64,000 nt of DNA. Source: Balamuthia mandrillaris (Eukaryota). The stretch spans positions 1 through 64,000 of the forward strand of contig JAVKOQ020000079.1 in assembly GCA_031835245.2 (NCBI GenBank). The letters run 5' to 3'. This document shows positions 1-64,000 of the stretch, piece after piece. Made by a program: the position numbers and the translations under genes. Within the stretch, counting starts at the first letter, position 1. Every line of letters begins with the position of its first letter. The notes under the pieces are model-generated. The model saw only the letters and a program-made list of their open reading frames with translations, was not told the DNA's origin and made no database searches.

Positions 1-1101
1 TCCTCTCCTGTTCATCGAGAACCTTCCTTAGAGCTTCCACCATTGGTTGCCTCGCTCTCCCCCTCTGCCAAAAAGGAGTATCGTCGTTTGCTTGCCGACA
101 TTCGTCGTAAGGAAGGTTGTTCGTCTTCCGCACAGGCTCTTCTCCATCACATCCCGCTGCTCATGGAGAAAGTGGAAGAACATAGCAACAAGCTGCAACT
201 ATTGCAACAATTCATGCAGGAACACGTCCTCAACGACGATGAAAGAGCGAGGGAAGTGGCCAATGATCCCATTCGCAAAGCAATCTTTGAGCGCCGTGTG
301 GGGAACCTCTCTCCAGAACAACTAGAAGAGGCTGTACGACGCGGAGACCTGGTCCTGTCTTTAATGGAGGCGGAGCTATTTTTTCAACAGAGCCAACAAA
401 GCAGCCAGGCCGTTGTGGAAGCTCATGGTCGCAACGACCTCAAGACCCTCACTCTTCTTTGGTTGGAGAAACATTTCAACAAAACCAAAAAACAACGAAC
501 AAATTCGAAGACAAAGAGTGGAGCAGCTGCCACCAAAGAGGCGCAACTGCTCAACAATGCGTTTCGAGCACAAACGCCCATGTTGACAAGGAATGCTAAA
601 GTGTTGCTCTTCGTCAATACGAAAAAGCAGCAAGCGGCAGTGATAGAATCGCTTGGATCCGATATTGCCATTCCTCTTCACACCTATCACGATGTCGAGC
701 GCTTCAAACAAATGGACGTCAGCAACAACAACAAAAAGAAAAAGCAAAAAGGATCAACTGGTGCAAGAATCGGCGTTGGGCTCTATACCAAGATAGGCGA
801 AGGTTTAAACGTACAATTCGTGGAGATGGTCGTCTTCTACTCCCTGCAACCGAATCCAGCCAAACATATTCAAGCAGAAGCCAGGGTGAACCGTCAAGGC
901 CAAATGCAGCGGGTGAAAACGGTCTGCTTCTACACAGGAGGCACCATAGACCAAAGGATGTACGAGATCTTGCTGCGAAAGGCCAATCAGATCTATTACA
1001 TGGTGGGTGGTTCGGCTTTGTTGGAGGTGCCCAAGTTTGTGGAAGAGGCGCTTCTTAAGGATGAAGAAGAAGAAGAAGAAGAAGAAGAACAAGAAGATTA
1101 A
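1..1101 (+). CDS. SNF2-family helicase-like protein, C-terminal part (5' truncated by window edge)
   Basis: HELICc-like motifs: IGEGLNVQFVEMVVFY, NPAKHIQAEARVNRQGQ, GTIDQRMYEILLRK; acidic tail; TAA at 1099-1101. Confidence 0.75.
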   Translation, partial: SSPVHREPSLELPPLVASLSPSAKKEYRRLLADIRRKEGCSSSAQALLHHIPLLMEKVEEHSNKLQLLQQFMQEHVLNDDERAREVANDPIRKAIFERRVGNLSPEQLEEAVRRGDLVLSLMEAELFFQQSQQSSQAVVEAHGRNDLKTLTLLWLEKHFNKTKKQRTNSKTKSGAAATKEAQLLNNAFRAQTPMLTRNAKVLLFVNTKKQQAAVIESLGSDIAIPLHTYHDVERFKQMDVSNNNKKKKQKGSTGARIGVGLYTKIGEGLNVQFVEMVVFYSLQPNPAKHIQAEARVNRQGQMQRVKTVCFYTGGTIDQRMYEILLRKANQIYYMVGGSALLEVPKFVEEALLKDEEEEEEEEEQED

Positions 1102-1167
1102 GAAAAAAAATCTGTTGGTTCTGGCCATCTAGTAAAATCCTGCATTCCTTTCCCTTCGTGCCCTCAT

Positions 1168-1206
<39 letters not shown>

Positions 1207-1664
1207 CTCTCTATTCGTTGTTCTGTGTCCCTTTTTACGACTAGTTTTCTATTGGTGTAGCCATTGAAAAGCTTCCTTCTGGCATCTTTCATGTCCTTGT
1301 TTCTCCTTGTCCTTGTTCGTGTCTTCTCCTTCTGACCGACCAGCCTTTCTGAAACTTACCATTCCATTTTCGTCGAAGACTATTTCGCCTAACTTCACAC
1401 TCTTTTGCTTCCTCTAATACTTCTCTTCGCTGATTTGGCCTTCTTTACAGCATCGTCCAAATCATCAGATTGTGTCATTCAAGCAGTTCAGCTGCAACCT
1501 TTCGTGTTCTCAGAGTTTGCATCTCCCTATTATGGTCTGTTCCTTCGTAGAAGCTTACGCCAATTCCACATTGCTAAGAGACAAAGGACAACTCTTTAGT
1601 GATTTGTCTGCCTGTTTGAGTGCACTGTACAATAAGAACGAGCACAAACTGTACCTTTTTTCCT

Positions 1665-2876
1665 TCAGAAGAGCTTCTCTGGCAGTTCTCGTACCACGTT
1701 TCTGTAATCGTGAACCAACTCTTCCACGATTTCCGCGGCCGGTTTGACCTCTCTTGCCAGTCCGACTCCACATCCAGCCCAAACCACAACCCTTTCATAG
1801 TCTCCCTCCTCCACCGCTGTTCTGTACTCTTCCTTCATCCTTTCTGCTTTGTTGCTTTGTGGTTCTCCTCCTTCTTCTTCCCATTGTCTCACCATTTCGT
1901 TGCGAAGAGCCCTTCCATCGTATGCAGCTGGCCATCCAGTCGTGCTTCTCAACTCATCAAACAATCGTGTTCGGGTGGTATTCCTACCTCCATCCTTTGC
2001 CTTGAGGACAGCCTCTTTGTGCGCCGGTGGCAAGCGAGCCTCCTCCGCCACCAGGAAGCGAGTGCCCAACACCACTCCATCCGCTCCCAATGCCATCGCT
2101 GCGGCTATCCCTCTTCCGTCCATGATGCCTCCTGCGGCCCACAACAATGGTCCTCTTCCTTTCGCTCCTTCTTCTTTGCTCTTTTGTTGGTGATGAGCGG
2201 AGAAGGCGTCACGAACTTCAGGGAGAAGAGCAGTGAGACCAGCAGAAGCTTTGCGGCCGTGACCGCCGGCATCGTGGCCTTGAGCCACCACGACATCTAC
2301 CCCGGCTTCGCTCGCTTCCAGGGCTTCTTTCACGCTTCCCACTTGAGCAAAGACCGCTGGTGGTGGTGAAGAAGAAGAAGAGGAGAGTTGGTGGATGGTG
2401 TTGACCCATGAAAGAAAGCCTCCTCCTCCTCCTTCTTCTTCTTCGCTTTCTTCAGGAGCAAAGAGCCAAAGTGCAGAGGGACGGTGAGAGAGGATGTTGG
2501 AGAGGAGTTGCTGGCGTTCACTGGGTGACCTGGCAGAGGTCCATGCGATCAGCCCCACTCCTACGGGAAGTGGGGTGGAAGGTTCCTCCTCCAGGGACAA
2601 CAGACTACGAGCACGACGCAACTCAGCCTCCAGTTTGAGCATATCGTAACCTGAACAACAATAACCACAATTTTATATATGGGGAGGGATCAAACGAAAA
2701 AAATGACAAAAAAGGTTACCAGCAGCGATGAAGCCAAGACCGCCTGCTTGGGAGACGGCAACTGCCAGCTCTGCCCCAGAGATGAACGCCATCGGTGCAG
2801 CCACGATGGGATACTTCAGCCCCTGGAGGGACGGCAACAGCGCACGCACACTTTCTCTTGCTTTTGCTGTGCTTAT
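1665..2876 (-). CDS. Nitronate monooxygenase / 2-nitropropane dioxygenase family flavoprotein, 2 exons (intron 2651-2719)
   Basis: Exon 1 gives YPIVAAPMAFISGAELAVAVSQAGGLGFIAAG; exon 2 gives VVAQGHDAGGHG, AAGGIMDGRGIAAAMALGADGVVLGTRF, VWAGCGVG; GT..AG intron keeps the frame; start codon uncertain. Confidence 0.9.
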
Positions 2877-3027
2877 TTATGTCGACTTGTACATAATATT
2901 ATGTCGACAAATCAGATCCTAATTCGATCGATCCCGTAATTTCTATAAAATTTCCATACAAAATCTTTGATTTTTGATTGGCCTTCTTTTTGAATTGTTT
3001 TATCGGTGCAGAAAGAGAAAGAGGAAC

Positions 3028-4230
3028 ATGCCGACGAGCGAACCACCGCCTCCACCGCCCTCGCTCGCCCTTCTGGACTTGCCCTACGAGGTGCTGTGCT
3101 TGGTGCTGGAGTTCATCCCCGTGCGTGAGCTCCTCCGTGGCCCCGCGCTGACCTGCAGGCTCTTCCACCAAGCCGCCTACGAGGACCCCGCCTGGCGTCG
3201 CCGTTGCGAACGGGACCTCGGCATAGAGCAACCGGAAGGAGAAGAAGAAGAAGAAGGAGAAGAAGAAGAACCAGAAGAAGGGAAGTGGAGACGGACCTAT
3301 GCCCTGCACGCGGGGATGCCCTGGGACCCCAAGCACATCACCCTCTCCCATGCCGACCGGGCCAAGCTCTTGCTGGCAGCCGAGGAGGGAGGAGGGATCG
3401 GCCTCTCGTGCAATGGACCCAGCCTGGCGGAGCTCGGCGTGAACCTCTTCCTGGAGAACGCCCAACGGAGGGTCCGTTGGGGAGGCCCTCCCAACCACCT
3501 CTCCATCCGCAGCCAAGCCTCCTTTGCCGTGGGGAGGCACGCCTTTGAGTTCATCATACGCGGCAAGGAGGGCAACCATTTGTTCGGCGTGGGGCTCATT
3601 GATGAGAGTTGGGATTGCAGGCTGCATGCCCACTTGAAGAGCAAGATTGCCAGAAGTTGGTTTTGGTGGAATGCTGTTGGTTGTAAGTACGTTCTGTGTT
3701 CTTGTTCTTCTTGTTGTTGCTGTTCTGCTGCTTCTGCTTCTGCTTCTGCTTCTGCTTCTGCTTCTGCTTCTGCTTCTGCTTCTGCGAATTCTTAGGTTCC
3801 GCTTCGTCCGAAAACAAACAAAAGGCACACTATCGTAGGTCGCACGGATGAATATGGCAAACACATACGAAGAGAAGTGACCACCGCATGGGGTGCAGGC
3901 GATCGCTTGGGCGTTTTACTCAACCTCGATCCTCTTCCTCAACCACAAAAGGCATCCAAGAAAAACCTCAAACTGTTCTCCTTCAACAGAACCATTCACT
4001 TCTTCAAGAACGGAACATGGGCTGAGAGCCTCGCACTTCCAGACGACGTGAACCGTCTTTGGGCAGCTGTGAACCTCTATGGCGTTGGGGACTCGGTGGA
4101 GCTGCATCGCGTTCCAAAGGAACAATTTGAGGAGGCGTTGGATAAGGTGTGGCTCTCGGATCCCAAACAATTGGAACATTGTCTGACGGAGCAACGAATG
4201 AAGCTGAAGGAAGTCGGATGGAACAAGTAA
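3028..4230 (+). CDS. F-box protein with SPRY/B30.2-like domain, one repeat-filled intron (~3685-3830)
   Basis: LLDLPYEVLCLVLEFIPVRELLRGPALTCRLFHQAAYEDPAWRRRC is an F-box; WGAGDRLGVLLNL...IHFFKNG...LWAAVNLYGVGDSVEL is SPRY-like. Confidence 0.8.
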
Positions 4231-4258
4231 AGTAGGAACAAGTGAGAAAGGAAGAATA

Positions 4259-4294
<36 letters not shown>

Positions 4295-4599
4295 ATGAGA
4301 GAGAAGAATGAACAATCGTTTTATTCTGCATTCGTTGTATTGTATTCATGTTAGGTTATTTGCCTGTCTTTTCAACCGTAGAAAGTAGACCACCCCAACG
4401 ACGGACAATGAGAAGATGCTTTATCTTCAGAGCCACAGCAAGACCACGCATACAACACGCCTGCATCACTGATCTCATTGCTGCCCATATGCCCATCAAA
4501 GTTCATCTCATCCCTTTGTTTTGTTACAAAAGGTTAAAACAATGCCCCAGCTACTCTCCACCCGTCGTTCTGTCTTCTCTCATGGTTCTTTACATTACC

Positions 4600-5343
4600 T
4601 AACAGGTTCCCATGTGCCATTGTGGGGTTGAGGGCCAGGGCTCTCGACAGGTATGTGTTCTGTTTCCGTTGGTGGCTGCATTCAAATGTTTATTGGAGAT
4701 CGATAAGGAAACGACAAGAAGAAGAAGAAGAAGAAGAACAAGAAGAAGAACAAGAAGGAGAAGAAGAATAAGAATAAGAATAAGAACAAGAAGAAGAACG
4801 ACAGCATTACCTCGAATGACAATACATCATCGTCACCACAAAACCGACGTGCTCGTGCAGAGACAAACTCTTGCAACTTCTTACAAAGAAATGGGTACCT
4901 TTGAAACAAAAAAAAAAATAAGTTCATTTTCAACAAAAACAAAAGAGAACACATATAAAAACCTTTTCTGATGCTCCGGATAGTCCGTGAAGTCGTCTTG
5001 AAAGGTGTCAAAGCCAAGCTCCTCTTGGATGGCGTAACCATCGAAAAAGAACGACCCGTCGTCGTCCTTCTCGCTGCGGAACTGCCTCTCGTACTTTAGT
5101 GCCGCTTTGTAGTTGGCCCCTTTCTTCTGCAGTTCCTTTTCTTTCTCGCTCAAGGCCTCTTTTTCCTTCGCAATAAAGAAGCGTTACATGCAGCAGAAAA
5201 AGAGAGAAAGAAAGGAAAAAAGCAAAAAAAACCATTGCGATGGACTGAGAGGTCAATTCACTGGGTTGCGTGCTTTCGTTCTGGCTTGGTGCTACACCAC
5301 CACCACCAGCAGCAGCACCAACGAACCGGCGGAGTCGTTCCAT
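4600..5343 (-). CDS. Hypothetical multi-exon protein
   Basis: Coding-like segments (ELQKKGANYKAALKYERQFRSEKDDDGSFFFDGYAIQEELGFDTFQDDFTDYPEHQK) separated by pyrimidine-rich intron-like tracts; ends uncertain. Confidence 0.45.
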
Positions 5344-5473
5344 AGGAGACAAACAGTTCTTCGGTGCCACAAAGAGACTCTAGATCGCGTTGCCGAACAA
5401 AAAAATACAGCAAGAGAAAACGGTGCAATTTTCAGCGATAACATTACTCATTTACACCAATTAATCTCGTCAG

Positions 5474-5555
5474 GACGTCGTGACCGAGTGGTTAAGGTGA
5501 TTGACTAGAAATCAATTGGGCTCTGCCCGCGCAGGTTCGAATCCTGCCGACGTCG
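5474..5555 (+). tRNA. tRNA-Ser (anticodon AGA)
   Basis: Acceptor stem GACGTCG/CGACGTC, anticodon loop CT-AGA-AA, long variable arm, GGTTCGAATCC B-box, T-run terminator downstream. Confidence 0.97.
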
Positions 5556-5684
5556 ATATGTTTTTTAGTGAATTTTTTGCCGACGCCATCATTCATTTGC
5601 CGTGAGGATAGATTGCGCGTAAAGGCGAGCCGTTACCTCTCTGCCATTTTGTAAATTAACTTTTTGTTAACGAAGGAGAGAGGG

Positions 5685-8600
5685 ATGCACTCCTGTCGGC
5701 GGAGAGTATGCTTGGCTTGGGCGCTTTGCTGCTTGGTTTCATGGACTTGTTGCGGTTGGTGTGCGCGAGCTGTATCATCTCTCTCTTTTTTTTTTTTGTG
5801 GTTGTGTCCACTCACGAAAGAGACGCTTATATACCCAACAGAGGATATCCGTAATGTTCCGTCAGAATGTACCGCCTGTAACCTCAACACCTTCTTAAGT
5901 ACGATTATTTTTTCCTCTATATCGACTTATTCTATTTCGTTTCCTGTTTGAAGCTGTTCACTTTATTAAACTTCGATACCAGTGAGTCTGACCGATGCTG
6001 TTCGTTTGATGGTGCCTCCGGGCGCCTACGCATGGACAGTCGCCAACTATCCAACTCCAGTTACAATCCAGTTAACTTTCGAAAAGCCATTCTCCCAATG
6101 TTCTTCTTCTGATTTTAACCTCCACGACGAAACACAAAAAACAAAGAGGAACAGGAAACGAGCCTACGGAAGTTATGATAACGGGTTGTCTTTCCACAGG
6201 CGCTATCATGGCCAATATCACTTTGAACAATGTTTGGGTGCAAGGACCTTGTGTTCCGGTACCACTCTTACACGTCGATGGCCATTCGACGCTCTCCCTG
6301 GATAACGTGCACCTCCAAAACGAAGATGGAGCGGTCATTGTTATGGAAGCAGGGTCTTCCTTAGTCACGAACGATATCTTCATCGGCACGTCCGCTAATG
6401 CAGGTTTCTCTCGCTTATCCGTTCCTCTCTCCTCTTTTCCTCTCCGCTCTTCTCTCCTAAATGAAATATATAGTCAAACTGAATGGAGTGACATGGGTCA
6501 GCAATGGCGCTGTTAATGTAGAAGATAGCGTCAGTTCAGGTTCGCTTTCTGCTCTTTCTTCCTTTTATTTTTTTTTTTATTTTGGTGGCTTGGTTCTCCT
6601 CTTTCGCTTTTCTTCAGCGCTACCATCGCTTCTCTTCCTACGTACCTCTTCGCTTGACCTCCATGAATGCATTTGCCTCTTTACAGACAGTTATGCAGTC
6701 GGGGTTTCACAAAATTCCCTCTGGATGAGCAATGGTCCCGTTCATTTTCGCAACTGCAAGCCTTATGGTACTTGGTTCATTCTCTCCTTTATTACTTGCA
6801 CTTTTTCTTTGTTTTAAATCACATTTGGCAAAAGCTGTATTACTCGATGATGGAAGCGCATGGGCATCCAGCAATGAAGTAAGCTTTGAGAATTGTTCCA
6901 ATGGTACGCTTGTTGTTGTTTGCTTTCTAGAAAAGACGAGTTGGGTCTTACTATCCATCCTTTCAACAACAGCCGTAACACTTAATCGTTCGTCTACTTG
7001 GGAGCAAAATGGACTCGTAAAGTTTCTTCACAACGAAGCTGCCGTTGAGCTCTTTCTTGGTGAGAATTGTATTGCCCGTAAAGCAATTGTAGGATGTCCT
7101 TATTTGTTTTTTTTCACAGTTGATGTGCAGTCCTCCACGTGGCGAAGTAAAAGTTTGATAGAGTTCTATGACAACACGATCTCCTCTGGTTAGTATTTCT
7201 TCTTCATCTTCATTTTCTTTGTCATCGCCATCATCTTCTTGTTTTTGTTGTTGTTCTTATTCTTGTTCTTCTTCTTCTTGTTCTTCTTCTTCTTCTTCTT
7301 CTTCTCCTCTTCATTAGCTTTTATTGTTAACTCTTTTTCTTCTATACACAGGAGCCTACATCCGCTTGCAAAACTCAAACGCAAGCTTTCTGTACACGCC
7401 TTCCCTACCGCAAACGCCCAACCCGCCAGGCTTACTAGCATGCTTCTCCAGTACTGTCTATGCCCCACCAACAGACTGCTCCGCTTCCAGCTGCATAAAC
7501 TGTAACTTTATTCCCATTCCGCTCGTCGAATGGCAACGTAACCCACAGCACATGATGGTCTCCGACAAGAAGGGCACGAAGAAGGTGGTCTTCTACGAAG
7601 CAGGAGAGCAGCCATTCTTCCTTCACTTCAACCCTCTTCCCACAAACACGTTTCTGCTGGACGTTATGACAGAGAGCCTTGATAGAGATGATGGGTCCAT
7701 CTTCGTGAAGAACCAGAGCATTCTCGTTGAACCAAACTCGCCCAAAGCGCCAGAATTCGTGGTTGCCATAACAGATGCATCACCTACAACCGAGTTTCAG
7801 TTGGTTCTCAGACCTTCCAGTGAATACAACCCAACATACAGCCTGACATCCAACAACTACGCGGTGAACGTAGCGGTCACACCTCCCGTTCGTTTGCCAA
7901 CCGCTGCCATCCTCTTCCCAGAAGGCTCTCCCGACTTTATCTTTGCACCCACGGGAGGCAAGCAAGCAGAAGACATCTCAGCCACAGCCCTGCGGGCCTT
8001 CTTTTTGCAGCTGGTGGAAGTGGACTCTTCTGCCCAAACCGTGGTGACCTCTGTCTCCCTGGTGGACATGCTTTGGGAGAGCGTGGTGGATTCTTCTTCC
8101 GGAGAGATCATCTTCTCTGCCAACTTCACCGTCGAGGAGGAGGAGGAGGAGGAGGAGGAGGAGCGCCCTGTGGTCATGCAGGTGGTGTTCCAAGCGGTGG
8201 CAGGGGGAGAGGAAGTGGAACTTCCCAACGGTTCCCTCCTTGCCTTCCAGGAGGATGGCTTGAAGTGGACGCTGCTTTTGCAGGATTGGCCTTTCGTGCA
8301 TGAAGACAACCTCTTGGAACTTCACACCATTCTTCGAACGGGAGAGGAGCAGTGGTTGAATGTGCAAGAAGTTCACAGCGGAGGAGGAGGAGGAGGGGAA
8401 GGAGAAAAAGAAGAAAGAGAGTTTGTGTTGGAGGCGGAGGAGAGCCGAGCCTTGTTGCGAGTGTTGTCTGTGGCCTGGGCGGAGGAGGAGTTTGAAACAT
8501 CAAAGCAAGTGGGAGTGCGAGTGGAGCGATTGGAGGAAGCGGAAGCGGAAGCGGAAGTGGTGTTCACCCTGCCTCACTTCCACCATTCTCTGCGATACGA

Positions 8601-8820
8601 TCCCGATGTTTCTGTTTTGTTGACAGGGAGCGATGGAGGAGATGGGGAGGATGGGGAGGAGGAGGAGGATGAGGATGAAATGCTGCTGGCCATTGTGTTG
8701 CCGGTGGTGTTGGGCGTGGTGGTCCTGGTGGCAGTCGTGGTGACAGCGACGACTGTGGTCGTGAGGAAACGGATGAACGGCAGAACCATCAAACAGGGTG
8801 CTGCAGTCAACTTCGAATAA
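5685..8820 (+). CDS. Type I surface protein, paralog 1: signal peptide, short-exon beta-helix-like repeats, ComC-supersandwich-like domain, TM helix
   Basis: Hydrophobic N-terminus; repeated W-x-S-N-G-x-V micro-exons; last exon has KWTLLLQDWPF...LRYDPDVSVLL, acidic linker, TM segment and basic tail; homologous to 20641-23911 and 24199-27335. Confidence 0.75.
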
Positions 8821-9008
8821 TGCCAACAAGCAGAAGATGAACGCAAGTTCTTGGTTTCAAAGAAACGATTGGCGTTCTGTTAAACGAATGGCTATGGAAG
8901 TGGTTTGATATAGTGCTCAATATGTCAAGAATAAGAGCGCATGTGTAACGCATTACACAACAAATTAAAAGCAATAAACGAAAAAAAAATATAAAGAAAG
9001 AGAGAAGA

Positions 9009-10285
9009 TGATGGACCGACACCACAACAACAATGGGGCTGCCCCTCTCCTGGCCGACCGAGCCTTGGTCCTGTCCTTACTCTCTGACATTGCCGACTGG
9101 AAAATTCAAACCACAAGACTGGAAGAAAATCTAAGAGCCGCGTTAGGCATGGTCTCCTCCTCTTCTTCATCTTCCAACGAGGATGAACGTCAACCCAAAT
9201 CAAGAAGGGACGCCTCTTTCCAGTCCATCTACTCCACCACCCTCACCACCAACCAAAAAAGCTACGGCATTCTCGAGGTGGAAATCGGCTCCTCCTCCAA
9301 CGCACACCCCACCAAGCAAGCGAGCTCCTCTCCTTCTTCTTCCCATCGCGGCCAACGCCCTGAGTTTCAATCCATCTACTCCTCCGTTCCTTCTCTCCAC
9401 AACGAGGCCTACGGTCAGCTCATCGAAGAAGAACATCAACAACAACCTCACCAACAGGTAGCTCAACCCATTCGGTTGGTGGGTGGATCCCCTTCCTCTT
9501 CCCCTGTCTCCAATGCACCGTTGCTTCGCTCCATATCGTTACCGCCTCAGCAAACGGGAGAAGAAAGCGAAGCAAGGCAAAGGGAAAGAGAGAGAGAAGA
9601 AAGCAAGACGCCGCCCTATGCGAGAAGACACACCGTGGGGCCGCACGTTAGCAGCGGAGCAAGAGGAGGGGCCGTCATTCTTGCTGGCAGCGGTGGCAAC
9701 CACCACACTCGCCGAAACCCTTCTTCTCTGTCTTCTTCTCCTCCTTCATCCTCTGCTTCCCCCTCTTCTTCTGCTTCTGCTTCCCCTTCGTCTTCCTCTT
9801 CTTCCGTTCCTGCGGTTGTTGCTTCGCCGGATAGAGCCAAACGAATGTTGTCTACCTCGACGGATGAGAAGTTACGAGCAGCCACCACGCGCACTCTCCT
9901 CAAACTGCAACAAAAGTTGGAGCAACTGGAAATGGAGCTCTCCTTTGCTTCTTCTTCCGGTTCTTCCTCCGCGAAGCAACAACTGGTCGCAACAGCAACT
10001 TATCTTTCGAAGAACATCCATGCTCCGATGCAAGAACTTCGTTCCTCCCTTGCTCCTTTGCTTCCTCTCCTCCCTCCAGAAGAAAGTAAAGAGGGCGAAG
10101 AGAGCGAAGGGGATGCCATGACAAAAGTCAAGTCGGCCGCGTTGAGGAACGTGCGTTCCCATCTGCAAACGGTGAAAGCGATCGTGGCCCGGCTTCATCC
10201 TCAACAACAAGAAGAGGAGGATGAAAGAAATGTTGTGACAATATCGAAAGCGGTGGCGAAAACGTGGACTGCTATTCCGCATTAA
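9009..10285 (+). CDS. Hypothetical Ser-rich protein with helical C-terminus
   Basis: Uninterrupted ~425-aa ORF followed by an AT-rich 3' region. Confidence 0.65.
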
Positions 10286-10718
10286 CATTAAAAAAAAGGT
10301 GGAATAAAATAAAGTATGTATAATAATAGTAATATAGAATAAGAAATAAAAATAATATAGTTCAATTTGGGATGTTTAAACAGAGAGAAAAGAGAGAAAG
10401 ATAAAGAGAGAAAAGAGAGAGAGAGAACTTGCGCTTATGCTCATGCCTTCTCTTTGCTTTTTGTTTTCTGTAGGAACGTAGTTGTTGTTGCAGTCACTCT
10501 TGTCTGCCTCTACCAACTGCGATCGTTTCCCTTCCGTTACGCTCCAAAAAAAAAAGTTCCTCCGCGTTTGTTTGCTACCTTCTATCTTCCTCTGCTCTCT
10601 CTTCTGATTATTCCTTTTGTTGTTACCGAATTAGAGAATAAACGAAGAGAGGAAAGAGAGGAGAGATACGTACGTGGTGCAATTCGTTCTCAGATACTGA
10701 GTTTTTGTTCTTCTGTTT

Positions 10719-11915
10719 TTAGGCTTGTTGGTATTGTTGGTGATGATGAGGTTTCTGTTGCTGCTGTTGCAGGTGAAGCTGCTGTTGCTGTTGTTGCTGT
10801 TCTTTGAGCGCTTTCGCTCGCTCCGCCTCTTCTCGCTCCAACTTTTTCCTCGCTCTCCATCGCTGTACTCTCAATCGATTGAGCTCCCTTCGTCGCTCCT
10901 CACGTTGCGCCAATGTCCATTCCTCATCCTCCTCTGTCCGCGTCTTCGCTCCACCAACCGCTGCACCGGAACTACCGAGATGTGAGTCGCCTCCTTCCAA
11001 CCCTACAGCAACGCCAGTTCCAGTTTTGGCGATAGTGCTGCTTCCTTTTCTCTTCTTTCCTGTGGCTGGAGCTCCACCTCGGCCACCTTTCCTACCGCCA
11101 CGCCCTACGGGAGTGGAAGCGTAGGCAGTGCCGGTGGAGGTTACGCCTTTGGAAAGAGCGGAGACAATTATGGGTGTTGCCGTTCGGGTCTTTCTTTTCT
11201 TGCGTTGCTTGCTTCGTTCTTCGTCCTCTCTCCACGTTTTGTCCTCTTCTTTCTTTCGTGAGGACCTGGTAATGGTTTTGTGTTGCTGCTCGTCAAAGTC
11301 TCCTTCGTATTCTTCTTCATCTTCTTCTTCTTCTTCGTCTTCGTCTTTCTCTTCCTCTTCTTCCTCTTCTTCATATGCTGCCGACGCTATCGCCGCTTTT
11401 GATGTTTTTCTGGGCCTGTTCTCGGCCATTCCAGGAACCGCTCGTCGCGTGGCTCTGCTTCGTTCTTTCTTAATCATGTGTCGGAAGCTCTCATCCTCGC
11501 TCATGTGCAAACCACCACCACCAACAAGGCCTCCCATGTCATCCTCACTCATTGACTCTCTATCCTCTTCATCATCTCCCCCGGAGGAAGAGGCCGAGCG
11601 GTAATACAGAAGCCCAGCAGCAGCTCCAGGCTGTCCTGGTCTTTCTTTCTTGACCCTTTTCCTTCGGAAGGAAGGTGAAACGGTTGCTGCTGGCAACAGG
11701 TTATTGCTCGTACTTTGTGCTCCTCCTCGTTTCCATTCCTTCACTCGAAAGAGTTTCCGTTCCTCCTCGATCACGCTCAAAAGGCAGTCCAGCAGCTTTG
11801 GATCTCGCTCCTCCTCGGAGGAGGAAGCGGCCGCAGCTGCTGCTGCACCTCCGCCATCGCTGCCGCTGTCGCTACGTTTGTTGTGTTTCGAATCTAACCT
11901 CATGCTTAGTCGCAT
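10719..11915 (-). CDS. Low-complexity nuclear protein with a bZIP-like basic region (putative transcription factor)
   Basis: ERRRELNRLRVQRWRARKKLEREEAERAKAL resembles the bZIP N-x7-R basic motif; acidic and NLS-like tracts; poly-Q tail; no clear leucine zipper. Confidence 0.6.
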   Translation of the reverse strand: MRLSMRLDSKHNKRSDSGSDGGGAAAAAAASSSEEERDPKLLDCLLSVIEEERKLFRVKEWKRGGAQSTSNNLLPAATVSPSFRRKRVKKERPGQPGAAAGLLYYRSASSSGGDDEEDRESMSEDDMGGLVGGGGLHMSEDESFRHMIKKERSRATRRAVPGMAENRPRKTSKAAIASAAYEEEEEEEEKDEDEEEEEDEEEYEGDFDEQQHKTITRSSRKKEEDKTWREDEERSKQRKKRKTRTATPIIVSALSKGVTSTGTAYASTPVGRGGRKGGRGGAPATGKKRKGSSTIAKTGTGVAVGLEGGDSHLGSSGAAVGGAKTRTEEDEEWTLAQREERRRELNRLRVQRWRARKKLEREEAERAKALKEQQQQQQQLHLQQQQQKPHHHQQYQQA

Positions 11916-13647
11916 CTTGGTTGAAGCTTGTGCTATCTGTGGTGTTTTACTGGGTTACTTATGGGCGACCTTTTTCTCGAAAGGGCTTACGTGAGAAAGG
12001 TGGTAATTAAAAGAGTCAATTAAACAACCAAGGAGGAACAGAAAAACAACAAGGAGAAACACAGGCTGCGGCGAACCGATGGTCACCGACGCCTTTCTTT
12101 TAAAAAAAAAATGAAGGAGAGGGAAACGTACAAATCACCTCTAGTTCCAGTTCTTTTGGTGGCACGCTTTGTTCGCGGAGTTACTCGATCCCGTTAGGTT
12201 CGGATCGCCGGTTTTTTTTTTTTTTCAACTCGATGGACGTATGACACTGCTGGGGTTCTTTTTTTTTTTGTGGCGTCAGTTCCTCCTGCAAGGTGTTTTT
12301 TTGCACCTTTCTCTCTCCCAGCTCTCTCACCACCCCCACACCCATAAAATCAAAAAAAAACGTAACAAACACACACATCAAACCATAACGCGCGCGCGGT
12401 GGTGACATCAAAACGTACCTCCTCCCCTTTCTCTCCTTCCCCTCTTTATTTTTATTTTATTTTTTGACGTGGGGGTGCACGTACGTTGGGTGGGTCTCAA
12501 GCGCGTGGCGTGGCGTGGCGTCGCGTCGCGTAGTTCGTTGGGGGAGGGGAGGCGTCGCGGCGTAATGTTACGCTACTTTTTTTTTTGTCCCTGTTCGCGG
12601 CTGCTACTGTTTTTTTTTTTAAGGCGCCGGTTATGGTTACCTTTTTTGGAGGGTTACTCTGAAGAGAGAGAAAGAGAGAGGAAAAAGGTCCGGTCGGTCC
12701 GGTCAGTCATTTGTCAGAAGAATGGAAAGAAAACACATGAACAACTCACAGAAAATACGTTTTGCAGGAGGAGGAGAGGGGCAAATAATTATACCGAAAG
12801 CAAAGCAAAGCGCAAAACAAAAACGGTTATGTTTTTGCAAGAACAAGAACAAAAAAAAAACTTGTCAAACCAACAACAACAAAGAAAAAACAGAAACAAA
12901 AGCATGGAAAGTCGAAAAAAAAAAATGGAGTGCTTGGTTGTAATGAGGATAAGGGGGGGAAGTGGAGGGGATTACCTTGGTAACGTTGTCTTTTGAAGCG
13001 ACCGTTTTTACGTGCAGGCCCCCTTTGTGAAGCTTTAGTGTTTTGGGGTAAACAGAACAAAAAATAATTTTTTTTTTTGAACGGCCAAAGAAAACGGTAA
13101 GAAAATGTTCCTATGTGCGCACCATTACACCTATCGCAGGAGAGGGGGGAAAAAATAATAGTACCTTGCAAACAGACCTGTAGCCAACGTACGGCGACCT
13201 TGCGATAACCAAGGAGCTGTAACCTCACCAAAAAATATATATATATATATCTATATCTTGGTGGTTACCTCCGCTTTTTTTTTTGTTTTTTTTTTTTCCC
13301 TTGTAACCTCGTTCCTCCTCTCTCCCTAAATAAAAATATCGAAACCAAAAACAAAAACGTTACCGCCTTTCCCCCCTGTACGTTGTCGAGGGTTATTGTA
13401 GTTTTTTTTTTTGTTTGACGTGGAGACGCGCTCTTTTTATGGGTCCTGAGTCGAGGGGTTTGCCGTTGCTCTCCCTCACGTCGTGTTCGAGTGGTGGAAA
13501 GTTGACAGAAAATCGAGAACATTCAAAATTTTGATCGACACCAAATCCGAAGAAAAAAGGACGAAAAGTGGAGATTCACGTGTCGTCATGATATATTAAT
13601 CGGGACGACATGATGGTTAAACAAACAACAACATAGCGAGAGGATCC

Positions 13648-15095
13648 TCAGTCCGAGTCGAGTAGGTCAACCACCACTGGAGCACTCTTTGTTCCGGGTG
13701 TGTTGATTGGTGGAGGGGCTCCAAATAGACGTCTCCGCTTGGTAACGTAAGCCGATGAGTCCTCGTCCGCTTCCTCATCCTCCTCGTCTCCTTCATCGCT
13801 CCAATCTTCGGTTTGCTTCCAGCTTTTCTTGTTGTTTGTCGATCGTTTTGAAGCCACACTTTTCTCTCTTTTCCTCTTTCGTTCCTCTTCCAGCTCCTGC
13901 TCCTTGGTCTGAAGGGACTGGCGCAATTCCGCAGCAATCCGGTCGCTCTCCTCCTTTTCCTTTTCCAAGTCCTCCTTCACGCTCTGCCAGTAGATTTCCT
14001 TCGTTCCTCTCTCCCGTTCCAGCTTCATCCTTGCTTTCTTTTCCGTTTGTGCCATTTCTTTTTTTTTTTGTTTTGTTTTTATGTTTTCTCCTTTCAGCCA
14101 CACCAAGATACAAAGATGAAGAAGGGAGAGCATAAACGGAGACAAGCAGAAGCGAAGAAGAAAAAGAAGCAGAAGAAGAAGAAGAAGAAGAAGAAGAAGA
14201 AGAAGAAGAAGAAGAAGAAGAAGAAGAAGAACAAGAACAAGAACAAGAAGAAGAACAAGAACAAGAACAAGAACAAGAACCACAGCAAGAACAAGAAGAA
14301 GAACAAGAAGAAAAAGAAAAAGAAAAAGAAGGAGAAGAAGCAGAAGAACAAGAAGAACAAGAACAAGAAGAACATACCTTGAGCCCTCTGCAAAAAGTTC
14401 TGCAGCCTTGTCGACTGTTTCGCCTGTTGCTGCAGGCCGGCCACATTATCGCTCACATACCTGCCCCACTGATCCATTTGCAGCCTCAACCGTCGGTTGG
14501 CATTGCTGAGCTCGGCGATGGTGCGCTCCTTCTCTCGCAGCTGGGCCTGCAGTTCCTCCTGCCCAAAGGTGTGCCGCTCGGCGAGCACCCTCTGCAGGCT
14601 CTCTTCCAGCGTGCGGATGCGCTCCTTGCGACTCTCCCCTTTGAGGAGGAGGCGCTCGATGTCGGTGAAGCACTCGCCGAGGAGGTCGCGGTAGCGGGCG
14701 GCTTGCTCGTGGGCTGCCTCGAGGGATCCCTTCAGGGCAATCACCACCTCGATGAGTTTGTCTTGAAACTGGCGGTCATGCTCCCTTTTTTCTTCTTCGT
14801 CTTCTTCTGTGTCATCCTCTTCTTCCAGCTCTCGTCGAAGAGATATTCTCCCTCCTTTCTTGAACACCCTTCTTCGAACGCTGCTGCTAGCTGCTCTTCT
14901 TCTTTGCTCTCCTGCCAGTCTGTCTTTCAGCTCCAAGAGGCCCTCGCGGATGACCTGCTCGCGTCTCTTCCGGCTTTCCTCGCTGAGGTTCTCCACTTCA
15001 AGCCTCAGCTCCTCGTTCTCCTCTTCCAAGTCCTTGAGCTTTGCCTTCACTGCCTTGAGCTCCTTGGCCACCCCAAAGTCTTCTCCGTATTCCAT
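13648..15095 (-). CDS. Coiled-coil protein, 2 exons (repeat-filled intron ~14055-14377)
   Basis: E/K/R/L heptad-rich exon 1 ends at a GTATG donor; exon 2 is EMAQTEKKARMKLERE...APVVVDLLDSD*. Confidence 0.7.
14147..14372. repeat. Intronic (AAG)n/(AAGAAC)n microsatellite
   Basis: Directly visible tandem tri- and hexanucleotide repeats. Confidence 0.95.
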
Positions 15096-15192
15096 TTTTT
15101 TCTTTCTTTTTTTTTTTGTGGAAAGCTTTGAAAAATAATTGGTTAAGAAATTTCATTGCCAATCATAAATCCAAAATAATGTCGACACATAT

Positions 15193-16454
15193 TCATCCGC
15201 TTCTTCTCCTCTTCTCCTTTCGTTCTCTTTCGTCTTCTTCTTTCTGATTCCTTTCATCATCCTCTTGTTCTTCCTCTTCCTTCTCCTCGTCCTCGTCTTC
15301 TTCTTCTTCTTCTTCTGCTTCTTCTTTTTCTCGTTGTTTCTTGCCTTTTCGACTATCTCGCTCCTCTTCTTCCTCTTCTTCGGAGTCACGATTGTTACTT
15401 TGTTCTTCATCCTCATCTGAACGATCCCGCGAAGAGCTTCTTTCTTCTGCTTCTGTGCGACTTCTTTTCTTTCCTGAGCTCGTTTCTTTTCCTTTGTTCT
15501 CCCCACTTCATTGAAACAAATGGTTGGTTCCTAAACCATTCAGAGAGAGAGAGAGAGAGAGAAGAGAGAGTGTGTGTGCTAAAATACATACGGCAAAGGA
15601 AAGAGGTCACTGTGCCATCCATAAGGGACTTCAGAGCCAGCACAACCGCGACAGCCCGTTTTGACGTTCTCGATCTCTCTGTTGCCTCGCTCGTGGCGTG
15701 GCACCCTGCAGATAGACACCGAGCCAAAGTGATTCTTCTCCAATGCCATCAGAGAGCATAGGTTGTTGTAGCCTGGCTGTTGTGGTTGAAGTTTTGTAAA
15801 ACAAAAAGGTAAGCATCGGGCAGGAGAAAAGAAGAGAAAGGGAAAGAAAAATGAGAAGAGAAGAGGATCGAAGAAAGAGAAGAAAGAAGCAGCCAAAAAG
15901 CAGTGAAGAAGAAAGAAGCAGCAAAAAAGCGCAGAAGCACAGAGAAGAAATGAAAAAGCAAAACATAAACGAGCAAGGGAAAAAAGACACAACCGCGAAG
16001 AGCAAAACGATGACAGCGAGAAACAAATAGAGGCGTACCTTCTTCCATTTGGCGATCAGTTTGGCATCGGCCAGCTTCTCGCGAAGGCAGTACTCGTAGA
16101 GCTCACGCGAGATGGCCTTCTTCTTGTAGTACGCCTCGTAGATGAAACGAGTGCGATAAAAGTGGTACTTGTGGATGGGATGCAGCGTTTCTCTCACACG
16201 CTTGCCTTCATGAGACTCATTCACAGCTTGAGGAACAACACATCAAAAAAATAAGGTGTGTTAATGTATAATCTCTTGTCCGTTGCCAGAAAAAGAAAGA
16301 AAGTAATCGAAAGGAAAGAAGAGAGGTTCTAGAAGGAGGATTAAAAAAAAATACCATCTTCCATTTGGCGATCGATCTCTTCCAAGATGGGAGCGATTTT
16401 GTCCCATCCCGCCGGAGGCTTTTGTGTAGTGAACCGCTTGCCAACCTTGTACAT
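15193..16454 (-). CDS. BUD31: BUD31/G10 splicing-factor homolog, 4 exons, with acidic C-terminal extension
   Basis: KPPAGWDKIAPILEEIDRQMED; HEGKRVRETLHPI...YKKKAISRELYEYCLREKLADAKLIAKWKK; PGYNNLCSL...ICRVP...GCRGCAG; the last exon junction is inferred. Confidence 0.9.
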
Positions 16455-16599
16455 GGTTTATTATTTTTCTTTTTTTCTCACCACTGTGCCGAAAGAGTTG
16501 CCGTGGAGGGTGGTGTCGCTCTCTTCTTTTCTTTCTTTGCGCCTTTCTTCTTTACTTTTTCCTTAGCGTGCTCATTTGTTGCACCATTTCTGCAGGGTT

Positions 16600-16712
16600 T
16601 ATTTGTCGACAAATTGGCGCATACGTCAGCATTATGTCCACATAAAATATGACGTCAGGCCGGTTGTCTACACATAAACGATATGACGTCAGCCCAATGT
16701 GTCGACACAAAA
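16600..16712. promoter_or_regulatory. Bidirectional promoter between BUD31 and TRIP4 with two TGTCGACA and two TGACGTCA palindromes
   Basis: TGTCGACA at 16604 and 16700; TGACGTCA at 16650 and 16684; divergent ATGs at 16454 and 16820. Confidence 0.6.
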
Positions 16713-16736
16713 CATGCTTTAGTGAAGAAGAAAAGA

Positions 16737-16767
<31 letters not shown>

Positions 16768-16819
16768 AGGAACAAAGGTAAGGGAGACAGACACCACCGT
16801 TCGTACACACACCTGGCCC

Positions 16820-17000
16820 ATGGCACGCTACAACCCTCTCCCTCAACAACGCTACATCCAGCCAGCCGCTCAAAAGGACTTTGAGCTGTGGACGGCCAAT
16901 CGCCTGAAACATTTAATGGGCCTGGAAGACGTCGATGCCCTCGTCCAAGATCTCTTCGCCAAGGAGACCTCTCAAGAGGTTCACGAATGGGTCGAGGTTC

Positions 17001-17041
<41 letters not shown>

Positions 17042-18801
17042 GCTGCTGCTCACTTCAGAACAAAAAAGAGCGTTTTAGGGTGGGAAAGAAAAGCGGTGAA
17101 AAAATTCTATGAGAACTTTGTGGAGAAGCGGGTCAAGACGTCCGCCATCTTTCGCCTCGCCAACGACCGCTCTCAGGCACGGGTGGTGGAGCAGGCCTCC
17201 ACCGCCGAGTTCGAGGCGTACAAGAAGCCCGAGCTGGGAGAGGACGGGTTCATGTCGCTGAAGGCCAAGGCCAAGGCGCAGAAGAAGCAGGAGGAGGCGC
17301 AGGCCCAGGCTCAGGCGCAGTTGCAGCAGCAAAAGGCCGCTGTGAAGCAGAAGAAGAGGAATCAGCGGCGTAATAGACGCATATGCGACTGTCAAGGTCG
17401 GTATTCTAACCTCTTTTTGATCTTGTTCTTCTTTGTTCTATCTTCTCCTTTCTCATGTCCTTCCTTCTTCCTTTTCTCTTTCTTGTTCTTGTTCTTGTTC
17501 TTGTTCTTGTTCTTGTTCTTGTTCTTGTTCTTGTTCTTGTTCTTGTTCTTGTTCTTGTTCTTGTTCTTGTTCTTCTTCTTGTTCTTCTTCTTGTTCTTCT
17601 TCTTTTTCTTCTTCTTCTTTTTCTTCTTCTTCTTCTTCTTCTTCTTCTTTTGAACTCACTCATCTTATTCTTTCCTTGCCTAATATAAAGGACTGAAGTG
17701 TGGAGTATACATGAATTGTCTTTGGTGCGGTAGAGTGACATGCGAAACAGAAGGACCAGGTCCTTGCTTCTTTTGTCACCACGAAGTGGACGTAGATAAT
17801 CCCACACATGTCTTCTCTGAAGAACGACAAGACAAGAAGAAGAAAGGATCGCCACAAACGACTCGAGCAGAGGAGGCCTCCACCGAAATGGATGAAGGCT
17901 TGGCTCGTGCATTATTGCGTAAAGATGAGTTGTTGGAGTATGAACGAAATAGTGCCCGCAGAACAGTCGTTTATGGTTATTCTTCTTTGCTTCTTTCTTT
18001 TCTTTCTTTCTCTTTCTACATTTCTTTGCTTTCATCACTTTTTACTAATTCGTTTACATTCTTTTCTTTATTTTACTCTTAGACGATCATGAGGACTACT
18101 TCTCTGTGGATTCTACGAAATGGTTAACGGCAGAGGAGAAGAAGAGGATGAAAGAGAAAGAAGAAGAAATGAAAAAAAAGAAGGAAGAGAATGCACGCAA
18201 AATTACTGTTTCTTTTGACCTTGCCGGCCGGAAAGTCATTCACGCTAACGGTTCATTTGCTTCTGTCCATTCTCTGCTTTTCTCTTTTCTTGTTCTCTCT
18301 TCTCTGCTTCTCAAACCATTACATTAACATTAAAGCCACACAACAGATGAGATAGTTTCGTCGGACGGAGCTTTCGTTTCCGAAGGAGATCTCTCCAAAA
18401 GTGGTTTCTTATTCAATCCGAGTCTCGACGTGCCTAACCCTCTCTACACCTCTGACGATCTTCCTCCTGCTTCTCAACAACAAACAACATCAACTGAAGA
18501 CCCAGGGCAAAAGAAAAAGAGAAGAAGAAGAAAGAAGAAGGAGCAACAACCAACACACGAACAACAAATCGCAAAAAAGAGAGAAGCACTCACTTCGAAA
18601 CGGATTCAACACGAATACTTTGTTGCCGATGAGGATACCTCCTCTTGGCCTGCTTCTTCTTCTTCTTCAGGAGCTGGAGGGAGTAGCAGCGCAGCATCAG
18701 GATCCATGCAATGGGCTGACATGGTGGATGATGCGGACGACGATGACTACTTTGATGATGACTATGATGATGCTCCTTCCTTTGCTGCGCGAAGACATTA
18801 A
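16820..18801 (+). CDS. TRIP4: Activating signal cointegrator 1 (TRIP4/ASC-1/Rqt4) homolog, multi-exon
   Basis: Spliced CDCQGLKCGVYMNCLWCGRVTCETEGPGPCFFC (zf-C2HC5-like), then KDELLEYERNSARRTVVYDDHEDYF...WLTAEEK...ITVSFDLAGRKV. Confidence 0.85.
17470..17650. repeat. Intronic (TTCTTG)n/(TTC)n microsatellite
   Basis: Directly visible. Confidence 0.95.
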
Positions 18802-18994
18802 TCACTTTGTTGAAGCTTGTTACAACAAAAACAAAGATACACAATTGTTACAGGCATAACGCGAGAAAGAAGAGAAGCGAAGAGAAGAGAAGAGAATCGA
18901 AGAGAATCGAAGAGAAGAGAGAGGAACGTTATTTCACTTTTCAAATATGTTTACTTTGTTTTAAAAGCCAGCAAGATAACAACGGCCGCGGCAG

Positions 18995-20196
18995 TCAGGG
19001 CAAGGACCCTTGTAATGGATCTCGGTCTTTTCGCAAGGACCGAAGGTTCCCTTGCCTCCTTTCCCTCCGCAGGTGTTGCAGGGCACCACGGAGTAACCCA
19101 GCGAACCCTTGCCCTCGCAACAAGGGCAGTCCCACTTGCGATGGATGGAGCTTTGCTCGCAGGCGCCAAACGTGCCCCACGCCCCCTTGCCGTCGCACTT
19201 GGGGCACTTGCCTCCCCGTGACTTTTGCGAGCCGTCCCGTGACTTTTGCGAGCCGCCCGCTTTCTTTCTTTCCTTCTTCTCCGCAAACGGACCCGAGCGG
19301 GAAGTGGTTGTTGTCGTTACACTGATAGCGGTAGCAAGCGGTTAATAAGAGAAGAGAAGCGAAAGAGATAACATAAACAGAGTCGTTGAAACCATACGTG
19401 GTTGTGCAAGAGCCTCCACCCGAGCCGAAGCCTCCTTGCTGTTGTTGATAATATTGTTGTTGCTGTTGTTGCTGAGGACCGCCGTACATTCCGCCTTGTT
19501 GAGGACCGCCGTACATGCCTCCTTGCTGTTGTTGCTGTTGTGGTTGTTGTGGAGAAGAAGCCACGTAGCCTTTTCCTTTACAGGAGGGACAGTCTCCCTT
19601 TCGGTGGACGTCGTCCTGCTCGCAGGGGCCAAAGGCTCCCTTTCCTCCCTTGCCGTCGCACTTTTTGCACTTCTTCACGGGGTAGTCCAACACGCCGCGA
19701 CCCTCGCAGCAACGGCAATCGGCCTTGCGGTGTATGTCGTCCTGCTCGCAAGCTCCAAAGGGACCCCATCCACCTTTACCGTCGCATTTGGGACAGTCGA
19801 CTTCTTGGCTATATAGTGGGCAGAGAGAGAAGGGTTGGTTCGTTAGCTAAGAATAAAACCAAAGCAGAAGGGACAAGAAACAAAAAGGTACCTCACGGGA
19901 GCTGCCCACATTCCGCCTTGCTGAGGACCGCCGTACATGCCTCCTTGTTGAGGACCACCGTACATGCCTCCTTGCTGAGGTCCTCCGCCGTACATTCCTC
20001 CTTGCTGCTGTTGGTAATATTGTTGCTGTTGTTGTTCAGGGCCGCCGTACATTCCTCCTCCTTGCTGAGGGCCGCCGAACATGCCTCCTTGCTGAGGACC
20101 GCCGAACATGCCTCCTCCTTGTTGTTGCTGCGGAGGCCCGCCAAACATTCCTCCTCCTTGTTGTTGTTGCGGACCGCCAAAGAAGCCACCAAACAT
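18995..20196 (-). CDS. Gly/Gln-rich repeat protein with CxxCxGxG (DnaJ-type zinc-finger-like) modules, multi-exon
   Basis: GGM(F/Y)GGPQQ repeats; modules such as KKCKKCDGKGGKGAFGPCEQDDVHRKGDCPSCKGKG. Confidence 0.75.
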
Positions 20197-20640
20197 TCTG
20201 TAGGTCTGTGTTGTTCTGTTTCAAATAAAATAAGCAAGTTTGAAAATAACAAACCGACTCGTCGCTATAAAACTCGTCCCGTTTCGTGGGGCAAGCCGAA
20301 TGACGTTTTTGTTAATCAAGAGTTTCGTGCTGCAGCACCTGCATCTGCAGTTTAGGGTTTATTTGCGAGATGGAAGCAGCCCATTGGCTTCCACGCAATT
20401 CATTCCGCTTGTGGCTGGGCAATATACAAATGCTGCGTGTTGGTAAAGCCTTCAAGGAAATTGTTAACGCAGAGAAGAATACTGACTTTTTGCAGGTGGT
20501 GCCTAGCGCATTATGAGCGAAGGAGTGCAAGAACAACAAGGAGCGAAAGAACAACACTTCAATGGACCAGTGTTTTGTTTGGACGTTGTTAAAAAGCAGC
20601 AATTGCAAAAAGGGAAAAACACGGTCGAATCCTCTCCAGC

Positions 20641-23600
20641 TCAAAAGGTTATAGTTCTGCCTTGTCTGATGACCTTTTGGTTCCGCTTTCTCTGCACAAG
20701 AACCACTGTTATTGTTACCACGACTGCCGCCAGGACCACCACACCCAACACCACTGGCAGCACAATGGCCAGCACCATTTCATCCCCATCATCATCCTCC
20801 TCCTCTCCATCCTCCCCATCTCCTCCATCGCTCCCTGTCAACAAAACAGAAACATCAGGATCGTATCGCAGAGAATGTTGGAAGTGAGGCAGGGTGAACA
20901 CCACTTCCGTCTCCGCTTCCGCTTCCTCCGATCGCTCCACTCGCACCCCCACTTGCTTGGAGGTTTCAAACTCCTCCTCCGTCCAGGCCATGGACAACAC
21001 TCGCAACACCGCTCGGCTCTTCTCCGCCTCCAACACAAACTCTCTTTCTTCTTCTCCTTCTCCTTCTCCGTTGTGAACTTCTTGCACATTCAACCACTGC
21101 TCCTCTCCCGTTCGAAGAATGGTGTGAAGTTCCAAGAGGTTGTCTTCGTGCACAAAAGGCCAATCCTGCAAAAGCAGCGTCCACTTCAAGCCATCCTGCT
21201 GGAAAGCCAGCAGGGAACCGTTGGGAAGTTCCACTTCCTCTCCCCCTGCCACCGCTTGGAACACCACCTGCATGACCACAGGGTGCCCCTCCTCCTCCTC
21301 CTCCTCCTCCTCCTGGACCGTGAAGTTGGCAGAGAAGATGATCTCTCCGGAAGAAGGATCCACCACGCTCTCCCAAAGCATGTCCACCAGAGAGACAGAG
21401 GTCACCACGCTTTGAGCAGAAGAGTCCACTTCCACCAGCCGCAAAAAGAAGGCCCGCAGGGCTGTGGCCGAGATGTCTTCTGCTTGGTTTCCATCCGTTG
21501 GCGCAAAGACAAAGTCGGGAGAGCCTTCTGGGAAGAGGATGATAGCAGTGGACAAATGGGTGGGTGTTGTGACCGTCACTTCGGTGATGTAGTTGTAGGA
21601 ATTAAGAGCATAGCTTGGTGCCGCCCTGTCTAGGGAAGGTTGCAACAACAAGTAAAATGATGACGCAGAAGATGGGATGTCCGTAATGGAGAGCACGAAC
21701 TCGGGTTGTTGGTTGGGTTCAACCTGAACGCTTGTTTCTTTCAAGGAGATTAATGTCTCTGCTTGCCATGGGTAGTCCTGTTATAGTTGCACCCAGCTGA
21801 AACGTGTTTGCGGGAGGAGAATTGAAGTGAAGGAAGAATGGCTGGTCTCCTGCTTCGTAGAAGACAGCTCTCTTTTTGCCTTTCTTGTCATAAACCACTA
21901 GATGAACCGGGTTAGGTTGCCATTCCACGGTCGGTATCGTTTCGATGTTGCACGGGCATTCGGGGCAGTCAAAAGCGGCAATGACGGTGGCATTAGTGCA
22001 GTTGACGAAAGGGACGTTTGTTTGTTGAAGGTAAGTGGTGAAGAGAAACGAGACCCTGGAATCCTTCAAGTGGAAAAAGGCACCTGATGTACAAATGATT
22101 ATGGAAAAGAAGAAGTAAGAAGGATGAAGCAATAAAAAGGGAAGACAAAGGAAAAGGAGAAGAAGAAGAAGAAGAAGAAGAAGAAGAAGAAGAAGAAGAA
22201 AAGAAATGATATCAAACCAGTGGTGAATGTATTTTCGATGAACTGAACTTCACCCTTACTGTACCATTGCGATTCAAACATGCAACCTGAATGAAGAGAA
22301 ACGGAAAACTCTGTCAGCTGTGGAAAAAAAAACCGAAAGAAAAGTATTCAACACTCTTACCAAGCGGATCGGAGTTGACCTCAGAATTGTTGAAGAACAT
22401 TACAAGGTCATGATGTTCCCATGAAGACTGCTCAAGCCACACAGCTAGTTGTTTGGAAAGCTGTGAGGACAAACGGACACCCAAAGACAAATCTTCGCAG
22501 CGCACACATACCGGTATTGCCATTCTTAAAGAATACCTTGTCGTACGACATCCATGAGCTGCTGTCCGTCAGCATTACAGCTTTTAAAGGTTTGTTACAA
22601 ACATTTGATTTGAGCACACAGGATAAAGAACGACTCACCTCTTGCTTTTGCGTTTATCAAGTAAACTGGACCGTTGCTTGTCCACTGTGTATCATAGCTC
22701 ATGTCGATTGCGCCTTTGTCTGAAGAAGCGTGTTGGGAGAAAGAGAAGGAGAAGGAGAAGGAGAAGGAGAAGGAGAAGGAGAAGGAGAAGGAGAAGGAGA
22801 AGGAGAAGGAGAAGGAGAAGGAGAAGGAGAAGGAGAAGGAGAGAAGGAGAAGGAGAAGGAGAAGGAGAAGGAGAAGGAGAAGGAGAAGGAGAAGGAGATG
22901 GAGAAGGAGAAGGAGAAGGAGAAAGCGAAAGAGAAACAACGAAAGAGAAAGAGAATGAAAATGAGAATGAGAGGAAAGAGGAAAAACAACAAAGGAAGAA
23001 CAATAAAAAAATACTTTGATCCGGCGAATAGACATCTTCAATCCAAACATCGCCGTTACTAATCCACTCAGCTCCTTCATGCAATGACACTGGAGGAAAA
23101 AGCTAAGATGTTAGACACCAAAGCACCAGTACAATAACACGGGAGGTAAAGACCTGCAGTGCCAAAGAGTCGAGTAACCACCAGGTTGTCCGTGAGAAGC
23201 GAGCACCCTTGGTTCATTTCAACGCCGCCTCCCTGTTCGTTTTGGAGATGGACATTGTGCAGGGAGAGGTTAAAGCCCACATCAATATCAAAAAGAACCC
23301 CAGTGCATGGTCCTTGGAACCAAACGTTTATCAATGTGAGGTTGGCTTGGATGCTAGAACCCAGACAGTTTATGATCTTCACGTCCGTTGGGTGCGCTCC
23401 TTTGCCTCTGTTGGTGCAGTGTTAACATCAGTTTTTCTTGTTTGAACAGTGAACATACAAGTAAAGAGAACGAACAAAAGGAGAAAGGAGTACTCTATGG
23501 TAACAGGAGCTGAATAACCGGGAGTGGGTATCGTCCATTCATACGTGTTTGGCGGAAGTTCCAAGCGATAAGCTTCTGACTCAACACCCTCTTTTTTTTG

Positions 23601-23911
23601 CAAAAAAAAAAAAAAAAAAAAGTAAAGGATAACGGTATAACATATAGGAGATGTAACGCAAGCAAGACAAAAGAAAAAAAAAAACGTTACCCAAGTACGT
23701 GCTGAGGTCGCAAGCGGTACAGTCCGCTGGTACTGGAACGATAAACTCTGTGGTTGGGAAGCAAGGCGTTAGTAACTGAGCACCCGGAGTTCTGGTGTGT
23801 GGTGGTTTTTCCTCTCTTTGCTTTATATTTTTTTTTGAAAACTATTGTACCGGAGAGAGTCGAAGCAGCAAACAAGCAAAGCCCCACAAACAAGCAAACA
23901 CTGGGATACAT
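20641..23911 (-). CDS. Type I surface protein, paralog 2 (ComC-supersandwich-like domain plus TM), multi-exon
   Basis: Signal peptide MYPSVCLFVGLCLFAASTLS; same exon layout as paralog 1; LRYDPDVSVLL followed by TM. Confidence 0.75.
22744..22922. repeat. Intronic (AGAAGG)n microsatellite
   Basis: Directly visible. Confidence 0.95.
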
Positions 23912-24198
23912 GGCTTTACAGGCTCTGCTCTAGGCTTCTTTTCCGAACTTATTCAATTAGGCAAACACGAATGTAAAGATTGCCTCCCGGACCAAGGATT
24001 CACCTAAATATTAACAATATATAGTACGGCTCGGTGGCCTTGGAGATGGAAGGAGTTACATACCTGGTCTCCTGATATCTTGTTGTTGTGGAAGAAAGAA
24101 ACAAAGAAAGTAAACAAAGAAGTAACAAAGGAGCTAAAAATTAAATGGTGCTTTTATACAAACAAACAGTGCAAATAGAAACTGCAGTTGAAGGTTTT

Positions 24199-26098
24199 TT
24201 ATGGATGAGATGTTAACTCGAAGTTGACTTTGTTGGTCCTGTTGATCATCTTTGTGTTCTTTCTTCGCAACACGATCACTCCTGCAATGCTCACCACAAC
24301 GACCACCACGACAGCCACCGCCAACACAATTGGCAACACGATAGTCAACAATACTTCGTCTTCCTCTCCATCGTCCTTTTCATCATTTTCTTCCCCATCG
24401 GCTCCTTCATCGTTGGCTAGCAAAACGGACAAGTCAGGGTCGTAACGAAGCGATTGTTGGAAAGTAGGAAAGGTGAAGACGACTTCCACTTCGGAGTGTT
24501 TCGTGTCGGATTGTGTCACTTGCACGTCGACTTGCTTTTCGTTATCAAACTCTTCTTCCGTCCAACAAATCGACAACACTCTCAGGAATGCTTTGCTGTT
24601 TGCTGCCTCCAACACAAACTCTTTCTCCCTGTCCTCTTCTTCCTCCTCATCCTCTTGAGTAACGGATAACCACTTTTCATCTCCCGTTCGAAGAGTCGTT
24701 CGTAGCTTCAAAACGTTTTCTTCGTTGGCAAACGGCCAATTCTCCAAAACTAAAGTCCATTTTAGGCTGTCTTCCACAAAGCTTAGCAGGGAGTCATCGG
24801 GAAGCTCAACTTGTGAACCCGCTTCAACCGTCGTGAAGATAACTTCTATGCGAGTGGTCGTCGAGTCGTTGTGCTCTCCAATGTTTACGTGCGTTGAGAA
24901 GGAAAATGAAGAAGCAGTTGAAGAATAATTCCAACTCAAATCGAAAAGAGAAACCGAATGGACGACTTGTAGATGAGACGAAGAAGAGGCATTGTTCTCC
25001 ACCTCGAAGAGTTCGAGGAAGAACGCTTGTACTGAAGTGGTCGAGATTTCTTTAGGTGAAGACGAAGAAGAATTGAGAGCTGGAACAAAGACAAAGTCTG
25101 GATTGTTGAAAGGGAACAAAACGGTGGAAGAAGGCAAATGCAACACCGAAGAAGAAGTCAGAACATCCAAAGAGAAGAGCGTGGACTGGAGAAGGTATTT
25201 TGGGAGAAGCAGCTCCAGCGGTTCCAACAAAAGCGTGAGGATTTGGTTCGAAGCAGATTGAACGATGTTTTGAACAGCGAGGGTAAGTTGGAAGATGTTC
25301 TGGCCGGGTGTTATTGGAATGAGCGTCTGTGGCAACGAAACGCCATCCGGAAGAAAGTTGTCGCTTGTTCCAATGGAGATGTTGAACGACTCTGTTAGAG
25401 CCTCTACAAAGCCAATGTAGAACGATTCGGTTACGTTGGGTTCCCAAAGAACGATCCTCTTGTTGTTTCCATCCTTGTCAAAGACTAAAAGGTGTTCAGG
25501 ATTGAGGTTCCATTGTGCTATAGCTAAGTCCGGTACAACTGTGCAATTGTTCTTTTCAGACCCAACGCCAAAGAGAGAAGAAACAACGGTCGAGTCGTGG
25601 CAAGAGAACAGAGCAGAGGACCCTTCTTCAGGTTGAAAAGAGAGGGTATAGTGAAAGACTAGATGGGAGGCTGCGTCAAGCAGAATGTGCGCCACTATAG
25701 GAGTGATGGTTGTTTGAGTGAGAAAGAAACGTAAGAAAGCGAGCAAAGAAATGAGGAAATAAGCAGATGGTAAAAACAAGGAACCAAATGGAGAATGAGA
25801 AGATAGATGGTACCGGAAACAGAGTTATCGATAAGTTCGACTGGAGCCAAGCTGAGCCATGTTGACCCAGAGAGATGAACTATAAACGAAAGCAATAATA
25901 AGGAGACGACTATAGAAAACAACGAAAGAAAGGACAAGAGAGAAAGATACGAAAATAATGAAAGCAGGAATACATGTAGATTAACTAACCCAGAGAACGT
26001 GATGCGTCTGTAATGACGTTATCCTGGAATGTAACAGCAGCATGTTGTTTCCAGGTTGCTGATATGTTCAGTCGGAGGGCTACAACATATCATGGAAG

Positions 26099-26134
<36 letters not shown>

Positions 26135-27220
26135 GAAAAGTGAGTTAATGGAGAGAACAACTAATGCAACGGGAGTAGAGTGACAGAAACACAAACCTGG
26201 GATTAAAAGTCCTGTAAAGGAAACGGGGCCATTGCTTTGCCAAAAGGCATTACTGCCAAGTTGAATGGCGGGTGCTGCGTGTGCTTTGTTTTTTGTTTTG
26301 TTTAACGGTGGAATAGATACCAAAGTAAGAAGACGAAAAGCAACCTACCATCTCCAGACGTTGCAGTGTTAAGGATTTCAACAGTACCGCTGCTTATCCA
26401 CTGAGCGCCATCAGATAACACAACTGAATCATCGAGTTAACGTTAGACGACGCAACCACGGAACAAAGAGGCAGAAGAAGAAGAAGAAGAACAAGAAGAA
26501 GAACAAGAACAATACAAGAACAAGAAAACATAGAGAACAAGAGTAACCATAAAAGAAGATAAAGAAGGTTTAGCAAGAAGCAAGAAGCGAACACGTACCA
26601 GTAGGTTCCAAAATATCTGAGAGGAGATTATTTGTGAGGAGCAACGCTCCGTTATTGACTTGAACGGCGGTTGCAACGGCTTCCACAATTGCAACATTAT
26701 CCAGGGTTAAGGTCAGGCCTGCTTCCACAACCAATGCTGTAGTAGAACATGCCGACTGTAGCGTTAAGCCTTGCAAAGTCAGGTTGGCAGCCAAGGAACC
26801 GCAGGAGCCGGAAGGGATGGTTAAGATGACTTTGGAAAGATCTTCCAAGTCTCCTCTGAGAGTGAATGTGAGCCAAGCGAGAAGGACAGAATTTCAAAAA
26901 AAAAAGGAGGAAGGAAAGAAGAATGAGAAAGTAAGGTTACATGATGGTGAGTGGATAATCAGGCAGCAGGGGCAAATCAAATACTCCCTCTGTAATCGTT
27001 AAGGTAAGTTGTTCCACCACTTCTCCTGAAGCATATTCTGTTGTTGCAAGAAGACCTACATAAGTTCTTCCCATTTTTTTTTTAAAAAATAAAACAACAT
27101 ACCAAATACATCTTCCAACGAGGAAAACACGTCGTCCACGCAACCTTCACCACACAAAGGATCCAGAATCAAATCCAATATGGCTTTATTCAGCACAAAC
27201 TATCTTTTAGTATTACGAAA

Positions 27221-27256
<36 letters not shown>

Positions 27257-27335
27257 GAAACCAACCTGCAGAGGAGCCACATAGGAAAAAACATACACAG
27301 AGCCCCAGGAGAATGGTTACGCTGCGCCCGGCCAT
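24199..27335 (-). CDS. Type I surface protein, paralog 3 (more diverged), multi-exon
   Basis: Signal peptide MAGRSVTILLGLCVCFSYVAPLQ; KWTLVLENWPF...LRYDPDLSVLL, TM, then KVNFE tail. Confidence 0.75.
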
Positions 27336-27599
27336 GGTCGAGTCGTTCGTTCGTTTATCTTGGGGCTTACTTTATTTTGTTATCGGGTAATGCATTACAG
27401 CGATTATATTATTTCGTTCGGATAAATGAATATATTCCACCCGGTTAAATTCTCGTACCTAAAATGGAGATATATTATGTCGACATATCTATTAAAAGAT
27501 AATCATCCGCATATTATTGTCGACATATTGCTGATAAAGGAAACTTTTAGTCAGAAATCGCAAGTCAGCTCGTTGGAACCGAGAAGAGTGCAGAGGATA

Positions 27600-28473
27600 G
27601 AGAGATTATTGGATGGTGAGGAGCAGGGTGTCCTGCCTTTGCCACCGCATCCGTTTGTGATGGGGTTCAACACTGGTTACTCGGCACCGGAAAGATAATC
27701 AGGAAGAGGTGAGATGTGCAGTGGTGGAAAGGAAACAACGAGCAGAAGAAAAGGTGTGTATTTTCTGTCTCTCTGTCTCTCTGTCCCTCTCTGTCTCTGG
27801 TAGGAATGTACCTGAGAGGGAGGCTACCTTGTTCTCGAATGAGGTGCCAACGAAGAACCAAGAACGAAGAAGATTCTTTGGTGTTTTTTTTTTTTGTTTA
27901 TTCACACGACTGATTCAACGTCATAGCAGAACCATACCAAGCCGTCCTGTCATGCACCAATCTATGATGCTCCTCCATGCCTCCCAGTCTTCCTCCTCTC
28001 ATTTTATCATTCTCCTTTTCTCCTTCACTATCACTATCGCTTGATTCGCTGTCCTCGCTTTCTTCTCCTACTTCTCCATTTTCTTTCCTTCCGCTTGGTT
28101 GCTGTTCTTTTTTCTCTTTTAGAGAATCTCTTCGTCGCCTTCTAGGCTCCTCTCCATAAAAGTTGACACGAATCCACTCGATCGTCTTTCTCAGGTCCAC
28201 GTTGTCTGCGATCTCTACCAGCACAGGAAGTAACGCCGGATCATCCATGGCTAAAGGCTTCTCCATAAACGGATTGAGTTGGTGGTAACGATCGCCAAGG
28301 AGCATCTCCACCATTCGTTCCTGATGGAGAAGTCCTGCACCAAAGATGACTTCGGCTAGTTTAGGACCCCATTGCAACATTCCCCAATCGTGTTCTGACC
28401 CTGTTGTTTGTTTTTGTTAAAATAAATGATACAACACAACAAAAAAGATGGAAAATATAATATAAAGAAATGA

Positions 28474-28512
<39 letters not shown>

Positions 28513-30394
28513 CAAACAACAAAAATGAATAAAAACAAACCATCAAGAAACTGCGACAACTTCCCAGTGCCCAACGAAAGTATGTGCACTTTATCCAGAT
28601 CCTTTTTCTCCACAACCTCCTCGCTAATAACCGTCGTCAACGCCGTCAATGCCGGATTGTTTACCATGCAAGCCCCATCCACATGTTTCTTGAAGGAAGG
28701 AAAGAAGATGGGAGCCGCCGCCGAAGCCATCACACAATCCCAAAGCAAGAGATCTCCGGGGTTCATCGTGGACGGATCCATTTGATCCAATGGAATGTGT
28801 TTCCTTGTGGAAGGGAAGGAAGTTGAAGAGTGAAACTTCTTCAGAGGAATGTTGTGATAGATGCGAGGCTCCCAGGAACGAAGTTTGCCTCCGAAGCCAT
28901 CGTTGTCCAAGCAGAAGGAGGTGATGAGGATGTTACGAGGAACTTGCTTTAAGGTGAGGTTGTGATAGAACTCATCGCCACCAGCGGCAAGGGCCTCATT
29001 GCCAAACTTGGCCTGGCGGATGCTGAACCATTGCCCGGCGGTACTGGCCTTGCGTTTAAAGCCAAAGGGGCCAAAGAGGTAGAACATTTCCACCACGTAC
29101 TCTGGTGAGTGGCCTTTTTATGGCGCAAAGGAGGCAAAAGAGGACAGGAATTACTAGGTTGAACAAACGAAACGTATAGAAGTGGAAGAGCAAGAGAAGG
29201 AGAGAAGAAAAGTACCTGTAGCAAGAGCAGAAGCAACTATGGACCCGCCAGAAACGCCAGCAAAGAGATCTATCCGCTCCATTAGATCAGGAAAGATACG
29301 AACCAGCCGGGTTAGCAGAACTGCTTCCATTATAGCTCGGAGACCTCCTCCATCCAAACTGTGAAGTTAAAACAATAAGAAAAAGAATACCACCAAAGCA
29401 CATAAAAAACTGAGTGCCGAAACGTTCAAACTGACCTAAGAATGCGGAAATGTCCATCGTTGACCTTTTTGGAGGTATCCCAGTCTCCAACTGTTGAAGT
29501 CAAACATTAGCAAAAAAAAAAGAGAGAAAGAGAAACTACCAAAATGAGAGAATAGAGAAGAGCGAGAGAGACAGAGAGCGGTACATGATGTTGCATTGGC
29601 TTCTTGGGCACCTCTTTGCCTAAGATTCCTGGCCAAGTTTCTTAGCTCCGTATGTTCCGAGTGAAGAGCCTCAAACCTGGCCGACTGCAGATCGCACTCC
29701 AACAACAACACATTCGTCATTCTCGTTCTCTTTCTTCTTCTTCTCTTTCGCTCTTGCATCAATCTTTTCTGTTGCTGCTGTTGCCGTCTGCGTTGTCTTA
29801 CTTCTGGCGAAGAGATTACCACTTTTTCTTTCGATGAGGACAGAGAACAAGAAGGAGAGGTTGCATTTGTTTTCTCTTGTTGACCTTCCTTGTTGCCGTA
29901 ACGAAAACGGCTGCTGATCTTTAGCAAGGAAGCTTGCATCGAACTTTTCAAGTCTTGTCTGTTGCTCTCTTTCGCTTTAGTTGTTGGAGGTTGAAGATCG
30001 TCAACAGCCGACATGATGAGCTCTCTCAAATAGAGGAGATGGTCTTGGTCTCGAACCACAAAAGATATGGCCCGCGAAGCTGCCACAGAAGCAGTTGCAA
30101 ATGAAGCAGAAGAAGAGGAAGAGGATGACGAGGAAGAAGATTTGTTGGAGAAGTAAAGCTTGAGAACTTTGTTGCCGTGACAAACTTGAGAGAGGATCTT
30201 GGATTTGGATTGGCTTTTGTTCATCAGTGGAATAACTTTCTTAGAGGAAGAAGATTGGTCGAGAGAGATTGTTTCAGAATGGAGAATGTCTTTCAGTTTC
30301 ACTCCTCTCTTTTTGATGTTTGAAAAAAAGAAAAGCGCAAAGTGAGAATAAAGGATATTAAAACAAGGCCAACAAATAAGCAACCAGAGAAACG

Positions 30395-30434
<40 letters not shown>

Positions 30435-31250
30435 TACCACGTCCTTGATCTTAAACCGCTCCAACTGAGAATAGTCGCTAATGCAAAAGAACCGGTCCCA
30501 CAGACCCGATGTCTTTTTCACCCAAAGAAATCCACTGTTCATAGTTGCCAAAGAAGAAGCTAGAGACTCTTCCGACGAAACACTCGTTCGACGACTGGAG
30601 CTCGCCGCCGTGAAGAAATGACACCAAGCTTCCATTTGTAAGCGAGTGTCAGCAGCTAACTCCAGGGTTTTGTTGCTTCCCTTCAGGGGAATCACAAAGA
30701 CCCATGCCTCTTTCCCAGCAAACAAAAGCTGAGAGGTTTCTGACTTCACAATGACCTGAGGTGATGTTGCTATAACAGTTGTGGTTGTTGTGGAGGTGGT
30801 GGTGGAGGAAGCTATTGTCGTTGAGGAACCTGAAGTGGTTGCTATGGCAGAAACTGTGACAGAAGAAGCAGAAGAGAGTGAATAGGACAGAGAAGAAGAA
30901 GAGGAAGGAGGAGAAGCGGATGATGAAGGAGTAGAAGAAGAAGATGTAGGGGGAAGAGAGTAAGATAACGAATTGTCACTGAAGGAAGTAGAAGGAGTAG
31001 TTAGAGAAGTTGCCGAAGGGGAAGGAGAAGCACTGTTCAAAAGCAGTTCATCCCTGCCTTTAAAGTGCAACTCGCAAGAGGATATAGTGTAGCCCGATAC
31101 ACAACATAGCACTGCAACATTTTTGTTGTTGGCTCTTAACCCTACACAATGGTCCATCCAATGCCACTGTTTTAATAAAATGGAGTTAGTAAGGAACAGA
31201 AAGATAAATGAAGCAAGAACAGAACAATAAGAGACAAGTAAAGACATTGA

Positions 31251-31286
<36 letters not shown>

Positions 31287-32367
31287 AGAGAGAGAGAAGA
31301 GAGAGAGAAGAGAGAGAGAATAACTTACGGGCACAGAATAATCTTCTTCCTCTTCCTTTTCTCTCTCCTTCGCTTCCGCTGCCTTGTCATTCTTTACATT
31401 ATCCGACGAATGCAACCACGAACCAAAGTCAAAATCTTTAAACCTTGCTCGTCCTTTCTTATTTTTCGCTTCTCCTTCCTCGCCATTCTCTCCTTCTTCC
31501 TTATCCTCTTCATCATCACCATCTTCATCAAATGCTTCCTCTTCATCCTCCTCCTCTTCTTCATCTGTAAAGAACATTCGTCGCTGCAGTTGCTCCTTTG
31601 GAAGACGGTGAATGATGGTGTTGATGGACTCGATCCAAGAAGCGCGTTCCTCCGCTGTCTTGGAAAAGAGAATATAGTCGCGCGGTTTTGGCTTCGTCAC
31701 ACTGATCACCCATCCATGCTGTCCACGTCGGAAGAGGCTGTTCTCAAAACGAATGGAAGCTTGGACAAGGCAGAGCTCGCCTAAACTTCTTGCGCCCAAC
31801 TTTGGGAAAAACAGTGAAAGGAATAACATTAGGTTTTCTTGTTAAAATGAAACGCCAAGAGAGAAGAGAGAAGAGAGAAGAAGAGAGAAGAGAGAAGAAG
31901 AGAGAAGAGAGAAGAGAGAAGAGAGAAGACAAAGAGAAGGAAATACAAACCGAGTCGTTGGGATAGTAATATATAAAACCATCGCCGTACATCTTAAAGT
32001 AACGCTCCCTCCACGTTTTCCATGAAGCACCTATTATCGTACTCGTGAGCAAAAACAATAAGAGAGAAGAGAAGAGAAGCATAACAGAGGAGAACAGAAA
32101 GAAGAGAGCGAAAAGAGTAAGGAGATGTGCTTGTTCTTCTTCTAACTTCTTCGAAGAGAGAAGAAAGCAGAAAGAGAGAAGAGGAGAAAAACGACGAGTG
32201 AGCACGCGCCACAAACCTTGTTTGGTAAGCCAGCCTTCCTTCACGAGGGGCGGTCCCGAGGACACAAAATGATTGCCCGAGGCCAGCACAGCCCAGTCCT
32301 CATACTCCACGTCCGGCGAGGCCTCTCCTCCACCCACAAACGAAGAAGGTGAAGCCGAGCCGTCCAT
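27600..32367 (-). CDS. PH-domain-containing patatin-like phospholipase, multi-exon (3' end uncertain)
   Basis: PH: VKEGWLTKQG..SWKTWRERYF...ERASWIESI; patatin: DGGGLRAI, AGVSGG (GxSxG), HVDGACMVNNP, ILSLGTG. Confidence 0.85.
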
Positions 32368-32724
32368 CTTCTTTCTTGGGAGGGCTAGTAAACAGACTTT
32401 GTGTCTGGTTGTTTTTTTAAAAAAAGAGTTGTTTATATAATATATAAATGGAAATAAGCAGCTACCACAATACGTAACAACACGAAAGAGAAAGAGTTAC
32501 CACCGCAAGCCAAACTTTTCGTTGCTCTGTTCTCTCTTTTTCGTGGTCGTTCTTCTTTCTTTCTTTTATCGGAAATTTGTCGATTTTCGTAAATTATATT
32601 TATTAAAATTTACTTAATTTGCGAAGATGTATTAAATAATTTTCAAATTCTAAACAATTATCGTCCAAAAGCATAAATAAAATTGCAAAAAGCAAAAAAA
32701 AAAATGGCGAAAAGTCGATAGAAA

Positions 32725-34457
32725 CTATTGGTCAAAGGAGAAGCGAGCGGAGGAAGGCAGGGTGGAGGAAACGGTGCGAGGGCTGGGTCTTCTCTCCGGC
32801 GAGGAGGACCCCAAGGAGTCCAACAGGTGCTCCTCCTGCTCCAGCGCAGCCATCCACTCCCGCCGCGACGGCAACGAGCTGGAACGAACGTGATGATATG
32901 CTCTCCGCTTCCCTTTCGCCCTGTGTTGGCGCTCCTTTCGTTTCTGCTGTTTTCTTCTTCCCCCGGAAAGAACGAATGAACGAAGAGCACTGAGGGAGGG
33001 TCGTGAGGGTCTTTGTCCTCCTCGTCTTCCCTCTTCCATCATCATCGCCTCCTCATCTTCCATCAACTCGCGTTCTAATGAAGAAGAATCGCCTGATGAT
33101 GAGGCAGAAGTTGAAGAGGCAGGAAGAACAATCTTTGCGGCTTTGTCGATATCATCAGGTAAACCTCTGTGTCGTCCCATCAACATGACAAAGATGAGCA
33201 TCCACTTGGAGGATGGAGACCAGACTCCACAAAAGCTGTGAATGACTCCAGGGAAGCCCAAAGAGAGACCCACGCAGCCATAAGCACTCACCACTTCGAA
33301 CAGGATTCGAAAGATAGTGAAAGGAGCTGGAGTGGAGGAGGAAGCTATAGTGGCGGGGGAGACGATTTTTTCTGTCTCGAAGATGGTTATGAGGAGCCAG
33401 GGAACGAATAGCCAGCTGCTGTCCCAAATGAGCATGCGTTTAGCTTGGTAGAGCACGTTCTTGCGTTCGTGAGCGTGTTCGTCCTCCTTGCGTGGATTAC
33501 CTGGTTCGTGTTATCGTTCGGTGTGAAAAAGAATAGAAGAGATGAGGATGTGAAAGAATACGAAAGAAGAAGACAACAAGACAGAGGCAGAAGGGAGATT
33601 GGAAGAATGGGAAGAAGGAAAGGAAGAACAAGATTAGGAACCTGAAAACTCAGCAGTGCTGCGCAGCGAAAGAGCAAAAGGATAGACAGAGATGTACATG
33701 AGTCCCAAGTAAAGCACCTGCATTCCAGGGCTCAACAAAGCGATATCGACGCTGTTGAAACCTGACGTCCTCGTAAAGACGGATTGAGCGAAGCCGTTCA
33801 CAAGGCGAAGCGATGGAGAGAGATGGGCCAAAGCAGCTGCGTTCCAGTCCAAAAAGACGAAGCTGCCCCATTCTACGAAAGTAAAGGCCAGGATAATGAA
33901 GAACAGCACCATGGTTTCTTTTTGAGGGAAGAGATGTGTCATGCAGCGACGAGGATGTTGCAAAAGATACCTATATTTGTTTTTTGTGCATTGTTTCAGA
34001 AAAAACTATGGAGAAGGAGAAAGAGAACAAAAAATAAATAGAAACCTGTAGAGATAACGTTCTGGATTACGACGAGAACGATGGTACCGATACCGTAGCC
34101 AAAGCATCAGACGAAGCACGCAGGGGTAGGCAGTGTTTCCCAAAAGAGTCAACCCGCTCAATACCAATAACACCAAAGAAAGGTGGTTCATTTGTTCAAG
34201 GCTGTGAGGCATCAGAGCGAAGCCGGCGTTGCTCAGAGCGGCGAGGCTGTGGAAAAATGCCCAGAACCAAGAGTTCTCTTCGTTCTTGTGGAGGATGTGT
34301 TGCGCCTCTGATGACAATTGAAGGTAGATAGCTAGAACCAGAAAGCTGCTCACGTGTAACACAAATAAATAGAGACCCACCCACAACAGAACTCTTATAG
34401 TTGCGTGTTTGTTTGAGAGCGTTGCTTTAGTACAACGAAAATAAAATGCGAGAGAGA

Positions 34458-34492
<35 letters not shown>

Positions 34493-35830
34493 GAGGAAGA
34501 AGAGATCACTAAACTTGTCAAGAGCTCTATACTCGACCCAGCCGCTGACACTGTTCTTCTCTCGACAAAGTACGCTAGATGTCCTCCGACTCAAATACAT
34601 CGTTCCTTCTTCCTCCCCTTCCTCTTTCCGTTCCCGTTCTTCTCTTTCCCCCACTTGTCTACCTCCATTCTCCAAATCTCTCGCCCCTCCTGCTTCTATC
34701 TCTCTCGCCGTCTCTTTTGCCAATTTGGCCTTCCTTATCTCCTCCTGTTCATGCAATGCTTGTCTCACGCGTCTTACCATGTTCCACTTGCGGACAAGCA
34801 CAGGCCAAAGGCTTTCCATGACAGGCGCTCCCAACAGCATGCAGAGATAGATGACCAACTGGCTAATAGGCCGGAAGCGAGCAAAGTCCACCACATTGAG
34901 GCCCACCACACAGACGGCAGAGGTGGCGGTGAAAATGGCCTCCGTGAAGCCCAACGGCTGGTCGTTGTTGTTGTGCAAGGGGTTGCCTCGTTCCAGCAGC
35001 CAGAGCAGCCACCCAGCAAAGAGACTCAAGGCGGCAAAGCAAAAGAGATGCACTCGAAAGTAGGTTATCTCATAGCGCCAATGCAGCTGCCATTGCCACC
35101 GCCACCAGCTTTGTTCTTGTGGTTGGTGCTCTTCTTCTGTGTCTTCGCTGCTGTCCTCTTCCTTTTTGTCGACTTCGTCATTGATGTTAAACTCTGTGGA
35201 AGAAGATGAAGGGGACTGTTGCTTCCTTTCTCTTCCTCGTTCTCTCTCTTCCTCCTCGGCTTCTATTTCGGAGAGATCCTCCTCCAGCCTATGAAACCGA
35301 CCTCCTCTTTTACCTCTCTTGCGTGTAAGCGAGGCGGAGGGTGGAGAGCTTGTCAATGGCGGGGGTGGTGAAGGCGAGGAGTGGCCACTCCGTGCCTTTC
35401 TTTTGCCGCTTCGCTTGAAGAACCTCTGCAGAGGAAAGCTGTTTCCTGCGCCTCCTTTGGCTTCATCGTGGTCTTCTTCTTCTTCTGCTTCTTCATCTTC
35501 CTCTCCACCTTTCAACAGACGCAGCAAAGAAGGCCTGCGAGGAGAACGACCTTTGCCTCTTTGTGATTTCTGTTGCTGTTGTCGCTGCTGAAAGGGAGAA
35601 ACAGAGAAGTCACTTTCATCACGGTAGTCCTCGTCGTCGTTCAGACGGCTGCCAGCCAGGTCAAAGTAGTCGATGATGCGTTTTCGTTCGGTGGCGGACC
35701 TTCGTTTTTGAAGTTTGTCTCCTGAAGCAGATCCAACAAAGCGCTGCTTGGAGGGGTCCCCTCCGGAGTGACGGCTTGCTCTGGTGGTCCCAGCTGAAGT
35801 TGATTTCGTTGCATGGCTGTCATGCTCCAT
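32725..35830 (-). CDS. Trk/HKT-family potassium transporter, multi-exon
   Basis: Four pore loops, each with the filter Gly: SAVCVVG, AALSNAG, FTRTSG, FEVVSAYGCVGLSLG; C-terminal MLMGRHRGLP. Confidence 0.92.
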
Positions 35831-35904
35831 GCAATTTTTTTATTATTTTTTTGCTCCTGCTGTTTTTTGTATTTTTAGTTTGTGAGTGTGCACACAAAGC
35901 GAGT

Positions 35905-35936
<32 letters not shown>

Positions 35937-36175
35937 GAAGAGGAGACAAACCAAGGAGTGTTCTTTGCTGTTTTCAAGTTTTCTTCTTTTGATTTCTTTT
36001 TCTTTTTCTTTTTCTTTTTCGGGTAAATTTTTGTCGACATTGTGTTGCTGATCGATCAAATGTCGACATAATCGTAAATTTATCATGTCGTCACGAAGAA
36101 ATTGCCTGTTATTTACTCTCATAAGAGAGGAACTCCATCCTTCTGTGCCTTAAGCCCCATCGCTTGCCCCGTGGA

Positions 36176-37474
36176 ATGAAACGCTCAGGACAGCGACGCA
36201 AAGTCTCCTCGATGGAGGAAGGAGAAAACAATGTCGGCAGCCAAACATCGACACCGGACAAGCGACCGCGAACGCGAACAGACGACCCTTGTGGGCTTAT
36301 CAATGAGCTGCTTCCGGACGAGTTGCTGTGCCACATTTTCTCTCTTCTTCCCAAGGGCATGGTGGCCGTGGCCGCAAGAACGTGTCGCCGGTGGTTCAAC
36401 TGCTGTCATCCTCCCCTCCGCCAGAAGCTGCACATTGGCACCATATGCAGTCGCCTCGCCTTGCTCCGTTGGGCCGTGGAGCACAACAACTACCCCATGG
36501 ACAAGATAACCTGCATCGAGGCCGCTTCGCAGGGTCAACTCCAGGTGCTGCAGTGGGCTCGTGCGCAGGGATGCCCGTGGGACGATAACACCTGCGAGGC
36601 AGCTGCTGCTGAGGGACATTTGGACGTTCTGCAGTGGGCTCGTAGAAACGGCTGCACATGGGACGAATGGACTTGCTATTGGGCAGCTGCAGGCGGGCAT
36701 TTGAAGGTGCTGAAATGGGCGAGAGAACAAGGATGTCCCTGGGATGAACGAACTAGCCGTGCTGCAGCAGCCAGAGGCGACTTAGAGTTATTGAAGTGGG
36801 CGAGAGAGAACGGCTGTCCTTGGGGCACTGTGACTTCTTTTTGTGCTGCAATGAACGGGCACTTAGAGGTGTTAAAATGGGCAAAAGAGGAAGGCTGTCC
36901 TTTGGGGGAGTGCTGTGATGGAGCAGCTGCTGGTGGTCATCTGGAAATGTTGCAATGGGCGAGAGAGAATGGCTGTACTTGGGGGGAGGCAACATGTGCA
37001 TTAGCAGCAGAAGGAGGTCACCTGGCGGTCCTGAAGTGGGCGAGAGCAAATGGATGTCCTTGGAACGAAGAGACTTGCCATCAAGCTGCACAGTATGGAC
37101 ATTTGGACATATTGCAATGGGCCAGAGCGAATGGATGCTTTTGGAACGCGAGAACTTGCAAATCAGCTGCTGGTGGGGGACATTTGGACGTGTTGCAGTG
37201 GCTACGGCAACAAGGATGTCCTTGGAACAAGAAGACCAGCAGGGCAGCCGCTTTTGGTGGACATTTAGAAGTGTTGCAATGGGCGAGAGAGAATGGGTGC
37301 CCTTGGGATGAGAGCACTTGCACCTCAGCTGCGGCAGGTGGCCATTTGGACGTATTGCAATGGGCCAGAGCGAATGGGTGTCCTTGGGATGATAGGACGT
37401 ACCACGCTGCGGTTCTTGGCCGTAATAAGTACATGTTGGTGTGGTTACAAGAACAAAGTTTTTCCCATTATTAG
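36176..37474 (+). CDS. F-box plus ankyrin-like repeat protein (GCPWDE type), intronless
   Basis: LPDELLCHIFSLL...AARTCRRW; ~25-aa repeats AAxxGHLxVLxWARxNGCPWDExTC. Confidence 0.9.
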   Translation: MKRSGQRRKVSSMEEGENNVGSQTSTPDKRPRTRTDDPCGLINELLPDELLCHIFSLLPKGMVAVAARTCRRWFNCCHPPLRQKLHIGTICSRLALLRWAVEHNNYPMDKITCIEAASQGQLQVLQWARAQGCPWDDNTCEAAAAEGHLDVLQWARRNGCTWDEWTCYWAAAGGHLKVLKWAREQGCPWDERTSRAAAARGDLELLKWARENGCPWGTVTSFCAAMNGHLEVLKWAKEEGCPLGECCDGAAAGGHLEMLQWARENGCTWGEATCALAAEGGHLAVLKWARANGCPWNEETCHQAAQYGHLDILQWARANGCFWNARTCKSAAGGGHLDVLQWLRQQGCPWNKKTSRAAAFGGHLEVLQWARENGCPWDESTCTSAAAGGHLDVLQWARANGCPWDDRTYHAAVLGRNKYMLVWLQEQSFSHY

Positions 37475-37533
37475 CGAGACGGTAACGCCCTTTGGTGATT
37501 TTTTCTCAGTTTATATTGCTGTTTTGTATTGAC

Positions 37534-37565
<32 letters not shown>

Positions 37566-37637
37566 CAGAGGGAGAGGGAGAGGGAGAGAGGGAGAGAGCA
37601 CTTCTACTATTTGTCGACAAAAGAGAGAGAACACAAA

Positions 37638-39038
37638 ATGCGGAAGAGGAAAAGGCCAGGCCACCACGAGGACGACTGCGATGGCGAAACCAGCAACACA
37701 AGACGGCACAACGCTTGTGAGCTTCCGCAAGAACGGTGCTGGACAGAAGAGGTGCTCCCGGACGAAATAATTTCTCATGTTTTCACAATGCTGCCAAACA
37801 ACACCGCAGCTTTCGCTGCAAGGACCTGTCGACGGTGGTTCCGCTGCTGCCCTCCTCATTTGCGCCACAAGTTCGCAGCGAAGACCGCGTGTTCCGCTCT
37901 GCCGTTGCTTCAGTGGGCTGTGCTCAACGGTTACAAGTTGGAGGCATCCACCTGCACCATCGCCGCCAGTCAAGGTAGCCTGGAGGTGCTCCAGTGGGCT
38001 CACGACCAGGTGGACTGTCCTTGGACAGAGGAGACGTGCAGCAAAGCCGCTTGGAACGGACATTTTGAAGTGCTCAAGTGGCTTTGGTCAAACGGCTGTC
38101 CTTGCGACCACAAGACGTGCGACGGGGCAGCAGCCAGAGGCGACTTGGAGATGTTAAAGTGGGCAAGAGAGAACGGCTGCCCTTGGGAAAGCACTACCAC
38201 GGCTTGTGCTGCTGAAAACGGACACTTGGGGGTGCTCAAGTGGTTGAGAGAGAACGGCTGCCCTTGGGACGAAGAGGTCTGCTCGTTGGCGGCAGGCGCA
38301 GGTCATTTGGAAGTGCTTATGTGGGCAAGAACCAACGGTTGCCCTTGCGATGTGAATGTATGCGCGTTGGCTGCCACTAACGGGCATGTGGAGGTGCTCA
38401 AGTGGGCAAGAGAGAACGGATGCCCTTGCGACTCCTTCACTTTTCAAATGGCAGCTTACCATGGACAACTCGAGGTTTGGAAATGGCTCCTAGCGCAAGA
38501 AGGCTGTGAGCTGGATGTGTATTGCAGCAAAATGGCAGCTAGTGGAGGACATTTAGAAGTGCTCAAGCTGTTGAGGGAGAACGGTTGTCCATGGGATGCA
38601 CAAGTGTGTGACAAGGCTGCATTAAACGGACATGTGGAAGTTCTCGAGTGGTTGAAAGAGAATGGATGTCCGTTAACGCCCTATTCTGTTTGCCTAGTTG
38701 CAGCAGAAACAGGGCAGTTGCACGTGCTGAAGTGGGCGAGGAAGAATGGAGTGTTTGCATGTCAAGAGGAAACATGTTGGGCAGCTGCTGCCTACGGACA
38801 ACTTCAAGTGTTGAAGTGGTTGAGGAACAAAGGATGTCCTTGGAACGAGCTAACATGCAGCGGGGCAGCAGCAAATGGCCACCTAGAGGTGTTGAAGTGG
38901 GCAAGAGAGAACGGATGCCCTTGGGATGAGCAAACGTGGCGTGTGGCGAAATCACACAGACACAAAGAAGTGTTGAAGTGGGCTGAGGAGCATGGTTGTC
39001 CTACGCGGAGATCTTTCCGGCGGGCTCACCGTAAGTAA
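37638..39038 (+). CDS. F-box plus ankyrin-like repeat protein, tandem paralog
   Basis: LPDEIISHVFTML...AARTCRRW; same repeat type. Confidence 0.9.
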   Translation: MRKRKRPGHHEDDCDGETSNTRRHNACELPQERCWTEEVLPDEIISHVFTMLPNNTAAFAARTCRRWFRCCPPHLRHKFAAKTACSALPLLQWAVLNGYKLEASTCTIAASQGSLEVLQWAHDQVDCPWTEETCSKAAWNGHFEVLKWLWSNGCPCDHKTCDGAAARGDLEMLKWARENGCPWESTTTACAAENGHLGVLKWLRENGCPWDEEVCSLAAGAGHLEVLMWARTNGCPCDVNVCALAATNGHVEVLKWARENGCPCDSFTFQMAAYHGQLEVWKWLLAQEGCELDVYCSKMAASGGHLEVLKLLRENGCPWDAQVCDKAALNGHVEVLEWLKENGCPLTPYSVCLVAAETGQLHVLKWARKNGVFACQEETCWAAAAYGQLQVLKWLRNKGCPWNELTCSGAAANGHLEVLKWARENGCPWDEQTWRVAKSHRHKEVLKWAEEHGCPTRRSFRRAHRK

Positions 39039-39124
39039 CTTCTAATAAACCACACAACTTCTTTCTGTTTTGTTTTCTTGGTAATGCTTTTCTTTATCCA
39101 TAAAGTTTGTTGTTGTCTCTTTTA

Positions 39125-40219
39125 TTATTCCTTCCGCCAATGTCCATAAGAAGAGAGTGGAGTTCCCTCTACAAAAGTGTTCTCTACGTCTGCAGCATTG
39201 ATGACCGTGACTCCTTTCCGCAACATATCCTCTCTGGCCGCTTGCATGGTGTCCTTTGCAATGCCTCGTGTGGCATCCCACACGAAGAAGGTCTTATAAC
39301 CGAGTTGCATAGCATCCACCGCTGTATAATAGGTGCAGTAGTCGGTGGCCAGGCCGGTGATGTAGATAGTGGTGATACCACGCAGCTGGAGGATGTTGTG
39401 CAATGGAGTGGAAGTGAACTCCCCGTTGTCGAAGAACGCAGAGTAGGAATCGATGTGGCACTTGTTGCCCTTTTGGATGATTATATCGGTAGCCTGAAAG
39501 CGAAAATGTCAAGTCCTGCTGAAGGAGGAGGAGGAGAAGAACAAGAAGAAAGAAGAAAGAGGAAAGAGCGAGAAGAAGAGAACAAGCAGAACGAGAAAAA
39601 CTATAACAAGCACAAGGAGAAGGGATATGAACCTTTTGAATGAGGTGTGGATGAAAATCAGCATCCTTCGTGCCGATGACGCAGTGGTCTGGCCACAAGA
39701 CCTGCGTGAGTGTATGAGCTGGTGGCCCATCACAGTCTACAGCATAGCCATTCTATTAAAAGGAATAAAAGTTGTGAGGAAATGGAAGCTCGTATTCGAC
39801 CAAGAAGAAAAAGCTAAACCAACCTGGCGTTTTACTGTCGTGTCTTTGTCCTTGCAAAGGCGTCCCTCTTCATCGTAATTCAATTCTACAGTATCAAACA
39901 CCTTCTTTCCTTCATGTTGGGAGGCAAAGGAGACGTGGTCGCTGCAATGCCAGTCCTGCGAGAGTATGACGACCTCAAAGCGGTCTTCGTGGCGCTTCCG
40001 AATGCCGTTGATGACGGGAATGACCTCGTTGCCGTTGGGCACGGCAAGCGTGCCGTTGGCGGTAAAACAGTTTTGAACGTCGACTATAATGAGGGCTCGT
40101 TTTGCTCGGCCGGGGTTTGTTGCAGGTGGAGACGTCGCGGCTGAAGCGAGCAGCAAACAATGGGTCGCGAAGGCCAGCAGCAGAAGAAAGCAGTATGTAC
40201 AAGGGCGTGTCTTCTCCAT
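39125..40219 (-). CDS. PNC1: Nicotinamidase/pyrazinamidase (isochorismatase family) with predicted signal peptide, 3 exons
   Basis: ALIIVDVQNCF, QDWHCSDHVSFASQH, LWPDHCV, DSYSAFFDN, GLATDYC. Confidence 0.9.
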
Positions 40220-40532
40220 CGTTATCCGAAGGGTTAGCTCTGGTGTATGAAGTCGTGGCGGTGGTCGTCAAAGAGAAGAGGTAACGCAACGGAAGAGCAA
40301 CGTATTTTCTTGGCCGCTTTCTTCTGATTTTCTCGGTTGGGAAATGGAAAAAGAAGAAGAATGAAATCGAGATGACCCGATAATTACCAATTACGTCGCA
40401 TTTTTCCTTTTATTGATGTGATGACATCATCATTTTTTTCAAATCTCCAATCCGAAATCAAATAGCGGGACTCATTACAAGCCAGGCTCATAGCAGCGAA
40501 CAGCGGCCGAACATATAATGGTGACGTTATGG

Positions 40533-42197
40533 TCAAAAGTTGGTTTCCTTTCGGAAGAAAAACCTTTCAAGAGGAGGGGTACGCCGTTCTTTGCTGTCAA
40601 AGATGCCCTGCTTCACCCGGATGTGAAGAATATGGGCCACCTCTCTGGCCACGCTCGGAGGAAACTCCCCATCATTTTCGTTGCAGTGCAGATAAGGTTC
40701 AATGGAGCCTCTCACCCGAAACAGGCTTTTGCCCCAAAAGTTCTCCCGCAAGCGGTCCAGACGAGGGAAGCGGCCCTCCCACCTCGCAGCACTTGCAAGG
40801 AAAGGACCAAGGGCACGTTCTTCCTCCCATGCTGGGCTCTCCCTCGATGCCAACAAACGGGGCATCAACACCTCATTCATCGGTCCCTCCAACTCTTTCC
40901 GATGTTCGGTGATGAAACGCTTTGCATCCACACGCCGAGGTGCATCCTGTTGAACCGAAGAGAAAAGTTGAGGAAACTCATCCGTGTCCAAGGAGAACGC
41001 GTACTGGCAGTAGCCTTGCCACCGGAGGAAAGCATCCCAGTTCATGGCTTGCAGCATGTGCTCATGGGTCTCGTGCGTTCCTGGCACTTGAGTCTCCACC
41101 AATACCACCCGATACTTCAGTCCTGGGTGATCCCTAGCTAACCTCTCGCGAAGCTCTTCGGCCGAAGGTAGCTCTCCTGCTTTGGTCAGGCCTGTGAAGA
41201 GGTTGATGAATATGCGGTCCACTCCTATGACGTCCAACATCCACAGCAACCACAGCTCGTCATCAGGTGTCCAGCTGTACTTCTTCACCACAAAACCACA
41301 AACGGTGACGTTTTGGGATTCGGCCCCTGTCGCTCTCTCGATTGGCAATGGCTCGTTTCGCGCGTGGTACCAAGGAGCCTCAGGAAAGACCGGTGTCTCT
41401 TGTTCTGTGGCGGTTGACAACTTTGCTGAGGGTAGTACTGGTAATGGGCTCCAAAGCGTAGGAAAGTGTAGAACATCTTCCACTGGAAATAGAGCAACGT
41501 CTTTCGTAGCATGAACAGCAAAATGTGCTGGTTTGCATCTTCTCCTCCCATCCATAGGTGCAGAAGAAGCAGTCTCACGACATAATGCAGCTTCAACAAG
41601 GGCAGGTGGCATGTCAAACATGCAACGGATTACAAAATCCATCCAGGTGGCTCCATGGTTGTGTCGGAAGGCAAACCCCATGGGTTGTTGAGCGAAGCAC
41701 TGCAATGCAGGTACCTTTTCCACCCAGAAGCTATCTTGGGTGCCAATTGGTGGCGAGGGGTAGGTCCAAAGCTCTACCTTTGAGAAGAGGAAATACTTGG
41801 TGGCGAACGTGACATTGTCGTGAATGACAGCGTGGAACTGAAAGATCTTTTTGTGGACAGGTTGCGCGTTGGTGCCATTCACAGGAAACGTCCTAAGCCG
41901 AGGGCCAGCTTTGAGCTGTTCTGGCGGAGGGAAGGCGCGGTGATCTTCCGCGGCGGATACCACACGAAAGAGCCCGTTGGAGGAGAGTCGCTCACCGTCT
42001 GTCCATGAGATATGGAACAGCGGTCCGGTAAACGATACAACCCCTTCTTTTTTCGCCGCGACCGCTTCTGCTTCTTTCTCGTCGGTGGAGGACGGCTGAA
42101 GGTGGGGACCAGAAGGAGCGAAATAGAAGTAAAGACAGGCGGTAATGCTGAGGAGGGATAATCCAATTATCATTCCTCGCCCCGCATTACTTTTCAT
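40533..42197 (-). CDS. Type II membrane glycosyltransferase-like protein (GT-A/GT92-like), intronless
   Basis: N-terminal TM anchor; WLLWMLDVIGVDRIFI; YAFSLDTDEF (DxD motif); WGKSLF; paralog of 59111-60748. Confidence 0.65.
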   Translation of the reverse strand: MKSNAGRGMIIGLSLLSITACLYFYFAPSGPHLQPSSTDEKEAEAVAAKKEGVVSFTGPLFHISWTDGERLSSNGLFRVVSAAEDHRAFPPPEQLKAGPRLRTFPVNGTNAQPVHKKIFQFHAVIHDNVTFATKYFLFSKVELWTYPSPPIGTQDSFWVEKVPALQCFAQQPMGFAFRHNHGATWMDFVIRCMFDMPPALVEAALCRETASSAPMDGRRRCKPAHFAVHATKDVALFPVEDVLHFPTLWSPLPVLPSAKLSTATEQETPVFPEAPWYHARNEPLPIERATGAESQNVTVCGFVVKKYSWTPDDELWLLWMLDVIGVDRIFINLFTGLTKAGELPSAEELRERLARDHPGLKYRVVLVETQVPGTHETHEHMLQAMNWDAFLRWQGYCQYAFSLDTDEFPQLFSSVQQDAPRRVDAKRFITEHRKELEGPMNEVLMPRLLASRESPAWEEERALGPFLASAARWEGRFPRLDRLRENFWGKSLFRVRGSIEPYLHCNENDGEFPPSVAREVAHILHIRVKQGIFDSKERRTPPLERFFFRKETNF

Positions 42198-42409
42198 CCC
42201 TTTTCGGTCCGTTGTTGTGCCTCTTCTTCGATTGTTTTTTTTTTTTCTTTCTTGTTCCAAGTTTCCATCGCTTCGCATTACTGCAAAAAAAGGAAAACAC
42301 CGATCCACACGTTTTAAATTCATCCAATCCAATCTGCTAACGAATTTCAAACCACCAATCAAAAATCAAAAGTTGGTCCGTTTTTTTACCTTTTTGGTGT
42401 TTGTTGAAA

Positions 42410-43708
42410 CTAAAGAGAAAGGAGTTCTTCCAGAGGGAACAACAGAGTTGCCGTTGATGTTGCTTCTTGCTTCTCGGCTGTAGCGACGTGGGGTGAGGAA
42501 TTGGCAGCTGCTTCGGTGATGATAGGAGACGGCGCAGCCAGGTCAACCGCTTCCTGCGATGGCGGTAGCAATGCAGCCTCCATAGGTGTCACTATCAACA
42601 TATCGTCTTCATCAACAGCAAGCGACGAAGAAGGAAGCAGCTGTTGTTGTGGTGATGGTTGTTCTTGTTGTTCTTGCTGTTGGTCTTCTGTGATGGAAGG
42701 GGCAACAACGTTGGCGAGCTCTTGGCCGGTTGCAAAGGCAGGAGGTGGCTCGTAATGCTCCACTATTGGAGGAGGTGGTATTGGCTCCAAATAACGAGCT
42801 GTTATTATTTGTTTTTGGTTTGTTTGTCAATTTTTAAACGAAGGAAAAAAAAAGAAGTAAAGAGAAAGAAGTAAGAAGAAGAGAGATAAGTATGTACCTG
42901 TGTGCATTGCATCTAAAGCTGGAGGCAAGTCCAGCTTGGGAAAGGTTTGTCCGGGCAACATGCCCAAAGGTGAGTCGTGCCACACCTGTTTAGCCAGTTG
43001 CCACCCACTTGAAGAAGAAGAATCTGAAGGAATAGCAGAAGTGAAAGAAGAAGCAGAAGAAAAAGACGAAGACGTGCTGTTCTCCGTTACTGTTTTTTGT
43101 TTCTTTTTCGCTGTTTTTTTGGAGGAGACTCCGATGAGACGCTCGTAAGCTTGCAACGCTGCTGCGAGATCTTGCTTTGGTTGGGGAGCTAAGGAAGGAG
43201 GAGCGGGTGTGTCTGTGCGAAGAGATAAAATGCGGTCGATTTTGGATCGAAGCACTGGCATCGTTTCATCTTGGACAAAGCCAACCAGTTGATAGGCCAA
43301 AGTTACGTTTCTGTTTGTTGTTTAGAGAATGAGAAAAAAAGGAAAAACGGATAAGAAAGAGAAAAGACAACGATAGAGAAAGGAAAAGGAGCGAGAAGAA
43401 AGGAGGAGGAGAAAGAGTAGAGTACCGTTCAATAGGATTCCGTAGGAGAGACTGGATAAGAATGGCAAATGGGGCAATGTTGGACTGTTGCAGAGAGGTA
43501 AGGTAATAAGACTTGTCCAAAAGGAACTGAACCCAAGAATGTAACATGCTTAGTCGCCACTCTTCTTGTTTTTCTTGTTCTGGAGGCATCTCTTCTGATT
43601 CTTCTTCTTGGTCATCTGATACATGTTAATTTCCGGGTATCAAACAAATGAAGAAGGAATGGGATAGAAAGAGAAAGAGAAAGAGAAACAACGAAAGAGA
43701 AACGACGA

Positions 43709-43755
<47 letters not shown>

Positions 43756-44627
43756 AACCATAACGTTTCTCAGCAAGCCGCTTGACAATAGCTAAGAATA
43801 GGATAGCAACAAAGTCAGGCCAACAGGAATTGAAGCTCTGTAATGCGGCTTCCCACAGTTGCGTCAATGTATGAAACACAGCCTCCACTGTGAGTCCCGC
43901 TCTAATAATACCAGCATTAGAATCTTCTTCAAGGGATGACGGAAGAAGGAAGCAGAAGAACGTACAAAGGAGGTGGAACAAGAAAACCATCATCCAACAG
44001 AGTAGGAACCAGATAATCCTTCACTCTATGGGTGGTAGTCGCCAAAATGATGGTCTTCAAACACATTCTAGCCGCCCGGCTTTTCTCCTTCAACAACGCA
44101 TTCTGTCGTGACAACGAAGAAGTCGCAGCAGAAGTTGACTCCAGCACCAATCGAAGGTGTTGTATCTCGGTCTTCAAGGATTGAAAGCTCTGCAACAGGG
44201 CACGAAGGTTATGCCGAGAGCAAGCCAAGCGATGGTGCTGCGGTTGCCAATAGCGCTCGTCCAACCAATGCAAGGCCGTTGATGCAGCCGACCTCAGAAT
44301 GGACAACGCGGGGAGGCGGCTGTGAGTGGCTCCGTGGCGCAGGTCTACCAGCAGCTGCGGTAGGCCCATCCGAGCGGCGATCTGTCCGACGGAGGTGGCG
44401 TAGGCGCCGCGTTGGGCAGAGTCCGCGAGGCCGTTGACGAAGCGGGTTAGGGCCATGGAGTACATTAGCTGAAGTTCTTTGGAGGAGCGAGTGGCAGGAG
44501 TGCTAAAAGTACGTTATTTGCATTGCATTTAGCGAACGTGAAGTGTAGAGAGCAGCAGCAAAGCAGCGGAGCAGAGGGCAGGCGGGAGAGAACGGACAGA
44601 GCGGAGAGAGCAGAGAGAGCAGAGAGA

Positions 44628-44668
<41 letters not shown>

Positions 44669-45100
44669 CAGAGAGAGAGACTGTGAAAGAAGAACATACG
44701 TGTCGACGAGTTGGATTTCTACAAGACTAGCGGTAGCCTCCACCGACACCGGAACCTTTCCTCTACTGCCCCACGCTCGGATCTTCAAAAGGAATCCAAA
44801 AAAAAAATGAGTCATGTGCACTCCCTCAAAGGAAAAAAAACACACACATACCCGTTTCACGGAGAGCGCTTTGAGCTCAGCGTCAGAGCCGAAAAGTCCG
44901 CTGTAGACCTGCTGCCACTCGGACCACGTTGCCCAAGGCACGCTACGCACGCAGGTGATGCCTTTGGCTATTTCTTTGCTGGCGGGGATGTGCATGCCCT
45001 TCTTCAGCATTTTTCTTTTCCGCGCCCCCACCGCGGGGAGCACCTTGCCTTGCGCCTCATCCCAAATGGCCTCCACCAGCGCCTTGCTCCCCTCGTTCAT
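42410..45100 (-). CDS. LAS1: Las1 pre-rRNA ITS2 endoribonuclease, multi-exon
   Basis: VPWATWSEWQQVY, AWGSRGKVPVSVEATASL, YSMALTRFVNGLAD, LVDLRHGATHSRLP (HEPN RHxxxH), HSPLGMLPG-type C-terminus. Confidence 0.92.
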
Positions 45101-45132
45101 TTTTCTTTCTTTCTTTCCTCTTTCCTCAGACG

Positions 45133-45247
45133 TGTCGACATGGTTATACATTATGTCGACAAATTTTAATGTCGACACTGAAAATAAGTGTCGACTTTCC
45201 ACGTTCGGTCAAACGCTGACGAAAGCGGACATCGTTACAGTCGACAG
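45133..45247. promoter_or_regulatory. Cluster of five GTCGAC-core palindromes in the divergent LAS1 promoter
   Basis: TGTCGACA at 45133, 45154 and 45170; TGTCGACT at 45189; AGTCGACA at 45239. Confidence 0.6.
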
Positions 45248-45581
45248 AAAATATTCCTACCGCTTCCTTTTTCCTTTTTCCTTCGTATTTGCTGCTGATT
45301 TTTTGACGCGCGGAACCAAAAGAAAAAAAAACCAGGGAGAGTGACCCACGCCGCTTCGCCGCTCCCCCCCCTTTTTTTTTCTCTCCTTCTCGTTGGCTTG
45401 TCCTCTCGCTCTCTTTTTTCTTTTTGATTTATTTATTATTTTAAAAGTACGTCTCTTGCTTAACACTACCCGCTTTTTTGTTTTGTTTGCCTCACTCGCT
45501 GATTCTCTCTCGTCTCGCGTTCCCCCTTTGTTTTTTTTGTTCTCACAAAAATCTCTACTCAATCGACCACAAAAAACAAAG

Positions 45582-46490
45582 ATGGAAGTAGTGAAACCTT
45601 ACTTGGATGAGTGCCTAAAATACGGCCAGTGGGCGTTGGAGCAGCTTCAGCCCTACTTCGCTCAGTTGAAGGCTGAGTACTTGCCCTACCGCCACCACTA
45701 CACTCCCTATTTCAAGGCCGTCGGCTTGGTGGACCTCGCCCCCGAGCACGAGATTCTCGTCCTCAGTGGCCTCATCTCCTTTGTATTGCTGATCTTCACC
45801 ATTTTGTTCTGGCGACTCCTTTTCTCTTCCTCCTCCTCCTCCAAGAAGCAGAGCACCAAGGGCAACAGCAACACCAAGAAGCAAGCCGTTGCTGCATCTC
45901 CCTCGAAGAAAGCTGCCGCCAAGAAGAAGGCCACCGCCTCCAAGAAGAGCAATGACAGCGCGCCTGCCACCCCCAAGAAGGCCGAAGCCCAGAAGAAGAC
46001 CTCTCCTTCTTCCGAGAAGAAAGCCACCACCGCCGCTGCCAAGAAGAACAACACTGCTAACGCTAAGAAGCAACAGCAGAATAACAACGCAAAGAAGCAG
46101 CAGCAGCAAGAGCAGGAGCAGCAGACTAACAAGAAGGAAAGGAAGGCGGTCTTCCTGGGCATGGACGTCGACGACGGTGCTCAATACGGAGCCGAGGAGC
46201 ACACCGGAGGCACCCCCGTGCCAGCTGCCGCTGCCACCACTGGAGGCAAGAAGAAGCAGCAAAAGAACGCCAACAAGAAGGGCGAGAAGGCCGCCGCCAA
46301 GAAGGAAGAAAAGGCCAAGAAGGAGGAGTCCGCCGAGGAGGAGGATGATGGCTTCTTGACCCCTCCCAGCCAACGCCGACGCTCCGCCCGGAAGAACAAG
46401 GGACAGCCCCCCGAGTACCTCTCTCCTGGCGGCAAGATGGTGCAGCTCACCTCTCCTCGTCAACAACGTGCGGCCACCTCCTCTCCCTAA
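45582..46490 (+). CDS. Single-pass membrane protein with Lys/Ala-rich tail
   Basis: TM ILVLSGLISFVLLIFTILFW; strong GC3 codon bias; intronless. Confidence 0.75.
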   Translation: MEVVKPYLDECLKYGQWALEQLQPYFAQLKAEYLPYRHHYTPYFKAVGLVDLAPEHEILVLSGLISFVLLIFTILFWRLLFSSSSSSKKQSTKGNSNTKKQAVAASPSKKAAAKKKATASKKSNDSAPATPKKAEAQKKTSPSSEKKATTAAAKKNNTANAKKQQQNNNAKKQQQQEQEQQTNKKERKAVFLGMDVDDGAQYGAEEHTGGTPVPAAAATTGGKKKQQKNANKKGEKAAAKKEEKAKKEESAEEEDDGFLTPPSQRRRSARKNKGQPPEYLSPGGKMVQLTSPRQQRAATSSP

Positions 46491-46625
46491 AAAATTAAAG
46501 TCGTACTTTTACTTGCGAAGAACAGAGCAACAAACGCTTTCTTGGTGTCTCTCTTCTTTGTTGCTTTTGTTGTTGGAATGCAAAGTGAAGATATGTTTCC
46601 TGGTTGTTACGCCGCATTCAACGGA

Positions 46626-46697
46626 AGCCCCATGGTGTAGTTGGTAACATGCGAGGTTCTGGTTCTCGCGCCCTCAGTTCGATTCTGGGTGGGGCTG
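46626..46697 (+). tRNA. tRNA-Gln (anticodon CTG)
   Basis: 72-nt cloverleaf: AGCCCCA/TGGGGCT acceptor, CGAGG-TTCTGGT-TCTCG anticodon arm, CTCAG-TTCGATT-CTGGG T arm; T-run downstream. Confidence 0.9.
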
Positions 46698-46821
46698 CAT
46701 CTACATTTTTTGTTCTTTTTTTGTTTGTCTTGTCTTTTGTTCTTTTTTTTGTTTGTCTTCGTCGAAAACATTCGTTCTGTTGTCCAACGTTCTCATTCAT
46801 CTCTTCATCGTTCTCTTCTTC

Positions 46822-48262
46822 TCAAGGAACATAATAAAGGACCTTATTTTTACCATCGAGTGAAGGTACTTCAGTCAAGAGAATCCGTTGTGGGTCCTAT
46901 AGGAGGTGTGTTTTTGGAGAATAAGATAACGAGAACGATGGTGGTTGTTGTTGGTTGGCATGGTTTGGTAACAAACCTTTGCGTGCAAGTATTGTAATAG
47001 TTGTTGATAGCTCTTCACGGGTTGGCCGTTGGGCAATCGGCGGTGAGGAAACTGATGATAGTACGTGCAACAAGGAACCACGGCAAAGGCTTTGTTGCTT
47101 TTTTTTTTTGTCGTTAGAATAGGCAACGCATAGAACAAGAAGCTGCAGAAACAAATGAAGATACAGAACAAAAAACAATAGCAAAAACAAAAAAACAAAC
47201 GTACTGCTCTAAAGCAAAGTCCACGATGGCCTCAGCGGCTTGGTCAGGATGCATTCCGACCACCACAGAGCACTCTTCTAAGACTCGTCTGAAGTTATTC
47301 CAGTCCAACGTTTCCTTTGCCTTTTCCACTTCTTCCAACTCCTCTTTGCTGAACGATTCGCTAGCATGTTCTTCCTCTTCCTCTTCTTCCTTTTGGATGT
47401 CGTTGTTGTCCTTGTCTTCTCTTATTTGAATGGTGTCGTTTTCTTTCTCCTCGGTTTCTTCTTCGTTTTGTGTCCGTGTCGTTGTATGTATGTTCGTTGC
47501 TGTTGAACTGTTGCTGTTGTCTCTTTGCTTCACAAAGCGATAGCCATCCTCCGCCAACAAGCGTCCTTCTTGTTCCACCTGTTTCTTCGCAACCAGCCCT
47601 TTCTCCGTCCACAAAACCGATTTGGCTTCCTTCAAAGCACTCTTCATCCTCAACTCGTTCGCTCTTCCTTCGTCCTCTCCTGTTGTTTGTTGCCACAACT
47701 CTCTTGCGAAGAACAACCGAAAGTGAGCAGGCTGCTGAACCTCCTCCGCACTTACGGGCGGCACCTCCGTGTCCAGGTAAGCTCTAAAGGGAGGAGCGCA
47801 GCGGTGGTAGACGCCATAGAGAAGGCGTCTCTGGTAGTGCTTCAGCTCGAGGGGACGAGGCTCCACGACGGTGCAGCTCACCCCATTCAGGTTTACAAGC
47901 TGAAAGGAGAGCTCTCCCTTGCCTCCCGCTACCTCCAGCACGCCTGCACCTTGCAGCAACCGCTCGCGCCCAAAGGTGTCTATCAACCAGCGCCGAAAAC
48001 AATTGGCCTTGTTCTTGTTCCTCACCTTCTTTCTTCTCTTCTTTGGCAGGGCACCACCGGTCGTTTGGGCCGTCTTTGCGGTCGTTGTTGGCGTTGTGGT
48101 GGTCTCTTGACGCAGCCGGGAGAGCTCCTCCGGGGCAGGATGCCTGAACTTGCACTCGGGGCCGAAGCTGCAATGCCCACCGAGCCTCAGCCAGTGGCGA
48201 CAAGCCGCCCGGAGCTTCATTGCAGAGGAGGAAGCATCAGCAGGGTCCTCCCTTTGTTGCAT
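46822..48262 (-). CDS. CCCH zinc finger plus SAM-methyltransferase-like protein, 3 exons
   Basis: [58 protein letters not shown]; final exon [24 protein letters not shown]. Confidence 0.8.
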
Positions 48263-48298
48263 TTCTTTTTCTTTTTCTTTTTCTTTTTTTTTTTGTAG

Positions 48299-48485
48299 AC
48301 CCCACCAATGCACATTGCCCTCTCTCCGTGATGTTGGCCGGCGGAGCCGAGGCATGCATCAGTCCACTTTCAATGGCTGGTTTCTGTAGGATGAAAGCGC
48401 TGTCCTCCAAGTTTAGCGACACCCCTGAAAAGGCCTCTCGTCCCTTTGATAAGGCTCGCGATGGTTTTGAAATAGGAGAAGGCAG
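48299..48485 (+). pseudogene. Isolated fragment of beta-ketoacyl-ACP synthase (FabF/OXSM type)
   Basis: [52 protein letters not shown]; no other KAS exons recognised in the window. Confidence 0.75.
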
Positions 48486-49331
48486 GTGTTATCTCTCTCA
48501 GCCCAATCAACCATGTGCTGTCGCTGCCTCTACCCACCAGGACCGAGTCTTTGCTTTGCAACCCAATTTTCGCTCTCGGGTCTCTTTTCTTTCGTTCTCT
48601 CGTCTTGCATCGTACATCTCTCCTCTCTTGTCTTTCGTTCTCGCAAGAGCTGCGCTGATAAAGAGGAACAAGCAAAGGCGCTGAACACCATGAAATGTTG
48701 CAGTATTATTCTGAAGCCAACTTGGTTTCTCAAAAGCCTTCTTCCAAGCAACAGCCACAAGGACAAAAGGAAAACGGTCCAGTCCAATAACAACAACAAC
48801 AAGAGTTACGTGGCTCATCCTCTTCCTCCTCCTTTGTTTGTTTGGAGGAACTGGCTCTGTCTCTTCCTTGCTCCTTATGTTCAGCGGAACTTCCGGCCTC
48901 CCCTTCTTCCTTTGGTTGTTTGGAGGAACTTCCTTCTTCACTTCCTTCTTTCTGTTTTTGTTTGGAGCTTCCCTCCTTCTTCTTTTCTCTTTTGCTTTCC
49001 GCTCCACCCGCCAGCCCTTTCTCCACCCGTATAACGGCCTTTTGAGGGAGAGCGTAGTCGCTTAGCATTTTGCTGCTCAACAGCGCGCGTCTATCATGGT
49101 ACAAAACTTGTTCGTTCTCTTCTATCCCGGTTTCCTGTTTTTTTTTTTTAAAAAAAGTAATTAGAGTTTGGCCAAAGCTATAAAGAAAGAAAAAAAAAGC
49201 GTTACGTAGAAGATTTGCTCTTTCAGCTCGATGATGCTGAGGTCATCATCGACAAAAAGCGGGACGTCAGTCCAGCCGGAGGAGGCCGGAAAGCGAAGCA
49301 ACAGCTTTGCTCTTCCTTTCTTTTTGTTCAT
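48370..49331 (-). CDS. Ubiquitin-like domain protein with charged C-terminal extension, ~3 exons (3' end uncertain)
   Basis: Manual splice: [86 protein letters not shown] aligns by eye to the ubiquitin pattern. Confidence 0.6.
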
Positions 49332-49567
49332 TCCCTGATGTTCGTCTTCACCGCTTCAAGTCCCAAATTGTGTTTCGCGTAACAGTAAAAATTGACCAAA
49401 AAAAGAAATAATTCATTTATTTACATCATTACGTCATGATCATCTTAACAAGGAATTTAATGACGCAAGCTTCAAAACCTGACGCACACGTCAGCAGCTG
49501 TGTATGTGACATCACCCTTCTCCCTAGAAGGAAATCTTGACGTAATGTTACAAACGGTAACAGAAAG

Positions 49568-51749
49568 ATGAAGAGACCCGCAGCAGCAAAGAATGGAGAT
49601 GGGAAGCACGGCCCCGCCAACACCGCGAGCGCAACCGTGCCGGCAAGGACAGGATGTCGCCGACGTCGGCGGGCCATGACAGTGGTCGGACAAGGCACCG
49701 TCCAAATGGAGCTCTCGGACCCTCGCTTCGTCTCCACCATTCACGCCGTCTTTCAATTCGCTGCCGGCTCCGCACTCCCTCCTCGCTCCGTCGTTGAAGA
49801 ACGCGTCCGCAAAGGTTCTCTTCCACTTCTTCTTCTTCTTCTTCTTCTCCTTCTTCTTTTTGCTTATTCCTTTTATTGTTTGTAGTCTTCCTACCACACC
49901 TTCGCTTCCGGTCCCGAGTCATCCTGGAGAAGGGCCGTGGCTACTGGGAAGAGGTCGACAACATGGATCTCTCTAGACACCTCTTTTACTCGCGGCTGCC
50001 TTTGCCGGGAAGCCCGCAAACCTTGGACCACCTGGTGGAAACAATGCTCGTGCGCCAGATGGACTTTAGCCGACCCGTTTGGGAGGTGCATTTCTTGTCT
50101 GGCTTTTTTGCTGGGGAGGGCGAGGAGGAGTCGTTTGCTTGCGTGGCGCGCATCCACCATGCCATTGGGGATGGCAACAGCTTAGTCCACCTTCTTTTTC
50201 AGCTGTTGGACCCTCCTTCCTCCCCTCTCTCCGCTTCTTCTGCCTCTTCTACTTCTGCTTCTGCTTCTGCTTCTTGTTCTTCTTGTTCTTCTTCTTGTTC
50301 TTCTTCTTCTTCTTCTTGTTCTTCTTCTTGTTCTTCTTCTTCTTCTTCTTCTTCTTCTTCTTCTTCTTCTTTTTCTGCTTGTTCTTCTTCTTCTGCTGCT
50401 GCTGCTGCTTCTGCACCTTCTACAGACAAACAACGAAAACAACGACCTTCTCCATCTTCTTCTGCTTTGTGGCGAAAACTGGTTTTCTTCCCGGTGGAAC
50501 TGATGGACAGAGGGACAGAACTGATGTGCAGTTTGTGGACGTGTCTATGCCTTCCTCTCTTTCCCAACGATACTCCCACTAGAATGAAGCTCGCTACTCC
50601 ATATCACCTCAGCACCACTCGACGAGTTGCTTGCACTAAAGCCTTGCCTTTGACCGAATTTAAACGAATGAAGAACGAGACATCGTTAGATAGCAACACG
50701 CCAAATACCACCATCAATGATCTATTGCTCGTGTTGTTGACAGGTTCCATCAGGAGATATCTTTTGGCAAAGAAAGATCCAGCAGTCATGTTGTCAACGG
50801 AGGAAGGAGGAGAGAAAGGAGGCACCGATACTTCGATTCTGTTGCGCGGATTCTTTCCGTTGGACATTCGGTCATTTGTGGGGCGGCGACGACTCGATTC
50901 AGAGATGGTGGAGCTTGCTAACCAGTACGCTTATATTCTTCGTCTTTTGTTTTTTCTCATAGCACTTCTGTTTCTTGTCTCTTATCCCTTTCTTTTGCTT
51001 CGTTTTTTTCTGCTCCGCAAGCAAAGATGGACAGTGGTGCCCTTCTCCTTTCCCATTCATCTCTCCGACCGCATTGAAATCCTTCGCACCTGCAAGCAAC
51101 AAGCCGATCAACTGAAACGCTCTACCGTGCCCATCATCCTACGTTACATCCAAGTAGTTGGCCGAACTCTTCTTTCTCATCACCTGATGGAACGTCTGGT
51201 CATGAGTCTGTTCAGCCGGTTCACGATGATGATGACTAACGTGATAGGCCCCTCGGTGGCGATGAGCCTATTTGGAGCTAAAGTGCACAAGATGATGTTC
51301 TACGTTCCAGCTGTGGTCGGCTCCGTCTTTACCTTCATCAGCTATGATGGCAAAGTAACCCTTGGCTTAACAGGTATGTTTGTTTTTTCGATTGGATGAA
51401 AGATCCTTCTGTGCATTACTTTCTTCTGCATCCTTCTCTTATCTTTACTTCTCTGCTCTATCTGAACAAGTTTATTTTGAATCAAACCACAACCACAGCG
51501 GACCCATCGGCGATTCCCGATCCAGAGTTTTTCATCCAGTGCTTGGAGGAAGAGTTTGATGACCTGAAGCACGACATCAAAAAACACCGAAAACGAACGA
51601 CAAACGCAAAAGAGCCAACACCAAACCAAACTCCCTCGTCGCTGTTGTTCGGTTGGGCGAAACACCTCCTGTGCATCACTTTCTTCTGCCTCCTCCTTCT
51701 CTTCTTCACTTTTCGACTCGTGGAGATAATTTCTTTATTTCGCCAATAA
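49568..51749 (+). CDS. Wax ester synthase / diacylglycerol acyltransferase (WS/DGAT), multi-exon
   Basis: DFSRPVWEVH, RIHHAIGDG (HHxxxDG), TINDLLL...SIRRYL, TNVIGP, ISYDGKV. Confidence 0.9.
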
Positions 51750-51870
51750 TTTTTTTGGTTTGTCGACATTTCGCCACTAAATTGTTGATTACTAATAATT
51801 TATTCGGTTTGTCGACATTTCTACACTAAATTGTTTTTTGCCAATAATTTATCCGGTTTGTCGACTTTTT
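51745..51870. repeat. ~49-bp tandem repeat (about 2.6 copies), each unit carrying GGTTTGTCGAC
   Basis: AATAATTT..GGTTTGTCGACATTTC..CACTAAATTGTT repeated; cores at 51761, 51810 and 51859. Confidence 0.85.
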
Positions 51871-52373
51871 TCGGATTTTTAAATTGATTTTCTTGGAAAT
51901 TTTTCGAAACCGATATAAAGTTTTTTTTATCGCACTAAGCAAACACCAGAAAAATAGGGAAGTGGCGCTTGACCCCCGCTTACCAATCCCTTTCATTTTT
52001 TTCTTCTGTGTGTGTGGTTCAAGGCCTTGTTGTTGTGATCCAACTTTTGTTTATTGTGTACGCGACTCTCTTCTTCTTCTTCTTCTTTTCTCTCTCTCTC
52101 TGTGTGTGCAAGATCACTGAAGCGTGTAAATCTTGTGTGAGGTCTTTCTTTCAAAGACACTGGTTATTCTTCTAACGCTGAAAAAAAAAAAAAAAATACT
52201 ACACAAAAAAATAACAGACAAAAAAAAAAACCCTCTCGCTCTTCTCTCCGCGCGGTTGTGTGTTTTGCTTGATTTTTTTTTCTTTCGGTTGGACTGAAAG
52301 AAAAGTCACTGCAGGATTGATTATCTTGTTGTTGAGTTTTTTTTTTTTGTTGGAGTGAAGAGAGAATAACACC

Positions 52374-52637
52374 ATGAACGCTCAACAACTCGCTCAAGTG
52401 GAAGAGTACGGTGAGAGGCTCTACGCTGCCACCAACCCACAGCAGAGGGAGGAGGCCACGCGCGCCTTGGAGCCCTTCTTGGAGCCCTCCAGCATCGAGA
52501 TCCTCTCCAAGGCCCAGTACGTGCTGGACAATTCCTCCTCTCCCTACGCCCAGCTGTTGGCTGCGCAGTGCTTCACCAAGATCGTCAATGAGCACTGGAA
52601 CAGCCTGAGTAAGAGCATGCGTCAGGACCTACGTACT

Positions 52638-52712
<75 letters not shown>

Positions 52713-55700
52713 CTCTTTCTCTCACATCTCATCTCATTCGCTCATTCCCTCTTCTCACTCCACTCCTATACCTCACTCTCCCTTCTCGCTTCTCACTCAC
52801 TTCCCTTTGCTCTTTCCTTCTCTCGACGTTCGGTCTTTGCTCACTCGTTATTGTGCAAAGGGAATTATTTGTTGAGCTTTCTCAGTGGAAGGGGAATGGA
52901 CACCACTGACTTTACTCTGAAATCCTTGATAAAATTGGTCTGTTTGATCACAAAGCTTTCCTGGTTCGATGACACTGAACACGAAAAGATTGTGGAACTC
53001 ATTTCTAAGTTCTTGCAGGTACTTTGCATTTATATATTTTATTCGTTTGCATTCATGTAACGTTGCCTGTTACTCCAATCGTTATAGGCCTCATTGCCGC
53101 ATTGTATTATGGGCCTTCGTCTATTTACTCAACTGGTGAATGAAATCAATCAACACTCCAACAAGCCAAAGAAAGGTTTTTACTTTTTATCGTTGGCGCA
53201 ACACCGGAAAGTATGCATATCCTTTCGCGATACCTGCCTTCGCACCATCTTCCAAATCGGCCTCTCCACGCTGCAACAACTTGTAAGCAAGTCTGCCGTC
53301 ATCGAAGAAGGTATAACCCCTTCAATTCCTTGTTGTTTTCTTGGGATCACCCCTCTTTTTTTAACCTGCTTTTCTCACTTGATAAACAATTAAAAGCTGC
53401 ACAAGAAGAAGCTGTTAAAAACGAGGCCCTCAAACTCTCGCTGGAATGCCTTTCCTTTGACTTTATTGGTAGCCTTCCCGATGAGTCCTCCTTGGACATG
53501 GCTACCGTGCAAATTCCTATCAGCTGGCGCAGCATCATCCAAGATCCTGCCACTCTTCGCCTCTTCTTCACCCTCTACTGCTCCTCCCAACCACCTCAAT
53601 CCACGGAGGCCATGGCCTGTCTCGTGCAGCTGGTATCCGTGCGACGCTCTGTCTTTAGTGAGGATGAGGATCGTAACAAGTATCTAGCCATGTTCCTGCA
53701 AGGCACCGCTGACATTCTTCAGCACCAAACGGGATTAAACCACGTCTCTAACCATCACGAGCTCTCTCGTCTGTTGGCTCGTTTGAAGGCCAACTATCAG
53801 TTGAACCACATTGTGGCGACGGAGGGTTATGAGCAATGGGTGGACCTAGTCGCAAAGTTTACGGTCACCACCATTAAAGCCTGGCAGTGGGCTCCCAACA
53901 GCGTTTACTATTTGTTGAACCTGTGGTCCCGCATGGTGGCCTCCATCCAATACTCAAAACCAGAGGTCAGAACGCAGCTTGATGTGTATGGACCTCAGAT
54001 CTTAGAGTCGTATATTACTTCGCGCTTGGAATGTGCCAGTACCATGAGTGGTAATGATGAAGGTATGGATAATTTCATTTTTTTTTCATTCGTTGCGTTC
54101 TCACTTGGGGCGTTAAGACCCCCTTTTGGATGCGGATGCGTTGCAAGCACAGCTGGAAGCGCTGCCGCCATTGGGACGCTGTAACTATGCTAAGACGAGC
54201 GAGTTTCTTGTTGCTTGCTTCGATCCCATTGCCCAAAGCTATGAGGTTTTCTTCTTCGCTCTCTGCGTTTCATTTCGCTTTCTCTATGCTCAACAAAAAT
54301 CAAAACAAACGATAAACCAACAGCAAAATCCAAAAGGCCCATCAAACGTGGAGCAAGTTTTCATTCTGGAAGGACAATTAGCATGGCTCGTACACATCAT
54401 GGGCTCGATGGTGGCGGGTCGTTTGGGCAGCGCCAACTCGGACACTCACGACACGATCGATGGAGAGCTGACCGCACGAGTATTTCAGCTGATGCAGCTG
54501 CACGATCGTCGGCTCGCACAGAGCGGTGGTGATGACAGTAATGTAAGACTGGAATGGGCTTTTCTCTCATTTTTGCTCAACTTTAGGCGGATTTACATCG
54601 GAGAGCACTCGCCCTCTCCTTTGTTGTACCTACGACTTGCTGAATGTTTGGGTATCAACGACAACGTTCGCTTAATGCACTTTATCATTACGAAGATGTG
54701 CGTTTCCTTTCCATTTCACTGTCTTTCTCTCTCTCTCTCTCTCTCTCTGTGTTTGATTTGCGTCATTCTTGTCTAACATGAATGCAGAGTTACAAATCTT
54801 AAATTTTGGCGAGAAGACTCGAGTGTTGTTTATAGAACGTTGAAGTTGTTTTTCGATCTTGCTGTAGGTTACAGTAGCGGCAAACTTTTATCCAAGATGG
54901 ACATTATCACTGAAATATTGACCCATCACACTGTGAGTTCCCCTTCTTATCGTCTCTCCTTCAATTGCTCGTAACAGTGATTTTCTTTTTAACAGAGTCA
55001 ATATCTGCCTTTTCTGGATCACGGCGACAATGTCCACAATCGGACAGCCTTTTATTCAACCCTAGGACGTTTACTCTTCAGCGACACTCACATCATGAAA
55101 TTCGAGGAGTTCATGCTTCCCTTCAAACAAACTACTCGTTCTCTAATGAGCGTTAATTCGGCGGAAGCATTCCGACAGAGCGACTGCAAGGTTGGTGTCT
55201 TCTTCTTTCTTTTTTTCCCCCCTTTTTGAGAATGCAGGCTAACACACGTGTGCTGCGTTCCCAGAGAGTTTTGATTGGCTTGTTCAGAGATTTATTGGGT
55301 ATAATGAATGCTGTCACTTGCAGTCGTTCCTACACTTGCATGTTCGAATGGATGTATGTTGTTGACTTGCACTCTCGATTGTTATTCTCCCTTCTTCTGG
55401 CTTTTCTTACATATTTTTTAAAACAAACAGTTACCCAGAGCACATGCCCCTACTTATACAGGCTGCAGAGGTCTATTACGACACTCCGAGCGTTACCTCT
55501 CCTTTGCTGAAGTTTTTTTCAGAGTTTGTGAATAATCGAGCGGAACGCATATCCTTCAAACCTTCATCGCCTCACGGCATCCTCCTCTTCCGCGAAACCA
55601 GCAAACTGCTTAGTGCCTATGGTACGCTTACCTTTGTTGTTTGTTATTGGAACTGTTATCGTTATCTTTATTGTTTGTTGTCCACTTGCTTGTTTTTGGT

Positions 55701-56766
55701 ATATCTTTGTTCATTTAGTTCTGTTCTTTCTTTCTTGTCTCACACAACAATGCTCAAGGTGGCAGACTTTTGGCGTACACACCGGCAGATCCAGAGGATC
55801 CCTATCCTGACAAGTACAAGGGCATATGGCTGTGCATGCAAATCCTCGCTAACTCTCTGCGCGGCAATTACGTTGTCTTTGGAGTGTTTTCTCTATATGG
55901 CGATCCAGCACTCACCAATGCCCTCGATGCCGTCCTTCAATTAGTCTTTTCCATTCCTTTCGGAGAACTGAGTGTACGTTCTTCCTCCCTCTTCCTTCTA
56001 CCTTCTACCTTCTTATAACTGTATTATCAAATAGGCATATCCTAAAATGTTGCGCGAGTACTACAACCTCATCCACGTGCTCTGCCTGAACCACACCGAC
56101 ACCATCATCGAGCTGGATACCGAAGTCTTTGCTCGCATCGTGCGTTCTCTCTACGACGGCCTCACTCACGCCAACGAAAACGTCGTAAAGCAAGGCGCTG
56201 CCGCTTTGAACAGCATCCTCTCCTTCGTCGTCGAAAACAAATCCAAAACTGCCTCCGCTTCCTCCTCTGCTTCTTCTCCTTCCCCTTCTGCTTTTGCTTC
56301 CGCTTCTCCTCATGTGGATGTGTTGAAAGCGCTCAACAAGTTCTCTGTACATAACCAAGCCTATCCGAAGCTCTTCCCGGATGTGCTCTTGCTGCTCTTC
56401 CAGCTCATTATCTATGACGAGCAGGTCAGCATCATCGAGTTCTCTCTTCCGATGCTGTGCCTCATCCTGCTCTTCCCGGACCAGTACAACCTCATCAAGA
56501 ATCAACTCATCGAGAAGCAAGGACAAACGGATCGGTTGATTGAAGGGATGGGAGGTGCTGATTCTGCCTCATCCGCCTCTGCCCCTTCTTCCTCCTCGTC
56601 TTCCGCTGCCAGCGCTAAGGATGGAAGAAGCAGCCAGCAGAGATTGGCGGAGGCATTCGAGAAGCTGATGGACGGAATTGGGGATAACCTTTTGTCCAAG
56701 AACCGGGAAAAGTTCAGACAAAACCTCAACGCCTTTCGTTTGGAGGTGAGGTCTTTTGTCGCCTAA
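52374..56766 (+). CDS. XPO7: Exportin-7 (RanBP16/17), multi-exon
   Basis: QYVLDNSSSPYAQLLAA, ITKLSWFD, HRKVCISFRD, CLSFDFIG, RLLARLKANYQL, WQWAPNSVYYLLNLW, NYVVFGVFSLYGD, NLLSKNREKFRQNL. Confidence 0.95.
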
Positions 56767-56953
56767 CCCTAACCATTTTTTTTGCTTGGTTTCGAAACCA
56801 AGCAAAAAAAATAATCATAATATTTTTAAAATATTATTGGTATTTGGTTCTGGAAAGGAAAAATGAATTAAATTATTTACTATTTTTAAACAAAAATTTT
56901 AGAGTTTTTTATTTTTCCGCAAATTATCGATTAACACAAAAATAATTGTCCGT

Positions 56954-57518
56954 TTAAATGCCAAGAAGCAAGCTGAACAAGAAAAACAGGAGGGTGAAGA
57001 CGACCAACAACACGTTGTCGTACAAGAACCTGCCGGGGGCGGTCAGCCTTATCAACGAGGTCACGGGATAATAGTCCTTCTGTCCGACGATCACCCATTT
57101 GCCCGATCGAGCGTCCTGCTTGCAGTCCAACTCGACGAACATCTGCATGCGCCCCTCCATGAAGGGGAGGAAGTAGAGGCGGAAGGTTTGGGTGATGTCG
57201 AGGAGGACGGTGCTATCGTTGGTCCACAGGTTGTTGATGGTCACGGAGTGCTTCCAGTTGCAACGACGCCATGCTTTGAACATCTATTTTATGTTAGTTT
57301 TTCTTGTTGAGGAGAGGGCTATGGAGAGGAGAGGAGAGGAGAGGGCAGAGAAGACAAATACTCACTCGGATCATGTTCTCACGACCACCAATACGAAAGA
57401 AGGGATGGCGAAAGACAGCCCCTTCAGCAAAACACTTCTCACAGGCTTGTTGCAGGTCGTCCTCGTCCCCTTCAATCACGTCCTTGACCAAACGACTACA
57501 TTCTTTGAGGTCTTGCAT
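56954..57518 (-). CDS. NTF2/SnoaL-like protein with C-terminal TM, 2 exons
   Basis: FAEGAVFRHPFFRIGGRENMIR|MFKAW...WVIVGQKDYY; hydrophobic tail. Confidence 0.7.
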
Positions 57519-58060
57519 CTTTGTTGGTTGTATGTATGTATGTACACCGCTTATGGGTTGTAAAAACGTTTGTTGTTTTGACAAGTCGCACAAACAAAAG
57601 AGAGAGAGAGAGAGAAAGCAAGAGAAAAAGAAAACGGTCCAAAGAGAAATGCGTTACGGACGAAAGCATAGTGCAAACCGAGAAAAAACTGAACGAAACT
57701 TGGAAGAAAAGGTGTTTCACTTTGAAGGAAAGGGCACTGGTAGACACACTGTCAGAGGGTAAAAGCATTGCCAAACTTTTGCAAATTCAAACGCTCGTCT
57801 TTGAGAGAGACTTTGCAGTGTTTGTTTAAAATAGTTCCTGACTTGTGGAGGTCACCAGAACGGCGAGATAAGCCTACCGTGAGGGAACACTGCTAGCAAC
57901 CATCCCCATGGCCGTCATCCCCACTCTCTCTAAAGACCATATACATCACTAACTGCAAGCACCTCTCGAAACAACAGGAAGATTGCGGAAGGCCACACTA
58001 CACCGTAGGGGGTCAGCAGAGGGGCGATTTCCCACAATAAGTGATTCAACAATCAACCAA

Positions 58061-58131
58061 GGCGCTGTAGTTAAGTGGTAAAATTCTCGCTTAGGGTGCG
58101 AGAGGCCCCGGTTCGATTCCGGGCAGCGCCC
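58061..58131 (+). tRNA. tRNA-Pro (anticodon AGG)
   Basis: GGCGCTG/CAGCGCC acceptor; CTCGC-TTAGGGT-GCGAG; GGTTCGATTCC. Confidence 0.96.
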
Positions 58132-58300
58132 AACCTTTCTTTTTTGTTTTAATGTTTTCACCCTTTCTAGTTGCCCAGGTACTCCCAACCCTTCCGCACG
58201 AAGAAGTTCGAAGCTCACAATCCAACATCCGGCGAAAGGTAAGGTAGTCTTCCTGCTTTGTATGCGCATGCAAACGGTTCTGAACAAACCACAAGTTGTG

Positions 58301-58595
58301 TATGAATGGTGGCTTCAAGCAACCAAAGGAACAGCACAAGTTTCCAATTTTGCAAATGGTGTGAGTATTCCTGGTGCGAATTGAGTCCAGCCCATTTGTT
58401 TACAGTCATGGACCACTTCAGGTAAGATAAATCCTTGCTCAGTAATCATTACAGCTGCAAGACTACAATCGAAAAGAACAACTGATCATAAATTGGAAAC
58501 TTGTGCTGTTCTTTCGGTTGCTTGAAGCCACCATTCATAACTAGTGGTTGTTCTTTTCGATTGTAGTCTTGCAGCTGTAATGATTGCTGAGCAAG
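58301..58595. repeat. Two interleaved ~50-bp inverted repeats (A 58301-58350, B 58434-58482, A' 58490-58539, B' 58547-58595)
   Basis: Base-by-base comparison: A vs reverse complement of A' 48/50; B vs reverse complement of B' 48/49. Confidence 0.95.
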
Positions 58596-58789
58596 TAAAT
58601 TTTTTTCGGGATAGCTCTCACCGAGCGAGCTTCGCTGCCATTGTCGTTGTTGGATCTGCTAGACAGCGGGTTTTCCAAGAACTTCGTGGCGATATGGATA
58701 TTTTCCAGACCTGTGTTCTTTTTTTTTGCTGAAGACCGGTAACAAAAAAGTTTTATGTTTGCCAAACTACATTTCTAATCCCCAACTAA

Positions 58790-58860
58790 GGCGCCGTAGT
58801 TAAGTGGTAAAATTCTCGCTTCGGGTGCGAGAGGCCCCGGTTCGATTCCGGGCGGCGCCC
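58790..58860 (+). tRNA. tRNA-Pro (anticodon CGG)
   Basis: Same body as the Pro-AGG gene, with anticodon CGG and a compensatory C-G pair in the acceptor stem. Confidence 0.96.
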
Positions 58861-59110
58861 AAAAATATTTTTTGTCATTCATCTTCGCTATTCCCCTTTT
58901 TTTTGTCAGCAGAACAAAATCAAACCAATCAACAATCAAAATTTTTTTTTGCCTTTTTCCTTTCCAAGGTGTGTTTCATAATTAATTAATTGTCAAACCA
59001 ACCAATGATTTTTGTTGAGGATAATTGCGGGTAATTGCATCTCTCCCACCCAAATCAAGTCTTGCTCTTCTTATTTTGGTTTTCTAAACCAGAAAAACCA
59101 ACAACAAAAG

Positions 59111-60748
59111 ATGCAGAGAAGAACGCCAGTGCAGGGCATTATGCTTGGCTTGTGCATCCTCGGCACCTTTTCCATCACCCTCTCCTACTTTTATGCCTCC
59201 TCTGCTGGCTACTTGCCCTCCGCAACAGACGAGGAGGAGGCCCTTTCCTCGCCGACAGAGCCGCTCTTCCGGGTACGTTGGAACGACCGGCAGCTCTCCA
59301 CCAACGGGCTCTTTCGTGTCGTCACCGCCGCGGAAGACCATCGCTCCTTCCCTCCATCGGAACAACTCACCTCTGGAGCGCTTCGTCGGACTTTTCCTCA
59401 ACACCGACCCCACAAACGAATCTTTCAGTTTCACGCCGTCATTAACAGCGGTCTCACCTTTGCCCCTCCTTCTGAAGTCTTTTCACACGTCGAACTTTGG
59501 ACGTATCGCCGTTCCTCTTCCAGCGTTGCAACGAAAGAAGGCTTCCTGGTGACAAAGACGCCAGCCAGGCGATGCATTGCGCAACAACCCATGAGCTTTC
59601 AGTTTCGCCACGCGGCTGGGACGGTGTGGATGGACTTTATCATTCGTTGCTCCTTTACCATCCCTCCCCGACTCATTCAGGCTGCCTTCTGTAATGAGCC
59701 TTCGCCATCAGGGACGTCATCATTCAGACGAAACAACCGGTGCAAACCAGCACATTTCGCCATTCATGCAACTGGCGACGTGGTGTTGTTTCCTGTGGAA
59801 GAAGTTTTGCACTTTCCAACCCTCTGGAACGTGTTGCCGGACCTGCCACCGAAGATAACCTCTGAAGAACAACATCATGCACAAACTGTTCCTCCAGCTC
59901 CTTGGCGCACTCCGCCGCTACCACCACCAACTCAGCCTGCTTCCAACGGGGAAGACTTCTTCGTGCCAATGCAAAGAGCCAGAGGAGAGCAGGGCAACAT
60001 CAGCGTGTGCGCCTTCGTGGTGAAGAAGTACAGCTGGACTCGGGATGATGAGCTGTGGCTGCAATGGATGGTGGATGTGGTGGGAGTGGATCGAGTGTTC
60101 ATCAACCTCTACGCCCTGCCCAACCCACATTTGCCCTCCGCGGAGGAAATTAGAGAGAGGTTGGCCCAGAGATACCCAGCGCTGGTGGATCGGGTGGTGT
60201 TGGTGGAGACCCAAGTGCCAGGAAAGCCTAAAACCTACGCGCATATGTTGCAAGCCATGAACTGGGATGCTTTCCTCCGGTGGCAAGGCTACTGTCAGTA
60301 TGCTTTCTCCTTGGACACAGATGAGTTTCCTCAACTTTATTCTTCAAGAGAAGATCGGCCTCGTCATCGTGTGGATGTGAAGCAGTTCATCGCTGAACAC
60401 CGGAAAGAGTTGGAAGGACCGATGAACGAGGTTCACCTGTCGCGGTTGAAGATTTTGAGGACGAGGGAAGCATGGGAGGAGGAGCCCTTGTTGGGTGCTT
60501 TCCTTGCCCGAGTCGCAAGGTGGGAAGGCAGCCTGCCGCGTCTGGAGGAGTGGCGCAAGGACAAGTGGGGCAAAAGTCTGTTTCGGGTGAGTGGATCCCT
60601 GCAGCCCTACCTCCACTTCAACCAAGACGGGCAGCGCACACCGCCGCCAGAGAGCGTGGCCAGAGAGACGGCTCACATTCTGCACATCCGCGCGAATCAC
60701 GCCGGCGTTCCGCTGGAAGAGCTCACGCGCCTTGTGACCACCGTGTGA
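59111..60748 (+). CDS. Type II membrane glycosyltransferase-like protein, paralog of 40533-42197
   Basis: TM anchor; shared HMLQAMNWDAFLRWQGYCQYAFSLDTDEFPQL block; intronless. Confidence 0.65.
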   Translation: MQRRTPVQGIMLGLCILGTFSITLSYFYASSAGYLPSATDEEEALSSPTEPLFRVRWNDRQLSTNGLFRVVTAAEDHRSFPPSEQLTSGALRRTFPQHRPHKRIFQFHAVINSGLTFAPPSEVFSHVELWTYRRSSSSVATKEGFLVTKTPARRCIAQQPMSFQFRHAAGTVWMDFIIRCSFTIPPRLIQAAFCNEPSPSGTSSFRRNNRCKPAHFAIHATGDVVLFPVEEVLHFPTLWNVLPDLPPKITSEEQHHAQTVPPAPWRTPPLPPPTQPASNGEDFFVPMQRARGEQGNISVCAFVVKKYSWTRDDELWLQWMVDVVGVDRVFINLYALPNPHLPSAEEIRERLAQRYPALVDRVVLVETQVPGKPKTYAHMLQAMNWDAFLRWQGYCQYAFSLDTDEFPQLYSSREDRPRHRVDVKQFIAEHRKELEGPMNEVHLSRLKILRTREAWEEEPLLGAFLARVARWEGSLPRLEEWRKDKWGKSLFRVSGSLQPYLHFNQDGQRTPPPESVARETAHILHIRANHAGVPLEELTRLVTTV

Positions 60749-60804
60749 CTGTCTACATTCATTGTAAAACCAAAAAAAAAGGAAGAAAAAAACACAAAAG
60801 TGTT

Positions 60805-60875
60805 GGGCGCTGCCCGGAATCGAACCGGGGCCTCTCGCACCCTAAGCGAGAATTTTACCACTTAACTACAGCGCC
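60805..60875 (-). tRNA. tRNA-Pro (anticodon AGG)
   Basis: Exact reverse complement of 58061-58131. Confidence 0.96.
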
Positions 60876-61212
60876 TTTGGTTACGGAGAGGTATTCAAAT
60901 TGGGATTGTGATAAGCAATAAAATAATCATTTTGGTGTCTACTAATGTCTGAAAGTCGATTGGGTGGCATTACAGCGAAAACCAGAGGCCAAAAGCAAGA
61001 AACGGGGCGAGCGGAAAGGAAAAAGAACGTCAATTTCATCCCTTTTGCAGTTAACGGGGTTGGGGAGACCCGTTGTAACCCCGCAGCCTTATTCCTAGTT
61101 GGTACGTATTACATACAATATAAAAAGAGACTTTGTGTTTTGTTTGTTTCAGAAAAGAAAGTAACGCGTAAAAACCTCCCCCAAACACACCCTGGACCCC
61201 AACGATCAAAAG

Positions 61213-62544
61213 ATGTCGAGAACACTCGTCCTCTTTTGTGTTTGTGTTTCCCTTCCTTTACTAGGTACGCTATGCTTCCTCCCTTGGCGGGTTCTTCTTC
61301 TCCTTTTCCTGTGGTTCTTGTGTAAACAACAACTCACCAGTTCTTTGTTGTACTCAAAAAAAAAAACTAGCCCTTGGAGCATGCCCTTACATGCGGATGC
61401 AACAAGTGGGAAAGGCTCCTGAGCTCTGCCCGGACGGCTCCTTCCCCGTTCAATGCTTCATCAACCCCTGCGATGTTGCTCCTCCGGAGGAATGCCCCGA
61501 GGCCCGCTACGCCGAGTGCAAGCCCGACTACTGCGGCGGCTGCTTCCGTCACTACTACCGGGACGGCGAGCTGATCTGCGAGGAACCCCAGGCAGCTGGC
61601 AGCACCCTCACCGCGCGCCGACCGGCCATCTGCCCGGATGGCTCTGAGCCCGTCAACTGCCTGGTGGACCCTTGCTCCAACCCTCCTCCTGAGGACTGCC
61701 CCCTGGCCCAATACGCCGAGTGCAGGGCCGACTATTGTGGAGGCTGCAACCGAAGATACTTTATCGGCAAGGCCCAGGTCTGCAACGAGAGGGGCCTTTG
61801 TCCGGATGGCTCTGAGCCCGTTAACTGCCTGGTCAACCCTTGCTCTAACCCTCCCCCCGAGGACTGTCCCTTGGCCAAATACGCTGAGTGCGTGCCGAAC
61901 TACTGCGGAGGATGCTTCAGGAACTACATCAGCCATGGCATGGAGGTCTGTGACGATCCCAACCTGGGTCTCTGTCCCGACGGCTCTGCCCCGGTGAACT
62001 GCCTGGTGGATCCTTGTTCCTTGCCGCCTCCCTCGGACTGTCCTGAGGCAGCTGAGGCCAAGTGCGTGGCAAACTACTGCGGAGGGTGCAACAGGGACTA
62101 CTTCATCGATGGCAAGCAGGTTTGCGCCTCCTCCTGCGATGGAGATGGAGATGGACATGGTGGAAGCAGCAGCTCCGATGATAACGTGTTGTGTCCGGAT
62201 GGCTCTCAACCGGTCAACTGCCTGGTGGATCCTTGCTCCTTGCCTCCTCCCGTGGAGCAGTGCCCTATCTCGCAGTACGCTGCATGCAGGTCCAACTATT
62301 GTGGAGGATGCAACAGGGAGTACTATGTGCGCGGAGAGAGAGTTTGTACAGACGTGGAAGAAGTTATGGGAGGAGACAAAAACAACCAACAACAAGAGAT
62401 GGAGGAGAGTGGGAACGTAAGTGCGCTTTTCCATTCTTTGTTTGGATGGATGTAAAGAGAGCAGAACAAGTCGTTAAGAAGTTGAAGAAGAGTTGGAAGG
62501 AAGAGGGCGATGACCTCGTTGAAACTTGCTTTGAAGAAATATGA
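61213..62544 (+). CDS. Secreted cysteine-rich protein with five 8-Cys repeats (3' end either 62455 or 62544)
   Basis: Spliced signal peptide MSRTLVLFCVCVSLPLL|ALG; five copies of CPDGSxPVxCxxxPC...CP...C..(D/N)YCGGC...C. Confidence 0.85.
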
Positions 62545-63949
62545 AAAAGGAAGAAAAGCTCCGGTGCACAAACGACGTCAATAGAAAGAACAGCAACAAT
62601 AACATTACCACGAATTGAATAAACTGATACCGTTTCTTCTCTGGCCGTATTCCTTCTTTCTCTAGCAAGGCTTCTATGCTTCGTTCTCGTTCTATCTTCT
62701 TTACCGCGAGTTGTTGCAAAGTCTCGTCTTTTCCCTCATCCTTTCCTCCCTCTCGTTCTTCTTCCGTTATAAGTGGAAGCTTCGTCGCTTCTTGCTTTCC
62801 TTTGCTTTGTTGTTCCGTTGTCAAGAGGGTCAGGAGTAGTTGCTGCGGTTCGATTGTTTGTAGCTCTCGTCGTTGTTCCTTTTCTTCTTCCTTCCATCTC
62901 TTCCAAACTTGAACAACTTCACGTTGAAGCGCCCCCAGTACCGCCCCATCATCGTCGGAAGAAGGAAGCTCTAATCTTGTATTACTTTCTTCATTTGTTT
63001 GTTTTGGTTGTTCTTTTTGCTTCATTCTCTTCTTCTTTTTGCTGCTGTTCGTCTTTTGCTTGTCGATTAGCTCTTGTCTTGAGGTCTCTTTGTTGCTCTC
63101 TTGTTTGTACAGCTCGAAGGGAGTCAACGAATGGTACCAGTTCTTGTCTTTCATTTCTTTACGTTTCTTCCGTTTAGTCTTCTGTCTGTCCTTCATTCCA
63201 GCTTCTTCCTGCTCTTCTTCGTGGTTTAATGTTGAAGGCGTGGTTCTTTCTTCGTCCTGTTCCGTTTCCGTTGCTTTCCTTGTTTCTTTTTCCTTCTCCT
63301 TATCTTCTTCTTCACTTTCAACAACGAACGGAAGTACTGTTCCTTTCTTCTTTCTGCTCTTTTCTCTTTTCTTGCTCGTTCTTCTCTTTGGTTGTACCAG
63401 AGAAGAAAGGGGAAGCGGCGTTGAAAACGGAGAAGCATCTGGTGCAGAAGAGCGAGAAGAGGCAGACGACCAAAACGGAGAAGCGGATGAAGAAGAAGGA
63501 GTAAAAGCAGAAGGATAGGAAGGAGAGCGATAAGCAGGTATGGCCGAAGCGGAAGCATAGAATGAAGGTATTACCGGTAATCCCTCTCCGACCTCCTCGT
63601 CCTCTCCTCTGCTGCTTTCTAGCTCCTTTTTCTTCTCCTCATCTTCTCTCTTCTTCATCAAATGTTGGTGTTGATGTTGGAATAGTGCTTGAACTCGCGG
63701 ATGTAAGCGCTGATACTTTCGTTGAGGTGTTGTTGAGAGTACGTAATGCTCCATTCTTGCGATCTTCCTGAAAACATCAAATGGAGATGCAGCAGTAGCT
63801 GACGAAGAAGCAGAGAGAGAGGAAGAAGAAGAAGAAGAAGGAGCAGGAGTGCGAGAATAGGAAGACGTGGAACGAACGAGACGTCGTCGACGCGCACTTC
63901 CGCTACCATCATCCTTTGATTCTGTGTTGCTGGCGGTTGCAGAAGACAT
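62474..63949 (-). CDS. Hypothetical low-complexity Ser/Glu/Lys-rich protein
   Basis: 491-aa ORF from ATG with AAAAAAC context; probable in-frame intron near 62531-62630. Confidence 0.6.
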   Translation of the reverse strand: MSSATASNTESKDDGSGSARRRRLVRSTSSYSRTPAPSSSSSSSLSASSSATAASPFDVFRKIARMEHYVLSTTPQRKYQRLHPRVQALFQHQHQHLMKKREDEEKKKELESSRGEDEEVGEGLPVIPSFYASASAIPAYRSPSYPSAFTPSSSSASPFWSSASSRSSAPDASPFSTPLPLSSLVQPKRRTSKKREKSRKKKGTVLPFVVESEEEDKEKEKETRKATETEQDEERTTPSTLNHEEEQEEAGMKDRQKTKRKKRKEMKDKNWYHSLTPFELYKQESNKETSRQELIDKQKTNSSKKKKRMKQKEQPKQTNEESNTRLELPSSDDDGAVLGALQREVVQVWKRWKEEEKEQRRELQTIEPQQLLLTLLTTEQQSKGKQEATKLPLITEEEREGGKDEGKDETLQQLAVKKIERERSIEALLEKEGIRPEKKRYQFIQFVVMLLLLFFLLTSFVHRSFSSFFIFLQSKFQRGHRPLPSNSSSTS

Positions 63950-64000
63950 CTTTGTTTTTTTGGGTTGCGGAGTGAGAAAATGTTCGAGCCGTTTCTGTGT

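What the first reader, a model, noticed from the sequence alone, without database searches (positions are those of the whole stretch)
2880..51870. Palindromic TGTCGACA motif marks gene 5' ends across the window: candidate general promoter element
Seen: perfect TGTCGACA at 2902, 15180, 16604, 16700, 27478, 27518, 36032, 36061, 37612, 45133, 45154, 45170, 51761 and 51810. All 14 lie within about 30-620 bp upstream of a start codon, often paired in divergent promoters and with AT-rich flanks. About one copy of a given 8-mer is expected in 64 kb at uniform composition, and I noticed no perfect copy in coding exons. Inference: the site of a dimeric transcription factor for housekeeping genes (BUD31, TRIP4, LAS1, XPO7); the central CpG may be methylation-sensitive.
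Basis: partly seen in the sequence, partly recalled or inferred. Interest (0 to 1): 0.7.

Follow-up and report, generated by a model that had tools for sequence, protein, structure and literature searches.

The report
Palindromic promoter word in Balamuthia amoeba
The 8-letter palindrome TGTCGACA occurs 14 times in this piece of the amoeba Balamuthia mandrillaris genome, always just in front of predicted gene starts (12 of 27 genes) and never inside a predicted gene, and is likely the docking site of a paired gene-activating protein resembling the fruit-fly DRE promoter element, but it is not a universal promoter signal.

Summary
Observation confirmed: 14 exact copies at the stated coordinates versus 0.78 expected. 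The window is Balamuthia mandrillaris. The copies form 8 clusters, all in gene-upstream intervals that make up 15% of the window, with none in the other 54 kb. It is the top 8-mer of those intervals and beats the best palindrome of 300 shuffles. 'General' is wrong: 8 of 20 upstream intervals and 12 of 27 hand-called genes carry it; several others carry TGACGT- or CCAAT-type words. Half-sites, DRE, hDRE and ARF/DREB words are not enriched, so the whole dyad matters. Best reading (inferred): the site of a homodimeric promoter-proximal activator working like DRE/DREF. The word equals human hDRE half-sites in fly DRE geometry, but family membership is untested. I found no report of it in amoebae in ten paper searches. 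This scan noted the same octamer before only in four other genomes, in bacterial or plasmid settings. Real, apparently unreported, familiar in kind.

The parts
2880..2909 (.). Cluster 1: perfect copy 2902-2909 plus 7/8 copy 2880-2887, between divergent NMO (-, ATG 2792) and F-box gene (+, ATG 3028)
15180..15187 (.). Cluster 2: single perfect copy 84 bp upstream of an unnamed gene (-, ATG 15095), 5 bp past the annotated BUD31 stop; CCAAT words between it and the ATG
16604..16707 (.). Cluster 3: perfect copies 16604 and 16700, 7/8 copies 16635 and 16665, alternating with TGACGT words in a ~30-35 bp repeat unit, between divergent BUD31 (-, ATG 16454) and zf-C2HC5/TRIP4-like gene (+, ATG 16820)
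27478..27525 (.). Cluster 4: two perfect copies 40 bp apart, 142-182 bp upstream of a membrane-protein gene (-, ATG 27335) whose two look-alike genes in the window lack the word
   Evidence: paralogy read by eye
36032..36093 (.). Cluster 5: perfect copies 36032 and 36061, 7/8 copy 36086, between divergent TrkH gene (-, ATG 35830) and F-box/ankyrin gene (+, ATG 36176)
37612..37619 (.). Cluster 6: single perfect copy 18 bp upstream of the second F-box/ankyrin gene (+, ATG 37638)
45133..45246 (.). Cluster 7: perfect copies 45133, 45154, 45170 and 7/8 copies 45189, 45239, between divergent LAS1 (-, ATG 45100) and a Lys-rich gene (+, ATG 45582)
51738..51869 (.). Cluster 8: 49-bp tandem repeat, three units carrying perfect copies 51761 and 51810 and 7/8 copy 51859; first copy lies about 12 bp after the WS/DGAT stop, 556-605 bp upstream of the exportin ATG (52374)

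Best explanation
TGTCGACA, with A/T-rich flanks, lies only in gene-upstream DNA of this Balamuthia window and is likely the binding site of a homodimeric transcription factor that would activate one class of promoters (here 12 of 27 predicted genes) from near the start site, in either direction. Shown: the count, the exclusive location in divergent and tandem intervals, the need for the whole dyad, homotypic clusters of 1-5 copies at unfixed spacing, and local duplication of some copies. Inferred: each subunit reads one TGTCG half-site, the halves overlapping at the central CG; clustered sites in AT-rich DNA keep the promoter open and recruit the initiation machinery without fixed position or orientation, as DRE/DREF does at broad Drosophila promoters; one cluster serves both genes of a head-to-head pair. 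A BED-finger protein is my leading single guess (about 0.2-0.25), because the word is the human hDRE half-site in fly DRE geometry.
For: 14 copies vs 0.78 expected. All 8 clusters fall in 9,913 bp of upstream-type intervals, 15.5% of the window, chance 3e-7; expected there 0.12-0.54 copies by Markov orders 1-3; top-ranked 8-mer, 8 intervals vs 0 elsewhere. Shuffling each upstream interval 300 times gave at most 1 interval with the word, and the best of all palindromes with 2 or more G/C reached at most 5 intervals vs 8 observed. TGTCG alone: 43 upstream hits, of which 35 are TGTCGA; ARF-type, RCCGAC, DRE, hDRE and spaced TGTC-n-GACA words show no enrichment, so the dyad as a whole is the unit. 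7 of the 9 upstream 7/8 variants lie inside clusters of perfect copies. Four clusters sit in head-to-head intervals that contain no 3' end. Sequences around different clusters differ by eye. DRE and hDRE sequences and roles from PMC7471704 and PMC6179265 (passages); DRE's weak positional bias at broad promoters from PMC2728527 (passages).
Against: One 64-kb window and 8 independent clusters. Gene starts are hand-read; only NMO and BUD31 were checked against annotated proteins. The preference for upstream over convergent intervals is weak: 8 of 20 vs 0 of 8, Fisher p 0.04, but p 0.17 once interval length is allowed for. Two clusters start 5 and about 12 bp after a neighbour's stop codon, so they probably also lie in 3' UTRs. 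The copy 18 bp before ATG 37638 could be inside a 5' UTR. Carriers are functionally mixed, and two of three look-alike membrane-protein genes lack it. The word matches neither DRE nor hDRE exactly. No conservation in a second amoeba could be examined.
Confidence: 0.62

Rival explanations
1. It is a transcription-factor site, but of a condition- or stage-specific regulon (for example growth versus encystment), not a constitutive promoter opener.
For: Only 12 of 27 genes carry it; carriers include 3 of 3 F-box genes and 1 of 3 look-alike membrane-protein genes. At 16604-16707 it alternates with TGACGT words, as in a composite regulatory module.
Against: A 44% share of genes is large for a stage regulon (inference); all four recognisable RNA-processing or nuclear-export genes in the window carry it.
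Confidence: 0.2
2. It is a chromatin-boundary or replication-origin word (BEAF-32-like) that lies at promoters because intergenic DNA is short, without driving transcription itself.
For: Orientation-free, clustered, in AT-rich DNA, sometimes directly behind a stop codon. BEAF binds part of DRE (PMC7471704, passages). In Acanthamoeba domain borders coincide with expressed genes (PMC9528979, passages).
Against: 0 of 8 convergent intervals carry it; 8 clusters in 64 kb is dense for origins (inference).
Confidence: 0.1
3. It is a relic of a small transposon or a by-product of local duplication in AT-rich DNA, with no function.
For: Copies within clusters 3, 4, 7 and 8 arose at least partly by tandem duplication (49-bp, ~35-bp and shorter units).
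Against: Duplication does not explain 8 separate clusters with different surroundings; shuffles of the same intervals give at most 1; no element-like inverted ends beyond low-complexity matches within the 8 regions searched.
Confidence: 0.04
4. It is a genome-wide DNA-level word or an RNA-level 3'-end or UTR signal rather than a promoter site.
For: The scan noted a dense genome-wide use of the same octamer in a bacterium (e1-3087598, unchecked). Two clusters abut stop codons.
Against: 0 copies in 54 kb of gene bodies and convergent intervals; four clusters in head-to-head intervals with no 3' end.
Confidence: 0.04

Closest known systems
Drosophila DRE (TATCGATA) read by DREF
   Same: 8-bp palindrome centred on TCGA, same dyad geometry, weak positional bias, found at promoters of proliferation and housekeeping genes (PMC7471704, PMC6179265, PMC2728527; passages).
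   Different: Positions 2 and 7 differ (G/C versus A/T). TATCGATA itself occurs once in the window and not upstream. Reader, TRF2 link and cell-cycle control are untested here; the host is an amoebozoan.
Human hDRE (TGTCGYGAYA) read by ZBED1
   Same: Same TGTCG and CGACA half-sites; promoter-proximal at ribosomal-protein and histone genes (PMC7471704, passages).
   Different: hDRE is 10 bp with the central TCGYGA reported as important; here the half-sites overlap at CG. hDRE words: 0 upstream, 1 elsewhere.
Vertebrate CGCG element (TCTCGCGAGA)
   Different: Different sequence; sits in CpG islands of a methylated genome. No methylation data here.
ETTIN/ARF3 secondary motif (TGTCGACA) and AP2-type GTCGAC words
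   Same: The identical octamer is cited as a secondary in-vitro motif of the plant B3-domain factor ETTIN (PMC6918188, one passage); a GTCGAC-centred palindrome is listed for Plasmodium AP2-I (PMC6631176, table passage).
   Different: ARF half-sites (TGTCGG 1 upstream vs 13 elsewhere; TGTCTC 6 vs 26) and RCCGAC (6 vs 35) are not enriched. Whether Balamuthia has such domains was not testable.
Medusavirus immediate-early palindromic promoter motif
   Same: A palindromic upstream motif read in an amoeba nucleus (PMC8557863, passages).
   Different: Unrelated 24-bp sequence; TGTCGACA is not enriched around giant-virus relatives of the window's ankyrin gene (12 seen, 12.6 expected, 53 loci).

Membership tests
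Promoter-proximal transcription-factor site (general class) | Over-represented beyond composition | tested here: met
Promoter-proximal transcription-factor site (general class) | Confined to gene-upstream non-coding DNA | tested here: met
   14 of 14 copies, 0 in gene bodies; gene models hand-read
Promoter-proximal transcription-factor site (general class) | Prefers 5' over 3' intergenic DNA | tested here: inconclusive
   8 of 20 vs 0 of 8 intervals, p 0.04; p 0.17 after length correction
Promoter-proximal transcription-factor site (general class) | Lies upstream of mapped transcription starts | tested here: inconclusive
   375 and 413 reads laid, no start pile-ups
Promoter-proximal transcription-factor site (general class) | Bound by a protein; needed for expression | not testable with these tools
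   no binding or reporter data
General (universal) core promoter element | Present at most genes at a fixed position | tested here: not met
   12 of 27 genes; 18-605 bp from ATG; spacings not helically phased
DRE/DREF-ZBED1 system | Sequence matches DRE or hDRE | tested here: not met
   6 of 8 letters match DRE; DRE and hDRE words absent from upstream intervals
DRE/DREF-ZBED1 system | TCGA-centred dyad, position-free, often clustered | tested here: met
DRE/DREF-ZBED1 system | Read by a BED-finger protein with hATC dimerisation domain | not testable with these tools
   no genome held; no BED domain among the 36 window ORFs scanned
DRE/DREF-ZBED1 system | Targets enriched for replication, ribosome and housekeeping genes | tested here: inconclusive
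   4 of 12 carriers are of that kind; the rest are mixed or unknown
ARF (B3) or DREB/AP2 monomer site | Non-palindromic half-sites also enriched | tested here: not met
Methyl-sensitive CpG element | CpG methylation present and blocking binding | not testable with these tools
   CpG o/e only; PMC12695648 passages for Acanthamoeba
Transposon relic / MITE | Shared sequence beyond the 8-mer between dispersed copies, terminal repeats | tested here: not met
   flanks differ by eye; repeats found only within clusters; no formal cross-cluster alignment was run

The most novel reading that the evidence does not exclude
Balamuthia runs a large share of its genes from a DRE-like promoter class read by its own transposase-derived BED-finger dimer, so the DRE/DREF way of driving housekeeping promoters exists outside animals, by deep ancestry or by repeated domestication of hAT transposases.
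Probability: 0.2. Interest if true: 0.7.

Novelty: new member of a known kind. Interest (0 to 1): 0.42.

Why it matters
A 2026 review says no gene-expression tools exist for B. mandrillaris and that the DNA elements needed for expression in these amoebae are unclear (PMC13315211, passages). A simple, strong promoter word, next to TGACGT and CCAAT classes, gives a first testable piece of promoter grammar for this lineage and a handle for improving gene-start annotation. In kind, palindromic housekeeping-promoter sites are well known, so the surprise is moderate.

Tried and rejected
No whole genome is held, so no genome-wide count. Run search: no RNA holder listed among indexed runs. Reads from X6 and X7 laid on 32400-50200 were too few (375, 413) to show starts; the X4 contig piece over 44690-46654 has 30 other letters and 31 gap letters, but only 40 of 376 differences were shown, so motif conservation between strains could not be read. 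Start sites and strain variation for 14400-17400 remain unexamined. Metagenome scan with an NMO alignment returned 80 loci of at most 46% identity and none recognisable as amoeba; they hold 9 copies vs 9.3 expected in 747 kb, useful only as a negative control. Giant-virus mimicry: 12 vs 12.6 in 53 loci, 11 vs 8.0 in the 15 loci from genomes over 1.8 Mb; whole-record count possible for 1 of 5 handles, no excess; rejected on this sample. Helical phasing of spacings: not significant, p about 0.10-0.5. Rfam: only 5 tRNAs. Two of three homologue searches gave nothing: a low-complexity query and a query in the wrong frame, my error. Paper searches: listings only unless named elsewhere; the octamer as a substring is mostly cloning-primer noise (797 papers, 40 listed), as a whole word it is in 3 papers, none on amoebae. 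PMC9528979 has no 'motif' hit and PMC9283445 no 'promoter' hit. Two papers sought by recalled id were not held. No supplements were read; they could hold an unlisted motif. Own-findings look-ups for this genome and for amoeba promoter motifs found nothing relevant.
Full report
Observation. TGTCGACA occurs exactly 14 times, at the coordinates given; 100 dinucleotide shuffles give 0.78 on average and at most 3. It is the commonest palindromic 8-mer in the window, and the 11 other palindromes of the same composition occur 0-1 times. Of 28 GTCGAC sites, 14 have both flanking T and A.

Source. The large exon of the nitronate monooxygenase gene is 100% identical to a Balamuthia mandrillaris protein (P0001), the next named hit being Acanthamoeba at 56%. 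No whole genome is held, so all counts are for this window.

Gene context. I read 29 genes by hand from the sequence, scanned 36 ORFs against Pfam and fixed 27 start codons. The names TRIP4-like and XPO7-like rest on a zf-C2HC5 and on IBN_N plus CRM1_C hits together with recall. All 14 copies lie in divergent or tandem intervals, which total 9,913 bp; none lies in the other 54,087 bp. They form 8 clusters; chance of 8 of 8 in 15.5% of the window is 3e-7. Expected copies in those intervals are 0.12-0.54 by Markov order 1-3, and the word ranks first among 8-mers there. Shuffling each interval 300 times put the word in at most 1 interval, and the best palindrome of any shuffle reached at most 5 intervals against 8. 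Distances to the start codon are 18-605 bp. The copy at 15180 was in doubt: 3 of 9 splice combinations of the last BUD31 exon would cross it, but the annotated protein P0124 ends in the acidic frame that stops at 15195-15193, and a distant relative (P0125) has a similar acidic tail. One search used an earlier stop for BUD31, which makes the upstream total slightly too large and the test conservative.

Limits of the observation. Eight clusters, not 14 events: 51761, 51810 and the 7/8 copy 51859 belong to a 49-bp tandem repeat, and shorter duplications appear in clusters 3, 4 and 7. The word marks 8 of 20 upstream intervals and 12 of 27 genes, so it is not general. Versus convergent intervals (0 of 8) Fisher p is 0.04, but 0.17 when length is allowed for; the argument against a 3' signal rests on the four head-to-head clusters. 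Several promoters without it hold TGACGT clusters (13 upstream vs 11 elsewhere, p 1e-5) or CCAAT words.

Anatomy. Symmetrised flanks are A/T at 82, 93 and 82% of positions -1 to -3. Single substitutions upstream number 9 against 19 elsewhere; 7 of the 9 are inside clusters, 4 of the 9 change only the outermost base. Half-site words, ARF and DREB words, DRE, hDRE and spaced dyads are not enriched. Spacings of 16-50 bp show no significant helical phase. This is what a homodimer with overlapping half-sites and position-free action would leave; that step is inference.

Attempts at outside evidence. RNA reads were too shallow to show starts and strain differences were listed only in part. No amoeba locus came from metagenomes. 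Control loci show no excess: 9 vs 9.3 in 80 metagenome loci, 12 vs 12.6 in 53 viral loci around ankyrin-gene relatives. So the enrichment is not a generic feature of the octamer, and host mimicry by giant viruses is not seen in this sample.

Mechanism. Most likely (0.62) a homodimeric promoter-proximal activator binds clustered sites in AT-rich DNA and opens one class of promoters, serving both genes of head-to-head pairs. Rivals: stage-specific regulon (0.2), boundary or origin word (0.1), duplication or transposon relic (0.04), genome-wide or RNA-level word (0.04).

Comparison. It works most like Drosophila DRE: an 8-bp TCGA-centred palindrome with weak positional bias (PMC7471704, PMC6179265, PMC2728527; passages only). 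Its half-sites are those of human hDRE. It matches neither consensus, and the defining reader could not be looked for, so it is not filed as a DRE. The same octamer is a cited secondary motif of plant ETTIN (PMC6918188, one passage) and a GTCGAC palindrome is listed for Plasmodium AP2-I (PMC6631176, table passage), so B3 or AP2 readers remain possible, though their half-sites are not enriched. Methylation sensitivity has a model in the CGCG element (PMC6192621, passages) but no support here: CpG o/e is 0.80 overall, and 5mC in Acanthamoeba marks transposons (PMC12695648, passages).

Novelty. Ten searches of the open library showed no report of this word in amoeba promoters; subscription papers and supplements were not seen. 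The scan's earlier notes on the octamer concern four other genomes in bacterial or plasmid settings (unchecked). Verdict: real, a new member of a known kind, interest 0.42.

Noticed in passing
window 2792-2894 (-): This NMO copy lacks the start codon of its close relative P0121: the frame upstream of the annotated ATG still encodes the conserved N-terminal ~25 residues (also seen in Acanthamoeba P0003) but has no ATG there, so it is N-truncated or starts at a non-AUG codon. The equivalent start would lie about 35-40 bp from the 2902 copy.
   Followed up: partly
window 16620-16700, 40390-40530, 49420-49545, 12400-12480: A second promoter class with clustered TGACGT (CRE-like, name recalled) and TGAYATCA words, mostly at promoters lacking TGTCGACA; 13 upstream vs 11 elsewhere.
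   Followed up: partly
window 42325-42360, 15140-15165, 58970-59010, 40440-40455: CCAAT words clustered upstream of several starts.
   Followed up: no
window 15193-16454 (-): The BUD31/G10 gene is divergent from the animal type and has a long acidic tail; a similar form exists in P0125. It may be a second BUD31 paralogue.
   Followed up: partly
window 36176-39038: Two intronless F-box/ankyrin genes with relatives in giant-virus contigs at about 28-60% identity; both carry the promoter word.
   Followed up: partly
window 11916-13647: A 1.7-kb interval without a called gene, with poly-T/poly-A runs, a GCGTG repeat and palindromic words; possibly a long 5' UTR with introns. No Rfam match.
   Followed up: no
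window 5474-5555, 46626-46698, 58061-58131, 58790-58860, 60805-60875: Five single tRNA genes (Ser, Gln, three Pro) between protein genes; none of the four intervals holding a tRNA carries the perfect word.
   Followed up: no
window 5708-8820, 20641-23911, 24199-27335: Three look-alike multi-exon membrane-protein genes with no Pfam hit in their large exons; only one has the word upstream.
   Followed up: no
L099, L101, L138, L166: Small viral contigs with 5-7 copies of the octamer within a few hundred bases of AT-rich DNA, mixed with related words; unrelated to the amoeba finding.
   Followed up: no
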